Shown: positions 1 to 64,000, counted from the stretch's first letter. The stretch: 64,000 nt of DNA from Scenedesmus sp. PABB004 (GCA_014905635.1 JABVCE010000004.1:248001-312000), one strand, 5' to 3'. Numbers and translations: made by a program. Notes: generated by a model from the sequence alone, not told the origin.

Positions 1-685
1 CGCCGGCACCGCGCTGACCGGGTCGACGAGCAGCGGCGGCTCGAGCGCGGTCAACACGCTGCACGCGACGCTGCTGAGCGCGATACCCTACTTCTGCGCC
101 GGCCTGGCCATGGTCGCCAACGCCTGGAGCGCCAACCGCCTGCGTGAGCGCACGCTGCACGTCGCGCTGCCGTGCATCTTTGGCGGCGTCGTGCTCGCCT
201 GCTTCGAGCCCCTCTACCGCGCCGCCTTTGTCGCGGGGTTTGTCGTCATCGTCATCGCCATCTCAAGCGCCTACAGCGGCCAGAGCGTCATGTTTGCGCG
301 CGTCGCGGGTGCGGGGCCGCCGCGCTGCGCCGCGCCGCGCCGCGCGACGCCCACACGCTGCCCGCGCTCACGCCACGCTTGCGCCGCGCGCCCCACGCCG
401 CGCCGCCTGCCCGGCGCAGACCTGCTGGACACGGAGCACGCGGGCGTGGGACTCGCGATCTTCAATGCCGTCGGCGCGGCGGGCGGGGGCTTTGCGGGGC
501 CGTGGATCGTGGGCGCGTTTGTGCAGCGCAGGGGGAGCTTTGTGCAGGCGATGGTCTTCATGGGCATGTTCCTGCTCGCCGCGGGCCTGCTGCTCGCGGG
601 GTACGCGCTGCTGTTCGAGCAGCGCCCGCGCTGGCAGGCCGCGCGCGCGCGCGCCGCGGCCAAGGCCGGCGCGGGCGCGGCGTGA
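1..685 (+). CDS. MFS transporter (anion:cation symporter-like), 3' part; 5' end outside window
   Basis: TM helices SAIPYFCAGLAMVANAWSANRLRERTLHVALP and AGVGLAIFNAVGAAGGGFAGPWIVG; in-frame GT-AG intron 309-419; TGA 683-685. Confidence 0.8.
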   Translation, partial: AGTALTGSTSSGGSSAVNTLHATLLSAIPYFCAGLAMVANAWSANRLRERTLHVALPCIFGGVVLACFEPLYRAAFVAGFVVIVIAISSAYSGQSVMFARVAGAGPPRCAAPRRATPTRCPRSRHACAARPTPRRLPGADLLDTEHAGVGLAIFNAVGAAGGGFAGPWIVGAFVQRRGSFVQAMVFMGMFLLAAGLLLAGYALLFEQRPRWQAARARAAAKAGAGAA

Positions 686-1401
686 ACCGGCGCGGCGCGC
701 GCGGCGCGCGGGGGGCGGCGCACTGCCAGGCGGCGCAGCGCACTGCCTGCCAAATCCTTCCCTATCGCATGCGCGCGGCCGTGCGACCTGGGGTGAGCAG
801 GTCAACTGCACGCGCCCAGGTTGACTTAGCCGGCAACACACTGCATTGTTGTTGGCTGCGCCCTCCCCGGCATTGATCGTTGGCGTGACTGCGTGCTGCA
901 AGCGGCACAACTCCCTGCTGCTCGTTGGTCTGGCAGAGGCAGGAACCAAGCGGTTGGGTGCTCTGCCGAAGGACAATCTGTATCAATTTGCACTAACGCA
1001 CCATTCGTCGTCGCCGGGCGGCGCGGGCGCCGGCACGCCTGCTGCCCGCCGGCGCGGGGCGGAGGGCTGCCAGCGACGCGGCTGGCTGCGCGCGGCGGAG
1101 CGGCCGCCGCCGATGCGGCTGCCCGCGCGGCGCGCCCCACGCGCGGCGGCGGTTGCCCAGGGGGCGGGGGGGGGGGTGCAGTTGTTCCGGCGCCACACGG
1201 CGCGTGAGACCGAGGCTGGTTTGTGCGCGCGTGATGATGGCAGGGCAGCCGTGCTGCCCTGCCACGATGCCAACTTGCATATGTGGCTGCGATCGTGGCG
1301 GCTGGGCTGGGCGCCACCTGTCTTCTCTCTCTGTTTGGGCCCTGGTGGGGGCGGGGCGCGTGCGTTGCGCAAACCCATTATTTAAATACGGGTGAACCTC
1401 G

Positions 1402-4400
1402 TCACCGCCCCCAGAGCCTCCAGCCGCGCGCCTCGGGCGACATTGCGCTGCCGCCGCCGCTGCCGCCGTCGGCGCCCCCGCTCGCGGCCGGCCCGGCGGG
1501 CGGTGCGGGCTGGCGCTTGGATGCCTTGGCGAACGCCTCGCGGCACAGCAGCGACACGTCCGCCGCCTGCGGCTTGGTGATGCCGGGCCTGCGCACGCGC
1601 GGCCCCGGGCGGGGCGGCGGCCGCGCGTCGGCGTCGCCGCGACGCGGCGGCGCACAGCTCCTGTCGGCGTGCGCGCGCGCGGGCAGGCGCCGCCGGCCGG
1701 GCGCGGCGCGGCCGCCGTGGCTGGGCCCCGCCCCACCCCACCTCACCTTGCCGCGACGAGCCGCTCCACCATGGCCGGCGTGACCGCGGGGCAGACCTCC
1801 AGCACGCACGCGTACGCCGCGACGAGCGCGTCGGGCTGGCGGCTGTCCAGCAGCTCGCGCAGCGACGACAGCTGCCGCGTGCGCGCCGCCAGCTTGTCCG
1901 GCGCGACGTACGGCTCGAAGAACAGCTGCGCCCCGGCCGACGCAGGCGCGGCGCGGCGGGCGCGTCGGCGCGCGGCGGGCCAGGAGGCGCGCGGCGGGCC
2001 TGGAGGCGCGGGGCCTTGCGCACGGCGCGGCGCGGCGCGGCGCGGCACCGCGCCGCGCCGCGCGGCCGCGCCTGCACGTCGCGCTCGTCCTGGACCAGCC
2101 GCGACAGCACCAGGTCCTCGACGTCGCCCCCGCCCCCCGCGGCGGCGCCGCCCTTGGCGGCGGCGCCGCCGAGGCCGAGCGCCGCGGCGGCGGCGGCGGG
2201 GCCGCGGTCAAACGCGCCGACCGCGCCGCTCGCCGCGCGCCGCACGTGCTCCTCCAGCACGCCCTCGGCCACGCGGCGCGCGAAGCCGCGCTCCACAAAG
2301 GTGGTCACGTCGCCAAAGTAGTCTGACACGGGTGGCACAGCGGCACCGCGGCGGCGGCGGCGGCGGCGGCGCCGCAGGTCACGCGGCGCAGGTCGCGCGC
2401 GCGCGCGCGCGCGCGGGGCCGAGCGGCGCCGCGCCCGCGCACGCACCTCCCAGCGTGGCGAGGATGGTGGCGGTGGCCTTGCCGCTGAGCCAGTCGGGGC
2501 ACGCGTACATGCGGCGCCACTGGTCGGCCAGGCCTGCGCGGCAGCGCGGCGGCGCGGCAGCGCCGCTCGGCCGGGCGCGCCCAGCCTCCCGCGCGCGGGC
2601 CGGCTGCGCGGCGCCGCCCGAGCGCCAGCTGTGGAAGATGCGAAGCTCCTGGCGCCGCCGCGCACCTGCATCGCTGAACATCATGCCCACCAGCCGCGCC
2701 GCCCAGGCCTTGGCGAGCTCCAGGAACGCGCGGCAGGTGTCCTCCACGTCCAGCTGCGCGCGGAAGCCCTCCTCCAGCAGCGACTGCGGCACGGCGGCGA
2801 CGCGGGGCGGCGTGCTCAGAGCTCGCGCGTGCGCGTGTGCGGCGGGGCGCCGCGGCGCGCCGTGCTGCGGCGCGCGCCTGCACGTGCTCCGTGAACTGCA
2901 GGCTCTGGCTGTAGCAGTCCAGGGCGTTGTTGAGGAGCGCGCAGACCATCTCAAAGCTCAGCTCGGCCGGGCCAGCGCCGCCGGCGTCGCCCGCCTTTGC
3001 CGGCTTGGCGCCCGCCGCGGCCGGCCGGTCGCCCGCGACGGCGGCCGCAACGCCGCCAGGCTGCAGCAGGCGCGCCTGCGCCTCCACAAACGCCCGCATC
3101 AGCGCCAGGCACCGCCCCGCCGCCGCGAGCAGCACCTCGCCGCGCGACACCTCCTCAATCACCGACACCTGTGGCGCGCGCGCCGCGGGGCGCGGCCGGG
3201 GCGCGGTGGGCGGGCGGGCTGGCGCCGCGGCCCGCGGCCCGCGGCCTGCGCGCTGCGGCAGCCTGCCCGTCGCAGCATCGTTTAGGGCCATGCCCGGGGT
3301 TTAAAAAGAGCCCGACCGCCGCCTGCCACACCTGCTCGTTGAGCATGCGGAAGAAGTCAACCACGCCCGGCGTGCGCAGCGTGCCGTCCGCCATCTGCTG
3401 CGGCTGGCCCGCCAGGTCCTGCGGCCGCGCGCGCGCACGCGCGCGCGCGCGCAGGGCTCGGGCCGCAGCACAGCACGGCGCGGCGCGGCGCGGCGCCGAG
3501 CGCGCGCCCTCGCTGTGCTGCGTGCTGCGTGCTGCGTGCTGCGTGCTGTGTGCTGCGTGCTGCGTGCTGCGTGCTGTGCTGCATCACCTGCGCGAGTATG
3601 GCCTTGAACCACGCGGTCATGGTTCCCTCCATGCGCTCAGTGTAGGAGTCCAGCAGCTGCGCAAAGCCCGGCTGGTCGCCTCCGCGCGCCGCGAGCGGCG
3701 CCACCGGCAGCCGCACGAGCTCCTACGGCACGGCACCGCGGCTCGGGGGCGCACCGCCCCCGCCGGCGCGCGCGCGGCTCTCGCGCTCACGCGCGCGCGC
3801 GCCCGCTCCGCGCGCCGCACCTCCTGCACGCCCAGACCGCGCAGGGTGGCCTGGTACCCGCAGACCCACTGCATCAGCCGCAGCTGCCCGCCCGTCGACA
3901 GCGCCGACGCGACCTGGCCCACCGCGTCCATCGCCTGCGGCGCCGCGCGTGGCGTGCGGGGGCCCGGCGCTCGAGCCCGGCCCGCCGCGGCGCGCGCGGG
4001 GCGCCCGGCCCGTGCCCGGCCCTGCCAGCCCGCCGCGGCGGCGGCCGTCCGCGGCGGCGGCGGCGTTTGAATCGGCCGCACCTGCGCAAACTGGACGTGG
4101 TACATTTGAAAGACCGCGTCAAACACGGCGTAGTGCGGCGGGAAGCAGGGCGCGACGTAGTCGTACGCCTCCGCCAGCTCTCCCTCCAGCGCGCACAGGC
4201 CCTGCGCGCGCGCAGGCCCGCGCCGACGCGGCGGCAGGTGTCGCGCGCGGCGGCGCGGCGCGGCGGCAGCGCGCGCGTGGCGCGGCGGCTGCGGGCGCGC
4301 CGATGCTGCGGCGGCGCCCCCGCGCGGCACGCACGCCGAGCAGCGTCTCCAGCCACACGTCCTCGTCAAACACCTCCTGCTCCCGGATCTGCGCGCCGCG

Positions 4401-6771
4401 GCACAGCACAGCACAGCACGGCGGGGGCGGGGAGGCGTGCGGCACGCCCTCAGCGCGGCGGCGCGCCCTCCGCCCCTCCTCGCCCCTCCTCGCGCCCCCG
4501 CGCCGGCCCTTCCTCGCGCCGCGCCGCGCCGCGCCTGGATGAGCGCGAGCTCCTCGTCCGTCGCGCCCGGCAGGGGCCGGCCGGCGTCGTCGGCGCGCGT
4601 CACGTCGGTCAGCGCGCCCAGGTAGTCCCGCGCCTCGGCCAGCACGCGGTTGCCGTCCTGGTCGTACTTCACCTGGCGCCACGATGGGGCGGCGCGGAGC
4701 GGGCAGCGGCGAGTGCGCGGGCGAGAGAGGGAGGGAGGGAGGGAGGGAGGGAGGGAGGAGGGAGGGAGGGAGGGAGGGAGGGAGGGAGGGAGGAGGGAGG
4801 GAGGGAGGGAGGGAGGCGCGCGGGCGAGGGAGGGAGGGCAGGCGCGGAGGGCAGGCGCGGGGGAAGGGAGGGCGAGCGCGGCGCGGCGCGGCGCGGCGCA
4901 GGCCGCGCCTTGGCGTTGGGCGTGCCGTGCGCGCCGCACAGCGCGAGCAGCGGCGCGAAGCGCGACGCCGCGGCGGCCTCCATCTCCAGCAGCAGGCGCT
5001 CGCGGTAGTGGCGGCGGGACACGTAGGTCGCCTTGGTCGCGGCGTAGTGCGCGTCCATCTGTGTGGTGTGCGTGTGTGTGCGTGTGCACGTGTTTGCGTG
5101 TGTGTGCGTGTGCGTGCGTGTTCGGGGAGAGAGTGTGAAACGGGCGGGCGCGCGCGCGCGCGCGCAGGCAGGCCGGGCCCGGCGCGCTGCACGCTGCGGC
5201 CGGCGCGCCTGCTCCTGCATCTCCACCACGCGCGCGACGTCGACGAGCACGCGCGGGTTGGTCTGCGCCAGGCCATGGTAGTCGCGCACGAGCGCCCACA
5301 GCCGGCCCTCAAACGCCGCCATCGCGTCACCGACCTGCGCGCGCGCGCGGGGGCACGCGTGGGCGGCGTGTGCGACGGGCGCGTGCGTGCGACGCGCGGG
5401 CGCGGCCGCGGGCGCGGCCGCGGGCGCGGCGCGGCGCGGCCAGGCGGCCCGCGCCTGCGTGAGGTACTGCGAAAGCTCGCCCAGTTCTGCCGCCTTGCGC
5501 GCGTTGCTGCGGCGGCGGGCGCGCGCGCGTGGCGTGCGCGCGCGGCGTCGGCGTCCGCCGCGGCCCCGGCGGCGCCCCGCGCGCGGGCCCGCGGCGCCAG
5601 GCGGGCCGCGAGAGCGCGCCGCGCGGCGCGTGCCGCACCGCCGCCAGGCCTCCTTGATGTTGGTGGCCGTGCCCTCCAGCACCGTCAGCCCCTCAAACGC
5701 AGGCACCAGCTCCGCGTCGCCTGCGAGCGGGCGGGCGGGCAGCGGCGCGCCCGGCCGTGGCGCCGGGCGCACGCAGGCGCCGGGGCGGGGCCCCGCCTCC
5801 CGCCACAACCGCCTCGCGCGATCTCCCGCCGCCGCCGCCGCGTCCTGCCGCCGCCGCGCCTGCCGCGAGCAGCTCCTCCACCGCCGCCGCGCGCAGCGGC
5901 AGGTCTATGATGTCCCCGAGCTCCTCCAGCACCTGCGCGCGCGACAGCACCGGCAGCGCCGACGCGGGGCGCCGGGCGAAGTGAGCGGCGGGGGAGGAGG
6001 CGCGGGCCGGCGCCGCGGCGCGCGGCGCCGCGGAGCGGAGCGTGTCCCGCGCGCCTGCGCCACGTTGCGGTGCGCGTGGCTGAGGGCCCTGATTTTGTCA
6101 TGGTTCTCCACCAGCGTGGCGCACTCGCCGCACAGCCTGCGCGCGGCCGCCGCGGCGGCGGGCGGTCGTCAGGCCCGCGCGCGCGGGGCGTCGCGGGCGT
6201 TGCATGGCGCTCAGGGGCGCAGCGCTCAAGGGGCGCACGCACGCGTCGATGTGATCGATGCACATGCGCAGCTTGGCGATGTGGCGGTGGCTCTTGTCCA
6301 GCAGCTGCAGCCCGTAGCGCGCGGCCTCAACCTGCGCCGCCGCGGCGCGCGGCGCGCGGCGTCGCCGGCCGCGGCGCTGCTGCGCACCGCGCGCAGCGCC
6401 GGCCGCGCTGCTGCGCCGCGCGCCCCGCCGCCGCCGCGGGGGCACCTGCGACGCCGTGCTCGCGCTCAGCGCGGTGCGCGCGCCGTGCAGCTTGCTGGCG
6501 ACCTCGGCGCGCAGCTGCTCGAGCCGGCCCAGGTCCTCCGGCGCCGCGAGCAGGCGGCACACATCGGCGATGCCAGCCTCGCGCGCCTCGATCGCCTGCG
6601 CGCGCAGTGCGTGCGCGTGGGCGCCGTGTGCGTGCTGGCGCTGCCGCGGGCGCGCTGCTGCCGCCGCCGCGTGCGCGGCGGGCGTGGACGCGCCTGCTGC
6701 CCGATCGCCACGCCGGCCTGCCCCGCGTCGCCCAGGCCCGCCGCCTTGGCGGCGCTCTCGCTGCGCCGCAT
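1402..6771 (-). CDS. SEC6: Exocyst complex component SEC6/EXOC3, about 21 exons
   Basis: Spliced exons give AIEAREAGIADVCRLLAAPEDL, LCGECATLVENHDKIRALSHAHRNV, YDYVAPCFPPHYAVFD, TPGVVDFFRMLNEQV, CALLNNALDCY, matching plant SEC6; ATG 6771, TGA 1404-1402. Confidence 0.92.
3512..3582. repeat. (GCGTGCT)n heptamer tandem repeat in a SEC6 intron
   Basis: About 10 near-perfect units seen directly. Confidence 0.9.
4727..4838. repeat. (GGGA)n microsatellite in a SEC6 intron
   Basis: Purine-rich GGGA/GGA tract seen directly. Confidence 0.9.
5060..5121. repeat. (TG/CG)n microsatellite in a SEC6 intron
   Basis: Alternating purine-pyrimidine tract next to the acceptor. Confidence 0.8.
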
Positions 6772-7484
6772 GGCGCCGCCGCGGCGACCGACGCTGGCGG
6801 TGGGGCGTCACCCCCCTGGCGCCATGGCGTCCACCGCCGCGCACGCCGCGCGCCGCGCCCACGTCCGTCGACCAACGCTGCGCTGCTGCTGCGTCGTCGG
6901 TTGGCGGCGGGAGGTGGGCGCCGCGCCGCACGCCGGCTCCCGGACGCGAGGGCACAGAGCAGAGCACCGAGCGGCGAGGGGGCGTGAAGCGCCGGGCGGC
7001 GATCAGGGCACGGCGCGGCGCAGAGCGCAGCGGCGGAGCGGCTGCGGCACGGCGTGTGCTGGGGCGTGGCGGGATCGGGCGCGGCGGGAGCTGGGAACGC
7101 CCGACGCCGGGACAGCGGCCGCGGGGTATTGAGCGTTGCGCCGCCGCCGCCGCGACAGAAGAACGCGCCGCCACTGCCGCCCCCGGCGCAGTGCTCGCTC
7201 CGCTCTCCTGCGCCGGGCGTGAACCTCGCCCGCCTCCGGACACCTCGAAGCGGCCGTCCGCCCAGCCAGCCGCGCCGCGCGCCGCCCGTCGCTGCTGTTT
7301 GCCCGAGCCGCCGCCGCCGCGTGCGCAGCAGCCGCAGCCAGGCCCCACCCCCGCGGCCGGGGCATTCCACGCGTCTCGCCCAGGCGACCGCCGCTCAGCG
7401 CTGCAGCAGCCGGCAGCCGGCGCGGCAGCGGCAGCAGCAGCAGCGGCGGCCGCCGCCGGCGGCGCCGGCGCTCGCGCGGCGGCC

Positions 7485-9085
7485 ATGGCGGCGCGGCACA
7501 CGCGGATCGGCGCCTTGGCATCGCAGCCGGTGGACAGCGACGACGACGAGGTGGTGGCGGAGCTGGACGTGGTGGTCAGCAACGAGCTGGCGGAGCACGC
7601 GATGCAGCTGGTGATGCTGCAGCAGCCCCTGCGCCCGACCTGGCGGCCGTACGAGACCGAGCACCCGGGTGCGCGCGGCGCGGCGCGGCGCGGCGCGGCG
7701 CACGCACGGCCGCGCTGCGGACCATGCGGCGGTGCGGCGCGTGGGGCGCCGCGTCGACGCTGTCCGCACATCCGCGCGGCGCAGACGCGGCGGCGCGCTT
7801 CAAGCCGCAGGCGCGGCGGCTGGAGCTGTCGCTGCCGCTGGACACGTCGGCCGACACGTATGGCGTGCCGCCGGACGGCGCGCGCGCGATCACGGCGCTG
7901 GACCTGCGCTCGACGCCCGTGGAGCCGTGCGAGGGCGCGGCGCACGCAGTCGGCGTGGTGCGCGACGGGCGGCTGGTGCTCGTCCCGCTGGACTATGCTC
8001 TGCAGCTGCGCCCCGACATGGCGTCCATGGCGGCAGACCCCGCGCGGCGGCGCGAGGGCGAGGCGAGCGAGGACGACGAGGGCGGCGACGGCGGCCTGAC
8101 GGCGGTCGAGGTCACCGTGAAGCGGCGCGAGACGGAGCGGCAGCAGGCGGCGCGGCTCAAGTCGTTCAGCCACCTGCAGCAGGAGGAGCAGGCGGAGGCG
8201 TGGGTCCCGCTGCAGCTGCACGCGCCCGACAGCGAGACCGCCGACGCGCTGTGGCAGACCGTGCTCAGCGCGCCCGACGACGGCCCCGCCGCGGCGGCCG
8301 CAGCGGCGGCGGCCAACGGCGGCGCGGGCTCGAGCGCGGCGGCCGCGGTGGGCGGCGGCGGCGGCGCGCGCGCGATGCCGGCGCCGCTGAGCCGCACGGC
8401 GTACCTGCGCGCCTTTGTCCCGACGCTCAACGGCGCGGCGGTGCTCGCGGCGGGTGACGCGGCGGACGACGACGGCGACGCGCTGTTTGCCGGCGGCGGC
8501 CCCGGCGCCGGCGCCGGCGCGCTGCCGGGGCACCACGGCGACGCGGTCTCGCCCGACATGGCCGCGGCGGTGGAGGCGGCGGTCAAGTCGCTGGTGGAGC
8601 GCCACCCCGTCGTGTCCATGGCCAACGTGCGGCAGTGGCTGCAGCAGCAGGCCGCGACCGCGCCGCTCGCCCGCGCAGCCGCGCAGCTGAGCGACCCGGT
8701 GCTGGACGGCCTGCTGGTGAGCACGGGGCACGTGGAGGCGATGCAGCGCGCGTATGTCGCGACGACGGGCACGCACCCGCCGGCGGAGCCGATGCGCCAG
8801 GTGCGGGCACGCGCGGGCGCGCCCACGGCGGCGCCGGCAGCGGCGCGCTGGCAGCGCCGCGCCCGTCCCTCCCCGCGCCGCGTGGGCGCCCGATGCCGCC
8901 GCCGCCGCGCGCAGGTGGTGCTCGAGCTGCTGCGCGTGCAGACGACCGTGCGCAAGGGCGACGTCGTCCGCGCCGCGGCGGCGGCGGGGCTGGAGGCGGT
9001 GGAGGCGCACTACCAGCGCGTCATGCGGGAGCTGTGCACCAACATCGGCAACCACTGGCAGCTGCGCTCCAGCGCCGACATGTGA
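7485..9085 (+). CDS. RPC5: RNA polymerase III subunit RPC5 (Sin-like); exons 7485-7668, 7785-8800, 8915-9085
   Basis: DDEVVAELDVVV..LVMLQQPLRPTWRPY..ARFKPQARRLELSLPLD..AVGVVRDGRLVLVPLDYALQLRP; GT-AG introns restore the frame. Confidence 0.88.
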
Positions 9086-9624
9086 CGCGCGACGTGCGCG
9101 TGCGGCGGGCGCGGGGCGGTCGTTGGGCGCTGCAGCGCGTCGAGCGATCGCGGCGGCGCGCTGCTGCGCCGGAGCTCAGCGGCAGGTTAACCTGCCGCAG
9201 GCCCTCCCCGCCCCCCGCCCGGCCCGCCCAACCGGCCCGCCCATCCGGCCCACACAGCCGCCCCAATCGCCCACAACTCGCTCGCGGCCGCGGCCGGCGC
9301 CAGACCGCGCCGCCCTGCGCTCACGTGCACGCGCACGTGTGTTGCCGCGTGCGCAGCGCTCCGCGCGTGCCTCTGCGCGTGCTGAGACCGAGTCACCCGC
9401 TGACGCGCCGGAACACGCGCGACCGAGCAGGGTGCGCTGCCGCAGACAGCGCCGCTGGCCGGCGGGGCGGCAGCGCGCGCCAGCGACGCTTCGCAGGCTG
9501 CCGCTGCGTCCCAAGCCGCGCACTGAGCGCGCCCGCTGCTGCCCGCCGCCCTCGCTGCCGGCGCCCCTGCCGCCGCCGCGGCCGCGAGGTCATGCGGCTG
9601 CCAGCCGCCGCGCAGAGTGCGCGA

Positions 9625-10041
9625 TCAGCCGAGCGGCGTGCTGTCGCGCCGCTCCTCCTCGCCGGCCGGGCCGCGCGCCAGGTCCTCGGCCGCGGCCCGC
9701 AGCTTGGCCAGCTGCTGCTTCTGCGCCGCGCTGAGCGAGGCGACCACGTCTGGCGCGAGAGTGCCGCTGCTGCCGCCCGGGCCGGCGCCGCTGCCGCCGC
9801 TGCTGCCGGCCGGGCCGGCGCCGCCGCCCGGGCCGCTGCCGTTGAGCGTCTCAACGTAGCGGGACCACTGGCGGCCGAATTCCTCCCACTGCGCGGGCGT
9901 GGGCTTGGCCTCCAGGTGCCGCCGCGCCTCGTGGCTCAAGAAATCGTCGGCCATCAGTCTCAGCGGCCCGGGGAGGCGCGCCCGGTGGGCGCGGCGCACC
10001 TGGCGGATGAGGGCCGCCAGGTCCGCGAAGCCCCTCGCCAT
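9625..10041 (-). CDS. SDHAF3: Succinate dehydrogenase assembly factor 3 (ACN9/Sdh7, LYR family), intronless, 138 aa
   Basis: LIRQVRRAHRARLPGPLRLMADDFLSHEARRH..FGRQWSRYVETL..LSAAQKQQLAKL follows the SDHAF3 pattern. Confidence 0.85.
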   Translation of the reverse strand: MARGFADLAALIRQVRRAHRARLPGPLRLMADDFLSHEARRHLEAKPTPAQWEEFGRQWSRYVETLNGSGPGGGAGPAGSSGGSGAGPGGSSGTLAPDVVASLSAAQKQQLAKLRAAAEDLARGPAGEEERRDSTPLG

Positions 10042-10069
10042 GGCGCCGCGGGAGCGCTCCGGTGGGTGC

Positions 10070-10267
10070 TCAGGCGGCCTTGGGGCTGGTGAGCACGCTC
10101 ATCTGCTCCTTCTCCATGTCCAGCAGCTGCGCCTCGCGGTCCATCTCGATCACCAGCGGCACCAGCAGCACCAGCAGCGTGGTGGAGGCCAGCCAGGCGG
10201 CCTTGCCGACGCTCAGGGACAGGCGCTTGGCGACGTAGCGGGCGTCGGCGAGCGTGGGCACGGCCAT
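10070..10267 (-). CDS. TOM22: Mitochondrial import receptor TOM22 (plant TOM9 type), intronless, 65 aa
   Basis: MAVPTLADARYVAKRLSLSVGKAAWLASTTLLVLLVPLVIEMDREAQL; GKAAW..TT..L.VPL.IEMDRE is the TOM22/TOM9 signature. Confidence 0.92.
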   Translation of the reverse strand: MAVPTLADARYVAKRLSLSVGKAAWLASTTLLVLLVPLVIEMDREAQLLDMEKEQMSVLTSPKAA

Positions 10268-10599
10268 GGTGCGCGCAGGGGCGGCGGCGGGCCGGCGGCG
10301 CGCGCGCGTGTGCGGCGGCGGCGGCGGCGGCGGCGCGTGCATGGGCGGCCGCGCGGCGGGTAGGCGGGCGGGCGGCGCGACGGGTCGTCGCGACGGCTGC
10401 GCGGGTCGCCGCGACGGCTGCGCGGCTGCGATCTGGCAGTCGTTCGGGCCGCGCACCGGCGGCGAGCGCACGTTACCGCCGCCGCCGCCTGCCCCGCCGC
10501 ACCCGTCGCCTCGCCCGCCGCCTTGGCTGTGGCGGCCGGTGCGCGCTGCGCCCAGGGCGGCGTGCTCTGCTCGGAGCCGGCGCCGCCGGCCGCGTGGCG

Positions 10600-10749
10600 G
10601 GCCCATGCGACCGCTGCGTGCGGCTTGGCCAATGCGCGTGGGCGTCGGGGCGCGCAGCGGCAGGGCGCCGCCAGGTCCGCGCAGCCACGCACCGCGGTGC
10701 CGTGCGGCGGGCGCCGCCATGGCGCTCCGGTCGCACCGGCCAGTGGGCC
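10600..10749. promoter_or_regulatory. Candidate TOM22 promoter: site II-like GGCCCA/TGGGCC elements and a CCAAT box
   Basis: GGCCCA 10600-10605, CCAAT 10629-10633, TGGGCC 10744-10749; short motifs in a GC-rich background. Confidence 0.35.
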
Positions 10750-10908
10750 GACGGAGAGGGCTGGGGGGCGAGCGGGCGGGCTGCCGCCGCTGCCGCTCGC
10801 GCGTCGGCGGCGCCGGCCGCCGCCGGGCTGCGCAGGGGCGCGCAGCCCGGCAAGGCGTGCCGCGCTGCGCCGCGTTGGTGGGTTGGAGCCGTGCAGTCGC
10901 CGGCACCC

Positions 10909-11237
10909 TCACTTGTGCTGTTCGCCGTGCCGCGGCTGCTGCTCGTCCGCCGCCTGCGCCGCCGCCTGCGCCCGGAAGCGGGCCAGCTTCTCGCGGTAGC
11001 GCTGCTCGTCGCGCAGCGGCCCGGCCCGCATGTTCTGCGATGCGTGCCGGCGCGGCCGGCATGTTGAGCGCGAGCGGCGGCGGCGCGCCGGCCGCCGCGT
11101 GCGCGACTGCTGCGGCGCGGCTGCTGTGCGCGCACCTCGCGCTCCTGGTGCTGGTTGTAATGAATGGCTGCCACAATGACGGCCGTGACCAGCGCCACGC
11201 GCCCGAACACGCGCGCGCCCTTGCTGCTGCCCTGCAT
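10909..11237 (-). CDS. PET117: Cytochrome c oxidase assembly factor PET117; exons 11237-11136 and 11034-10909, 75 aa
   Basis: MQGSSKGARVFGRVALVTAVIVAAIHYNQHQERE|NMRAGPLRDEQRYREK; H..Q..ER..MR.G..RD..R motif; 101-nt GT-AG intron. Confidence 0.85.
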
Positions 11238-11416
11238 CGGCGCACGCCGCCGCGCGGACGGTCGGCACGCGCCGCTGCTGCCGCTGCTGCCGCTGCTGCC
11301 GCTGCCGCCTCTGCCGCGCGCCGTGTTGGTGTTCTGAATGATTGCTCACTGGTAGCACGTGGTAGCACGCCGGTTGTGGGGTGAAAGCCCTGGGAAAAGA
11401 ACAGGTGTTCGACCGC

Positions 11417-11424
11417 GCGCGAAT
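11417..11424 (-). promoter_or_regulatory. Possible E2F site (ATTCGCGC) about 190 nt upstream of ORC5
   Basis: Matches WTTSSCSS; ORC genes are typical E2F targets. Confidence 0.35.
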
Positions 11425-11614
11425 TTTGCGGCGCGACCCGTCAGCCCCGCACTCCGCCACTCGGCCCAAGATTCGTGTCAAGATCACCCCCGCATCACGA
11501 GCACGCGCTCGACGCTCCGCGGCGCGCCAGCAGCGCGGCCGGGCCGTCCACCGCCTTTGGCTCGCGCCCCCGCCCGGTGCCGGCGCCGCCGCACCGCGCT
11601 CGCGCCGCCCAGGC

Positions 11615-14036
11615 ATGGAGGCGCCCTCGCCCCACCCGTCGGACGGCCGGCGGTGGCAGCACCGCGAGGCGCAGACGGCGGCGCTGTCGGCGCTGCTGGC
11701 GCGGCCCGCGGTGCCCGACGTCCTCGTCTACGGCCCGCCTGCCACGGGCAAGACGGCCATCGTGAGGTGGGCCGGCGGGCCGGCGAGCCTCACGGCGCCA
11801 GCGCTGGCCCCGCGCGCGCCGGCGCAAGCGCGGGCGACCGCCGCCGGCGCCGCCGCCCGCCGCAGGGAGCTGGTGGCCGCCAGCGCGCGCCCGCACGCCT
11901 ACATCAGCTGCTGCAAGGCGCTCAAGCTGCGCAGCCTGCTCAGCAGCGCGGTGGCGCAGCTCGTGGCGGGCGGCAAGCGCAAGCGCGCCGCCGCATACGC
12001 CGGCGCGCCCGGCACCGAGAGCGCGCTGATCTGGGAGCTCAAGGGTGCGCCCCGCGGCCCGGAGCCCGGCGGCGCCAGGATGCGGCAGCGACGCAGCAGC
12101 GGCGCGGCGCGCGCCTCGGACCCAAGCGCCGCCGCCGCCACCGCAGCCGCCTGCCCGGCCGACCAGCCCAGCCGCGTGGTGGTGCTGGACGACGTGCAGC
12201 AGCTCCTCGCCGCGTCCGACGGCCCGCTCGCGCCGCTGCTGGCGCTGCGCGAGCAGGTGCGCGCGCCGCGCGGGCCGCGCGCGCGACGGCGGCGGGGCGC
12301 TGCGCCCGCGCCCGCGCACGCGCGCTCACGCCTCGCGTCGCCGCGCAGACGGGCGCAAACGTGGCCGTCCTGCTCGTCAGCCGCGCCCAGCCGGCGGCGC
12401 TGGGCCTGACGGGGCTGCTGCCGGGCCTGGTGAGCGTGGCGTTCCCTGCGTATGGCGAGTCGCAGCTTGTGGACATCCTGGCCGCGGTGCGGGCGCGCGC
12501 GCGCTGCTGGGGGGTGGCGGCGGCCGCGGCGCTCCGGCGCGCGCTGCCGCGGCTGCGCCGACCGCGCGTTCCCGCGCCGGCCGCGCCGCAGGCGGGCCCG
12601 CCCGGGGCCGCCCCGGCGGGCGACAGCGACGCCGCGCAGCTGTGGCGGCGGCTGCTGGCGGACGTGGTGGTCCCAAACTTCTCCCGGCTCTCGCGCTGCC
12701 TGCCGGACCTCGAATGCCAGGCGGCCGCGCTCTGGCCGCGCTTCCACGCGGCCGCGCAGCAGGAGGCGGCGGCGACGGCGGCGGCGGCGGCGCAGGAGGG
12801 CGGCAGCAGCGCGGCCGGTGACGACGATGTGAGACCCGGGGGGGGGGCACGCACCAGCGGGGCACGACTGGGTGCACGCCCACGCCCGCGCCCGTGCCAC
12901 ACCGCCGGCCGCCGCAGTGCGACGCCGAGGTGGACCAGCAGTCGCGCGTGTACGCGGCGGTGCGGCCCAAGCTGACCGCGGCGCTCGGCGCGTTCCAGCC
13001 GGCCGCGTGCGTCGCGCTCGCACCGCCGCCGGGCGGCGGCGCGGCCGCCGCGGGCGCCGCGGCCGCCGCGGGCGCCGCGGCGCGCCAGCAGCAGCTCGGC
13101 GCGTCGGGCGCGCACATGGCGGCGGGGCTCGAGCTGAGCCGCATGGCTAAGCTCCTGCTCATCGCCGGTGAGCGCGGCGCGCGCTCACCGCCGGGGTCCG
13201 CATTGCTGCGCCGGCGCCGCACGGCCGCACGGCCGCACGGCCGCGCCGCCGGCCTGCCGACCGTGCGCGGCGACGCCGCCGCGCCGCCGCCGCAGCGTTC
13301 CTGGCGTCGCGCAACAAGCCGTCGGTGGACAGGCAGCTCTTTGAGAGCGGCGATGGCTGGCGCCGCCGCGCGCGGCGCAAGAACGTGCTCGGCGCCGACC
13401 GCCAGGTGCGCCTCCCCTCCCACACACCCGTGTGTGGGCTGCCCGCGCGCCCGCGCTCACGAGGCCGCCGCCCGCCCGCGCCGCCGCCGCCTTCCCGTGC
13501 GCCAGGCGGAGGCCGCCAAGGCGGCGGAGCTCAAGGGCCCGCACTCGTTCGGCCTGGCCCGGCTGTCGGCCGTCTATGCCAACCTGCTGGCCGCGGATGA
13601 GAACCACGCCAGCGCCGCGCTGCTCGGCGAGTCTGGCGGCCGCGGGCCGCCCGGCGCCGCGCCGGGCGCCGTCGGCGGCGGCTGGCTGGGCGTGCAGACC
13701 GCGGACGTCGGCATGGGCGTGAGCTGCCTCGTCGCGGCGCGCCTGCTCACGCGGGTGCGCGTGCCATGCGCGCGCACGGCCCCGCCGGCGTGCCGCGCCG
13801 CGCGGCTCGCGCCCCCCTGTCGGCGCGCCGCGCGCGCGCGCGCGCGCGCCCCTCCCGGCGCGCCCGCGCCCCTCCCGACACACCCCGCCCCTGCCCGCCG
13901 CCCACGGCGCCGCGGCCAGGCGTGCGACGACCTGCTGGAGGGGCCGCGCTTTGCGTGCGAGGCGCCGGCGGAGCTGGTGGAGCAGGTCGCGTGCGACATG
14001 GGCGTGCCGCTCAGCAGCTACCTGAAGTACGTGTGA
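11615..14036 (+). CDS. ORC5: Origin recognition complex subunit 5, multi-exon
   Basis: REAQ..L..LL, Walker A VYGPPATGKT, VVVLDDVQQL, ELSRMAKLLLIA|AFLASRNKPSVDRQLF, LKGPHSFGLARLSAVY, C-terminal LSSYL. Confidence 0.92.
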
Positions 14037-14065
14037 CCACCACGTGTGACCACCACGTGTGACCA
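14029..14065 (+). repeat. 13-bp tandem repeat (ACGTGTGACCACC, about 2.8 copies) spanning the ORC5 stop codon
   Basis: Units start at 14029, 14042, 14055. Confidence 0.9.
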
Positions 14066-14423
14066 GAGCGGGCTGCATGCGGCGGCTGTGAGGCGGCCGA
14101 TTCTGCGCCTGCGCGCTGCCGCATGCGCAGGTGAGGCGCCGGCGCGTTGATTGCGGTGTTACCCCGCGGCGGCCCTTCTCCGACAGCCCCGTGTGCAGTG
14201 CCGACGCCCAGTCCAGTCCGCGCTGCTGCACGACACCTGCTCCGAGCACGCCGTCGCGCCCCCGTCCCCGGCCCAAAGCGTCCCCCGACTCCTGCAGCCC
14301 ACGCACTTATGATCTGACCAGCACGACCACCTCAACGCCTCCCACAGCTCCGACACCAACGCGCCCATTTGCGGCGCCCTCCCGCACACGCCGCCGCGCG
14401 CCAACTGCGCCGCCCCAACGCTC

Positions 14424-17400
14424 TCACAAGCCCAGCGCGTCGTGCAGCGCGGCGACGGCGCGCCGCACCTCAGCGCTGTGCGGGTCGACGCCCGGCAGCG
14501 AGGCGAGCAGCCGGGCCAGGGAGCGGTCGTCGCGCAGCAGCGCCGCGAGCGCCTCGTGCATGCGCCGGCCCGCCAGTCCCGCAGCCCCTACGCCGCCGCC
14601 CGCGACCGCCTGCAGGGCCGCCGCGGCCGCTGGCTGCTGCAGCTGCTGCGGCGCGCCGTCGGCGCTCGGCACCAGCCGGCACGTGGGCGGCTGCGCCACC
14701 AGCGGCGGGTCGTCGCTGCCGTCCAGCCGCAGCTGCGGCAGCTGCACCGTTGCGGGCTGGCTGCTCACGCTCGCCGGCGAGCTGACCGCCGCCGGCGCTG
14801 CGGCGACCACGGCGCTGCTGCCCGAGCTGCTGCCCGGCTGCGCCAGCGCCGGCGCGGCCGGCGGCGGCGACGCCGGGCCGCAGCTGCAGCAGCAGCTGTC
14901 GTGGACCACGGGGTTGCCCGCGGTGTAGCGGTGGCTGCCGGGGCTCAGCAGCCGCGCCGAGCCGCCGCGCGCCGGCGTGCTGGCGCCGCTGCCGGCGCCG
15001 CCCGGCTCGCTGCCGCCTGCGGCGAGGCCGGGGCTCGGCGCGCCGCCCCCCGCCGCCGCCGCGGCCGCGGCTGCCTGCAGCAGCACCGCCACCGCGTGCT
15101 GCGGCTCGCCGCCGCCGCCGTCTGCCGCGCTGTCTGCGCGGCTGGTCGGGCGCGGGGTGTAGCGCCTGCTCTGCGCCCGGCTACTGCCCAGCGCGCTGCC
15201 AGGCCTGCTGAGGCTGCCGCTGGCCTCGCCCTCCAGCCGGAAGCGGCTCAAGCTGTGCGGCGCCGCGTCGCTTAGGCGCGACGCGCTCCCGGGCCGGCTG
15301 CTGGGCGCGCTGCTGCCCGGCGAGCCGGGCCCGTCGGGCGCGCTCCCGCGCTGCAGCGGCCAGCGCTCGTCGCCGCGCCCGCCGCCCCCGCCGTCCGGCA
15401 GGCGGAAGCGCTCCAGACGCGCGCCCAGCTGCCCCAGCGCCGCCTCGTCGAGGCCGTCGCCGCCGCCGCCACTTGCTCCAGCGCCGGCGGCTGCCCAGCC
15501 CGGCACGCCCGCGTCCGCGCCGGCGCGCGCCAGCCCCGGCCCGGCCGCCACGGGCGACGTGATCGACAGCCCCTGGCTGCGCGCCACGTCGGCCGCGTCG
15601 CGCAGCCCCGGCGGCAGCTCGTACGGATACAGCCACGAGTGTTGGTCCAGCCACTCGTGCACGCCTCGCCGCCCTGCAACCCCCACCGCACCGCCGGGCG
15701 CGCCCGCGGGCGCGTCCGGGGCCGCGGCGGCGCCGCCCGCCGGCGCGGCGCCGGCCACGCTGAGCGTGGCGGGCGTCGCGCCGGGCTGGGCGCCGCCGTC
15801 AGCGGCTAGTGCTGGCGGGACCAGGGTTGCAGGGCGGTCGGGGGAGAGGAGGGCTCCGTCCCCGCCCGCGCAAGCGGCGCGCCGTGCGCACCGCTGTGGT
15901 GGTGCGACGGCGACAGCGGCGACTCGCCGTGCGGCCCCAGCCGCGTGTCGTGCAGCTGCAGCTGCTGGCGCAGGCGCTGCTGCAGGTGCTGCGGCTGCGG
16001 CTCCGTCGGCGGTGCCGCCGCCGCGTCCTGCTGCTGCTGCTGCAGGAGCAGCTGCGGACCCCAGCCCGGCCGGACGGCGGGCACGTTCGGCAGCGTGGGG
16101 TCAACCTCCCACTGGATCGGTGTGCCGGCGTCGCCCGCGAGGGCGGGCCCCGGCAGCGCCGCCACGGCGCCCTCGCCCGGCTCGCCGCCGGCCGCGGCCG
16201 CGGCCACCAGAGGTGGGGCGACGGCGTCGCGGCGCTCAGGCGCGAGCCGCCGGGCGACATCGCGACGACGCGCGCCGACCCGGGCGCGCTGCGGGGGCTG
16301 CCGGCGCTGCCGGGCCCGGCCAGCGCGGCGGGGCCCGGCAGCGCCGCGCCAAAGCCCGCGCCGGCGCTGCCCCCAGCAGCAAACAGCGGCGGCGGCAGCG
16401 GCGAGCCGCAGCCGCTGCCCGCCGCCGCGACGCTGCGCGGGCTGAACAGAGCGCTGAGCGGCGAGCAGGGCGTGTGCGGGCTCGCCACGACGCTGCCGGC
16501 CAGCAGCGCGGCCGCGGCGCCGTGCGTCGGCGGCGGCACGGGCGATGCCGTCACGCTGCTGCCGCGGCTGCTGCCGGGCGCGCTGCCCGCCGCGAGCCGC
16601 GCGAGCCCGGCCGTGGGCGTGGGCGGCTGGCTGCGGCCGCCGCCAGCGAGGATGCTGGGCAGCGACGGCGCCGCGGGCGAGCCGCCGCGCGAGCCGCGCC
16701 CCAGCAGCGCCGCGAGCGCGTCCCCCGCGTCCTCGCCGCCGGCGCCGCCGCGCAGCGGCGACGCTGCCGCGCTGCCGGCGCCGCTGCCGCCGCTGGCGGC
16801 GGCAGCGGCGCCGCCGGCGGCGCCGCTGGGCAGGCCGCGCGCGCGCGTGTCGCCGGTGAAGAGCCCCGCCGCCGCGCCGGCCGCGCTGACGCTGAGCGGC
16901 GCGGGGCGCGGGGAGAGCATGTGATTCATCAGTGCCGCGCGCCGCAGGTCCACGTGGTCCCGCGACGAGCGCGGCCCGCCGGCGCGGCCGCCGCCACCGC
17001 CGCCGCCGCCGGGCGCGGAGAGCACGGGGCTCGCGCAGCCGGGCGCGGGCGGGACGTCGTCAATAGCATCGAGGTCCAGCTGGTCCGCCGCGAGCGTCGG
17101 CCCGCTGTAGGGCCGCACGAGCCCGCCACCGGGGCTGGCCGCGGGCGGCGTGGCGCAGCCCGCGTCGCGCGGGCTGCCCGGCGGGATGAGCAGCGGCGGG
17201 CGCGGCAGCCCGGGCCGCGGCGCGGGCGCGGCCGGCTCCGCCGGCGCCGCGTGCGCCAGCCGGCTGCTGGGCGGGCCGCCGGGCACGGGCGCCGGCACGA
17301 GCAGCGGCGCCGGCCGGCCGGCGCGCGCGGGGCTGCCGCCGAGGAGGCCGACGCCGCCGAGGTCGCCGCCGCCGCCGGCGCCGGGCGAGGCGGGGGGCGT

Positions 17401-17848
17401 GCCCGCAAACACGCTGCCGCCGGCCTCGCCCTCCGGCTCCTTTGGGCTGGGCAGCATCGCGGCCCAGCCGCGCGGCACGCCGCCCGGGCTCACGCTCGCG
17501 GCGCCCGGCTCGCTGCCGGGCGGCGGCGGCGGCGCGAGCGCGTCGGGGCGCCACGGCCGCACGTCGCCGCGCGGCTGCGTGGCGGGCGAGGCGGCCGCGG
17601 CGCCGGCGCCGGCCGGCAGCTTGAACGGCGAGGCGCTGCGCCCGCCGGTGTCGCGTGCCGCCGACGCCGCGACATCGCGGTCGCCGGGGTGGGAGGCGGC
17701 GGGCGCCGCCTCCCGGTCCTGCGCGGCGCGGCGCGCGCGGGCGGCGGCGGGCGGGTGGGCGCGCTGCGTCAGCGGCGGCCCCCGCCGCGCGCCGGGCGGC
17801 CGCGCCGGGCGCGACCCAGCGCCGTCGTGCCCCCACCTGGCCAGGCAT
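14424..17848 (-). CDS. Large Ser/Pro/Gly/Ala-rich hypothetical protein with an RPN10-like C-terminal motif; start uncertain, one unresolved frameshift near 16215
   Basis: Codon-biased exons MPGQ|DREAAP.., DHVDLRRAALMNHML, QWEVDPTLPNVP, GVHEWLDQHSWLYPYELP, LARLLASLPGVDPHSAEVRRAV*. Confidence 0.65.
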
Positions 17849-18471
17849 CAGCGCTGCCGGCGCCCCATCGCGCGGCGCGCGGTGTCCAGCGGGGCGCTGT
17901 CGCCGCCGCTGTCTGTCGCCTGCGGCGCGCGGGGGCGTCGGCAGGCGTCAGGGGCGCGCGCGGCATGCGGGCACGGGCGCCCGCAGGCGCAGGGCCGGCG
18001 CGCGGGGCGGGGCGGGCCTCCGCCAGCGTGGGGGGCGAGGGGACGCTGGCCCGAGCGCATGAGCCCCCCCTCCGGCCCCCCTGGCGCCCGGGGCCCCCGC
18101 CAGCGACGTGATCGGGTGGCCCCAGCGCCCCCTGCATCGCCCGAGCGCGCGTGCGGGGCGCGGCGAGGCCGCTACGCGCACCTCCGCGGCTTTCGCGCGC
18201 AAGGCGCTCGCAGCCGCGCCGACCGCAGCGCCGCTGGGCCGCGCGGGGTGTGTCGTGCGCGGCGGCGGGGCGCCGTGAGATGGGGCGGCGGAGCCGGGCG
18301 GGCAGTCGTCGCGGCGCGGGCGGGCTTGGACCGCCGAGGTCCGCTCTGCATGGCGCGCGGCCGCCTCAGCGACGCGCGAGCGGCGCCCCGTGACAGCACA
18401 CACCGCCATCGCACCTCCGACCCAGCGTCCAGCGCGCCCGCCACAGCCCGCCAGCGCGCGCGCACGACGCC

Positions 18472-19101
18472 ATGCACCCGGCGCGCCTCCTGGCGCGCCA
18501 GGACGGCCTGCACAGCCGCCTGGCCGGCGTGGCCTGGCCGGCGGCGCGCCACAGCGGCGGCGGCGGCGGCAGCAGCGGGGCAGCAGCGGCGGCGGCAGCG
18601 GCGCCGCCCCGCCGCGACGTGCGGGCGCACGCGCGGCGCGCCGGCGCCGCCAAGAAGGTCCCCGTGGGTGGGTGCGCGCCGCCGGCACCGCAGCGACAGC
18701 GGCCGGCAGCGGCAGCGCGTGGCCGCTGCCGCGACCGCGACGGCCCGCGCCGCCGCCCGCCGGCCGCCGCCGGTCCGCGCAGTCGAGAAGCTGGAGTGGA
18801 GCGAGCCGCTGGCCGTGCTGCGCTACCCCGACCCGCGGCTGCGCGCGCCCAACGCGCGCATCGGCGTCTTTGACGACTCCCTCGCGCGCCTCGCGGCCGC
18901 GATGTTCAAGGTCATGTACGAGTGAGCGTGTGCCCCGCGCCGCGCGGCGCCCCCGCGCGAGACGCGCGCCCGCCCGCGCGCGGACCTGCAGGCAGCGGCG
19001 GCGGCGGCGGCGGCGCGCCTGGCAGCGGCGCGGCAGCGTCGCGGGGCAGCCGCGCGCCCGGCGGCAGCGCGGCGCCGCTGGCCGGCGCCGCGCCCCGCTC
19101 A

Positions 19102-19142
<41 letters not shown>

Positions 19143-19897
19143 TGTGCGTGTCGCGCGCAGGGACGACGGCGTGGGGCTCGCGGCGCCGCAGGTGGGCGTG
19201 AACGTGCGGCTCATGGTCTTCAACGAGACAGCGACGCCCGGCAGCGCGGCAGAGACGGTGCTCGTCAACCCGACGCTCGTCGAGGCGGGGCGCGGCACCG
19301 CGCTCGACGTCGAGGGCTGCCTCTCCTTCCCGGGCATCTACGCAGACGTCGAGGCGCGGCGGCCGCCGCGCCGCCGCGCGTGTGCAGCGGCAGGGCGCGG
19401 CGCGCCGCACCGCGCTCACCGCCGCACCCCCTGTTCGCCTGCACACGCGCGCAGCGGTCGCTGAAGATTGAGGTGCAGTACCAGGACCTGCAGGGCCGGC
19501 TCTGCCAGCTCGCGCTGCGTGACTTTGAGGCGCGCGTGTTCCAGCATGAGTACGACCACCTCCAGGCGCGCGCTGCAGACAGCCGCGCCGCCGCCGCCGC
19601 CCGCCGCCGCCGCCGCCGCCGCCGCCGCGGAGCAGCCAGGTGCTCTGTTGGTTGCACACCACAGCCCTGAGCTGATCTAGCACCCCTCCCTCCCTCCCGC
19701 CCACCCCCCGCGCGCAGGGCGTGCTGTATCACGACCGCATGCGCGCCGCCGAGCTGGAAAAGGTGCGGCCCGCGCTGGTCGCGCTGGAGGAGGAGTTCCT
19801 CGCGGCGCACCCGGGCGCCGACGTGGTGCGCGTGCCGCCGCCGGCGCGGCCCGGCGCGGCCAAGGCCAAGGGCTTTGGCGGCCCGGCGCGGCGGTGA
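18472..19897 (+). CDS. PDF1B: Peptide deformylase, organellar PDF1B type, 5 exons
   Basis: GVGLAAPQVG, EGCLSFP and QHEYDHLQG motifs; transit-peptide-like N-terminus; two GC-AG introns. Confidence 0.95.
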
Positions 19898-20312
19898 CGC
19901 GCGGCGCGGCGCGGCGAGGCGGGCGGGCGCAGCGTGCGGTCGGGCGGCGTGGCGGCGCGGGGCGTGGGCGAACCCAATTTTGCGCATGCGGTGCAGTGAG
20001 CGGGCGGGGCGTCAGGGAGAGCGAGGGAGCGAGAGATCGGCGGCGCGCGCGCCGGCGCGCCGCCGGCGGCAACGGCGGGTCGCGGCGCCGGCCCCGCGCC
20101 GCAGCGCGCCGCCCCGTCGAGCTTGGCGTCAGGCCCAGCGAGCGCGCCGTCCCGACAGCCGACGCGCTCAGTTTGCGCGCAGGCCGCGGTTTGGGGCTCG
20201 GCCCGCTGCTGCTGCGGGCGCCGTTGATCCTGCCCCCCACGACCGCGCGCCCACCTTCGCGACCGCACGCGCCGCCCCCGCCCAGCGCCAGCAGCCCCGC
20301 TGCGCAGCAGCC

Positions 20313-21671
20313 ATGGCGGTCTCCACCCTCGCCCGCACCCGGGCCTTTGCGGGTGCGCCGCGGCGGCGCATGTTGCGGCGTGGGCCAATTGCGGGTCCTG
20401 GGCGCGCGCCCGGGGGCGGTCGTCGCCCAGCGCCGCGGGGCAGGGCGCGGGCCCCCGTCTGCGCGCCGGCGGCCCGCCCCGCGCCGTGGGCGCACCCCGG
20501 GGCCGTCATTGACCGCCCCGCGCCCGCCCCACCCCCGCCAGGCGCCTGCAGCACCGCCCGCCCGGCGCAGCCCGCCCGCGCGGTGCGCATGGTCGTGCGC
20601 GCCTCGGCGCAGAAGCAGCAGCAGCTGTCGGCGCTGGTGAAGCCCGCGTGAGTGATCCCGGTCGCCCACCGGGCGGGGGCCGCGCGGGCGCCCCCCACGG
20701 CCCCGCGGCGTCGCGGCAGCGCCGGGGCGCGCGCGCCGCTGCTCCGCCCCGCCGCCGCCGGCCCCGCAGCGGGGCGCGGCAGCAGCGCCTGGCGGGTGCA
20801 GGGTGGCTCGCAGCCGCCAGGGGCGGGGCCCGACCGCGCCGCGCCCGCGCGCCGCGCCCGCGCCCGCAGCGTCGCGACCGCGGTGGCCAACGTCATCATG
20901 GCGCTGCCCGCCGCCGCCGAGGCCGGCAAGCTGTTCGACTTCAACCTCACGCTGCCGATCGTGAGCGCCCGCGCGCCAGCAGCGCGGGCCCCTGGCGCGG
21001 CGCGCGCAGCGGCGTGGCCTGCCGGTCCCAAACGGCGGCGGCAGTGGCAGCGGCGGCAGCAAGCGGTGCCGGCAGCGGCAGTGGCGGTGGCGGTCCAGCG
21101 GCCAGCTGCGCCGGCGGCCGCGGCACCGACGCGCCCGCAGCGGGCGGCCTGGCGCCGGCCGTGCGCCGCGCCCCGCCTCGTGCTCTCGCGCGCCCGCCGC
21201 GCGCGCGCCCCCGCGCTCACAGCCGGTCGCCGCCGCGCCTGCCCGCGCCGCCGCCGCTGTCGCCGCCAGATGGCGAGCGAGATCCTCATCCTCATGGTCT
21301 TCCTTGACAAGTTTTGGTTTGGCCCCGTCGGCAAGGTGCTGGACGAGCGCGACACCCTGCTGCGCAGCCAGCTCGGCAGCGTGAAGGACGGCAGCTCCGA
21401 GCTCTCCAAGCTCACCATGGAGGCCGAGGCGCTGCTCAAGGACGCGCGCAGCGAGGTGAGCGCGATGGTCAACAGCAAGAAGGGCGCGAAGCAGGCCGAG
21501 CTCGACAAGATGTACGCCGAGGCCAAGGCCAAGGTCACCAAGGAGACCGAGGCCGCGATCGCGGTCATGGAGAAGGAGAGCGAGGGCCTGCTCAAGTCGC
21601 TCGACGCGCAGGCTGAGAAGATCAGCGACCAGGTGCTCAAGCGCGTGCTGCCCGAGGGCGTGAAGATCTGA
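20313..21671 (+). CDS. ATPG: Chloroplast ATP synthase CF0 subunit II (b'), nuclear-encoded, 4 exons
   Basis: AAAEAGKLFDFNLTLPI|MASEILILMVFLDKFWFGPVGKVLDERD; bipartite transit peptide. Confidence 0.96.
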
Positions 21672-21678
21672 GCCCGCC

Positions 21679-21704
21679 CGAGCAAACGCCGGAGCGTTTG
21701 CTCG
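21679..21704. repeat. Perfect 11-bp inverted repeat with CGGA loop just after the ATPG stop
   Basis: CGAGCAAACGC-CGGA-GCGTTTGCTCG. Confidence 0.85.
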
Positions 21705-22447
21705 CCGCTGCGGCGCCGCGCGGCGCGGCGCGGCGCGGCGCGGCGCGGCGCACCGGCGCACCGGCGCGGCGGCGCAATGGAGGCCGCGGCACGCGGCGGA
21801 GCGGGGGCGGGAGGGGAGGCGCGCCCGCCGGCGGCGCGGCGGCGCACGCCAGCCGCGGCGGCCGTGCGGCGCGGGGGTCGGGGCGGGGTCTCGTGAGAGC
21901 GAACGAGCGCGCGCGCCGGCGGCGGCCCAACGCGGCCGCGCCGCGCTGCCCTCGGGTCGGGCGGGGCGGGAGCTCCTGCGTGTGCGTGCGGGTAACCCCT
22001 CGCTCGTGCCCCCGAGCTGCGCGGCGGCAGGCAGCGGCAGACGGCCAGCCGCGGCGCAGGGCGCAGCGGCGACGCACACGACCTGCGCCGCGCTCTGCCG
22101 CCGCCCCAGTGTGCACCCTGAGTGAGCAGCGACTCGCCGTGGGAGCCCCCGGCTCACTCGGGCGGCTTCACCGGCGCGCAGCGCCCGCCAGCGCCCGCCT
22201 CCCCGCCTCTAGTCCCGCGCGCGCTCCGGCCGGGCGCCCAGCAGCGCGGTAGACGCTTGCCGTGCCCCCAAACCCCGCGGAGCAGGCAGCGGGTCGCCAG
22301 GCAGCGCAAGGCAGCGGCGGGAGCAGCGGCCCGCCAGGCCGCGCCGCGGCGGCGGCCGGCCCGACCGGCAGGCGGCGGCGGCCGGCAGAGAGGCAGCCAG
22401 CAGGGGCGGCACATCGCTGGGCTCGCAGCGGCGACACGCCGGCCGCG

Positions 22448-24080
22448 ATGGGGGCGCAGGCGATCTTCCTGCAGCACGTCTGCCCCGCGCTCGGCTGCGT
22501 CGTCGCGTTCATCATGTTTGCCTCGCCCCTGCCAGCGGTTCGCGAGGTCGACGCCAACCGCAGCATCGGGGTGCGCGGAGGGGAGGAGCGGCGGCCTCCT
22601 CGCGCGCGCGCGCGCGCGGGCGGCGCGCCGCGCCCACGCCGCCGCCGCCACCGAACGCGCCGCCGCCGCCCGCCGCCGCGCCGCGCCGCTGTGCCGCAGG
22701 AGCTCAACGCGCTGCCGTTCATCGCGATGGCCGTCAACTGCGGTGCGGGCACGGGCGCGCTGCGCCGCCGCGGGGCTGGGCCGGCGCCTCCGCTTGCCCA
22801 CGCCGCCTCCCGTCTGCCTCTCCCTCTCCCTCCCGCCCCTCCACCCAGCCGGCTGGCTCTTTTACGGCACCGTGCTGCGCGACTTTTACGTCTACGCCGG
22901 CAACATCCCCGGCGTCCTCTTCGGCCTGTATTACACGCTCACCTGCTTCAAGTGGAGCAGCGAGCCGGCGCAAAACACGCTGCGCGCGCTGAGCCTCGGC
23001 GCGGTCGCGCTGCTGTACGTCGTCGGGCTCGCGGGCATGGCCGCGGGCCTCGGCCGCGCGGGCATCAAGACGCTCTGGTGCGGCCGCGCACGGCGCCTCC
23101 AGGGGCGTGGCACAGTTGCCGCCCGCCGCCGCCGCCGCCCACGCGCCGCCTGCGCGCCGCGTCCGCGCGTCCGCGCCGCAGGGGGTCGGCGTGCGTCGCG
23201 ATCCTGGGCGTCTACTACACCGCGCCGCTGTCGTCGCTGGCCAAGGTCATCGCGACGCGCGACAGCAGCTCCCTGCACTGGCCGCTCTGCGCCATGAACA
23301 TCATCAACGGCATGCTCTGGTTCGCATACGGCCTGGTGCGCGCGCGCGCGCGCCGCCACGGGGACGCCGCCGCCGCGGGGCAGCCAGGCGGCGCCGCGCG
23401 GCGCCGCGGGGACGCCACGTCGCCGCGCGCGCCGCGCCGCGCCAGCGCTGCCCACGCCTGGCGCGCGCGCGCACCTCGCGCCCTCACGCGCGCGCACCTC
23501 GCGCCCTCACGCACGCCCCCGCCCCCTCCCGCCCCCGCCCGCCCAGGCGCTGCGCGACTGGTTCATCGGCATCCCCAACGGCGCCGGCGCGGCGTTCAAC
23601 GCCGTCGCGCTCGCCTTTTGCTTCGCCTTCCCCGCCAAGGGCCGCAGCCGCGCGGCGCCCGGCCCCGGCGGCGCGCAGCTCGGCGCCAACTGGGGCGCGC
23701 TGCGGCTGCAGAGCATGCGCGACCCGCGCACCGGCGCGGCGGCGCTGCCGGCGGGCGGGTTCTTCGACCTCGCCCAGCTGCGCTGGCGCGCGGGCGACGC
23801 GGCGCGGTCGTTCGTGCGGCTCGCGAGCGGCCGCGCGCCGAGCGCGGCGGCCCTGCCGCGCCCGCCGGACGCGGCGGGCGCGGCGGGCGCGGCGGCGCCG
23901 GGCGACGCCAGCGCGCGCACGAGCCAGGACACGGCCGACCTGCAGGTCCACCACCTGGAGGTCGTCTGCGGCGCCGACGCCGACGCCAAGGCCGCGGCGG
24001 GCAGCGGCGGCGGCGGCAGCAGCGGCAGCGACTCGGCGCGGCGCGGGGGCGGCGGCGCGGACGCGAACGGCGGCGCCTGA
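22448..24080 (+). CDS. SWEET: SWEET (MtN3/saliva) sugar transporter, 5 exons
   Basis: FIMFASPLPAV..G|ELNALPF, YYTAPLSSLAKVIATRDSSSLHWPL..NGMLWFAYGL|ALRDWFIGIPNGAG: two MtN3 repeats. Confidence 0.93.
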
Positions 24081-24163
24081 TGCGGGGGCGGCGGCGGGCC
24101 ATTGCCCGCCGAGCCGGGGGCGTGCTCGAGCGCGCGCGAGTGAGAGAGGGCCTGTACATTGTG

Positions 24164-24168
24164 TTACA
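24164..24168 (-). promoter_or_regulatory. TGTAA poly(A) signal, likely for CSN9
   Basis: Chlorophyte consensus, about 270 nt past the CSN9 stop. Confidence 0.55.
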
Positions 24169-24439
24169 ACTGCGTGCCGCCTGGCGCCCGCTGCGGCCCC
24201 GCCGGCGATCGCTGCACGCGGCAGTGGGCGCGAGAGGCGCAGGCGCCCGCGCCCCTGCGCTGCGCGCGCCGCCGCCGATCGCCACCGCCGCTGGGCGGGA
24301 GCATGCGTGTCTCAGCATGCCGGCGCCAGGGGCGGCTGCGCGCCGCGGCGCGCTGCCGGCGGCGGCGGCGGGCGCGCGCCGCTGCTGCCGCCGCACGCGC
24401 GCCGCCGGCGCCCGCTCGAGGCGCGCCGGCTGCCCGCAG

Positions 24440-24631
24440 CTACTTGGGCATCACCATGTCAGCCTCGTCAAAGTCGTCCTCGAAGCGGTTGAAGAAGTCG
24501 GCATCCACGAGCTTCTCCACGCTCGCGCCCTCGATGGCGTCCAGCTCGCGCTCCTCGTCGTACATCATGAACTCGTCCGCCGCCGCGGCAGCCGCGGCCG
24601 CGGCCGCGGCGCTGCTGCCGGGGCCCTTCAT
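24440..24631 (-). CDS. CSN9: COP9 signalosome subunit 9 (CSNAP/MYEOV2), 63 aa
   Basis: C-terminal EKLVDADFFNRFEDDFDEADM is the F/D-rich CSNAP motif. Confidence 0.85.
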   Translation of the reverse strand: MKGPGSSAAAAAAAAAAADEFMMYDEERELDAIEGASVEKLVDADFFNRFEDDFDEADMVMPK

Positions 24632-24930
24632 GCACCGCGCCGCTGCGCTCGGCGCCGCTGCTGCTGCTCGTGCGCGCGGCGGCGGCAGGCAAGCGGGCCG
24701 TGCGCGCCTGGGCAGGGTGTGGTGGTGATGGTGCTGGGAACAAAAGGCGGAGGGCGCCGCCGATAACGGCGAACCGCACAAGAACCGCGGCGCCGCTCCT
24801 GCACCCGCCGCGTCGCGCGCGCGACGTGCCACAACCGCCGCCGCCGGTCGGCCTGAGAGCACGTGCAGGGGGGCGTGCCATAGAGCAGGGCCGTCGTCGT
24901 GCCGTCTGCGCACACGGGGGGTCGCATCGC

Positions 24931-25013
24931 ATGCCGCCGGCGCGCGTGCGGCAGGAGCCGGAGCAGCAGCAGGAGCTGGAGGGGGAGCAGGCCCAACAGG
25001 CGCAGCAGCAGGC

Positions 25014-25045
<32 letters not shown>

Positions 25046-27713
25046 CCCAGCAGCAGCAGCAGCAGCCGCGCGCCGACGCCGCCGGCGCTGGGACGCTCGC
25101 CGCAGGCGTCGCCCGCCTGGCGATCGACGGCGCGCCGGGCGGCGGCGAGCGCGCGCCCTCGCCCCCGCGCCGCTCGCCCCCGCGCAGCTCGCCCCCGCCC
25201 TCGCCCCCGCCGCCAGGCCTGCTGGCCGCCGCGCGGGCGGCGGCCGCGTCGGGTCAGCTGCGCACCGCCGCGGCGGCCTGCGCGGCGCTGCTGGCGGCCT
25301 GCCCGGGGCACCGGGGCGCGTCGCTGACGCTGGCAGAGGTGCTGCTCGCGGCGGGCCGGCCCGGCGCGGCGGCGGCCGCGCTGGAGGCCGCGCTGCGCGC
25401 CGCGCCGGCGGCGCGTGGCGGCGCGCCGGACGTGGAGCTGCTGCACCTGCTCGGCGTCTGCCAGGCGGCGGCCGGCGCGCTCGACGCGTCGCTCGCCACG
25501 CTGTCGTGCGCGCTGCGCGGCGCCGGCGACCGCGACGCGGCGGCGCGCGCCGAGCTGGAGGCCGCGCTCGCGTCCGCGCTCTACCCCCGCGGCGGCGCGG
25601 CGGCCGAGGCGGCGGCGGCGCTCGTGCTCGAGGCGCTGCGGCGCGACGAGGCGTGCGCGCCGGCGCTGCGGCAGGCCGGGCGCATCGCGGCGGACCGCGG
25701 CCTGTGGGGCGACGCGGCCAGGGTGGCGGTGCGCCTGCTCGCGCGCGCGCCGCGCGACGCCGAGGCGCAGCGCCTCCTCGCGCGCGCGGCACAGGTGCGG
25801 CCGGCGGCGCTGGGCACGGCCGCGGGCGTGCGCCGAGCGGGCCGGCAGCCGCCGCGCGACGCTCCCCATCCTTCAGCCCTGCGGCGTGGCGCGCCGCCCC
25901 CGCCGCCGCGCAGGAGCCGGCCGGCATGGCCGCCGTCCTGCGCGACGTCGGCGCCGCGCCGGGCGCGCCCGCGGCGCTCGCGTTCCTCGGGGACGCGGTC
26001 AAGACGCACGGCGGCGTGGCCGCGGCGGAGGCCCTCTACTGCCGCGCGTCGGCGGCCGCGCCGGCGTGCAGCGGCGCCGCGCTGAGCCTCGCGCACGCGC
26101 TGGAGCTGCGGCACGACTACGGCGCCCTGCTCGGCGTGGCGCGGCGCTTCTGCGCCGCCGCAGCGGGCGACGCGCTCGGGCCGCTCATGCTGGGGGTGCG
26201 CCGCGCCGCGCCGCGCAGCGTGCGGGGCCGCTGCGCTGGGGGGCGTGCGGCGGCGCAGGCGGCCGCGTGCGGCGACGCTGACGCGCGCCCACGCCCATGC
26301 ATGCACGCCGCGCAGGCGGTGCTGGAGCTGCCGCTGCTGGCGCGGCTGGCCGAGACGCCCCACGTGCCCGGCGGCACCGCCTGGCTGCGCGCGTGTGACT
26401 GGGAGCCTGGCCCGAGCCTCGAGGCGCGGCGGGGGGCCGACGCGGGCGCGCGGAGCTGCGCGGACGACCCCGCCGTCGCCGCGCGCTGGCTGGCCGACCG
26501 CGGCGGCGGCGGCGGCGGCGCAGCCGCCGAGAGAGCCATCGAGTACTCTCCCGCCCAGCTCGACGCGCTGGCGCTGCTGCTGACCGCGGCAAAGGCGTGC
26601 TTTGCCGGCGGCGCGCTCGCCGCCGCGGCGGAGCTGCTCGCAGCGGCCGACGCGCCGCGCCGCGCCTCGGCGGCGCCGCTGCACCGGACCCTTGTCCGCA
26701 ACGAGGCGGCCTTTGCCGGCGCGATCGCGCAGCTGCTCTGGGACGCGCCGCCGCCGCCGCTGCGGCACCACGCGCACGCGCCGGGCGCGGGCGGCAGCAC
26801 CGGCGCCGCTGGGGCCAGCTGGGCGGACGCGGCGCCGGTCTTCTTGCTGGGAGACTCACACATCCTGCCGGGTGCGTGCGCGCGCGCAGCGGCGGGGCGC
26901 GGGCGCCGCCGCGGGCGCCGCCTGCGCGGGTGCCCGCGCGCGCCCGCCGACGCGGCCGCTGTGCTGCGCGCCGCGCAGGCGCGTGGCGGGTCATCACTGT
27001 GGCCGGCGCGCCGCGGCTGCTCGTGCCGCTGCTCGTCACGGGGCTCAAGGCCTGGCACCTGCGCGCCGGCGCCGCCTTCTACACGGCGCACCAGTTCTGG
27101 CGCGCCGCCGAGGCGCTGCCGCGCGGCGCGCAGGTCGTGCTGGTCGCCGGCGAGATTGACTGCCGCGAGGGCCTCGCCGCAGCGGTGGAGAAGCTGCGGG
27201 TGCGCGCGCGCTGCGTGTGTGCCGCGTGTGTGCCGCGCGCGCTGCCCGGCCTGCCTGGCGTGGGGCGCCGTGCGCCGCCGGCACCGCCGCCCACGCGCGC
27301 GCATGCTGCGCCACCCGCCCCGCGCAGCACAACTCGCTCGAGCAGGCCGCGGCCGCGACGGCCGAGGTGCTGGCGGGCGCCGCGGCGCGCGTCGCGCGCG
27401 CGAGCGCGGCGCCGCGGTCTTCGTGCACCCCGTGCCGCCGGTGCTGCCGTCGACGCGGCACGCCGTCGCGTTGTTCGAGGCCGCGCTGGGCGACGCGGTG
27501 TCGCGCGCGGCCGCCGGCGAGCCGGGCCTCGGCGCAGGGCGCCTGACGCATCTCGGCTTTGCTCCGGCGCTGCTCACCCCCGACCGGGCCGACCTGGCGC
27601 CGGGGCTCGGCCTGGACGGCAGCCACCTCCACCCGCGCTACCTCCCGCTGCTCGCCGCGGCGCTGGACGCAGCGATCGCTGGCGGTGCAAGCGGCGGCGC
27701 TGGGGCGGGATGA
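24931..27713 (+). CDS. TPR-repeat protein with C-terminal SGNH/GDSL-like hydrolase domain; apparent 2-nt frameshift near 27395
   Basis: N-terminal polyQ, TPR-like helices, then FLLGDSH, VTGLKAWHL, GEIDCREG, LDGSHLHP. Confidence 0.75.
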
Positions 27714-27950
27714 CGGCCGCGGCTGGCGCGGCAGCCTGCGGGCTCTCGCCACGCCCGCAACCGATTGCCGCTGCGGCCCAAAGCGCAGTCCCCACGACAG
27801 CCACCGGCCACCGGCCGCCTCGTCTCTGCTGCGGTTCAACAGCTAAAACACCACCAGCGCAGTCCCCCTCGCCGCTCCTGGCCCGTGGAGGCCGCAGCGT
27901 GCTGCGTGCACACGCGGCGCCCTGCGCAGGGCCGCACGCTGCGGGCCCGC

Positions 27951-30900
27951 TCAGCCGACGAACAGGCCGCCGCCGCGGTGCCGCCGCCGGGGAACTGAAG
28001 CTCCTGCGAGAGCGGGGGGGGGGGGGGGCACGAGGGGCCGCGTGAGGGGCCGCGCAGCGCGCGAGGCGCTCAGCAGGTGCGCGTGCGCCGCCCGAACCTC
28101 AATCAAGATGTACAGGCCTCCGGCGGCCGCGCCGCCGACGAGCGGCGCGAAGAAGGGAATCCAAGCGTAAGCGAACTCCGACGAGCCCTGCGCGGCGGCC
28201 GGGGAGCGGGGTGAACGCGGGCCGGCGGCGGCGGCGCCGGCCCGGCGCGCGCGGGCACCCCTGGCACGCGCCTTGTTGGGGATGGGCAGCAGCGCGTGCG
28301 CGAGCCGCGGCCCGAGGTCGCGCGCGGGGTTGGCCCCGTACGCGGTCGGGCCGCCCAGCCCTGCGGCGCCGCGCGGCGCTCGGTTTGACTGCGCCGCCCC
28401 GCGCGCCTGGACTCCCAGCCCCTGCACTCCGTGCCCGCCGCACCCGAGATGCAGACCGTGACGACAAAGCAGATGAGCAGGTACTGCAGGCCCTGCTCGT
28501 AGAGGATCTTGGACTCGCTGCCCTCGGGGAAGCGCCGCGCCTGCGCGGCACCGGCGCCGCGTGACGCGGCGCGGAGCGGCGTGGGCGCACAGCCTGCGCG
28601 CGAGACCGCCCGCAGCGCTGGGGCACCGCGCCGCCCACCGCGCTCCCCGCGCTCCCCGCGCGCCGCGCCTGCAGCTCCACGAGCAGCACCAGCAGGATGA
28701 GCGCGGTCGTGCCCATCGCCTGCGACGGCCGCGCGCGGCGGCCGCGGTCAAGAGCCGCGGTCGAGGCCTCGACACCTCGCCGCCGCCCCGCGCGCAGCAG
28801 CGCCGCGGCCCCGTGGGGGCGGCGGCCGCACCTCAGTGAGGAAGTTATAGATGGGCGAGTAGATCGCGGGCCGCGTCGCAAAGATGCTGAGCTTGGCGTT
28901 GGCGTCCGCCGTCAGCGCCGCCTGGGCGCGCGCGCACCGCGGGCGGGCGCGGCGGCTGGGCGCGGCGCGGCGCGGGAGAGGGAGGGACGCGCGGCGCGGC
29001 GGCGCCACGGGCAGCGCGGGAGAGGGAGGGACGCGCGGCGCGGCGGCGCCACGCGCAGCGCGGCGCGCGCGCGCGGACCTGGTACAGCGCGTTGGCCCGC
29101 CGCTTCTCAGCCTCCAGCTCGCTGTCAAACTCGGCGGCGCAGCGTTCGCCGCGCTCGGCGGCGCCCGGCGCCGGCACGTCCACCACGAGCGCGTCGCGCG
29201 GCGCCTGGTCGGCGGCGGCGCCGTGGCCGTGGCGGTGGCCGCGCAGCGGCGCGGCGCCGTCGCTCGGCGGCGCGCCGCCGTCGCTGAGCGGCGCGGCGTC
29301 GCCGCCCGCGTCGCTGAGCGCCTTGCTGCCGCGCCGGCGCAGGCCGGTCGCGCCCGCCGCGCCGCTGTAGCAGCTGGGGCAGGTGCGCTGCAGCAGCACG
29401 CGCTCCGCGTGCACCGCCTCGAGGTGGCGCTGCAGGTCTGCGGCGGCGGCGGCGGCGGCGGCGGCGCGTGCGCGCGTGCGTGGGCCGCCGGCGCGGCGGC
29501 CGCGCAGCGGTCGGGCGCCACGCCGCGCCGCGCCAGGCAGCGGCGGCCTCGGCGGCCGGCTCACCCGCGACCTGGATCGTCTTGCGCGCGAGCGGGTGCG
29601 CCGCCTTGTCGCCGGGGCGGCTGGCCACGCGGCTCGCGTGGCGTGAGAGCGGGTCGTCGTGGAAGTACTCGGCCAGGACCTGGGAGGGGGGAGGGGGTCG
29701 GCAGGCGCGGCGGCGGGGGTTTGGGCTTGCAGGTTTCAAGGGCGTGCGAGGGCTTGCAGGTTTTAGAGCGCGCGCCAGGGCGTGTCCGGGGGCGTTCGTG
29801 GACGGCCGAGTCCCTCCGCCCCCGCACCTGGGCGGGCGTCTCCTCATGGATCACGTCCTGCGCGGCGCCGGCCGCGAGCGCGGCGGCGGCGGCGGCGGCG
29901 GCCGGCGGGCGCGCATGGGCGGCTGCGCGGGCCGCCAGCGCACGGCGCCGAGGCGCGGCGCGGCGCGGGGCGCCGCGCGCGGCCGGCCGGCCGGGCGCTC
30001 GCGGCGCACCCACCCCTGGGCGGAGGAAGTACATGGCGTGCGCGAGCGAGGTGAGCGGGTTGAGCCGCTCCGCCGTCACCTGGGCGCGCGGGCGCGGCGG
30101 TTGTGGTCGCAACGACGCGCGAGCGCGGCGCCGTGCGGTGCGGCGCGCCGCCCCGCCGCAGCGCAGCAGCGCCGGGGCGGCGGCCGCGGGCGCCACCTTG
30201 CGGTCGGGGCGCGTCGCGTACGAGGCGATCTGCAGCGCCGACTCGCGCATGTGGTCGCGGCGGCGCAGCAGCGCGTCGTCCTTGTCGTGCGAGGCCGGCT
30301 CGGGGAGGGTCTTGTAGTGCGGCAGGAAGTGCAGCCAGTGCAGCACCGCGCCTGCGCCGCGCGGGCGCGCCGAGCGGCTGCTGAGACGGCAGGAAGGGGC
30401 GGCGAGGAAGAGGGAGGGCGGCAGCGGCGGCGGCGGCGGCCAGAGCGCGCGGGCGCGTTGCCGCGCGCGCGCGCACCCACGAACGCTCCGGCGAGCTCCG
30501 CGAGGGAGAGGCAGATGAAGTCGACGCCGGTGAGGTTGCCCCACACCCACTGCGCGAGGCACATCGCGGGGTTGAGCTTGGCCGAGACCTTGCCCCAGAT
30601 GACGAGGGGCGCGAGGAAGGCGAAGCCAAAGGTCCACACCGTCCAGCCCCTTGCGCGCGGGGCGGCGGCGAGGGAGCGGCGCGTCGGCCGTGCAGCCCGG
30701 TGCGTCCGCGGCGCCGCAGCACGGCGCGCGCCCCGCCGGGCCCGGCCGCGGGCGGCGCCGCACCAGCCCATGGCGTGGCCCTTGGTGGAGGGGAGCAGCT
30801 CGTTGGCGAGCGCGGCCTCGCCGGTGTAGATGACCATGATCATGCCTGCATGGCATCGCGGCGGGTCGGGCGAGCGCCGGCGCCCGCTGCTGCTCCCGCG

Positions 30901-30963
30901 CGGCTGCTCACCGATGAACTCCGCCAGGCAGCGAGTGCCGAGAGAGTAAGCAGCGTGCGCCAT
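27951..30963 (-). CDS. GlpF-type aquaglyceroporin (MIP/GIP-like) with a large loop-C insertion; 3' end approximate
   Basis: [66 protein letters not shown]. Confidence 0.9.
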
Positions 30964-31216
30964 CGCGGGAGCGCGCTGCGGCAGGGGGGCGCGCTGCCGC
31001 AGGCTCCGATCGCGGCCGACAGCTGCCGGCGCCGCCGCCGCTGCTGCCGGGCCTGCCTGCGCAGGTGGCGCTGGGCAGGTGGCGCAGGTGGCGCAGGGCG
31101 CGAGGCGGAGCGCTGCCGGCGGGTCTGGCCGGGCGGTGCGGCGGAGGCGCGCTCCTGGGGCTCTGCGCGCCGCGTTCAACTTCGTCGCGGCGCCGCCGAA
31201 ACCCCAAAGCCCTTGC

Positions 31217-34200
31217 TCACGCGCACGCGCCGCCGCCCCCGCCGTACAGCCCCGCCAGCGCCTCCACCAGGCCGCCCTGCGCGGCCAGGCGGGGCACCGC
31301 GCTGGCGAGGTAGTGCTCAAACGGCAGCAGCCGCCGCGCGCCGCCGCGGCCCGGCAACAGCCCGCCGCCCAGGGCGGGGCCCAGGCCGAGGCCGCGCGGC
31401 GCCGCGGCGCGGGCCGCCTCGGCGCGGCACACCGCCGCGAGCGCGGCGAGCCGGTCCGCGCCCGCCGCGGCGCCGCCGCCGAGGCAGTGCGGCGCGGGGC
31501 CGGCGAGGAGCAGGGCGTTGGCGAGCGCGGCGAGCCGCCCGCGCCGGCGCGCCGCGTGGCGCGCCGCCGCCGCGCGCAGTTCGCACAGCGCGGCGCCGCC
31601 GCCGTCGGGCGGCGGCGCCGGCGCCGCCGCGAGGCGGGCGCGCACCAGCGCCTCGCCCGCGGCCTGCGCGACGCTCGCCTCGGCGGTGAGGTCCCCGCCG
31701 GGCGGCTCGGGCCCGGCGCCGCCCTCTGCGAGCGCCTCGTCGGCGCCCCGCAGCGCGGCGGCGAGGCCGGCGCCGTCGTCGCCGCGCACCGCGAGGCCCG
31801 CCGCCCAGGCCGCGCCGCCGCCGCCCGCGGGGCGCGCGGCGAGCGACTGCGCGCCGCTCAGCCACGCGGCGTCCCACGGGCCGCCCTCCGCCGCCGCCGC
31901 CGCCTCCTGCTGCAGCGCCCAGTCGGCGCTCGCCGCGAGCAGCAGCGCGTTGCGCGTGGGGTGCGGCGTAGCGGCCGGCAGCGCGGCGGTGCGCTGCGCG
32001 TGAGGGCAGGGGCCCCCCACGGGCACCGCCAGGTCGGCAGGCGCGGCCAGCAGGTCGGCGTCGGACAGCGCCGCCGCGCCGGCCGCCAGCGCGGCCAGCG
32101 CGGCCGCGTCGGCCCGGTCCGCCGCGGTCACCGCCACCGCCGGCGCGGCGGCACCGCCCTCGCTGGCCCCACCGCCGCCGGCCCGCCGCAGAGGCGGCAC
32201 GTCTGGCACCCCCGCCAGCAGCTGCCGCACCGCGGCTGCCTCCTCGGCGCCGCTGGGCAGCGGCTGCACGCTCGGCGCGCCGCCCTGCGGCTCTGGGGTG
32301 GCGGCGCCGCCGCGGTCCGGCTGCGGCGTGCTCCCGCTGTCTTCGGCGCCCATCGCGTCCTCGGCCCACTCGCCCCGCTCCACATCCTCCGCGCGCGCCG
32401 CCGTGCGTGGCGCGGGGCTCGCATCGCCGCTCTCGCCGTCCGCCGCGCAGCCGCGCAGCCGGGCGCCGCCGGGGCTGGGCGCCGCCGGCGACGCGGCGCG
32501 CTGCCCGTCGCCCGCCACCAGGGCGTCCGCTGCCACGGCGCGCGTCGGCGTGCCATCCTGCGCCTCGTGCTCCTCGGCCGGCTGCTGCAACACCAGCAGC
32601 TGCACCGCCAGCGGGCGGTCCGCCGGCGGCGCCTGTGCGTCGATGCGCAGCGCCACGACCCGGCGCCCCTGCTCAGCGGCGGCGGCCGTCGCCTCCGCCG
32701 CCGACGCGCGCGCCGCGACGGCCGCCTCGCGCTTCGCGCGCGCCGCGCCCGCCGCGGCGATGGCCGCGCTCACTGCCCTGCCGACAGACTCCGCGCCGCT
32801 GCGCGCGCGCAGCCGGCTGCGCACGCCCGTGGCGCGCCCGCTGCGCGCGGTGCGCGTGCTGCTGCCCGCCCGCGCCAGCGCAGCGTCGCCCCCCACGCCC
32901 TCGCCGTCCATGGCGTACGGGGTGCCGGGGCAGGTGGAGGGCTCGCCGCCCGGCGAGTCCCAGCAGCCGTCCCAGTCGGACCCGGCCGAGGCCGGTGCTA
33001 GGCTGCGCCGCAGGCGCTTGGCCAGCGCCAGCTGCGCCGCGCGCGCCTGCGCCACCTCCTCCAGCTGCAGCGCCACCAGCGCAGCGCGCTGCGCGTGCAC
33101 CTCGGCGTGCAGGCGCTGGCGCTCGCCCGCGGCCGCCGCCAGGCTGATGTGGCCCTCGGGCAGCTGCTCCTGATCCTGCGCCCCGCCGCCCGCGCAGCTG
33201 CTGTCGCCGCCGCTCGCCGCCAGCAGCCAGCCCTCCTCGGCGGCTGCCGCCCACGCTGCAAGCTGCGGCTGCCGCTCCTGGAGGCACCAGGGCGACAGCT
33301 GCTGCTGCTGCGGAGCGCCCGGCGCGCTCCAAAACTGCAGGGCGGTGAGGCACGCCCGCACGTCGTGCCCCTGCGGTGCAGAGCGCGCGGCGGCCGCGTC
33401 AGCCGCGCAGGGGCCCCTGCACGAGCAGCGCCGGCGCCTGCTGACGGCGCAGCGCCGGGCGCGCCCCTCCCCCGCGGCGGCGGCGCCGCCCCACCTGGTG
33501 CACAATCAGCTCGCGCAGCTGCGCCAGCCCCAGGCCGCGCCGCCCCTCTGCCGCCGCGACGAGCGCGAGCAGGCGCAGCAGCTCGCCGCCGCCGGGCCGC
33601 AGCAGCGCCGCCGTCTGCACCTGCACGCCCGCCAGCGCGGCCGGCAGGCGCGGCGCATTGAGGCAGAGCACGACCGGCCGCCGGCTGTCCCGGATGAGCC
33701 CAGGCAGCGCCGCCAGGAAGCTGCGGTCGGCGTCCAGCAGCGTGTCGGCCTCGTCAAACAGCACCAGCGAGAGCGCCTCGCCCGCGCCGCGCCCCGCCGC
33801 GCCGGGCGCGTCGCCGCCGCCGGCCCCGCCGCCGCCTGGCTGGCCGCCGCCGCCGCCGACCGTCGCCGCCTGCCCCGCCGCGCCGCGCGGCGCCGACGGC
33901 GCGCGGCGCTTGCTGCGCGGGAGCAGCAGGTCAGAGTCCGAGTCCGAGCCGCAGCCGCGCTGCTGCACCTCGTCCTGCTGCTGCGCGGCCGCCGCGCCGC
34001 GCTGCCGCCCGCCGCGGGCCGCCGCCGCGCCGCGGCCGGCCTTGCCGCCCCGCGCTGCGGGCTGCGGCGCTGGCGCGCGCCCCTTGCCGCCGGCCGCCGG
34101 CGCCAGCGCAGTGGCCTGCTGCGCCTGCTGCTGCGCGGCCGCCGCCTTGGCGTCCAGGCGGCGCGACTGCGTGGCCTCACCCACCATGCGCAGCACCTGC

Positions 34201-36616
34201 GGGTCGCGGACGGGCGTGCCTGTCAGCGCTGCTATTGAACCAATATGTGTGCGCACGTGCACGCGCAGGCGGCCGGGGCGCCGCGGACCTGGCCCGCGCT
34301 GCGCTCGACGCTCGGGTTGACCTCCAGAACCCTGAACCCCAGCTCGAGCGCGACAGCGTACACCGCCGCGGTCTTGCCCGCGCCGCAGGGGCCCAGCAGC
34401 GCAAAGCAGTTGCACCTGAGCGCGGTGGCGCGGCGTGAGCGCGGTGTGGGCGCGGCGTGAGCGCGGCGTGAGCGCGGCGGTGGCGGTGGCGGCGGCGGCG
34501 GCGGCGACACGCGCTGGCGAGCCCCGCGCAGGCAGCCGCCGGCCCGCGCACCGGCCGGGGTCGTCGTCGGCCGCAACGGAGCTGCCGCCGCTGCCGTCGC
34601 CGCTGCGGGACGCAAACCAGCTGCCGTCGGACTCGCTGTCGCCCTGCGGCGGTGGCACCGCCGCCGGCGCGGCGCGGCGCGGCGCCCCGCCCGCAGCCTG
34701 CTGCTGGATGATGCCGCGCCAGTCGTCCAGGAACTGGCGCAGCAGCCCCACAGCCGGCGCGTTGCCGCACAGCTGCGCCGCCGACGCGGGCGCGTACTTG
34801 GCCGCCCAGAGCAGCCCGCCGCCGTCCGCGGGCGCGGCCCCGTCGCCGCCGCCGCCGGGCGGTGCCGCGAGCGCGGCGGCAGCGTCCGCGGCGGCCGCCG
34901 CCGCGCTGGCGCCGCCGCGGCCAGCGTTGACCGCCGCGAGCGCCTGCAGCGCGGCCAGCTCGCGCTCCAGCTGCGCCAGCAGGTCCGCCTCACTCGGCAG
35001 GTCCAGCAGCGCCGCGTCAGCCGCACCGCCAGCCATGCCCGCCGCCGCTGCCGCCGCCGTGGCCGCCTGCCAGCGCAGCTCGCCCGCGAGCTCCGCCAGC
35101 AGCGGGTGCGCGGCGGCGCCGGCGGCGCTTGCCGCGCCGGGTTGCTGTGGCGCAGCGATTGCCGGCGCGAGCGCCCAGGCCCTGCAGTCGTCCAGGCCGG
35201 CCGCGGCGGCGTGGCTGAAGCCCCCCGCCGTGAGCGCCTGGAGCTGCGCCGCGAGCGCCAGCCGGTCCACGCCAGCGCGCGGCGCGGATCCGGCCAGCGC
35301 AACGCCGGCCACGCGCAGCCCCCGCTCCGGTGCTGCCGCTGCGTCCGCGCCGCCCAGCTGCGTGACGTGCACCGGCGCGATGGGCAGGCCGCTCGTCCTG
35401 CCGGCGCCCGGCTGCCGCGGCGCGGCCGCGCCGCCGCCGCCGCCGCCCTCCGCATCGGCCCCGGGCGCCTGTCGCTGGGGCTTGGCGAAAAAGGGATGCA
35501 CCGCCGGCGGCGTGCCGTGGCGCGGCGCCGCCGCGGCGCGCGCCGCCGCCGCCGCCGTGCGCGCCACCGCCGCCGCCGCCGCGCCGCGCTGCCGCTCCGC
35601 CTCCTCCTCGGCCGCCGCGGCCGCGGCCGCGGCCGCGGCGGCGGCGGCCTCGAGCGAGCGCTTGGCCCGGCGCTGCGTGGTCGACATGAACATGTCAGGC
35701 ACCTTGTTGGCTGCCGGCGCGGCGCCGCCGCCCTGCGCGGCGGCTGGCGCCGCCAGCTCGCGCGTCACCACCACGGCGTCGTCGTCCGAGCCCTCGCCGC
35801 CGCCCGCCTGCTGCGCGGCCGCCGCGGCGCCGTGCGGCGCCGGCGCGGGCCTGGGCCGGGCGTCGGGCGCCGCGCCGCGCTCGGGGGAGCGCGACTGGTC
35901 GACCGCGGCCACACCGGCCGGTTGCTGCTGCGCCGGCTGCCGCCTGCCGGCCCTGCCGCCGCGGCCCCCAGGCGCCCTGCTGGGCGCCTCAAAGTCGTCG
36001 TCGCTGGCCACCCGCACGCCATCCTCGCCGCCGCCGCTGCCCGCGCCGGCGCCGCCGGCACCACGGGCAGCCGCAACCGGCGCGCGCCGCTGCCGCTTGC
36101 GGCTGCCGCCCGCGCCGCCACCGGCGCCGGCGCTGGCGGCCTTGCGTCGCTTGGCGCTGGGGGGCTCGGCTGCCTGCTCCTGCCCCTGCTCCTCGCCCGC
36201 CGCGCCCGGGCTGCCGCGCGGCTTGCCCTTTGGGGGCTTGCTGCCTGCCTTCGCTGCTGCTTTGGCCCCGGCAAGGAGCTGGTTGAACGCAGACTTGGGC
36301 GGGTCCGGCGGCTGCTCCGCCGCGGCGGCCTCGGCCGCACCCGGCGCGCTGGCCAGCAGCTCGGCAGCGGGCGCGTCCGCCGCGTCATCCCAAGCGTCCG
36401 GCATGGGCGCGTCCTCGTCGCTGCTGCTGCCGCCGCTGCTGGCAGCGGGCGCGGGTGCGCCCGGGGCGCGCGGGGCTGCGGCTGCGGTGCTGCGGGCAGC
36501 CTTGCCGCCCTTGAGGGCAGACAACGCGATGCGGCGGACGATGCCGCCCACGCGACTGGGCGGCCGCCGCTGCTGCTGCCGCGGCGCCTGCAGCGGCGTC
36601 TGCTGCGTCTGCTGTG

Positions 36617-36696
<80 letters not shown>

Positions 36697-37445
36697 GTCT
36701 GCTGCTCCAGCGCTTGCTGTTGCTGCTGTTGCTCCTGCTCCAGCTGCTCTGGTGCCGCACCCTCAGCAGCAGCTGCCGCCGCCGCTTCGCCGGCGTCGCC
36801 CGCGGCAGCAGCCGCCGCGGCGGTCGCCGGCTTTGCGCTGCGCTGGCGCTTGGCCTTGCCCGGCGGCACCACGCCGCCGAACAGGTCGCGCTGGCCAGAT
36901 GCGCGGCGGCCGCCCGGCTTGGCGGCGCCCGGCGCGGGCGCGGGTGCGGCCGCCGCGGGCGCCTCGTCGGCGCCGCCGGCGGGCGCCGCGTCGGCCGGCG
37001 GCGGCGGCGACACCGGCTGCAGCTTGCCGCCGAACGACAGCTTGGCCTGCCGCATGCCGCGCCCGCCCGGCTTGGCGCCGCCGTCCGCCGGCGGCGCGGG
37101 CGCGGGCGGCGCGCCCGCGGCGCCGGCCCCTGGCGCCGCGTGCCTGCTGCAGTTGTCGCCCGCGACGCCACTCTCGGCGAGGGAGAGCGGCATCGGTAGC
37201 AGCGCCTCGTCGCCCTCCTGCGTGCCCTGCAGCAGCCGGCGCGGCGCTGGCTGCGAGCCCGACAGCCGGCCGACGCCGGGCAGCAGCGGCGAGTTGTCCG
37301 CGACCGCGCTGCCAGGCTGGCTGCCCTGCAGCGCCGCGACGCGGCGCGGCACCGGCGGCGGCGTGGCCGCGGGCGGCGGCGCGGGCTGCTGCGGCGCCCC
37401 GTCCGCCGCCGGCGGCGCCGCCGCGCCGGGCGCGCCCGCGTGCAT
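31217..37445 (-). CDS. ELG1: ELG1/ATAD5-like alternative RFC large subunit (PCNA unloader); start uncertain
   Basis: LWAAKYAP..LCGN, Walker A GPCGAGKTAAVYAVALELGFRVLEVN, GEATQSRRL, Walker B LVLFDEAD, SRRPVVLCLN. Confidence 0.88.
36617..36735 (-). repeat. (CAG)n polyglutamine tract in ELG1
   Basis: More than 20 consecutive CAG codons plus flanking Q runs. Confidence 0.92.
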
Positions 37446-38593
37446 CGCGCCGCCGCGCGGCCGCGGGCCGCTCACGCCCCGCGGCCGCGCGCCCCGGCCC
37501 GCCGCAGCGGCAGCAGCATGCGCGCCGGCGACGCCGTTGTTGGCCTTGAGCGGCTGCGCGCGCCCTGGCGTGCGGCGCGGGCCCGAGGCGGGAGGCGGCG
37601 GGCGGCGTCCGCGCCCGGCCCAGGCAGCGCGCGGTCGGCACCGCTGTGCGCGCCGCTGCAGCAGCAGCGGTTGCGCGCCGCTCGCCGCCGCCGCGGCCGC
37701 ACCTGGCGCGGCCGCCTCGTCGGCCGCCAGGAGCTTGTGGCGCTTGCTCCCTGGCTCCTCCCTGCGCAGGGCCCAGGCGCGCTGGGTGGCCGGGCGGCGC
37801 GGGAGAGCGGGCCGGCCTTCCCGCCCGGCTTTTTGCCCCCGCGCCGCACCTGTTCTCGCCGGTGCGCCCTCCCTCGCTTGCACCGCGGTCCGGAGCTCTC
37901 ACCCCGCCCTGGGGATCCCGGGCGGCGCCATTCATCGCTGGCCGGTGGGGCAGCAGCGAATTCGAAGTCCGGCCTCGCCCCGCAGCCCGCCGGCGCGCCT
38001 GGGACCGCGGCCACGGCCCCGAAGGTGCCCACGGTGCCCACACCGTGCCCAGCACGCGAGCGGAAGCGGCCTTATCGGCACGTCGAGTCGTCGCGCGGGG
38101 GTGCGGCGGCGCAGGGTCTGGCGCGCGCCGCCGCCCTCTGCGCTGCAGGGACGCCACCCGCGCTGGTGGCCGGCGCACCGCGAGCCCCCCGCCGTCTGCC
38201 TCAGCCGCCGGGTCCGACGTGCGTCACCGCGCCGCCGCTGCCGCGTCGCCGCCACCACTGCCGCCGCCGCCGTCGCGCCTGGCGGCACGGACCGATCACT
38301 GCTTGGTGCTGCCCGCTCGCGAAGCCCTTTCACCCGGCGGGGACCCCCCTTGCCTGCCGTTCGGGCTTCGCTGCGCCCTCGCGCGCCCCTCCGGCCCCGC
38401 CAGCCGCAGCGCTGCGCCCACGCGCACACCTCCCACACCAGCGCTGCCTCCAGTCGCGTGCGGTCCGCGCCGGCCCCCCGCGAGCAGGCGAGCAGCGCGG
38501 CGCACCGGAGTACTTCCCTGCGACGCGCAGCTCCGAGCAGCTTGTCACTCGCAGGAGCCCGGCTCCCGCGCGGCACTCACCATGCGCGGGCGC

Positions 38594-39942
38594 ATGCAGC
38601 CGGCGGTGCTGGCCATCGCGCTGCTGCTCGGTGCGCCGCGCGTGGGCGCCGCGCGCTGGCCTGCGCGCGCGCGCGTTCGGCCCGCTCCGACGTGGGCCAC
38701 GCAATCCCGAGCTCCGCGGCAGCGTGGCGGTCACCTCACTCCAGCTGCGGGCTGCTGCGGTCGGGCGCTGCCCCACCGCGCCCGCCCCGCGTCTCCGCAG
38801 GCGCGGCGTCGGCGCAGCGCATCCACGAGCCGGGCAGCGTGATCCGCGGGCAGACGGTCAACCTGGTGGAGGAGATGAAGAAGGCGGCGCCGGCGCCCGC
38901 GGCGGCGGCGGCCGGGCCGGCCAAGGCCTGGCCCAACTCCAAGGCCTCCGGTGCGCCCCGCGCCGCGCGGGCCGGCGCCGCCGCTGCATGCACGCACGGC
39001 AGCGTCGGCCGCGCGGCACTCGCGGCGCCGCAGCGGCCGCAGCACGCCCGCGCCGTGCGCGCCGCGCGGCCGCCCACCACGGCCCCGCCCGCGCGCTCGC
39101 TGCGCACCGCCGCGCAGACAAGACGTGCGTGCCGTTTGACCCGACCAAGTACAAGCACCCCAACATGGACAGCTTCTGCGACAAGCTCAACTCCCTGAGC
39201 GACAAGGAACTGCTGGAGATGCACGCCAACGCGCCCAAGCCGACGGCGACGCAGGGCTTCCCGCTGCGCGGCTGCACGCACCGCTGCATCGCGGGGTCGA
39301 GCTTTGCCGCGCTCACGGCGAAGGACCCCAAGAACAACATGGGCTGGGGCGGCAAGTGCTTCACGTTTGACCTCGACCCCGCGACCGGCGTGCCCAAGTT
39401 CCTGGACAACATCTTCAGCTTCAATTACGACAACAAGACCCTCCCCGACCACGAGCGCGTGAAGGGGTTCACCACCTGCCGCGCGACCGTCAACTACCGG
39501 CCGCGCGTGTTTGCCGACGGCCAGCCCGCGTGGGTGTTTGACCACAGCGAGAGCGAGGACCTGTACGACCCGGTGCGCAAGATGAACCTCGTGGTCAAGG
39601 CCTTCCGCGACGAGATGCGCGAAGTCCGCCCCGGCTTCCTCATGGGTGCGGCGCGGTGCCCGCGCGGCGCGGCGCGGCGCGGCGCGGCACGGCGACGCGC
39701 CCACCCCGCGCGCTGTCACGGGCGCGCGGGCGCGGGCGGGGGCGCCGGCGCCGGGGCGCGCGCGCGCTCACGCCCCGCGCGCCGCCGCGCCGCCGTCAGG
39801 CCGCATCTTCCTGCAGACGGGGCCGGGCGTCGCCAACGAGCTGCCCATCTTCTTCGCTCTCTTCCAGGCGTGCGCCGCGGACGGGTCCTTCCCGGACACG
39901 CTCGAGAAGCGCGTGTTCCCCCGCCTCGGCAACAAGCCCTGA
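38594..39942 (+). CDS. Secreted Cys-containing protein of unknown function, 4 exons
   Basis: Signal peptide MQPAVLAIALLLG|AASA; strong codon bias; WGGKCF..DGQPAWVFDH..FRDEMREVRPGFLMG|RIFL; alternative ATG at 38582. Confidence 0.8.
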
Positions 39943-40376
39943 GTGCCCAGCAGCGCCAGCAGTGCCAGGCGCGGCGCGCCGCGCAGCTGGCGACGGACGC
40001 ACTCGGGCGCGCGGCGCGCGCGTGTGCGCCCTGGGGCGCGCCCCGGCGGCGGGGCCGCCGCGCGGGGCCGCCGGCCGCCCGGGGTCCCTCTCTATCTCTG
40101 CCACCCGCCCGTCCGGCCGGGCCGCAGCGCATGCGGCCGGCGGCGGGCGGGCGAATTGTGAGGGCGCGCGCGATTGCGTGCAATCGCGCGCGTCCCTATT
40201 CATTGCTGCATCAGCTGCGGGCGCGCATGCCGGCCGCGGCGGAGCGCGTCTGCGCGACCCCGGGGTGCCTGCATGGACCGCGCCTGCTTTCACTCGAAGA
40301 ACTGGCGAGCGCGGGCGGGGTGGGTGATCTGACCTGATCTGTGCGCGCCCGCCTGTGCGGGGCCGCCGCGGCGCAG

Positions 40377-40381
40377 TGTAA
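40377..40381 (+). promoter_or_regulatory. TGTAA poly(A) signal for the 38594-39942 gene
   Basis: Chlorophyte consensus downstream of the stop. Confidence 0.55.
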
Positions 40382-40581
40382 CGTGGCCAACCCTGACCCT
40401 GACCCGCGGCCGCCGCGGCCGGCGCACTCACGTGGGTGTGGGGCCCCCTCTCCCTTATCCCACAGCTCAAGCCCCAGCGCCCCCTCCGCTGACGGCCCCT
40501 CTCCCTAGCAGCGCCGACTGCCGCCGAGCAGCGCGCTGCTCCGCTCGCCACGCCAGGAGCTGCTGCCGGCTGGGCGCCGTC

Positions 40582-41714
40582 ATGGCGTCGCTGCAGGCCT
40601 CGCTGCGCGGCGTGCTGCAGCCCGCGCCACGCAGCAGCGGCGCGGCACGCGCTGGCGCCGCCGCGCCGGCGCTGCATGGACGCGCCACGCCGGTGTTTCG
40701 GGCCCCTCGCGCCCTCAGCGTGCAGGCGCAGCGGCGCAGCGGCGCGGGCGGCCGCCCGGGCAGGTGCGGCGGGGTGGGCGCCGCGCGGCGCCGCTGCCGG
40801 CGGCTCGCGTGGCCGCTGCCGTCGCACGGCGACGCCGCGGCCGCGCCAGACGCTCCTGCTCCCTCCGGATGATCTCCCCCCCCCCCCCCCAGGCAGCTTG
40901 CGCTGGACGTCGCGGCGCGGCGGCGCGACGACTGGCGCCGCGCCGCGCGGGGCGGGGGCGCTGGCGACCGCCCGAGCCTGTTTCGCTTCAAGCTCGGATC
41001 TGTCGACGTCAGCCTTGCCGAGGAGCAGCTGTGGCGCCTCGCGCTGCCGCTCACGGCGCTGTTCGGCATCGCAGTCGTGATAGGTGCGCGGCGCGCGAGC
41101 CGCTGGCGCGCTGCCACGTGCGGCGCGCGGCGCCCGACGAGCGCCGCGCTGCCCACCCGCGCGCCGCGGCCAGGCCCGGTGGTCGTCGGCTTCACGCTGT
41201 CGGCGGTCGCCGTGGGGGCCGCGTTCTCCGCGGGCGCGCTCGCGTTCAGCACGCTGCTCCTGCCCCTGATCCTCCTCGCGTCCCTGGGGGGCCTCATGAG
41301 CTTCAGCCTGATGGCTGGGCTGGGCCTCGCGCTCGTGGTGCCCAAGCTGGTGCTCAGCGCGCTCAGTATGGTGCGCGCGCCGCGCCGCGCTGCGCCGCGC
41401 CCGGCGCGGGGCCGGCGGCGCCGGCGCTGACGCCCCGCGCGCGCCCGCCGCAGGCGGTCGTGGGCGGCGGCCTGCTGGCGGGCTTTGGAACAGTGAACTG
41501 GCTGCTGGCGCAGCAGGCGGGGGAGGCGGGCAGCAGTGCGGGCGGCAGCCGGGAGCACAGCGGCGCGGCCAGCGAGGACGACGGCGACGACGACGACGAC
41601 GGCGGCGCCGACGTGTCGCGCATCGCGAGCGAGCTGCGTGAGTTCGACGAGCTGCTGGCGCGCCGCGAGGAGCGGCGACGCGTGGACGAGTGGCGCGCGC
41701 GCGAGCGCCCGTGA
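40582..41714 (+). CDS. Hypothetical plastid-targeted membrane protein, 4 exons
   Basis: Transit-peptide-like MASLQASLRG..ALSVQAQ; several hydrophobic helices; C-terminal ELREFDELL. Confidence 0.7.
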
Positions 41715-41849
41715 GCCTCGCTGCAGCATGCCTCGCCGCACGTGCGGCTGCCCGCTGCCAGCGGCGGCAGCGCACACGTTTTCATGCCCAGCTGGGGCGT
41801 CGGCGGTTGCAACAACTTTGTGGCCGCGTCACGCGCGCCCGACCACGCC

Positions 41850-43292
41850 TCACGTCGCCGCCGCCGCCGCCGGCGCGCCCGCCGCGGTCGCTTCCGCCGC
41901 ACCGGTTGCGCCGGTCGCGTCGCCCCCGGCCCCCGCGGGCGCCAGCTGCAGCCGCGCCAGCACCGCCGTCGCGGGCATGTCGGCCAGCTCGCCGAGCACG
42001 CGCCAGCCGCCGCGCTGCGTTGCCAGCAGATAAGCGCTGTTGCGCGGCTCCGCTGCCGCCGCGGCGACGCCATTGACCAGGCTCAGCGCCAGCCGGCCCT
42101 TGATCAGCGCCGGCACAGCATCCAGCTCCTCACGCCCCAGCGGGCACACGGCCTGGTACGACTCCTGCGCACGGCGGCGGCAGCACGCGCGTGATGCCCA
42201 GCGGCCGCAGGCGGCGCGCGCCGCGCCGCGCCGCGCCGCGCCGGGCCGCGCCGGGCCGCGCCGCGCACCAGCACGGCCCGCATCGCGCCCCAGTGGTCCA
42301 GCTCGCCCGCCGGGCGCGAGGCCGCCGGCTGCCCCGCCGCGACGAGGCCCGCGTAGGCCGCCGTGACGGCGGGCTCGACGACGCGCCAGCACACGATGCA
42401 GTCGGCAAAGTCGATGATGCCGCTGACCTCCGTCCGCGTGGTGTTGCACAGCACGTTGGCCTCGTTCGCGTCCGTGTGGCACACCTGCCGCGGCAGCGAT
42501 GGCGCGCGCCGCGCCTCGAGGCCCGCCAGGTCGTCGACGGCCGCCAGCAGCAGCGCCCTGCGGCGCGGGCGCGGTGCGGCCGCTCGGCGCGCGGCGCCGC
42601 GCAGCACGCCCGCGCCGTGCCCCGCCGCTGCCGCAACTCACCGCTGCTGCGCGCTCAGCGGCAGGTGGGGCAGCGGCGCGCGCTGCCGGACGACGTCCGC
42701 CGCGGTCTGCATCGCCCAGTCGTGGAGCCGCTCGAGCGCGCGCGCGCCTGCCGGCGTGCTGCGAGACGTGGCAGTCAAAGCCGGCGGCGCGTAGCTCCGC
42801 GCGGCAGCGGCAGGCCCGTGCGCCGCGCGCTCGTCAGCGGGCCGGCGCCGCGCTCGATGGGCTCGCCCGTCGGCTGGTAGCCGCGCTGGTCGGGGCAGCG
42901 GAAGGTGCAGGTGTTGACTGCGCGCCGAGGGGGCGGCGCGGCGCGCGCCGAGCCCCGCCCTCTCTCGCCGCTGCCGTGCGCCGCGGCCCACCAGGCAGAA
43001 GTTGATGGGCAGCACGGCGTCGACGCACCACACCGCGAGGCAGGCTAGCAGCTTGAGCGCTGCGCGGCGCGGCGGCGGCGCGGCGCGGGCGTCAGGGTCG
43101 CCGGGCCCGGCTTGGCGGCCGGCGCCGCCCCTCGGCTGGCTTCCCCGCGGGCCCCGCTGCGCGGCGGCGCGGGCAGGGCTGCACTCACAGGAGCGGATGG
43201 AGCGGAAGCAGCGTGCGAGGCGCGGCTCGTCATGACCGGGGGGCGGGCCCTGGTCCTCCGGCGGCGCACAGCCGCTTGAACGCGTCGGCCAT
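41850..43292 (-). CDS. Aminoglycoside phosphotransferase / hydroxylysine kinase-like, C-lobe only; 5' structure unclear, possible pseudogene or fusion
   Basis: LPRQVCHTDANEANVL (HxDxxxxN), GIIDFAD, YQAVCPLGREELDAVP..RLALS, EPRNSAYLL; no N-lobe exons found. Confidence 0.7.
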
Positions 43293-43594
43293 GCCGGGCT
43301 GTCCTCCTCCGTGTGCGCAGCGGCGGCAGCAGCGGCAGCAGCAGCGGCGGCTTCGGTGTCGCGCAGCAGCAGCGGCGGCTCCGGTGTGCCGCGCCGTGAA
43401 TTATGCGGCGGCCGTGCTGGGAGGGACGGGAATGGAGCGGAAAGCCGGAAATGGCGATGTTGGACCAGGGCCGCGGGCGCAGAGCGCCGCAGCCCGACTA
43501 GGCGGTGACGCCGCTGTCTCGAACGCCCCACGCTGAGGAGCGCCGAAGGAGCGCCCGTGCCATACGGAGAGCGAGCGAGGGAGCGAGAGGCCGC

Positions 43595-43599
43595 TTACA
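43595..43599 (-). promoter_or_regulatory. TGTAA poly(A) signal for MRM1
   Basis: About 67 nt past the MRM1 stop. Confidence 0.55.
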
Positions 43600-43665
43600 C
43601 GCCGCGGGCGGCGGCGCGGCCCCGCAGCGCAGCGCGCGGCGCGTGGCGGCCGGCGCAGCGAGCTG

Positions 43666-45516
43666 CTACCGCCGTGCGGACGACAGCAGGGCGTGCAGCA
43701 GGATGCCGGTGGCAACGCTCACGTTGAGCGAGTCGACCAGCGCTGCGCCCTGGGCACCGGGGGGCGCCATCTCAATCTGCACCAGCGCCGTGCAGCAGCG
43801 CTTGACCGTGGCGCGCAGGCCGTAGCCCTCGTTGCCTGCGGCCGCGCGGCGCACGCGCGCCAGCGGGGCGTGAGAACGGCCCAGCCACGGCGCAGCAGCA
43901 GCTGCGCAGCCGCCGCAGCGCGCCGCCGGGCGACACGGGGCCGGCGCCAGCGCCCGCGCGCCGCGCTCACCCATCACGAGCACTGTCGGCCGGTCCACCA
44001 CGAGCCGCCCGACCGGCGTCGCGACCGGCTCGGCGGCGGCGCCCACAACCGCCCAGCCCTTCTCCGCGGCGTCGGCGAGCGTGCGCGGCATGCTCCTGCG
44101 CGGCGGCAGCCGGCGTCGCGCGTGCGCACGCACCTGCGCGCACGCCACCACACGCGCGCGCCCTCCGCCTCCGTCCCCATCCCTCCGCCATGCGCCAGCA
44201 CCCACCTGCAGCTGTGCACCGTCATGAGCTCCGCCGCACCCGCGCTCGCCTTGCTCACGACGGGCGAGAGCGGCGCGCAGTTGCGGCTGCACCCCAGCAC
44301 GCCGCTCGCGCCCAGGCAGTACGCCGAGCGCAGCATGGCCCCGAGGTTTTGCTGCGCGGCGCGGAGCGGCGCGGCGGCGCGGGTGGTGTGGGCGCGCGAC
44401 GTGCGGCGGCGAGTGGGCAGCGCGCGCGCGCGCGCGCGCTTGCGCCGGCTGAGGCCGGAAGCGGCCGCCCCCGCAAGGCCGCGCCAAGCGCCGCCGCCGC
44501 CCCACCGGGTCAACCACTTCGTCCAGCGCCAGCCACACCGGGTGCCGCGGGCGCGCCGCCGCGTCGCCGGCCGCGTCGCCGGCGCCGCTCGCCGCCGCGC
44601 CGGCCGCGAGCGCCGCGAGCGCCTCGGGGTCTGGCAGCACGTCCAGCGGCTCCCACTGCAGCGGCGAGGCGTCCAGGACCAGCCCCTGGTGTGGCCTGGA
44701 CGGGGAGGGGGAGGGGAGCGTGTCGAGGGCGCTGCGCAGGCGCGCGCGCGTGCGGGCTGGGCTGGGCGTGCGGGCGCGGGCGTGGGCCGCACCGGTTGCC
44801 CGCCAGCATGTTGAGCTCGTGCTTGCTCACGTGGCGCACCGCCGCGCCGCGCTCCGCGACGAGACGCTGGATGTCCTGTGCGGCGCGACGCGCGGCGTGC
44901 AGCACGGCGCTCGCGCGGCGCTCGCGCGGAGCCGGGCGCGCCGGCGCGCTCGCGCGCCGCACCTGCAGCGCGCGCGCGTCCTTGCGCTGCGAGGGCGTGA
45001 GGCCGTCCTGCATCAGCAGCGCGTGCGGCGTGCGCGAGCCTGCGCGCGCGCGGAGCGGCGGGGCGGCGGCGCGGGGCGCGTGGGGCGCCGCCGCGCCGTG
45101 GGGCGGCGGCGGGGGCGGGCGCCCTCTCCCAGCCCCGCGCCCACCCGCGCGCAGGGCGGCCAGGATGGGCGCGACGCCGTACAGCGCGTCACCGAAGAGC
45201 TGCTCCCGGAACGAGGCCTTGCTCGGCCGGGCCGGGTAGCTGCGGCGGCGCACGCCAGGCGGGGCGGGGTGTGAGCTGCGCCCAGCGGGCGCCGCCGGCG
45301 CGGCCTCGGCGGCCGCGCCGGCCTGCCTGCTCCGCGCGGCGCGCCCGCGCCCGCGCAAAGCGCCAGCGGCGGCAGCGGGTGCTCACAGGAACTCGCCGTC
45401 GTCGTCGCCGTCGTAGTTCTCCTGCTCGCGCCAGCCGTCGTCGTCGCCGGCGGGGGCATCCTGCCAGCCGCCCTGCTGCTCGCGCGGCGCGCGCGGCGGC
45501 GCCGAGGAGCGCCGCC

Positions 45517-45584
<68 letters not shown>

Positions 45585-45888
45585 CCGGCCGCGGCCGCCC
45601 CAACTGCGCTCCTGCGCGCCGCCGCCGCCCCAGCTGCGCCGGTCGCCGCCGCCTCCGCGGCCGCGCGGCGCCGCGGCGCGCGTCTTCCACGACACGCCAC
45701 GCGCCCTGCACGGGCGGGGCGAGTGGTACCAGCGCTGGGCTGCGGCGAGCCGGGAGCGGCAGCGGCAGCGCACGCCGCTGCCGCCGCGGCTGCTGGCTGG
45801 CCGCGCACCCGTGCTGCGTGGCGACCGCGTGGGCGACTCGGCGCCCCATCTGCGGCACCAGCGCGGCCAGCTGGCCGGGCTGAAGCAT
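43666..45888 (-). CDS. MRM1: SpoU/TrmH rRNA 2'-O-methyltransferase (MRM1/RlmB-like), organellar; N-terminal exons uncertain
   Basis: LYGVAPILAAL, PHQGLVLDASPL, LALDEVVDP|QNLGAMLRSA, SPVVSKASAGA, LVMG|NEGYGLR, VDSLNVSVATGILL. Confidence 0.92.
45517..45583. repeat. (GCC/GGC)n trinucleotide repeat in the MRM1 N-terminal region
   Basis: About 22 units. Confidence 0.9.
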
Positions 45889-46756
45889 TTTTTTGCCGGC
45901 CGGCAGGCCAGCGCCGTCGAGCGACGCAGCGGGCCCAAGGACGCAGGCTTGGGACCCACACGTACAGGGGGAGGTCACGCGATCGAGCCGAGCAGTGGGG
46001 GCGGTGTGCGGCGTGGCAGCGGCAGCGCCGCCGCCGGCTGCGGTCTCAGCTGGGGCTCAGCGCGCGCATCGCGACGCGGCTTGCGTCAGCAGTGTGTGTG
46101 GCGCGCAACGCTGGCGGCATGGAGCGGTGATGATGTTCCATCATCCTGCCGGCGCGCCCAGCCACCCGTCGCCGCCGCGCAGCCGCCCGCGCGGCCGCCG
46201 CCGGCCGCCGCGCTGGAGGAGGCGACCGTGGCGCGCGCAGGCCGCATCCCCGGGCCTGCGGCCGGTGGTGGGGGCAGGTGCGCGTCGGCGGGCGTGGGCG
46301 CCCAGCGATGGGCCCCCCGGCAGCCGGCTCACGGCGCACAGCTCGCCGCGTGACGGCGCGGCCGTCGCCGCCATTTTCGGACTGGGGCATGCCCGAGGCG
46401 CCACGCGCGGCCCCGCGTGCGTGGCACGCCGCGTGCACAGGTTTTTGGCGGGAAGCCGCCCGGCGGGCTTCCCGCTCGTTTTGCGGCGCGGACGGGCATC
46501 CGGGTGCCGCTGCCTGGTGCCTGTCTGGGCTGCATGGTCGGGCCGCGACCGCTGGCACGCCGCCCGCCCCCTCCCCGGACGCCAGCGCGGCGGCAGCGGA
46601 CGCGCGATCAATCAGCACAGCCGCGCAGCGCCCCGCGCAGCGCCGGCCGGGGCCGCGCCGCCGCCGTTGCGCCGACACACATGCGCGCCGCCGCGGGCGC
46701 GTGAGACCGCGGCCCCTGGGGCGGCGCGCGGAGCAGGCGGAGGCAAACCGCCCCCA

Positions 46757-49700
46757 ATGAAGCGCCCCGCGCGCAAGGCGCCGCTCCCTGCAGGGGGCGT
46801 GCCCGGTCTGGAGGTGCGTCCCGGCCCCGCCCGCCCGCTGCCGGCGCGCCGGGCGCCCGCGCTGACCCGAGCCGCGCTGCGCAGGTGCCGAACGCCGAGG
46901 AGCAGGCCGAGCAGCAGCCCGCGCCTGGGGCCACCGGGAGCCGCGGCGAGGGCCGTGATGAGACGGGCATCGCCATCACGCCGAGCAAGTGAGATCAGGG
47001 GCCGCGCGCCGCCGCCGCCGGGAGGGCAGGGGCTTGATGATGGGCCGCTCTGCTGCCCGGCCCCCCGCTCGCTGCCGCGCCGCCGCCGACCGCCGGGCGC
47101 GCGCCCGCGTGCCGCCGCCGACGCCGCCGTCGCGCCCTGCCCGCCGCCAGGGCTCGCGTGGGGCGGGCGCCCTGGGAGCAGCTGCTCGGCGCGCCGGGCG
47201 GCCTGCTGCAGACGCCGGAGCGGCACCGCGGCGGCGGCGGCTCGCTCGCGGCCTGGCTGCAGTCGCCCACCGCGCCGATGGGCAGCCCGCTCTTTGCCAG
47301 CCCCGAGCCCGTGCCGCCGCTCTTCCAGCCGAGCCCGCTGCGCGCGCCCGCGGGCGTCAACGGCTTCGCCGCGCTCTTCTCCAGCCCCCTGCGCGCGCCG
47401 GGCGGCGCCGAGGGCGGCCGCGCCGAGGCGCCCGGCGCGGCCCGCGCCGGCGCGCCGGGCGGCCTGGTGAGCCCGTCGCCGCGGCGTGCGCGGCGCGGCG
47501 GCGCCGCCGGCGGCGCGCGCCGCCGCGGCGCCGGGCTGGAGGCCGCGGACTGGCTACCGGCGCCCGGCCGCGACGAGGCCCAGCCGTTCATGATGCACGC
47601 CGGCACCGACGACGAGGAGCGCGACCTCGTGCGCGACCTGCTGCAGTCGCCGGGGCCCAAGGTGCGGCCGCAGCCGGCGCCGAGGGGCACGCGCGTGCGC
47701 GCGCGCGCGCGCGCTGGCTGCTGCTGCCGTCGGCAGCCTCGGCCGGTGCCGCGCCCGACGCGGCCCGCCCGCGCGCCCGCCGCCGCCGCGGCGCAGGAGG
47801 TGCAGCAGCTCGCAGAGGCGCGCGCCCACTCGCACGCGCTCAGCAGGCTGGCGCCGGGCGACGAGCACCTGGCGGGCGGCGCCGACGCGGCCCGCCCGCC
47901 CGCGCACCCGCGCCGCCGCGCGCTGGACTTTTCGTGCGCCGAGGCGATGCAGCAGGACCTGCGCGTGCCGGCGCCGCGCCGCAGCGGCGGCCGGCCCGCC
48001 GGCGGCGCGGGCGGGCCGGAGCACCAGCAGCACGTGGCGCAGCTGGGCGGCGGCGGCGGCTTTGACGCGCAGCTGCCGCTGCTGCCGCTGGACCTCAGCG
48101 AGTGCGAGCGCTACAACCCTAGCAGCCCGCTCAAGGCGGCGGTCGCGGCGGCGGCGGCTGCGACGCCGCGCAGCAGCCGCGGCCGCACCGGCTCGCTCGA
48201 CCTCACCTCGCCGCGCTCCGCGCTCGACGCGGCGGCGGCGGTCGTCGCGGGCGGCGCGATGGAGGCGCTGCGCCAGGGCGGCGCCGACATGGGGGGCTCG
48301 CGCTCGCGGCGCTGGAGCCGCCGTCCGAGACGCTGCGCCTGCTGCCGCCGGGGCTCGTGCGCCCCGCGTTTGACGCCCTCGGCAGCGCCGAGCGCAGCCG
48401 CGGCGGTGCCATGATCCCGCTGGCAGGCCTGGTGCCGCTCGGCGCCGGCGCCCTGGGCGGCGGCGGCGGCGGCGAGCAGCTCGTGCGCACGCACAGCGAG
48501 GACTACATTGACGTGGACGTGGCCGGCGCGCTCGACGCCGCGGCGCCCGGCAGCGGCGCGGGCGGCGGCTCCACGGGCCGGCGCTCGGGCGCGCGGCGGC
48601 GGCGGGCGCGCCGACGCCGGCGCGGCGGCGTCCGCGGACGCAGCGCCGTCACGGCGCTCGCGGCGCATCGCCGGCGACGTGCCCGACGGTAGCGAGGGCG
48701 GCTCGCCGGCCGAGGCGGCGGGCGCCGGCGGCGCCAGCGCCGCCAAGGGCTCCGGCTGGAGCGGCCGCAGCCGCCGCACCGTGAGCCGCCTGCCACGCCA
48801 GGCGGACGACGACGAGGCTGGCGGCCCAGAGCCGCACAACCTGCAGCAGCAGCTCGACGCGGCGGCCGCCGACGGCGGCGGCGCGGCCGCGGCGGCCCCG
48901 CCGACGAGCCGGCGGCGCGCGAGCGCCCGCGCAGCCGCAGCGGCAGCCGGCGCGGCAGCGGGCAGCGGGCCAAGCGCGGCAAGCCGCGCGCCCGGCCAGC
49001 CGACGCCGAGGACGTCGCGGACCCGCCGTTTGAGCTGGACGCCACGGCGGCGCAGCTCTACGGCCTGCAGGGCGGCATCCCGGGCCTGCCGTCGGTGCTG
49101 CTCGGCGGCGGCGGCGGGCTGGCGCAGCTGCAGCTGCCCCTCGGCCTGCAGGGCGCCACACCCGACCCCCGCACCACGGCGCGCCTGCACGGTGCGCTGC
49201 GCTGCCGCGTGCCGGGCCGCCGCCGCCGCAGCGCCTCGCCCGCGCCGCGGCCTGGCTCACGCGCCCGCCCGTGCCACGCCCGCCGCAGCCGCCGTGCCCG
49301 GCCTGCTCGGCCCGGGCACGCCCGACGAGATGCGGCTCGCACACCTCGCGGCCTCCATGCCGTGCGTCGCCGCGCCGCGCGCTGTGCGCCCGCGCGCGGC
49401 CCCAGCGCGAGGTCGCGCGGCCCTGGCCGACCCCGGCCCGCCGCCGCCGCCGCCGCGGTTTTGCGCAGGCCGCTGCGCACGTGCCACTGCAGGAAGAGCC
49501 AGTGCCTGAAGCTCTACTGCGACTGCTTCGCCAACGGCGCCTTCTGCAGCGGCTGCGCCTGCGCCGACTGCAAAAACACCGAGGGCAACGCCGAGGTGCG
49601 CGCGCGCGCGGCGCGGCGGCGCGGCGGCGCGGGCGCGCGGCACCGCCCCACGCGCCGCACCCCGCCGCGCCGGCTCACGCGCCCCGCGCGCCGCCCGCGC

Positions 49701-52566
49701 GCAGGAGGTGGTGTCGCGGCGCGCCGTCATCCAGCAGCGCGACCCCAACGCCTTCGCCGCCAAGCTCGCGCAGGGCGGCGACGGCGTTGTCAGCCGCAAG
49801 GGCTGCAAGTGCAAGAAGAGCCACTGCCTCAAAAAGTACTGCGAGTGCTTCCAGGTGCGCCGGCGGCCCGCAGCTGCGGCCACGGCAGCGCGACGCGCGC
49901 GCCGGTGCCGCCGCCGCGGCACGCCGCGCTCAGCTCAGCGCCGCGGCCGGCCGCCGCCGCCGCAGATGGGCGTGCGCTGCGGCGACATCTGCAAGTGCTC
50001 AGACTGCCAGAACACCGAGGACGGCAGCGGCGGCCCCGGCCTGCCCAAGAGCGGGCGCGGCAGCCGCGCCGCCGGCACCGCGCCGCGCATCGCGCACACC
50101 GCGGCGGGCCCCTTCTGGGGCGCGCTGGGCGCGCAGGCGCTGCAGCTGCGGGGCGGCGTCGCGGCGCCCTCGGCGGCGGCGGCGGCCGCCGCCCTGGCCT
50201 TTGGCGGCGGCGCGCCCGCGGCGACGCAGGCGCTCATGCTGCGCCTGGGGCAGGGCCCGGGCACGCCCGGCGGCTCGCTGCTGTGCCTGCCGCTGCAGCA
50301 GTCCCCGGCGCCGGGCGGCCCGGCCGCCCCTGCCGGCGGCGCGACGCCGCCCTCGCTGGCCGCGACGCCCAACCCGCCGAGCAAGTCGGGCGCCGGCGGC
50401 GCGGCGCGCCAGCGCGAGCTGGGGGCGTGCCCCACGGCAAAGCCGCTGCTGCCGGAGTTCATGCGGGCCGCGGGCGCGCCCGGCGCCGAGGCGCCGCACG
50501 GCGGCGACGGGCGCGCCGCGGCCGACGCGGCGCCCGGCGACGCGCGCGAGGAGGAGGAGCTGCCGACGCCCGACCAGCCTGCCGGCGACGCCGGCGGCGC
50601 GGCGCACCGCCTGCTGTCGCCGACGAGCAGCGACGCGGCTGACAGCAGCGCCGCCGGCATCGCGCGCCCGCTCGACCTCAGCCGCGGCTTTGGCGGCCTC
50701 GCCGCGCAGCCGGCGCCCGGCGGCGCCAGCGCGGGCGCCTCGCCCGTGCGCCCCGCCGCGACGAGCAGCAGCGGCGGCTCGCCGCGCTGCCCCGCCGGCC
50801 TCAGCAGCGTGAGCAGCAAGGGCCGGCACCGCCTCGCGGCCACGAGCCGTGCGTCGGACGGGCCGCCCGCGCACGCGGCCGCGCTGCCGCCGCCGCAGCA
50901 CGGCATCGCGGCGCTGGTCGGCGAGGACGCGGCCGGCGCGGCTGCGGGCGGCGCCACAAAGGGCGCCGCGCGCCGCCAGCTGCTGCACGCTGTCAAGGCG
51001 GAACCCAGCGCCGACGGCGGCGGCGCGGGCAGCGCCTGGGCGCGGCCCGCCGGCGCGGCGCGCGGCGCCGCGCAGGAGCAGCTCGCCGCGCTGGAGCCGG
51101 GCCACGCGCCGCACTGGCAGCACGGTGGCGGCGGCGGCGGCGGCGGCGGCGCCGACGTGGGCACGCCCACGCGGCCCCCGCCGCCGCCCGGCGGCGCGCC
51201 CGGCGAGGACGGCAGCCCCACGCAGCAGGTGCTGCTGGGGCCCAACGGCCCCGTCGTCGTGCTGTCGCAGCACGCGCTCGCGAGCGCAATGTCCAGCGCG
51301 ACCGCGGCGGCCGCGTGCGACGGCGTGGGCGGCGGCGGCGGCGGCACGCAGACTGGCATGCTCATCACTCACGTGGACGAGGCCGGCTGCGTGCAGTACT
51401 TTTTCCTGCCCAGCAGCTGCCAGGCCGGGGGCGAGGCGCCCGGCGCGCCGGCGGCGGGCGCGCCCGACGCGCCCGCGCGCGGCGGGGCGCCGCGGGCCGC
51501 GACGCCGCGCACGACGCCGGTGAAGCGCAAGGCGGACGTGGAGCGCGACATGGTGGGCGGCCGCGCGGCGCGCTGCTGCTGCGCCGCGCGCTCGGTCGGC
51601 GGCGCGCTTGGTTGCACCGCGCGCCGACGCGCGCGCCCGTGACTGCCGCCTGCAGGACCAGGCCGCCGCGGCGGACGTGCAGCCCTCGCCCGCCAAGTTG
51701 CAGCACCAGCTCACGTCCCCGGGGCAGCAGCACCGGGCGGAGCAGGCAGCGGCTGAGCAGGCGGCGGCGGAGGAGGCGGACGGCGCACTGCTGTCGCCGC
51801 GGCGCGGCGCGGCGCCCGCGCCCGCGGCGCAGGTGGTGCTGTCGCCGGTCAAGCTCACGCGCGCCGGCGGCAGGACGGTGGTGCTGCCGGAGCAGCAGAG
51901 CCCCGAGCAGCTGCAGCAGGGCATCCAGCAGGCGTCCGCGTGGCTGCACGAGCAGCCGGCGCTCGCGCCGCCCGGCACGGGCGGCGACGCCGCGGCGCAG
52001 CAGGCCGCGCTCGCGGCCGCCGCGGCGCAGGCGGTGGCGCAGCAGGCCGCGCTGGCGGCGGGCGGCGGCATGCAGCTGTACGTGGTCAGCACAGCAGACG
52101 GGCAGCAGTTTCTGCTGCAGCTGCCGGCCGGCACCGACCCCGCGCGCCTCGTCGCCCCCGACGGCAGCATGGACACCAGCTGCCTCGCGTCCGCGCTGGC
52201 GGTGCCGCCCGGCGCCGCCGCGGGGCTGGCGGGGCTGGTGGCGGGCCAGCAGGCGCAGCCGGGCGCTGGCGGCTGCCCGCGCGCGGGCTCGCCCGTCGAC
52301 GCGGCGCACAGCCTCCAGTCGCCGCAGGATCACCGGGTGCGTGCGGGGGAGCGGCCGCCGCCGCGCGGGCGCGGCCGCGCGCTGGCGCCCGCCGCAGCGT
52401 GCACGCAGGCCCGCGCTCACCCGAGGCCGCCGCGCCGGGTGCGCAGGTGGTGATGTCGCCCCGCGACGGCTCGCGCCGCGACGGCGTGCGGCGCCTGTCA
52501 CCGGGGCAGACCCTCGTCTTCAGTCCCACCAAGGCGGCGCGCAGCAGCCCGCCGGGCGTGAAATGA
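46757..52566 (+). CDS. Tesmin/TSO1-like CXC (CRC) domain transcription factor, LIN54/CPP family; three apparent indels at 48290-48900
   Basis: [26 protein letters not shown], hinge [41 protein letters not shown]. Confidence 0.92.
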
Positions 52567-54152
52567 GGCCGCGCGCGCGGCGGCGCGGCGCGGCGGGCCC
52601 ATCGGCGGGGCATTGCGCAGGAGGCGCGCAGAGAGAGCGGCGGCGGGGGCGCGGCGCAGGAAGGTGCGCCGCGCCAGCCGGCCGGCCCGGGGCCGTGTAC
52701 ATGCGGGTGGCCCTGGGGTGGCTCTGCGTGCGGCGGCGGGCCTGCTACTTAGGTTGGCTGCTGCTCGCGTGCAGCGATGATGACGGCAGAGATGACCCAT
52801 AACACACTCAACACACTCACCGACTCGCGGCGCCCCCCGCCGCGGCGGGAGGCGCCCACCCGGCCGGCGCCGCGCGCGCCAGCCCCTGGCGGCGGCGGCG
52901 GCGGCGCCGGCGCCGGCCGCCCCGCGCGCCCGGCGGGCGCGCCGACCGGGACTGCCGGCGCGCCCGCTGGGCGCGGCGGGTGACGCCCGCACATGCGGGC
53001 CGACTTGACTCAACTGGACTCGACCCTGCCCGCCCGTGGGCGCGGGCGTGCGCCCCCGGGTGCGCCGCGCCGCGCACCGGGCGGGCGTGCGGGGGAAGGT
53101 GAGGGGCAGGCGTGCGTTGGGGCAGGCTGGCATGGCGGCGGGGCGGGCGCGCGCGGCATCGCGCGCGCGCGCCCGGTTGGTTGCAGGATGGCGTGGCGGC
53201 TCGCCCGCCCCGCTGGGGGCGTTGAACCAGCTGCAGCCCCACCCACAGCAGGATGGCGTGCCCGGGGGTCGCACTTCGGGCGCACGCGGTGGCGGTCGAG
53301 GCTCATGGTGTGTGTGTGCGTGTGCGTGCGTGCGTGCGTGCGTGCGTGCTGCGTGTTTGCTGCGGGGAGCGTCGGCCGCAACGGATCTGCGGCCGCGCCC
53401 CAGGCAGCGCGCGCCTTGGAGCATCACGGCGGCCTGCTTTCGGGGGGAAGCGCGGCTCGGCGTGGCGTGGCGGCGGGCGCCGCGCACTTGCGCGCCCCGC
53501 TGCCGCAGCCGCTGCGGGCACGAGCCGCGAGGGCTGCACTGCGCCGTCTGGCCCCTTGGCGCTGCCCGCGACAGCCGCTGGACGGAGTCTGCTGCGCATG
53601 GTGGCGTGCTTGCTGGTGCTGCTGCGCCTCCAGACCACCACCGCCTCCCTCACAACGTGACTGACTGACTGCCCGTGACTGGACGGCCCGTGATGACGGC
53701 GTTTGATGAGCCCCCGGCCGCGCGCGGCGGCGCACGCCGCCACCTTGCGCTTTTGGAGCGACTGCAGCGCCGCGACGCGCGGCGCGTGCCCGCGCGAGCT
53801 GCTGCGACACGCAGCGCCGCGCCCGTGCCTGTGCCTGCGGGGCGCCCGCCCGCTGGCGCCTGAAGAAGCAGCAGGGCGGCGCCTCCACGGGAGCCGGCAC
53901 GCGGGCGCGTGCTTTTTCTGCCAGCAGCACGCGGCGGCGGGTAGGTAGGCGGGCGGGGCGTTTCTTCGTGCACGCAACGGCTGGGGCACGGCGCCCCCGC
54001 ACAGGGGGCAGCGCCTAGGGGGTCGGCGGAGGGGCCGGGCAGCAACGCGCGCGCCGCAAGCTAGTCAGGCAGGCAGCTGCAGCGGGCCGCCGCACGCCTG
54101 GGACCGGCTGCATGGCGAGCGCAGGGGATGCTGATGATGCGTGTTTAACACC

Positions 54153-54662
54153 TCACTGCGAAGTTCGCAAACGCCAGCTGCCGGGAGCAGCAGCGGGCGG
54201 CTGCAGCATGTGCGGCCGCGTGGGGTGGTGGAAGCGGACGCGCGCCTCGCCGGAGGAGGCCTCCCAGCCCTCCACCACGCCCGGGTGCCAGCGGCCGCTG
54301 TGCGCGCGGAACCTGCGGTGGCGGCGCGCGCGTCGGCGGGCGCAGCAGCACGGCGTTGGCCGGTGCAGCTGCCGGCGGCGGCGCCGCGAGCCCGCACCCC
54401 CCCCCCCCTCTGCACCTGCAGGCGGCGCCGGGCTGCAGCCAGGCAGGCGGCTCTTCCAGCGCCTGCGCGTCCTGCTGCTGCTGCGGTCGCTCGCCACTCT
54501 CCAGCTCCAGCAGCGCCGCCGTGAGCGCCGCGGCGCCCGCCTCGAGCTCGGCCTTTGCCTCCGCCAGCTCGGGGTCGGGGCCCCCCGCCAGCGCGAGCTC
54601 GATGCCGGCCAGGGCGTCCAGCTGCTCCGCGAGCTGCGCGGCGAGCTCCGCACGCAGCGCCG
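54153..54662 (-). pseudogene. Partial tandem duplicate of the 5' part of the ZGPAT-like gene
   Basis: About 54205-54660 is near-identical to about 56114-56583 including intron 1; no in-frame ATG; stop at 54155-54153. Confidence 0.85.
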
Positions 54663-54765
54663 CCGGCGCCGGCGGCGGCCACTGCGCGGCCAGCTGGCTG
54701 GGGGCCGGCGCGCGGGGGCCGGCGCGCGGGGGCCAGCTCAGCTCAGAGCTTCATCTGCTTGGCCG

Positions 54766-56613
54766 TCAAAACTTCATCCACTTGGCGGCCGCGTCGTTGC
54801 CGGCGACCGCGCGGCGCAGCTGCTTGTGCGCCGCCGCCGCGGCGTTGAGGCCTCGCCGCGCCTCGTCGAGCTTGCGCTGAATCTGCGGCGCGAGGCCCTT
54901 GTTGGACTTGTTCCGCGCCAGCATCGCCGCCAGCTGCTCCACGCGCGCCTTGGCCGCCGCGACGTCATCGTGGCTGCTGACGAGGCCCTGCCGGTCGGCC
55001 GCCGGCGCCGGCTGCCGCGGCTGCCGCGGCCCACCGCCGCCGCCGCCGGCCGACGCGGCGGCGGCGGCGGCGGCCAGCGCCGCGGCGCCGCCCGTGGCCG
55101 GAGGCGGCGCTGCGGCGCCGCCATACACGCCCGCCTCGCGCAGGCGGTCCGCCGCCTCCGAGCCGTCCCCCAGGCTGTGATTCAAAAACGCAAACAGCCC
55201 CTCGCCGCCGGTGGCGAGCTCCAGGCGCTGCTGCTGCTCGCCCTCTGCCTCGGCGGCCTGCTGCGCGGCCGCCGCGGCGCGCCGCCGCCGCGTGCGCTCG
55301 CCGCCGCGGCTGCGGCCCGCGTGCTTGCCCGTGCCGCGCGCCTTGTGCTTGGGCGCCGAGCCGAGCCCGCGCTTGCTGGGCAGGACGGCCACACTGAGCG
55401 GCTCTGCGATGCCGCGGCCTGCGCGCGGACGCCGCGTGAGGTGCGCGCGCAGCGGGCCGCGCGGCGGCGCGGCGCGCGGCGGCGCGGCTGCGCACCGGCC
55501 TTGCCGAGGCCGTCGCCGCGCCTGTAGCCCATGCGCGCGAGCAGCTTGCTGGCGATGCCCCGGCTGTGCGCCTCAAAGGCAGCAAACGTGGCCGTCTCCT
55601 GCTGCACGCCCGCCTCCGCAGCCAGCCTTGCCGCCTGCATCACACAGCCGCTGTCTGCTGCTGCGCCCCGCCCCACACGCGCAAAGCCCAGCCCGCCGTC
55701 CGTGTCGTCGCCCTGCGACTCGCTGCCGCTGCCGCCGTCGTCGCTGCCGCCGCTCGCGTCGCTCGCGCTGCCCTGCTCCGCGCCGCCGCGCGGCCCCTCG
55801 CCGCGCTGCAGCTCCGCCGCCTCGTCGCCGGCGTCTGCCAGGATGAGGGCCAGCGGCAGCATGGCGCTCCGCCCCGATCCCACGAAGACCACGTTGGCGA
55901 CCGCGCTCGCTTCGGGCGCAGCGCCGGGCGCGGCGGCGCCAGCCTGCGCCGCCGCCGCCGCCCTGCTTAGCGCCGTGACCTCCGCCGCCCGCCACAGCTG
56001 CTCGCCCGGCGGCAGCGCGAGCACGCGGCTGCCCACCGCCAGCACGCCGCCGCCCCTGCCGCCGCCGCCGTCGGGCGGCTGCACCAGCGCGGGCGGCAGC
56101 GCCAGCGCCTCGAGCATGTGCGGCCGCGTGGGGTGGCGGAAGCGGACGCGCGCCTCGCCAGAGGAGGCCTCCCAGCCCTCCACCACGCCCGGGTGCCAGC
56201 GGCCGCTGTGCGCGCGGAACCTGCGGCGGCGGCGCGCGCGTCGGCGGGCGCAGCAGCACGGCGTTGGCCGGCAGCTGCACCAGCTGCCGGCGGCGGCGCC
56301 GCGAGCCAGCGCCCCGGCTCGCCCCCCCCCCTCTGCACCTGCAGGCGGCGCCGGGCTGCAGCCAGGCAGGCGGCTCTTCCAGCGCCTGCGCGTCCTGCTG
56401 CTGCTGCGGTCGCTCGCCACTCTCCAGCTCCAGCAGCGCCGCCGTGAGCGCCGCGGCGCCCGCCTCGAGCTCGGCCTTTGCCTCCGCCAGCTCGGGGTCG
56501 GGGCCCCCCGCCAGCGCGAGCTCGATGCCGGCCAGGGCGTCCAGCTGCTCCGCGAGCTGCGCGGCGAGCTCCGCACACAGCGCGCCGCCGCCGCCGGCGC
56601 CGGCGTCGGCCAT
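54766..56613 (-). CDS. ZGPAT-like G-patch protein (coiled N-terminus, Tudor-like domains, G-patch), 3 exons
   Basis: CR|FRAHSGRWHPG, VRFRHPT, VGSRVLA..LWRAAEV, G-patch FAAFEAHSRGIASKLLARMGYRRGDGLGK, KRGLG, LFAFLNHSL, C-terminal KWMKF*. Confidence 0.85.
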
Positions 56614-57332
56614 GCTGGGAGCGCAGAGAGAGTGGCGTCCCCGATACGGCTGAACGGCGAGCCGAGCAGCGTTGTCGGCGGCGCGGCTGCGGCGCGGCAG
56701 CGGCCGCTGCTGCTGCCGCACGGCCCTCTCTTTCAGTGCAGCGTTTACCAAGGGATGGTCCAATCAGTCCTTGCAGCGCCGTGGCAGCATGTTCACGCCC
56801 ACGGCCGCCGCCGCGGTAAACCGCAGTCAACTAGCGCAGCTTGCGAGGTGAACCCCTCAGATCATTGTCAGAGCTATGCCGAGCCATGAGTGAGTGATGA
56901 AGGGATGCTCCCAACCTCCCGCTGTACACACACCGGCGGGTGCTTGCGCAGCACCTCGCCGCCGCCGCTCGTGCGCCTCGCGGCGCCAGTCGGCGTTGTT
57001 ATTCGTAGCGCCCCCACAGAGCCATCGTGAGCGCTGTCAAAACTGGTGGCCGCCGCGCGCGCCGCACGCCGCGCCTCGCGCGTCTCAAAATTTGCGCGGC
57101 GCGCCGGGCACGCCCCGGCGGCGGTACAACTCTGCAGGGGGACAGGGGCCGGGCGCGCAATGGCTGGCCGCCCGCCGCCCCACACTCGGCGGCGGCGGGG
57201 GGCCGTGCCGCGTCAACAACAGATCGTCCGGCGGCGCAAGCGTGTCGCAGCTTGCCGCGCGCTCCCCAGCTGTATGGTGTGCACTTCCATTGTGAGAGGC
57301 CCTGGCGCGCCCGGGCCACGCCCAGCGCGCGC

Positions 57333-60300
57333 TCAGGCGCTGCTGCTGAGCAGCCCCAGCAGCGCCCCGAGGGCGCGCGACTCGAGGGACTTCAGCCGCC
57401 GCCCGAGCGCAATGGCAGGCGGCGCGCCGCCCGCCGGCGCGACGGCCAGCCCAGCACGCGGCGCCGTGTGCGCAGAGGGCGCCGCGGTGCCGTTGGCCGC
57501 CGCCGCGCCGGGGGCGCGCCGCCAGCGCCGCCAGCGGCGGGCGCGGGCGCCGTCGTGGCGCTGGCCGCTCGGCCAGGGGTGCCGCCCGGCGCCGCCACGG
57601 GCGCTGACGCCAGCAGCACCCCGTGCGCCGGCGCCGGCGCCTGCGCGGGCGCGGCCACGCCAGGCTTGCCCTCAGGCTTGGGGCCGGCCATCAATGCGCC
57701 AGAGGCCAGCAGGGGTGCAGCGGGCGCCCGTGCGCTGGCGTTTCCCTCTGTCTGAGCTGGCGGCACCAACCTCTCCAGGTCAGCAGCCAGCGGCCCCGCC
57801 AGCTTCTCGCTAGCGTTGACAGCCTCGGCAACGGGGGCCAGCGCGGTCACGGGGCGGCCGCCGTCGCCGCTCGCGTTGGCGGGTGCGGCGGCGTGGGCCG
57901 GTGCCACGAGCGACATTATTGCGTTGACTTGGCCATCAGTCGCTCCAGGGGCTGCCGTGTTGTTGGCGGGCGCGGCGCCCGCCGGGGCCGCCACAGGAGA
58001 TGCGACGCCCGCCGACGGCGCGTGCGCGTGCAACCCGCCAGTGACATTGACCGCGGGCGTCGCTCCGGGGCCGGGTGCTGCTGCTGGCGGCGGAACCAGC
58101 CCAGTGGGGGCGCTGGGCGCCTCTGCTGTCACCTCGCTGGCGTTGGCAGCACGCTCAGCGACGGGGGCTGGCGCCGCACCAGGGCCCGCCGTGGTGTTGG
58201 TGGGCGCAGGGGCAGCCGCAGGCGGCTTGGTGCCCACCGCAGGCGGGTGCCCGTGTGCGCCGCCGCCGGTGACGTCGTCGGCGGGCGCCGCGCCGGGGCC
58301 GGCTGCTGCCGGCGCCTGAGCTGGCAGCTCGCCTCGCGCCGCGCTGGGCAGCTCTGGCTCTGCCAGCCCAGCGCCGGGTGGGATGTAGACGCTCCAGCTG
58401 GGGTCCTCAGGCTCGTCCCCACCAGCTGGCGCGCTCGGGCCAGCGGCGCGCGTGCCATTGTCTGGCACAGCCGGCGCCGACGCCTCGGGCGCGGCCGCGC
58501 GTCCCGGCGCCGCCGCCGTGCCGTTGGCCGCGGCGCCGCCGTGCGCTGTCGAGCTGTCAGCAGCCGGCGGCGGCGGCGCCGCCGCCCCGCGCGGCGCGCC
58601 GGGCAGGCTGCCTGCCTCGGGCAGCAGCGCCGGCGCCGGCGGCGCCGCGCCGCCGTCGGCGCAGCCGCGCGGGCCGCAGTCGCACGCGCCCGGCGCGGCG
58701 CGGCAGTACCAGGGGCGCAGCCCGTACAGCTGCGTGAGCAGGCGGACCTTGGACCACTGCACGTCGCGCCAGCTGTCGGCGGGGCCGACCAGGCCCTTGG
58801 TATCGCCTGCGTTCGCGTTCCAGGACCAAAAAAACCACGACACGACCGCGCCGCGCGCCTCCAGGCCGGCCAGGTAGTCTGCCAGGTCTGCCAGGAACGC
58901 CAGGTCCAGCGGGGCGATGGACGTGAGGTCGCCCCCGGCGGCGCTGGCGCTCGCGTTGGCGGCGTCGCGCACGCCAAACTCGCCGAGCACCACCGCGAGG
59001 CGCGGCAGCGGCGTGAGCTGCGCCCGGCGCGCGGCGGGCGCGGGTGTGGGGCGCGGCGCGCAGGGCCGCAGGCACGGCGCGCAGGGCCGCAGGCGCGGGC
59101 GCCGCTCACGTCGCTGAGCGTGTCCTGCCCCAGAGCTTTGAGCCCGAAGCTAAGGTCCAAGCGCTTGAACAGCTCCCCGCGCTCCTGCGTGTCCAGCCCC
59201 AGCCCTGCCGGCGGCGGCCGCCGCGGCGGCGGGGGCGCGGCGCGCGGCTCAGCCGCGGCGCGACGCAGCACGAGTTGCGGCTAGACGGCCGGCCCGCAAC
59301 GCACCCGTGAGCGTGGCGGGATAGACGTGCGGCGCGAGGGCGAGCTTGCCGGCGCTGCCCGGCGGCAGCGCGCGGAAGAAGGGCGAGGGGTCGCTGATAC
59401 CCGTGGCCGCCAGCACGGCGCGGTCGGTGATGGTGCCCTCGCCGTATGCCATGCCTGGCGCGGCGGCGGCGGCGGCTGAGGCCAGCGCGCGGCGTGCAGC
59501 GCGCGGCGCGCGGCGGTGGGCGTCTGACCGCGGCGGGCGCGCAGCGCGCGCACCGTGGTAGTAGCGCGCTGCGGGCCAGAGCGCGGGGTCGACGCGCGCC
59601 TGGCCCATCGCGTTTGCAAACACGGGCACGCCGGCGTCGACCGCGTGCAGCGCGGCCACCGCCTCACTGTACAACAACGAGCCTGGCCGGCGTGTGGGCG
59701 AGGGGGGGGGGGGGGGCTCAGCGCGGGGCAGGGGGCTTGGCGCGCGCCGCGCCGCGCCGCGCGCTGCGCCGCGCCGCGCGCTGCGCCGCGCCGTGCCGCG
59801 CCGCGCAGCGCCGCGCACCCGCGGCGCAGGTCTTCACGCCCCGGCTGTTGACGGTGTCGCGCTCCCACTGGCAGCCCCAGCGGCTGGGCTCGTTGACCAG
59901 GTCTGGCCGCCGGCGGGGGCGGCGGCGCGCAGCGGACGTCGGCGCGCGCGCCTCGGCGGCGCGCGCGGGGGCGCGCGGGGGCGTGAGCGGCTCAGCGGCC
60001 TCACCTGGGAACACGCGGCCGCGCAGATGGTCGGCATACCCCGGCAGCTCCGTGATGGCTGTCCATAAATTGCCCCAATTGGAGGCAAAGAGCGCGGGGC
60101 TCTGCGAGCAGGGGCCGCCCGGTCAGCGGGGTCCTGGGCGGGCGCGCCCCGCCTGCTGACGGCGGCCCGGCTGCCGGCGGCGGTGCTGCGCACCACCATG
60201 TTTGGGTCGAGCTCCGCGTAGCTGTGGTGATCAATCATGACGTAAAAGCCCTGAGAGCACGCCCCAGGGCAGCGGCGGCAGCAGTCGGGGGGGGGGGGGG

Positions 60301-61684
60301 GGCAGCTCGCGCCGGCCCCGGACGCGACTCGGCCCTGCAAGCAGCACAGGGCCGGGCGGCGGCTGGCCGGCGCGTGGCTCCGCACCTGGGCCACGAGGTA
60401 TTGCAGCTGCCAGAGGAAGCGGTGCAGCGCCTGCACGCCGTCGCCCTGGGGAAGGTACCTGCGGCGCAGGCGCAGGGCGGCGTCAGCCGCCGCCGCCGGC
60501 GCGCGCCGCCGCCGCAACTCAGGGCCGGCGCGCACCAGTTGCACATCGTCAGGCGCAGCTTGTCACCGTACTGCGGCGCCGCGGCGTGGCCCGGGGCGAA
60601 GGGCACCTCCCAGGGCAGGCCGCACTCGGCGCGGTCGCCCGGGCGCAGCGGCGGCGGGTGGGGCATGCCCGTGTAGGGCGGCGCCGCCGCCGCGAGCGCG
60701 CCGGGCGGCGCGGCGGCCGCCACGGCGGGGTCGAGCGTGGCGTTGAGGTTGATGTGGTCCAGCGGGTCGCGCTGGGAGGCAGGGGAGCGGCGCGGAGAAG
60801 CGACGGCGCGCGCGCGCGGTCAGGCCGCGGCCGCGGCCGCAGCCGCCGCGCTGGAGCCCCGGGCGGCGGCGACGCGCCGCGGTGCGCACCACGCAGGCAT
60901 AAAACTCGGTCCCGTCGGCTGCCGGCCGCGGCAGGTCTCGCTGGAGGTGCTTGAAGTTGAAGGGCATGCGCACGGCGTTGAAGCCTGCGGCACGCGCAGG
61001 CAGCAGTTGGCGCGGGGCGGCCGGCGCGGGGCGGGCACAGCGCTGGCCGCCCGGCCGCCCGGCTGCCGGGTCCGCACCGAGCGCCTTGAGCCGATGCACC
61101 ACGGTGGCAAAGTCGTTGGTCAGCGTGCGCTTCCAGAAGTTGGCCCCGACCACGGCGCGGTCCTCCCAACGGATGGCCGACGCCGGCGGCACCTCGGCGT
61201 CGTCATACGCCTGCGGCGGCGGCGGCGGCAGCAGTGGCAGCTGGGCGTCAGGCAGCTCCGCGCACGCAGTGAACACTGCCAGCCGCCGCGCCCACACGGC
61301 CCGCGCCGCGCCGCGCCGCACCCAGAGGCCGTCCACGCTCGCGCTGTCGGTCTCCCAGCCAAACCAGTTGACGCCATGCAGCCGAGCTGCGGCCGGCGGC
61401 TCCCCGGGGCGGTCGGGCGCCGCCACCAGCAGCTGGCCGTCCACGAGCGCGAGCGGCGGCAGCACGAGGCTCGTGCCCGCGAGGCTCTCCCAGGGCGAGG
61501 GGCACGCCGCGGGGACGCGCGCCTTGTGCAGGTTGACGCGACAAGCGCACGCCTCTGCCGGCATCGGGCGCGGCGGGAAGCGCAGGTGCTCGTCGTCGGG
61601 CGAGTCGGTGGCCGCGCTCTGCGCGGCACCAAACAGCGCCAGCGCCAGCAGCGCCGCCGCCGACGCCCGGCGGCGCGCCAGCAT
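57333..61684 (-). CDS. Glycoside hydrolase family 5 (cellulase-like), secreted, with Pro/Ala-rich C-terminal tail; 1-nt frameshift near 57512
   Basis: Signal peptide, HGVNWFGWET, GFNAVRMPF, YVMIDHH, DLVNEP (acid/base), LAPHVYP, VVLGEFG (nucleophile), WFFWSWNANAGDTKGL. Confidence 0.92.
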
Positions 61685-62363
61685 GGCTGGTTGTCTGCTG
61701 TGTGATGCTCGTGCTCCGCCGCCGGCCAGTGCACCTGCTCCCGGCCGCGCGGCGACCAGGGCAGCGGGCCGCGGCGGCGCAGCTCAGCGCCGGCGGCGCA
61801 GGGCGTGCGCGCCCCTCGCGCCAGCCAGGGTTAGGGTGGCTGTCATCGGAGGCGCGGCGTCGCATGGCCCACGTCGGGCAGCCACGCCCGCACGCCGTGT
61901 CAGCAAGGCGGGCCGAGCTGGCCGGCTCGGGCGTGGCGTGCGCGGCGCGCACCTAGCTGTCGCTACGCGCAGCAGCTCCGTGAACACTTGCTTCACGCAT
62001 GGGCAGGGTCGGCGGGGTCGCGCCGCGCTGGCGCGGGCCAGGGCGGCTCTTGGCGGGCGCGGGAAGCAGCGACCGGCCTGGCGCGGCGCGGGAGCTGGCT
62101 AGTAGCACCAGAGATAGCCGCAGAGGTCACGACGAATCCGCGCTCGGCTGCGGGCGAGCGCCGTGGTCACGGGCTGCGGAATGCCGCGAGCTGCCCGACC
62201 TGGCCAGCGCGGAGCTGCCGCGTCGAGCTGCGCAGCAACGTCGCGCCCAGTCCCTCCGACCGCACGCACGCACTACCGGCGCCGCCCGCGCCCCCGGCGC
62301 CCGCAGCGTCAGCGGCGGCGCGCACGGTCAGCCGGCGCCGCCCCGGCAGCTCAGGGACTGCCC

Positions 62364-62368
62364 TTACA
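62364..62368 (-). promoter_or_regulatory. TGTAA poly(A) signal for PILS
   Basis: About 9 nt past the stop. Confidence 0.5.
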
Positions 62369-62376
62369 CCTGCCGC

Positions 62377-64000
62377 TCACGCCGCGCGCGGGAACTCGGC
62401 GCAGAGAACGTGCAGCACGGCGGCGGTGCAGAGCGGCAGCGTGAGCGCGGCCGCCAGGTACTCCCAGAAGAGCAGCGAGGCCACCGACGCCTCCTCCTCG
62501 CCCGCGCCCGCGACCGACGCGAGCGAGTGCACCAGGAGCGCCGTCGGCGTGCACCACTCGAGCGCCATGACCGCCGCGCCGAGCGGGCCGGCGCCGCCGA
62601 GCAGTAGGCCCGCGCGCGCCGCGCACAGCACGGCGCCGCAGCCGAGCGCCGGCAGCAGCACGCAGCGGCACGCGAGCACGGCGGCGACGGTGTGTGCGGG
62701 GACGCGCCCCGGCCCGGGCCCGCCCGACAGGCTCGCGCCGAGTACGAGCAGCATCGTGGGGACGAGGCAGGCGCCGAGCATGTCCAGCACGTCCCCGGCC
62801 GCGGCGAGGCCGCCGCCGCGCGCAAACAGCGCCGCGCGCAGCGGCGGGCAGCAGCCGACGGCGACGCCGGCGACGCCGGCGAGCGCCGGCGCCGATGCGA
62901 GGCCGCGCAGCAGCGGCTGCAGGCGCCGCCGCCACTGCCCCCGGCCGCGCCCGGGCGGCGTCGGCGGCCGCGGCTGCAGCCGCCACGACGCCTCCAGCTG
63001 CTGCAGCTGCGCCAGGCGCTCACCGGTCGGCGCGGCCGGGGCGCCGCGCGGCGGCGACGCTGGCCGCTGCAGCGCTTGTACCTGCGCCGCCGCCAGCACC
63101 GGCGGCACGGCCGCTGACGCCGCCGCCACCGGCTGGGGCAGGCCAGCTGCCGGCAGAGCTGCACCAGCGTCGCCGCATGGCGCCTGCAGCAGCAGGTGGC
63201 CTGGGGTGGCGGCGCCGGCGGCGGCGGCGGCGGCGCCGGGCGTCGCGGCCAGATGCCGGCGCCGCCGGGCGGCGCGCACGCAGCACGCCGGCGCGCGGGC
63301 GGCCAGCCGCCACGCGGCCCGCACCCAGGGGCATCTGAATCAGCGTCGCGCTGAACCAGCCGAGCATGACGTAAGTGGTCGCCACCTCTGCGCACGCGGC
63401 GCCGTCGAAGGGCTGCGCCTGCGCCATCGACAGCGCGATGACGAGCGGCAGGCTGCCGGCGTTTGGGATGGCCGTCGCCGCGCGCACGACGCCGACCAGC
63501 CACGGCGGGGTGGGTAGCAGCCGCGTGTGCGCGACGCCGAGCGCGAGCCCAGCGGCGTGCCTGCGCGGGGTCGGCGGCGGGCGCGGCGTCGGCGGCGCCA
63601 GCGCCGGCCGGTGGCGCCAACAGGCGCGCGCGCTCGCGTGCTGCGCACGCTGCGGCCACGTTGACGGCGACCGGTCCGACCGGTCCGAGCACTGTCAGCG
63701 CCTGCGCCGCGTCGACGTGGCCGCCGAGCTTTGAGACCAAGAGGGCGGGCGTGAACACCTCGAGGCCCAGCCGGCTCAGCGTCCGCCGCGCGGGGGCGTC
63801 GATGAGGCCCTGCGCGCGGCCGAGCGGCGCGGCGCGGCGCGGCGCCGAGTGGGCGCGGGCACGGCCACCACCGCGCGGAGCAGCGCGCAGCCGCCATCGA
63901 CCTCAGGCCAGGTGGCCGCGCGCCCGGCGGTTGCTGGCTGCAGCTGGCCAGCTGAGCCGGCCGGCTGCAGCGCCCCTGCGCACCCGCCGGCCACAAGCCG
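62377..64000 (-). CDS. PILS: PIN-LIKES (PILS) / auxin efflux carrier family transporter; 5' end not resolved, probably outside window
   Basis: LSRLGLEVFTPALLVSKLG, PNAGSLPLVI, LGACLVPTMLLVLGASL, RCVLLP, TPTA, SLLFWEYL. Confidence 0.88.

Follow-up and report, generated by a model that had tools for sequence, protein, structure and literature searches.

Probable GC-AG introns with a uniform donor flank cluster in three genes of a GC-rich green alga

The window, by which we mean the whole 64,000-nucleotide stretch of DNA analysed here, has a GC content of 75-85% in a genome called ~80% GC, and its source alga is related to Scenedesmus and Tetradesmus. Within it lie the genes for the exocyst component Sec6, a peptide deformylase and an aquaglyceroporin, whose introns we located by spliced alignment to homologous proteins and then examined in boundary scans. 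The three genes and their GC-AG introns are given below with the scan score of the GC-AG pair, that of the best pair where this differs, and that of the best GT-AG pair.

1402..6771, minus strand: Sec6 (exocyst component) gene, 880 codons in 21 exons with 20 introns (9 GC-AG, 11 GT-AG); Pfam Sec6 matches and spliced alignments to P0003-P0010
6596..6693, minus strand: GC-AG intron, donor 6693, phase 0; anchored by 2 homologues; GC-AG 134, best 138, best GT-AG 66
5933..6054, minus strand: GC-AG intron, donor 6054, phase 0; 7 homologues; co-optimal at 565; best GT-AG 432, which would remove 3 conserved residues
5721..5859, minus strand: GC-AG intron, donor 5859, phase 1; 7 homologues; GC-AG 402, best 403; GT-AG alternatives absent within 18 nt
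5335..5454, minus strand: GC-AG intron, donor 5454, phase 0; 6 homologues; co-optimal; GT-AG alternatives absent within 18 nt
5059..5208, minus strand: GC-AG intron, donor 5208, phase 0; 6 homologues; co-optimal at 479; best GT-AG 242
4673..4908, minus strand: GC-AG intron, donor 4908, phase 0; 7 homologues; co-optimal; no GT-AG pair
4389..4534, minus strand: GC-AG intron, donor 4534, phase 0; 7 homologues; GC-AG 494, best 506 (a CC..GC pair); GT-AG alternatives absent within 18 nt
2784..2877, minus strand: GC-AG intron, donor 2877, phase 0; 7 homologues; co-optimal at 537; best GT-AG 397
1926..2071, minus strand: GC-AG intron, donor 2071, phase 0; 6 homologues; GC-AG 402, best 404; best GT-AG 294, which loses 2 conserved residues
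18785..19897, plus strand: peptide deformylase gene, conserved part; three homology-backed introns, one GT (18922-19160) and two GC; spliced alignments to 31 homologues
19354..19454, plus strand: GC-AG intron, donor 19354, phase 0; chosen with 20 of 31 homologues; 21 of 31 anchor the scan; co-optimal at 1012; best GT-AG 680
19566..19717, plus strand: GC-AG intron, donor 19566, phase 0; chosen with 19 of 31; 19 of 31 anchor the scan; co-optimal; GT-AG alternatives absent within 18 nt
27969..28921, minus strand: aquaglyceroporin (MIP family) gene, conserved part, with gene ends not fixed on either side; Pfam MIP match and spliced alignments to P0013-P0032
28541..28668, minus strand: GC-AG intron, donor 28668, phase 0; anchored by 2 of 20 homologues; GC-AG 69, best 71, best GT-AG 34
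28188..28271, minus strand: GC-AG intron, donor 28271, phase 0; 20 of 20 homologues; co-optimal at 1079; GT-AG alternatives absent within 18 nt

Thirteen of the 28 introns with homology support in these genes (46%) are GC-AG introns and the other 15 have GT donors, the GC-AG share being 9 of 20 in Sec6, 2 of 3 in the deformylase and 2 of 5 in the aquaglyceroporin, where the donors run 28831 GT, 28668 GC, 28443 GT or ambiguous, 28271 GC and 28097 GT. Twelve of the GC donors had been named in the original prediction, and at every one the relevant strand reads AG/GCGCG (the slash marks the exon-intron boundary) and homology places an intron start. All eight that it listed among about 20 Sec6 introns are confirmed, with a ninth at 5859 that it had missed; this 13th donor also reads AG/GCGCG and lies in phase 1, so that uniform phase 0 is true of the original 12 and becomes 12 of 13 overall. 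GTGCG, said to be the sequence of most GT donors, occurs at 9 of 15. The GC-AG introns measure 84-236 nt, their boundaries restore the reading frame in all 13 cases, and residues conserved among homologues reach both edges of each junction. Donor 19566 falls within the region of the conserved metal-binding His motif of the deformylase, donor 28271 directly follows the second NPA box of the aquaglyceroporin, and intron 4673..4908 of Sec6 holds a long CCCT-type repeat.

The homologue sets used for spliced alignment included transcriptome-derived ORFs from relatives, and each Sec6 junction was scanned over ~450 unconstrained boundary pairs with 2-7 of 7 homologues. In their N-terminal regions, where homology is low, the deformylase and aquaglyceroporin alignments produced spurious short 'introns', mostly GC; these were left out of the count, which admitted only junctions backed by the boundary scan. 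In the deformylase, position 105 of the Pfam Pep_deformylase profile is both the end of one exon and the start of the next. Across the 13 junctions the GC-AG pair was co-optimal at 8, and at the remaining 5 it trailed the top-scoring pair by 1-12 points; for the eight Sec6 donors of the original prediction, this amounts to co-optimality at five, a shortfall of 2-4 points at 6693 and 2071, and one of 12 at 4534. Given that two of the 11 Sec6 GT introns, scanned as a control, showed deficits of 9-15 points, we regard the small gaps at 6693, 2071 and 4534 as method noise. Support is weakest at 6693 and 28668, with two homologues apiece, and P0013 aligns continuously over the 28668 junction.

These scans bear directly on whether the gene models are wrong, with nearby GT donors in use and the GC sites being chance heptamers in 80%-GC DNA. 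AGGCGCG does occur 85 times in the window when both strands are counted, which is no higher than the count for comparable heptamers (31-155 copies), and by itself is no evidence of a donor; moreover, five Sec6 GC donors have a phase-0 GT site 6-18 nt upstream. However, no GT-AG pair exists within 18 nt at 6 of the 13 junctions, and at the other 7 the best such pair scored 35-332 points worse. In Sec6 specifically, GT-AG alternatives within this distance are absent at 5454, 4908 and 4534, and at the other five donors of the original prediction they score 68-237 points lower and remove residues conserved in 2-7 homologues. Permitting GC donors raised alignment scores by 369-525 points for Sec6 (7 homologues), 60-85 for the deformylase (10) and 76-117 for the aquaglyceroporin (6), and with 6 of 6 homologues GC was, of the 15 dinucleotides tried in addition to GT, the one that scored best. 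Because a decoy CG donor recovered most of the gain (348-463 points, compared with 369-525 for GC), we treat the global score as a weak control and let the per-junction scans carry the argument. Misplaced gene models are, on this evidence, very improbable.

We give still less credence to sequencing or assembly error converting T to C at donor position +2, or to decay of the genes into pseudogenes. A context-specific error is unlikely since 133 G/GTGCG sites outside the three genes retain their T, and errors would not select only donors with a perfect flank. As for decay, the spliced Sec6 coding sequence is free of stops over 880 codons, has a strong codon bias (its third codon positions are 94% GC), and aligns to its homologues with high scores over its full length. 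U12-type donor or branch-site motifs were found in 0 of the 28 introns. Together, these findings suggest that the 13 sites in this nuclear DNA, from a green alga of ~80% GC, are probably genuine GC-AG introns removed by the major (U2-type) spliceosome, with splicing at each site predicted from protein homology.

The very high rate of GC donors noted in the original prediction applies to the three genes and does not extend to the remainder of the window. There we used an indirect test for transitions from coding to noncoding sequence, which detected 11 of 13 on genes kept out of its training. Outside the three genes, 1 of 55 AG/GCGCG sites passed this test compared with 8 of 28 AG/GTGCG sites; G/GTGCG sites gave ~28 transitions above baseline, and G/GCGCG sites in this window showed no excess by this indirect measure. 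As a rough estimate, the GC-AG share over the whole window is probably ~10-20%. Two further approaches were abandoned: listing introns between Pfam-anchored exons of RPC5 and ORC5 yielded dozens of frame-compatible GT/GC..AG pairs, a choice among which would need close homologues, and a simple gene finder trained on the three genes recovered 28 of 28 known introns but also predicted, on either strand, huge genes containing hundreds of introns and was rejected as an estimator. Elsewhere in the window, the DNA around candidate GT donors matches or exceeds that of the three genes in GC content, so GC pressure alone cannot explain which genes carry GC donors.

When we compared the donors themselves, the full flank AG/G-GCG was present at 13 of 13 GC donors and 5 of 15 GT donors (Fisher p=0.00025). 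The textbook donor is GTRAGT, from which the local preference departs, with G at +3 in 27 and C at +4 in 24 of the 28 introns, and GC-AG introns elsewhere show a stronger consensus at the remaining donor positions. The strict flank, displayed here very cleanly, agrees with the ordinary base-pairing compensation of GC-AG introns of the major spliceosome, and the data do not call for an altered spliceosome. Adaptation of the 5' end of U1, of U6 or of U1-C, such that GYGCG is preferred and C at +2 is nearly neutral, would nevertheless fit the unusual +3 and +4 preferences, in which the window also differs from the GTGAGT- and GTACGT-type donors of two lower-GC relatives described below, and it is compatible with ordinary compensation. 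A neutral C, however, should accompany all flanks and appear in all genes, and neither the 13 perfect flanks nor the lack of detectable excess outside the three genes conforms to this expectation; we consider such adaptation unlikely. A search for snRNA genes in the window returned none at the Rfam gathering threshold and, at E<=0.1, only a sub-threshold isrG match that we take as chance.

The original prediction proposed that lower-GC relatives would be informative, and two metagenome contigs of 53% GC, L001 and L002, carry Sec6 relatives. Aligned with homologue P0008, their Sec6 donors are GT in 17 of 17 cases, and permitting GC donors gained only 0-4 points compared with 369-525 for the window gene. 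These GT-only donors fit a composition-driven shift from GT to GC, and so lend support to the proposal that GC pressure moved the donors, which does not account for the choice of genes. One GT donor of L002, at codon 294 in phase 0, occupies the exact codon and phase of the window GC donor 4908. In the part of Sec6 covered by the two contigs, a relative has an intron at the same codon and phase for 5 of 5 GT introns of the window but for only 1 of 6 GC introns (Fisher p=0.015); of the other comparable GC introns, two are offset by 2 and 6 nt from a relative's intron and three are missing in both. Direct evidence that an old intron underwent a simple T-to-C change is thus limited to a single case.

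This difference in position is what would be expected if the GC-AG introns had arisen or moved within this lineage, as a class younger or more labile than the rest, and were not old GT introns that had mutated; a class of this kind would also account for clustering in few genes. Against this, the numbers are small and come from a single gene and two relatives of uncertain distance, L001 and L002 also differ from each other in intron positions, and inspection of the 13 GC introns by eye found no common sequence or length of the kind an inserted element family would have. We therefore grant a younger class a modest chance of being correct. A fuller version, in which a distinct, gene-clustered class was gained or shifted and was born with, or soon acquired, the AG/GCGCG donor, perhaps serving as weak, regulatable donors and with some contribution from U1/U6 co-evolution, seems improbable to us. 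In a relative's transcriptome, the sole cassette exon seen skipped corresponds to a window exon flanked by two GC-AG introns.

Our preferred explanation is a change in existing GT donors driven by base composition. In some introns, a strong AT-to-GC substitution bias would have turned the T at +2 of the donor into C, which is the sole change in the GT...AG dinucleotides that the spliceosome would tolerate. Tolerance would extend only to donors matching the local consensus AG/G-GCG at every other position, where the perfect flank would keep pairing with ordinary snRNAs sufficient. The gap between 46% in the three genes and probably 10-20% over the window points to something gene-specific on top of base composition, for which relaxed selection on splicing efficiency, regulated splicing and intron age are candidates. 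The position, sequence, phase, flank bias and clustering of these donors are observed, as are the GT-only donors of the lower-GC relatives; that the introns are spliced, which way the donors changed and why they cluster is what we infer. Why a few genes hold nearly all GC donors when their neighbours are equally GC-rich is the question that these data raise.

Such genes will be mis-modelled by gene predictors that expect GT donors. In P0002, a Sec6 model published for a related Scenedesmus strain, the conserved first ~280 residues are missing; ~140 residues stand in their place and, in a preliminary alignment, agree with the window only when the frame is shifted, at precisely the site of the window GC donors.

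The introns described here resemble the rare GC-AG introns of plants and animals in their major-spliceosome type, C at +2 and AG 3' end, but are 10 to 40 times more frequent, with the local AG/G-GCG rather than the textbook sequence as compensating consensus. The reported average across 121 plant genomes is 1.2% (PMC6310983), so that 13 of 28 bears out the original prediction of a rate far above the ~1% norm; in mammals, an accumulation of GT-to-GC changes has been described and GC-AG introns have been tied to alternative splicing (PMC2490688). Within the literature library that we searched for GC-AG introns in green algae, no report of a comparable rate turned up. The closest likeness is the haptophyte Emiliania huxleyi, also a GC-rich alga, in which GC-AG introns make up 135 of 241 curated junctions (56%), a share its authors credit to a genome GC content of 65%, while the acceptor stays AG and GT-only gene predictors mispredict junctions (PMC4028052). 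It belongs to another supergroup and has 65% rather than ~80% GC, its introns were proven by RT-PCR and ESTs where ours are predicted from protein homology, and its share was reported transcriptome-wide whereas ours concerns three genes and apparently does not extend to the remaining sequence of the window (1 of 55 compared with 8 of 28 in the indirect test). Among pelagophytes, which are stramenopiles and for which the figures come from genome annotations, Aureococcus anophagefferens and Pelagomonas calceolata have 14-17% predicted GC-AG introns, credited to GC content, and the lower-GC Aureoumbra lagunensis has 0.32% (bioRxiv 10.1101/2024.10.30.620910). The former values are close to our rough 10-20% for the window, and the latter parallels the 17 of 17 GT donors in 53%-GC L001 and L002. 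With 75-85% GC and a GC-AG share in three genes far above ~1%, the window probably extends the composition-linked GC-AG enrichment known in haptophytes and pelagophytes to a green alga of ~80% GC.

Given that the heptamer AGGCGCG alone means little (its 85 copies in the window are not above the range of similar heptamers, 31-155), we relied on protein continuity as the test of each junction. Homologous proteins were aligned to the DNA with a spliced aligner in which donor dinucleotides were freely chosen. Each junction was also scanned by shifting donor and acceptor to all positions within 18 nt, whatever the dinucleotides, as long as the frame was kept (about 450 pairs), and each resulting peptide was scored against all homologues anchoring on both sides of the junction. 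The homologue sets comprised seven Sec6 proteins, two of them ORFs from a relative's transcriptome, 31 peptide deformylases of 215-300 residues drawn from the 150 matches listed by a representative search, and 20 aquaglyceroporins (porins). All 12 GC donors named in the original prediction read AG|GCGCG on the strand assigned to them (12/12), and protein continuity identifies them as real introns. Across the three genes, 13/28 homology-supported introns begin with GC (46%; 95% interval 28-66%).

Modelled introns of the three genes, by donor position in the window
6771-1402, minus strand: Sec6, 20 introns (9 GC and 11 GT), spliced alignment with seven homologues
6693, 6054, 5859, 5454, 5208, 4908, 4534, 2877 and 2071, minus strand: Sec6 GC donors, spliced alignment
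18922, plus strand: deformylase GT donor, chosen with 25/31 homologues
19354, plus strand: deformylase GC donor, chosen with 20/31; GC-AG co-optimal, GT-AG 332 points worse
19566, plus strand: deformylase GC donor, chosen with 19/31; GC-AG co-optimal, GT-AG pair absent
28831 and 28097, minus strand: porin GT donors
28668, minus strand: porin GC donor; GC-AG 69 versus best 71, GT-AG 34; anchored by 2 homologues only
28443, minus strand: porin donor in 28361-28452, ambiguous and counted as GT; GT 81 versus 93 for GC donor 28452; 3 homologues
28271, minus strand: porin GC donor; GC-AG co-optimal with 20/20 homologues, GT-AG pair absent

For Sec6, the eight donors first listed were upheld and the total was not: donor 5859, in phase 1, had been missed, and homology gives 9/20, exactly the count obtained on alignment to either of the homologues P0003 and P0005. 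When the Sec6 junctions were scanned, GC-AG was co-optimal at 5/9 GC introns, 1-4 points under the best pair at 3/9 and 12 points under at 4534. In the same scan GT-AG was co-optimal at 9/11 GT introns and fell 9-15 points short at 2/11, so small GC-AG deficits amount to method noise. Within 18 nt, the best GT-AG pair was absent at 4 of the 9 GC introns and 68-237 points worse at the other 5. Donor 6693 is anchored by 2 homologues only. A decoy control, in which one dinucleotide was added to GT, ranked GC best in 6/6 homologues with CG close behind, making this a weak control. Comparison of the deformylase exons with the Pfam profile, where position 105 ends one exon and starts the next, agreed with the spliced alignment, and the ambiguous porin junction at 28361-28452 could hold either a 14th intron of GC-AG type or two alternative donors. 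Long simple repeats were also observed inside minus-strand Sec6 introns, of CCCT type at 4673-4908, GCACGCA type at 3419-3587 and CACA/CGCA type at 5059-5208.

When evaluating the donors themselves, we observed that AG at -2/-1 together with GCG at +3 to +5 was present at 13/13 GC donors versus 5/15 GT donors (p=0.00025), and that phase 0 was likewise more frequent among the former (12/13 versus 8/15; p=0.038). Intron lengths (medians of 128 nt for GC and 132 nt for GT) and acceptors were similar. This flank pattern corresponds to the compensation already known for GC-AG introns, and the occurrence of C at +2 solely where the remaining donor is perfect argues for ordinary snRNA pairing and not for a changed spliceosome. 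None of the 28 modelled introns carries U12-type motifs (0/28). A YTNAY branch-like motif falls within the last 70 nt of only 7/28, and these introns are about 7% A; the signal marking their branch site must be of an unusual kind or highly degenerate. An Rfam search of the window returned no snRNA genes. The same DNA gave a weak match to the bacterial sRNA isrG at 36486-36711 on the plus strand (27 bits versus a gathering score of 100, E=0.003), which we took as chance in GC-rich DNA.

The base composition of the window is extreme, with each 2-kb bin across 1-64000 at 75-85% GC. Codon positions 1, 2 and 3 of the three modelled genes are 76%, 48% and 94% GC and their introns 86%. The window thereby exceeds the 72.4% of Mychonastes, which the paper on that alga calls the top GC content in Sphaeropleales (PMC7354681). 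At such GC content open frames are useless as gene evidence here; two frames that overlap on opposite strands at 33402-39195, stop-free over 1499 and 1592 codons, lack any Pfam match and are probably a side effect of the composition. Our Pfam scan covered 442 stop-to-stop frames (minimum 80 codons) and matched eukaryotic genes, present on both strands: Sec6, RPC5, an LYR protein, Tom22, ORC5, peptide deformylase, ATP synthase b, SWEET, the MIP channel, APH, a SpoU methylase, a CXC protein, G-patch and Mem_trans. The best-matching relatives of the Sec6 protein belong to Scenedesmus, Tetradesmus, Chromochloris, Monoraphidium and Raphidocelis, which places the source among green algae close to the Sphaeropleales.

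We assessed the remainder of the window with an indirect transition test, which records how far the codon-usage score falls between the 60 nt preceding a site and the 60 nt following it. All 28 known donors passed (28/28), as did 11/13 GC and 12/15 GT donors when their gene was left out of training, against a baseline of 4.5% of positions outside the three genes. There, 34/133 G|GTGCG sites passed, an excess of about 28, whereas 30/900 G|GCGCG sites did so, which is no excess; with AG preceding, the counts were 8/28 for AG|GTGCG versus 1/55 for AG|GCGCG, and that sole passing AG|GCGCG site, 55521, has a likely GT donor 26 nt away, at 55495. Passing GT sites match Pfam-supported exon ends in the ORC5, CXC and SpoU genes. 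In the neighbourhood of the 44 candidate GT donors lying outside, GC reaches 89% over the initial 60 intron bases versus 85% in the three genes, and 93.7% versus 92.3% at third codon positions. Because no GC-donor excess was found outside, in DNA at least as GC-rich, GC donors appear, tentatively, to concentrate in three genes of the window. If the window share were about 15%, the chance of at least 9/20 GC donors would be 0.0013; that share corresponds to our rough window-wide estimate of 13-15 GC introns per approximately 100, derived from the indirect test and not a count. On the minus strand at 53400-59600, many sense-strand AGGCGCG copies lie near the G-patch gene, with 54861, 55341 and 55521 approaching the transition-test threshold, but GT donor 55495 better fits the end of the G-patch domain.

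As a stronger control than the decoy, comparison with L001 and L002, two metagenome contigs of 53% GC carrying parts of Sec6 relatives, revealed only GT donors when they were aligned to homologue P0008 (17/17, of GTGAGT or GTACGT type). Allowing GC donors raised alignment scores by 0-4 points on these contigs (7 homologues per contig) and by 369-525 points for Sec6, 60-85 for the deformylase and 76-117 for the porin in the window. Within the stretch covered by L001 or L002, the Sec6 GT introns at 6242, 5638, 4334, 4081 and 3820 all sit at the codon and phase of a relative's intron (5/5), versus 1/6 GC introns, a difference with a Fisher p=0.015 that comes from small numbers in one gene. The shared GC intron, 4908, is GT in L002; donors 5859 and 5208 are 2 and 6 nt off a relative's intron, and 6054, 5454 and 4534 have no intron counterpart in L001 or L002. 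Judged by this sequence comparison, direct conversion of an old intron from GT to GC is seen once, at 4908, and the other GC introns may be younger or shifted.

P0002, the Sec6 model deposited for a related Scenedesmus strain, does not match residues 1-282 of P0006, a transcript-derived protein, and its own residues 1-141 match no other Sec6 protein. Those first approximately 140 residues align with window 4544-5427 (minus strand) solely in a shifted frame, over exons parted by GC donors. The P0002 gene model is probably broken, and GT-based prediction probably failed, where the window has GC donors. P0006 and P0007, from one transcriptome of a relative, differ solely in a 42-residue segment that one of them lacks and that equals the 42-codon window exon 5334-5209 (minus strand) between GC donors 5454 and 5208. 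The ORF lacking the segment represents an isoform of that relative with the exon skipped.

The mean GC-AG share reported for plants is 1.2% (PMC6310983). Emiliania huxleyi is reported at 56% GC-AG in 241 curated junctions with RT-PCR support, which its authors attribute to 65% GC content while ascribing bad gene models to GT-only prediction (PMC4028052). Pelagophytes are given as 14-17% against 0.32% in a low-GC relative (bioRxiv 10.1101/2024.10.30.620910), and in mammals GC-AG introns are described as accumulating from GT and as tied to alternative splicing (PMC2490688). A literature search with green-algal names, of incomplete coverage, found no report of GC-AG rates this high in green algae. 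Two features, both tentative, are absent from the papers compared, namely the clean flank rule and the clustering of GC donors in few genes, mostly at positions unshared with L001 and L002. The GC-AG observation in the three genes is real and well placed, and represents a kind of phenomenon already known, here in a green alga of extreme GC content.
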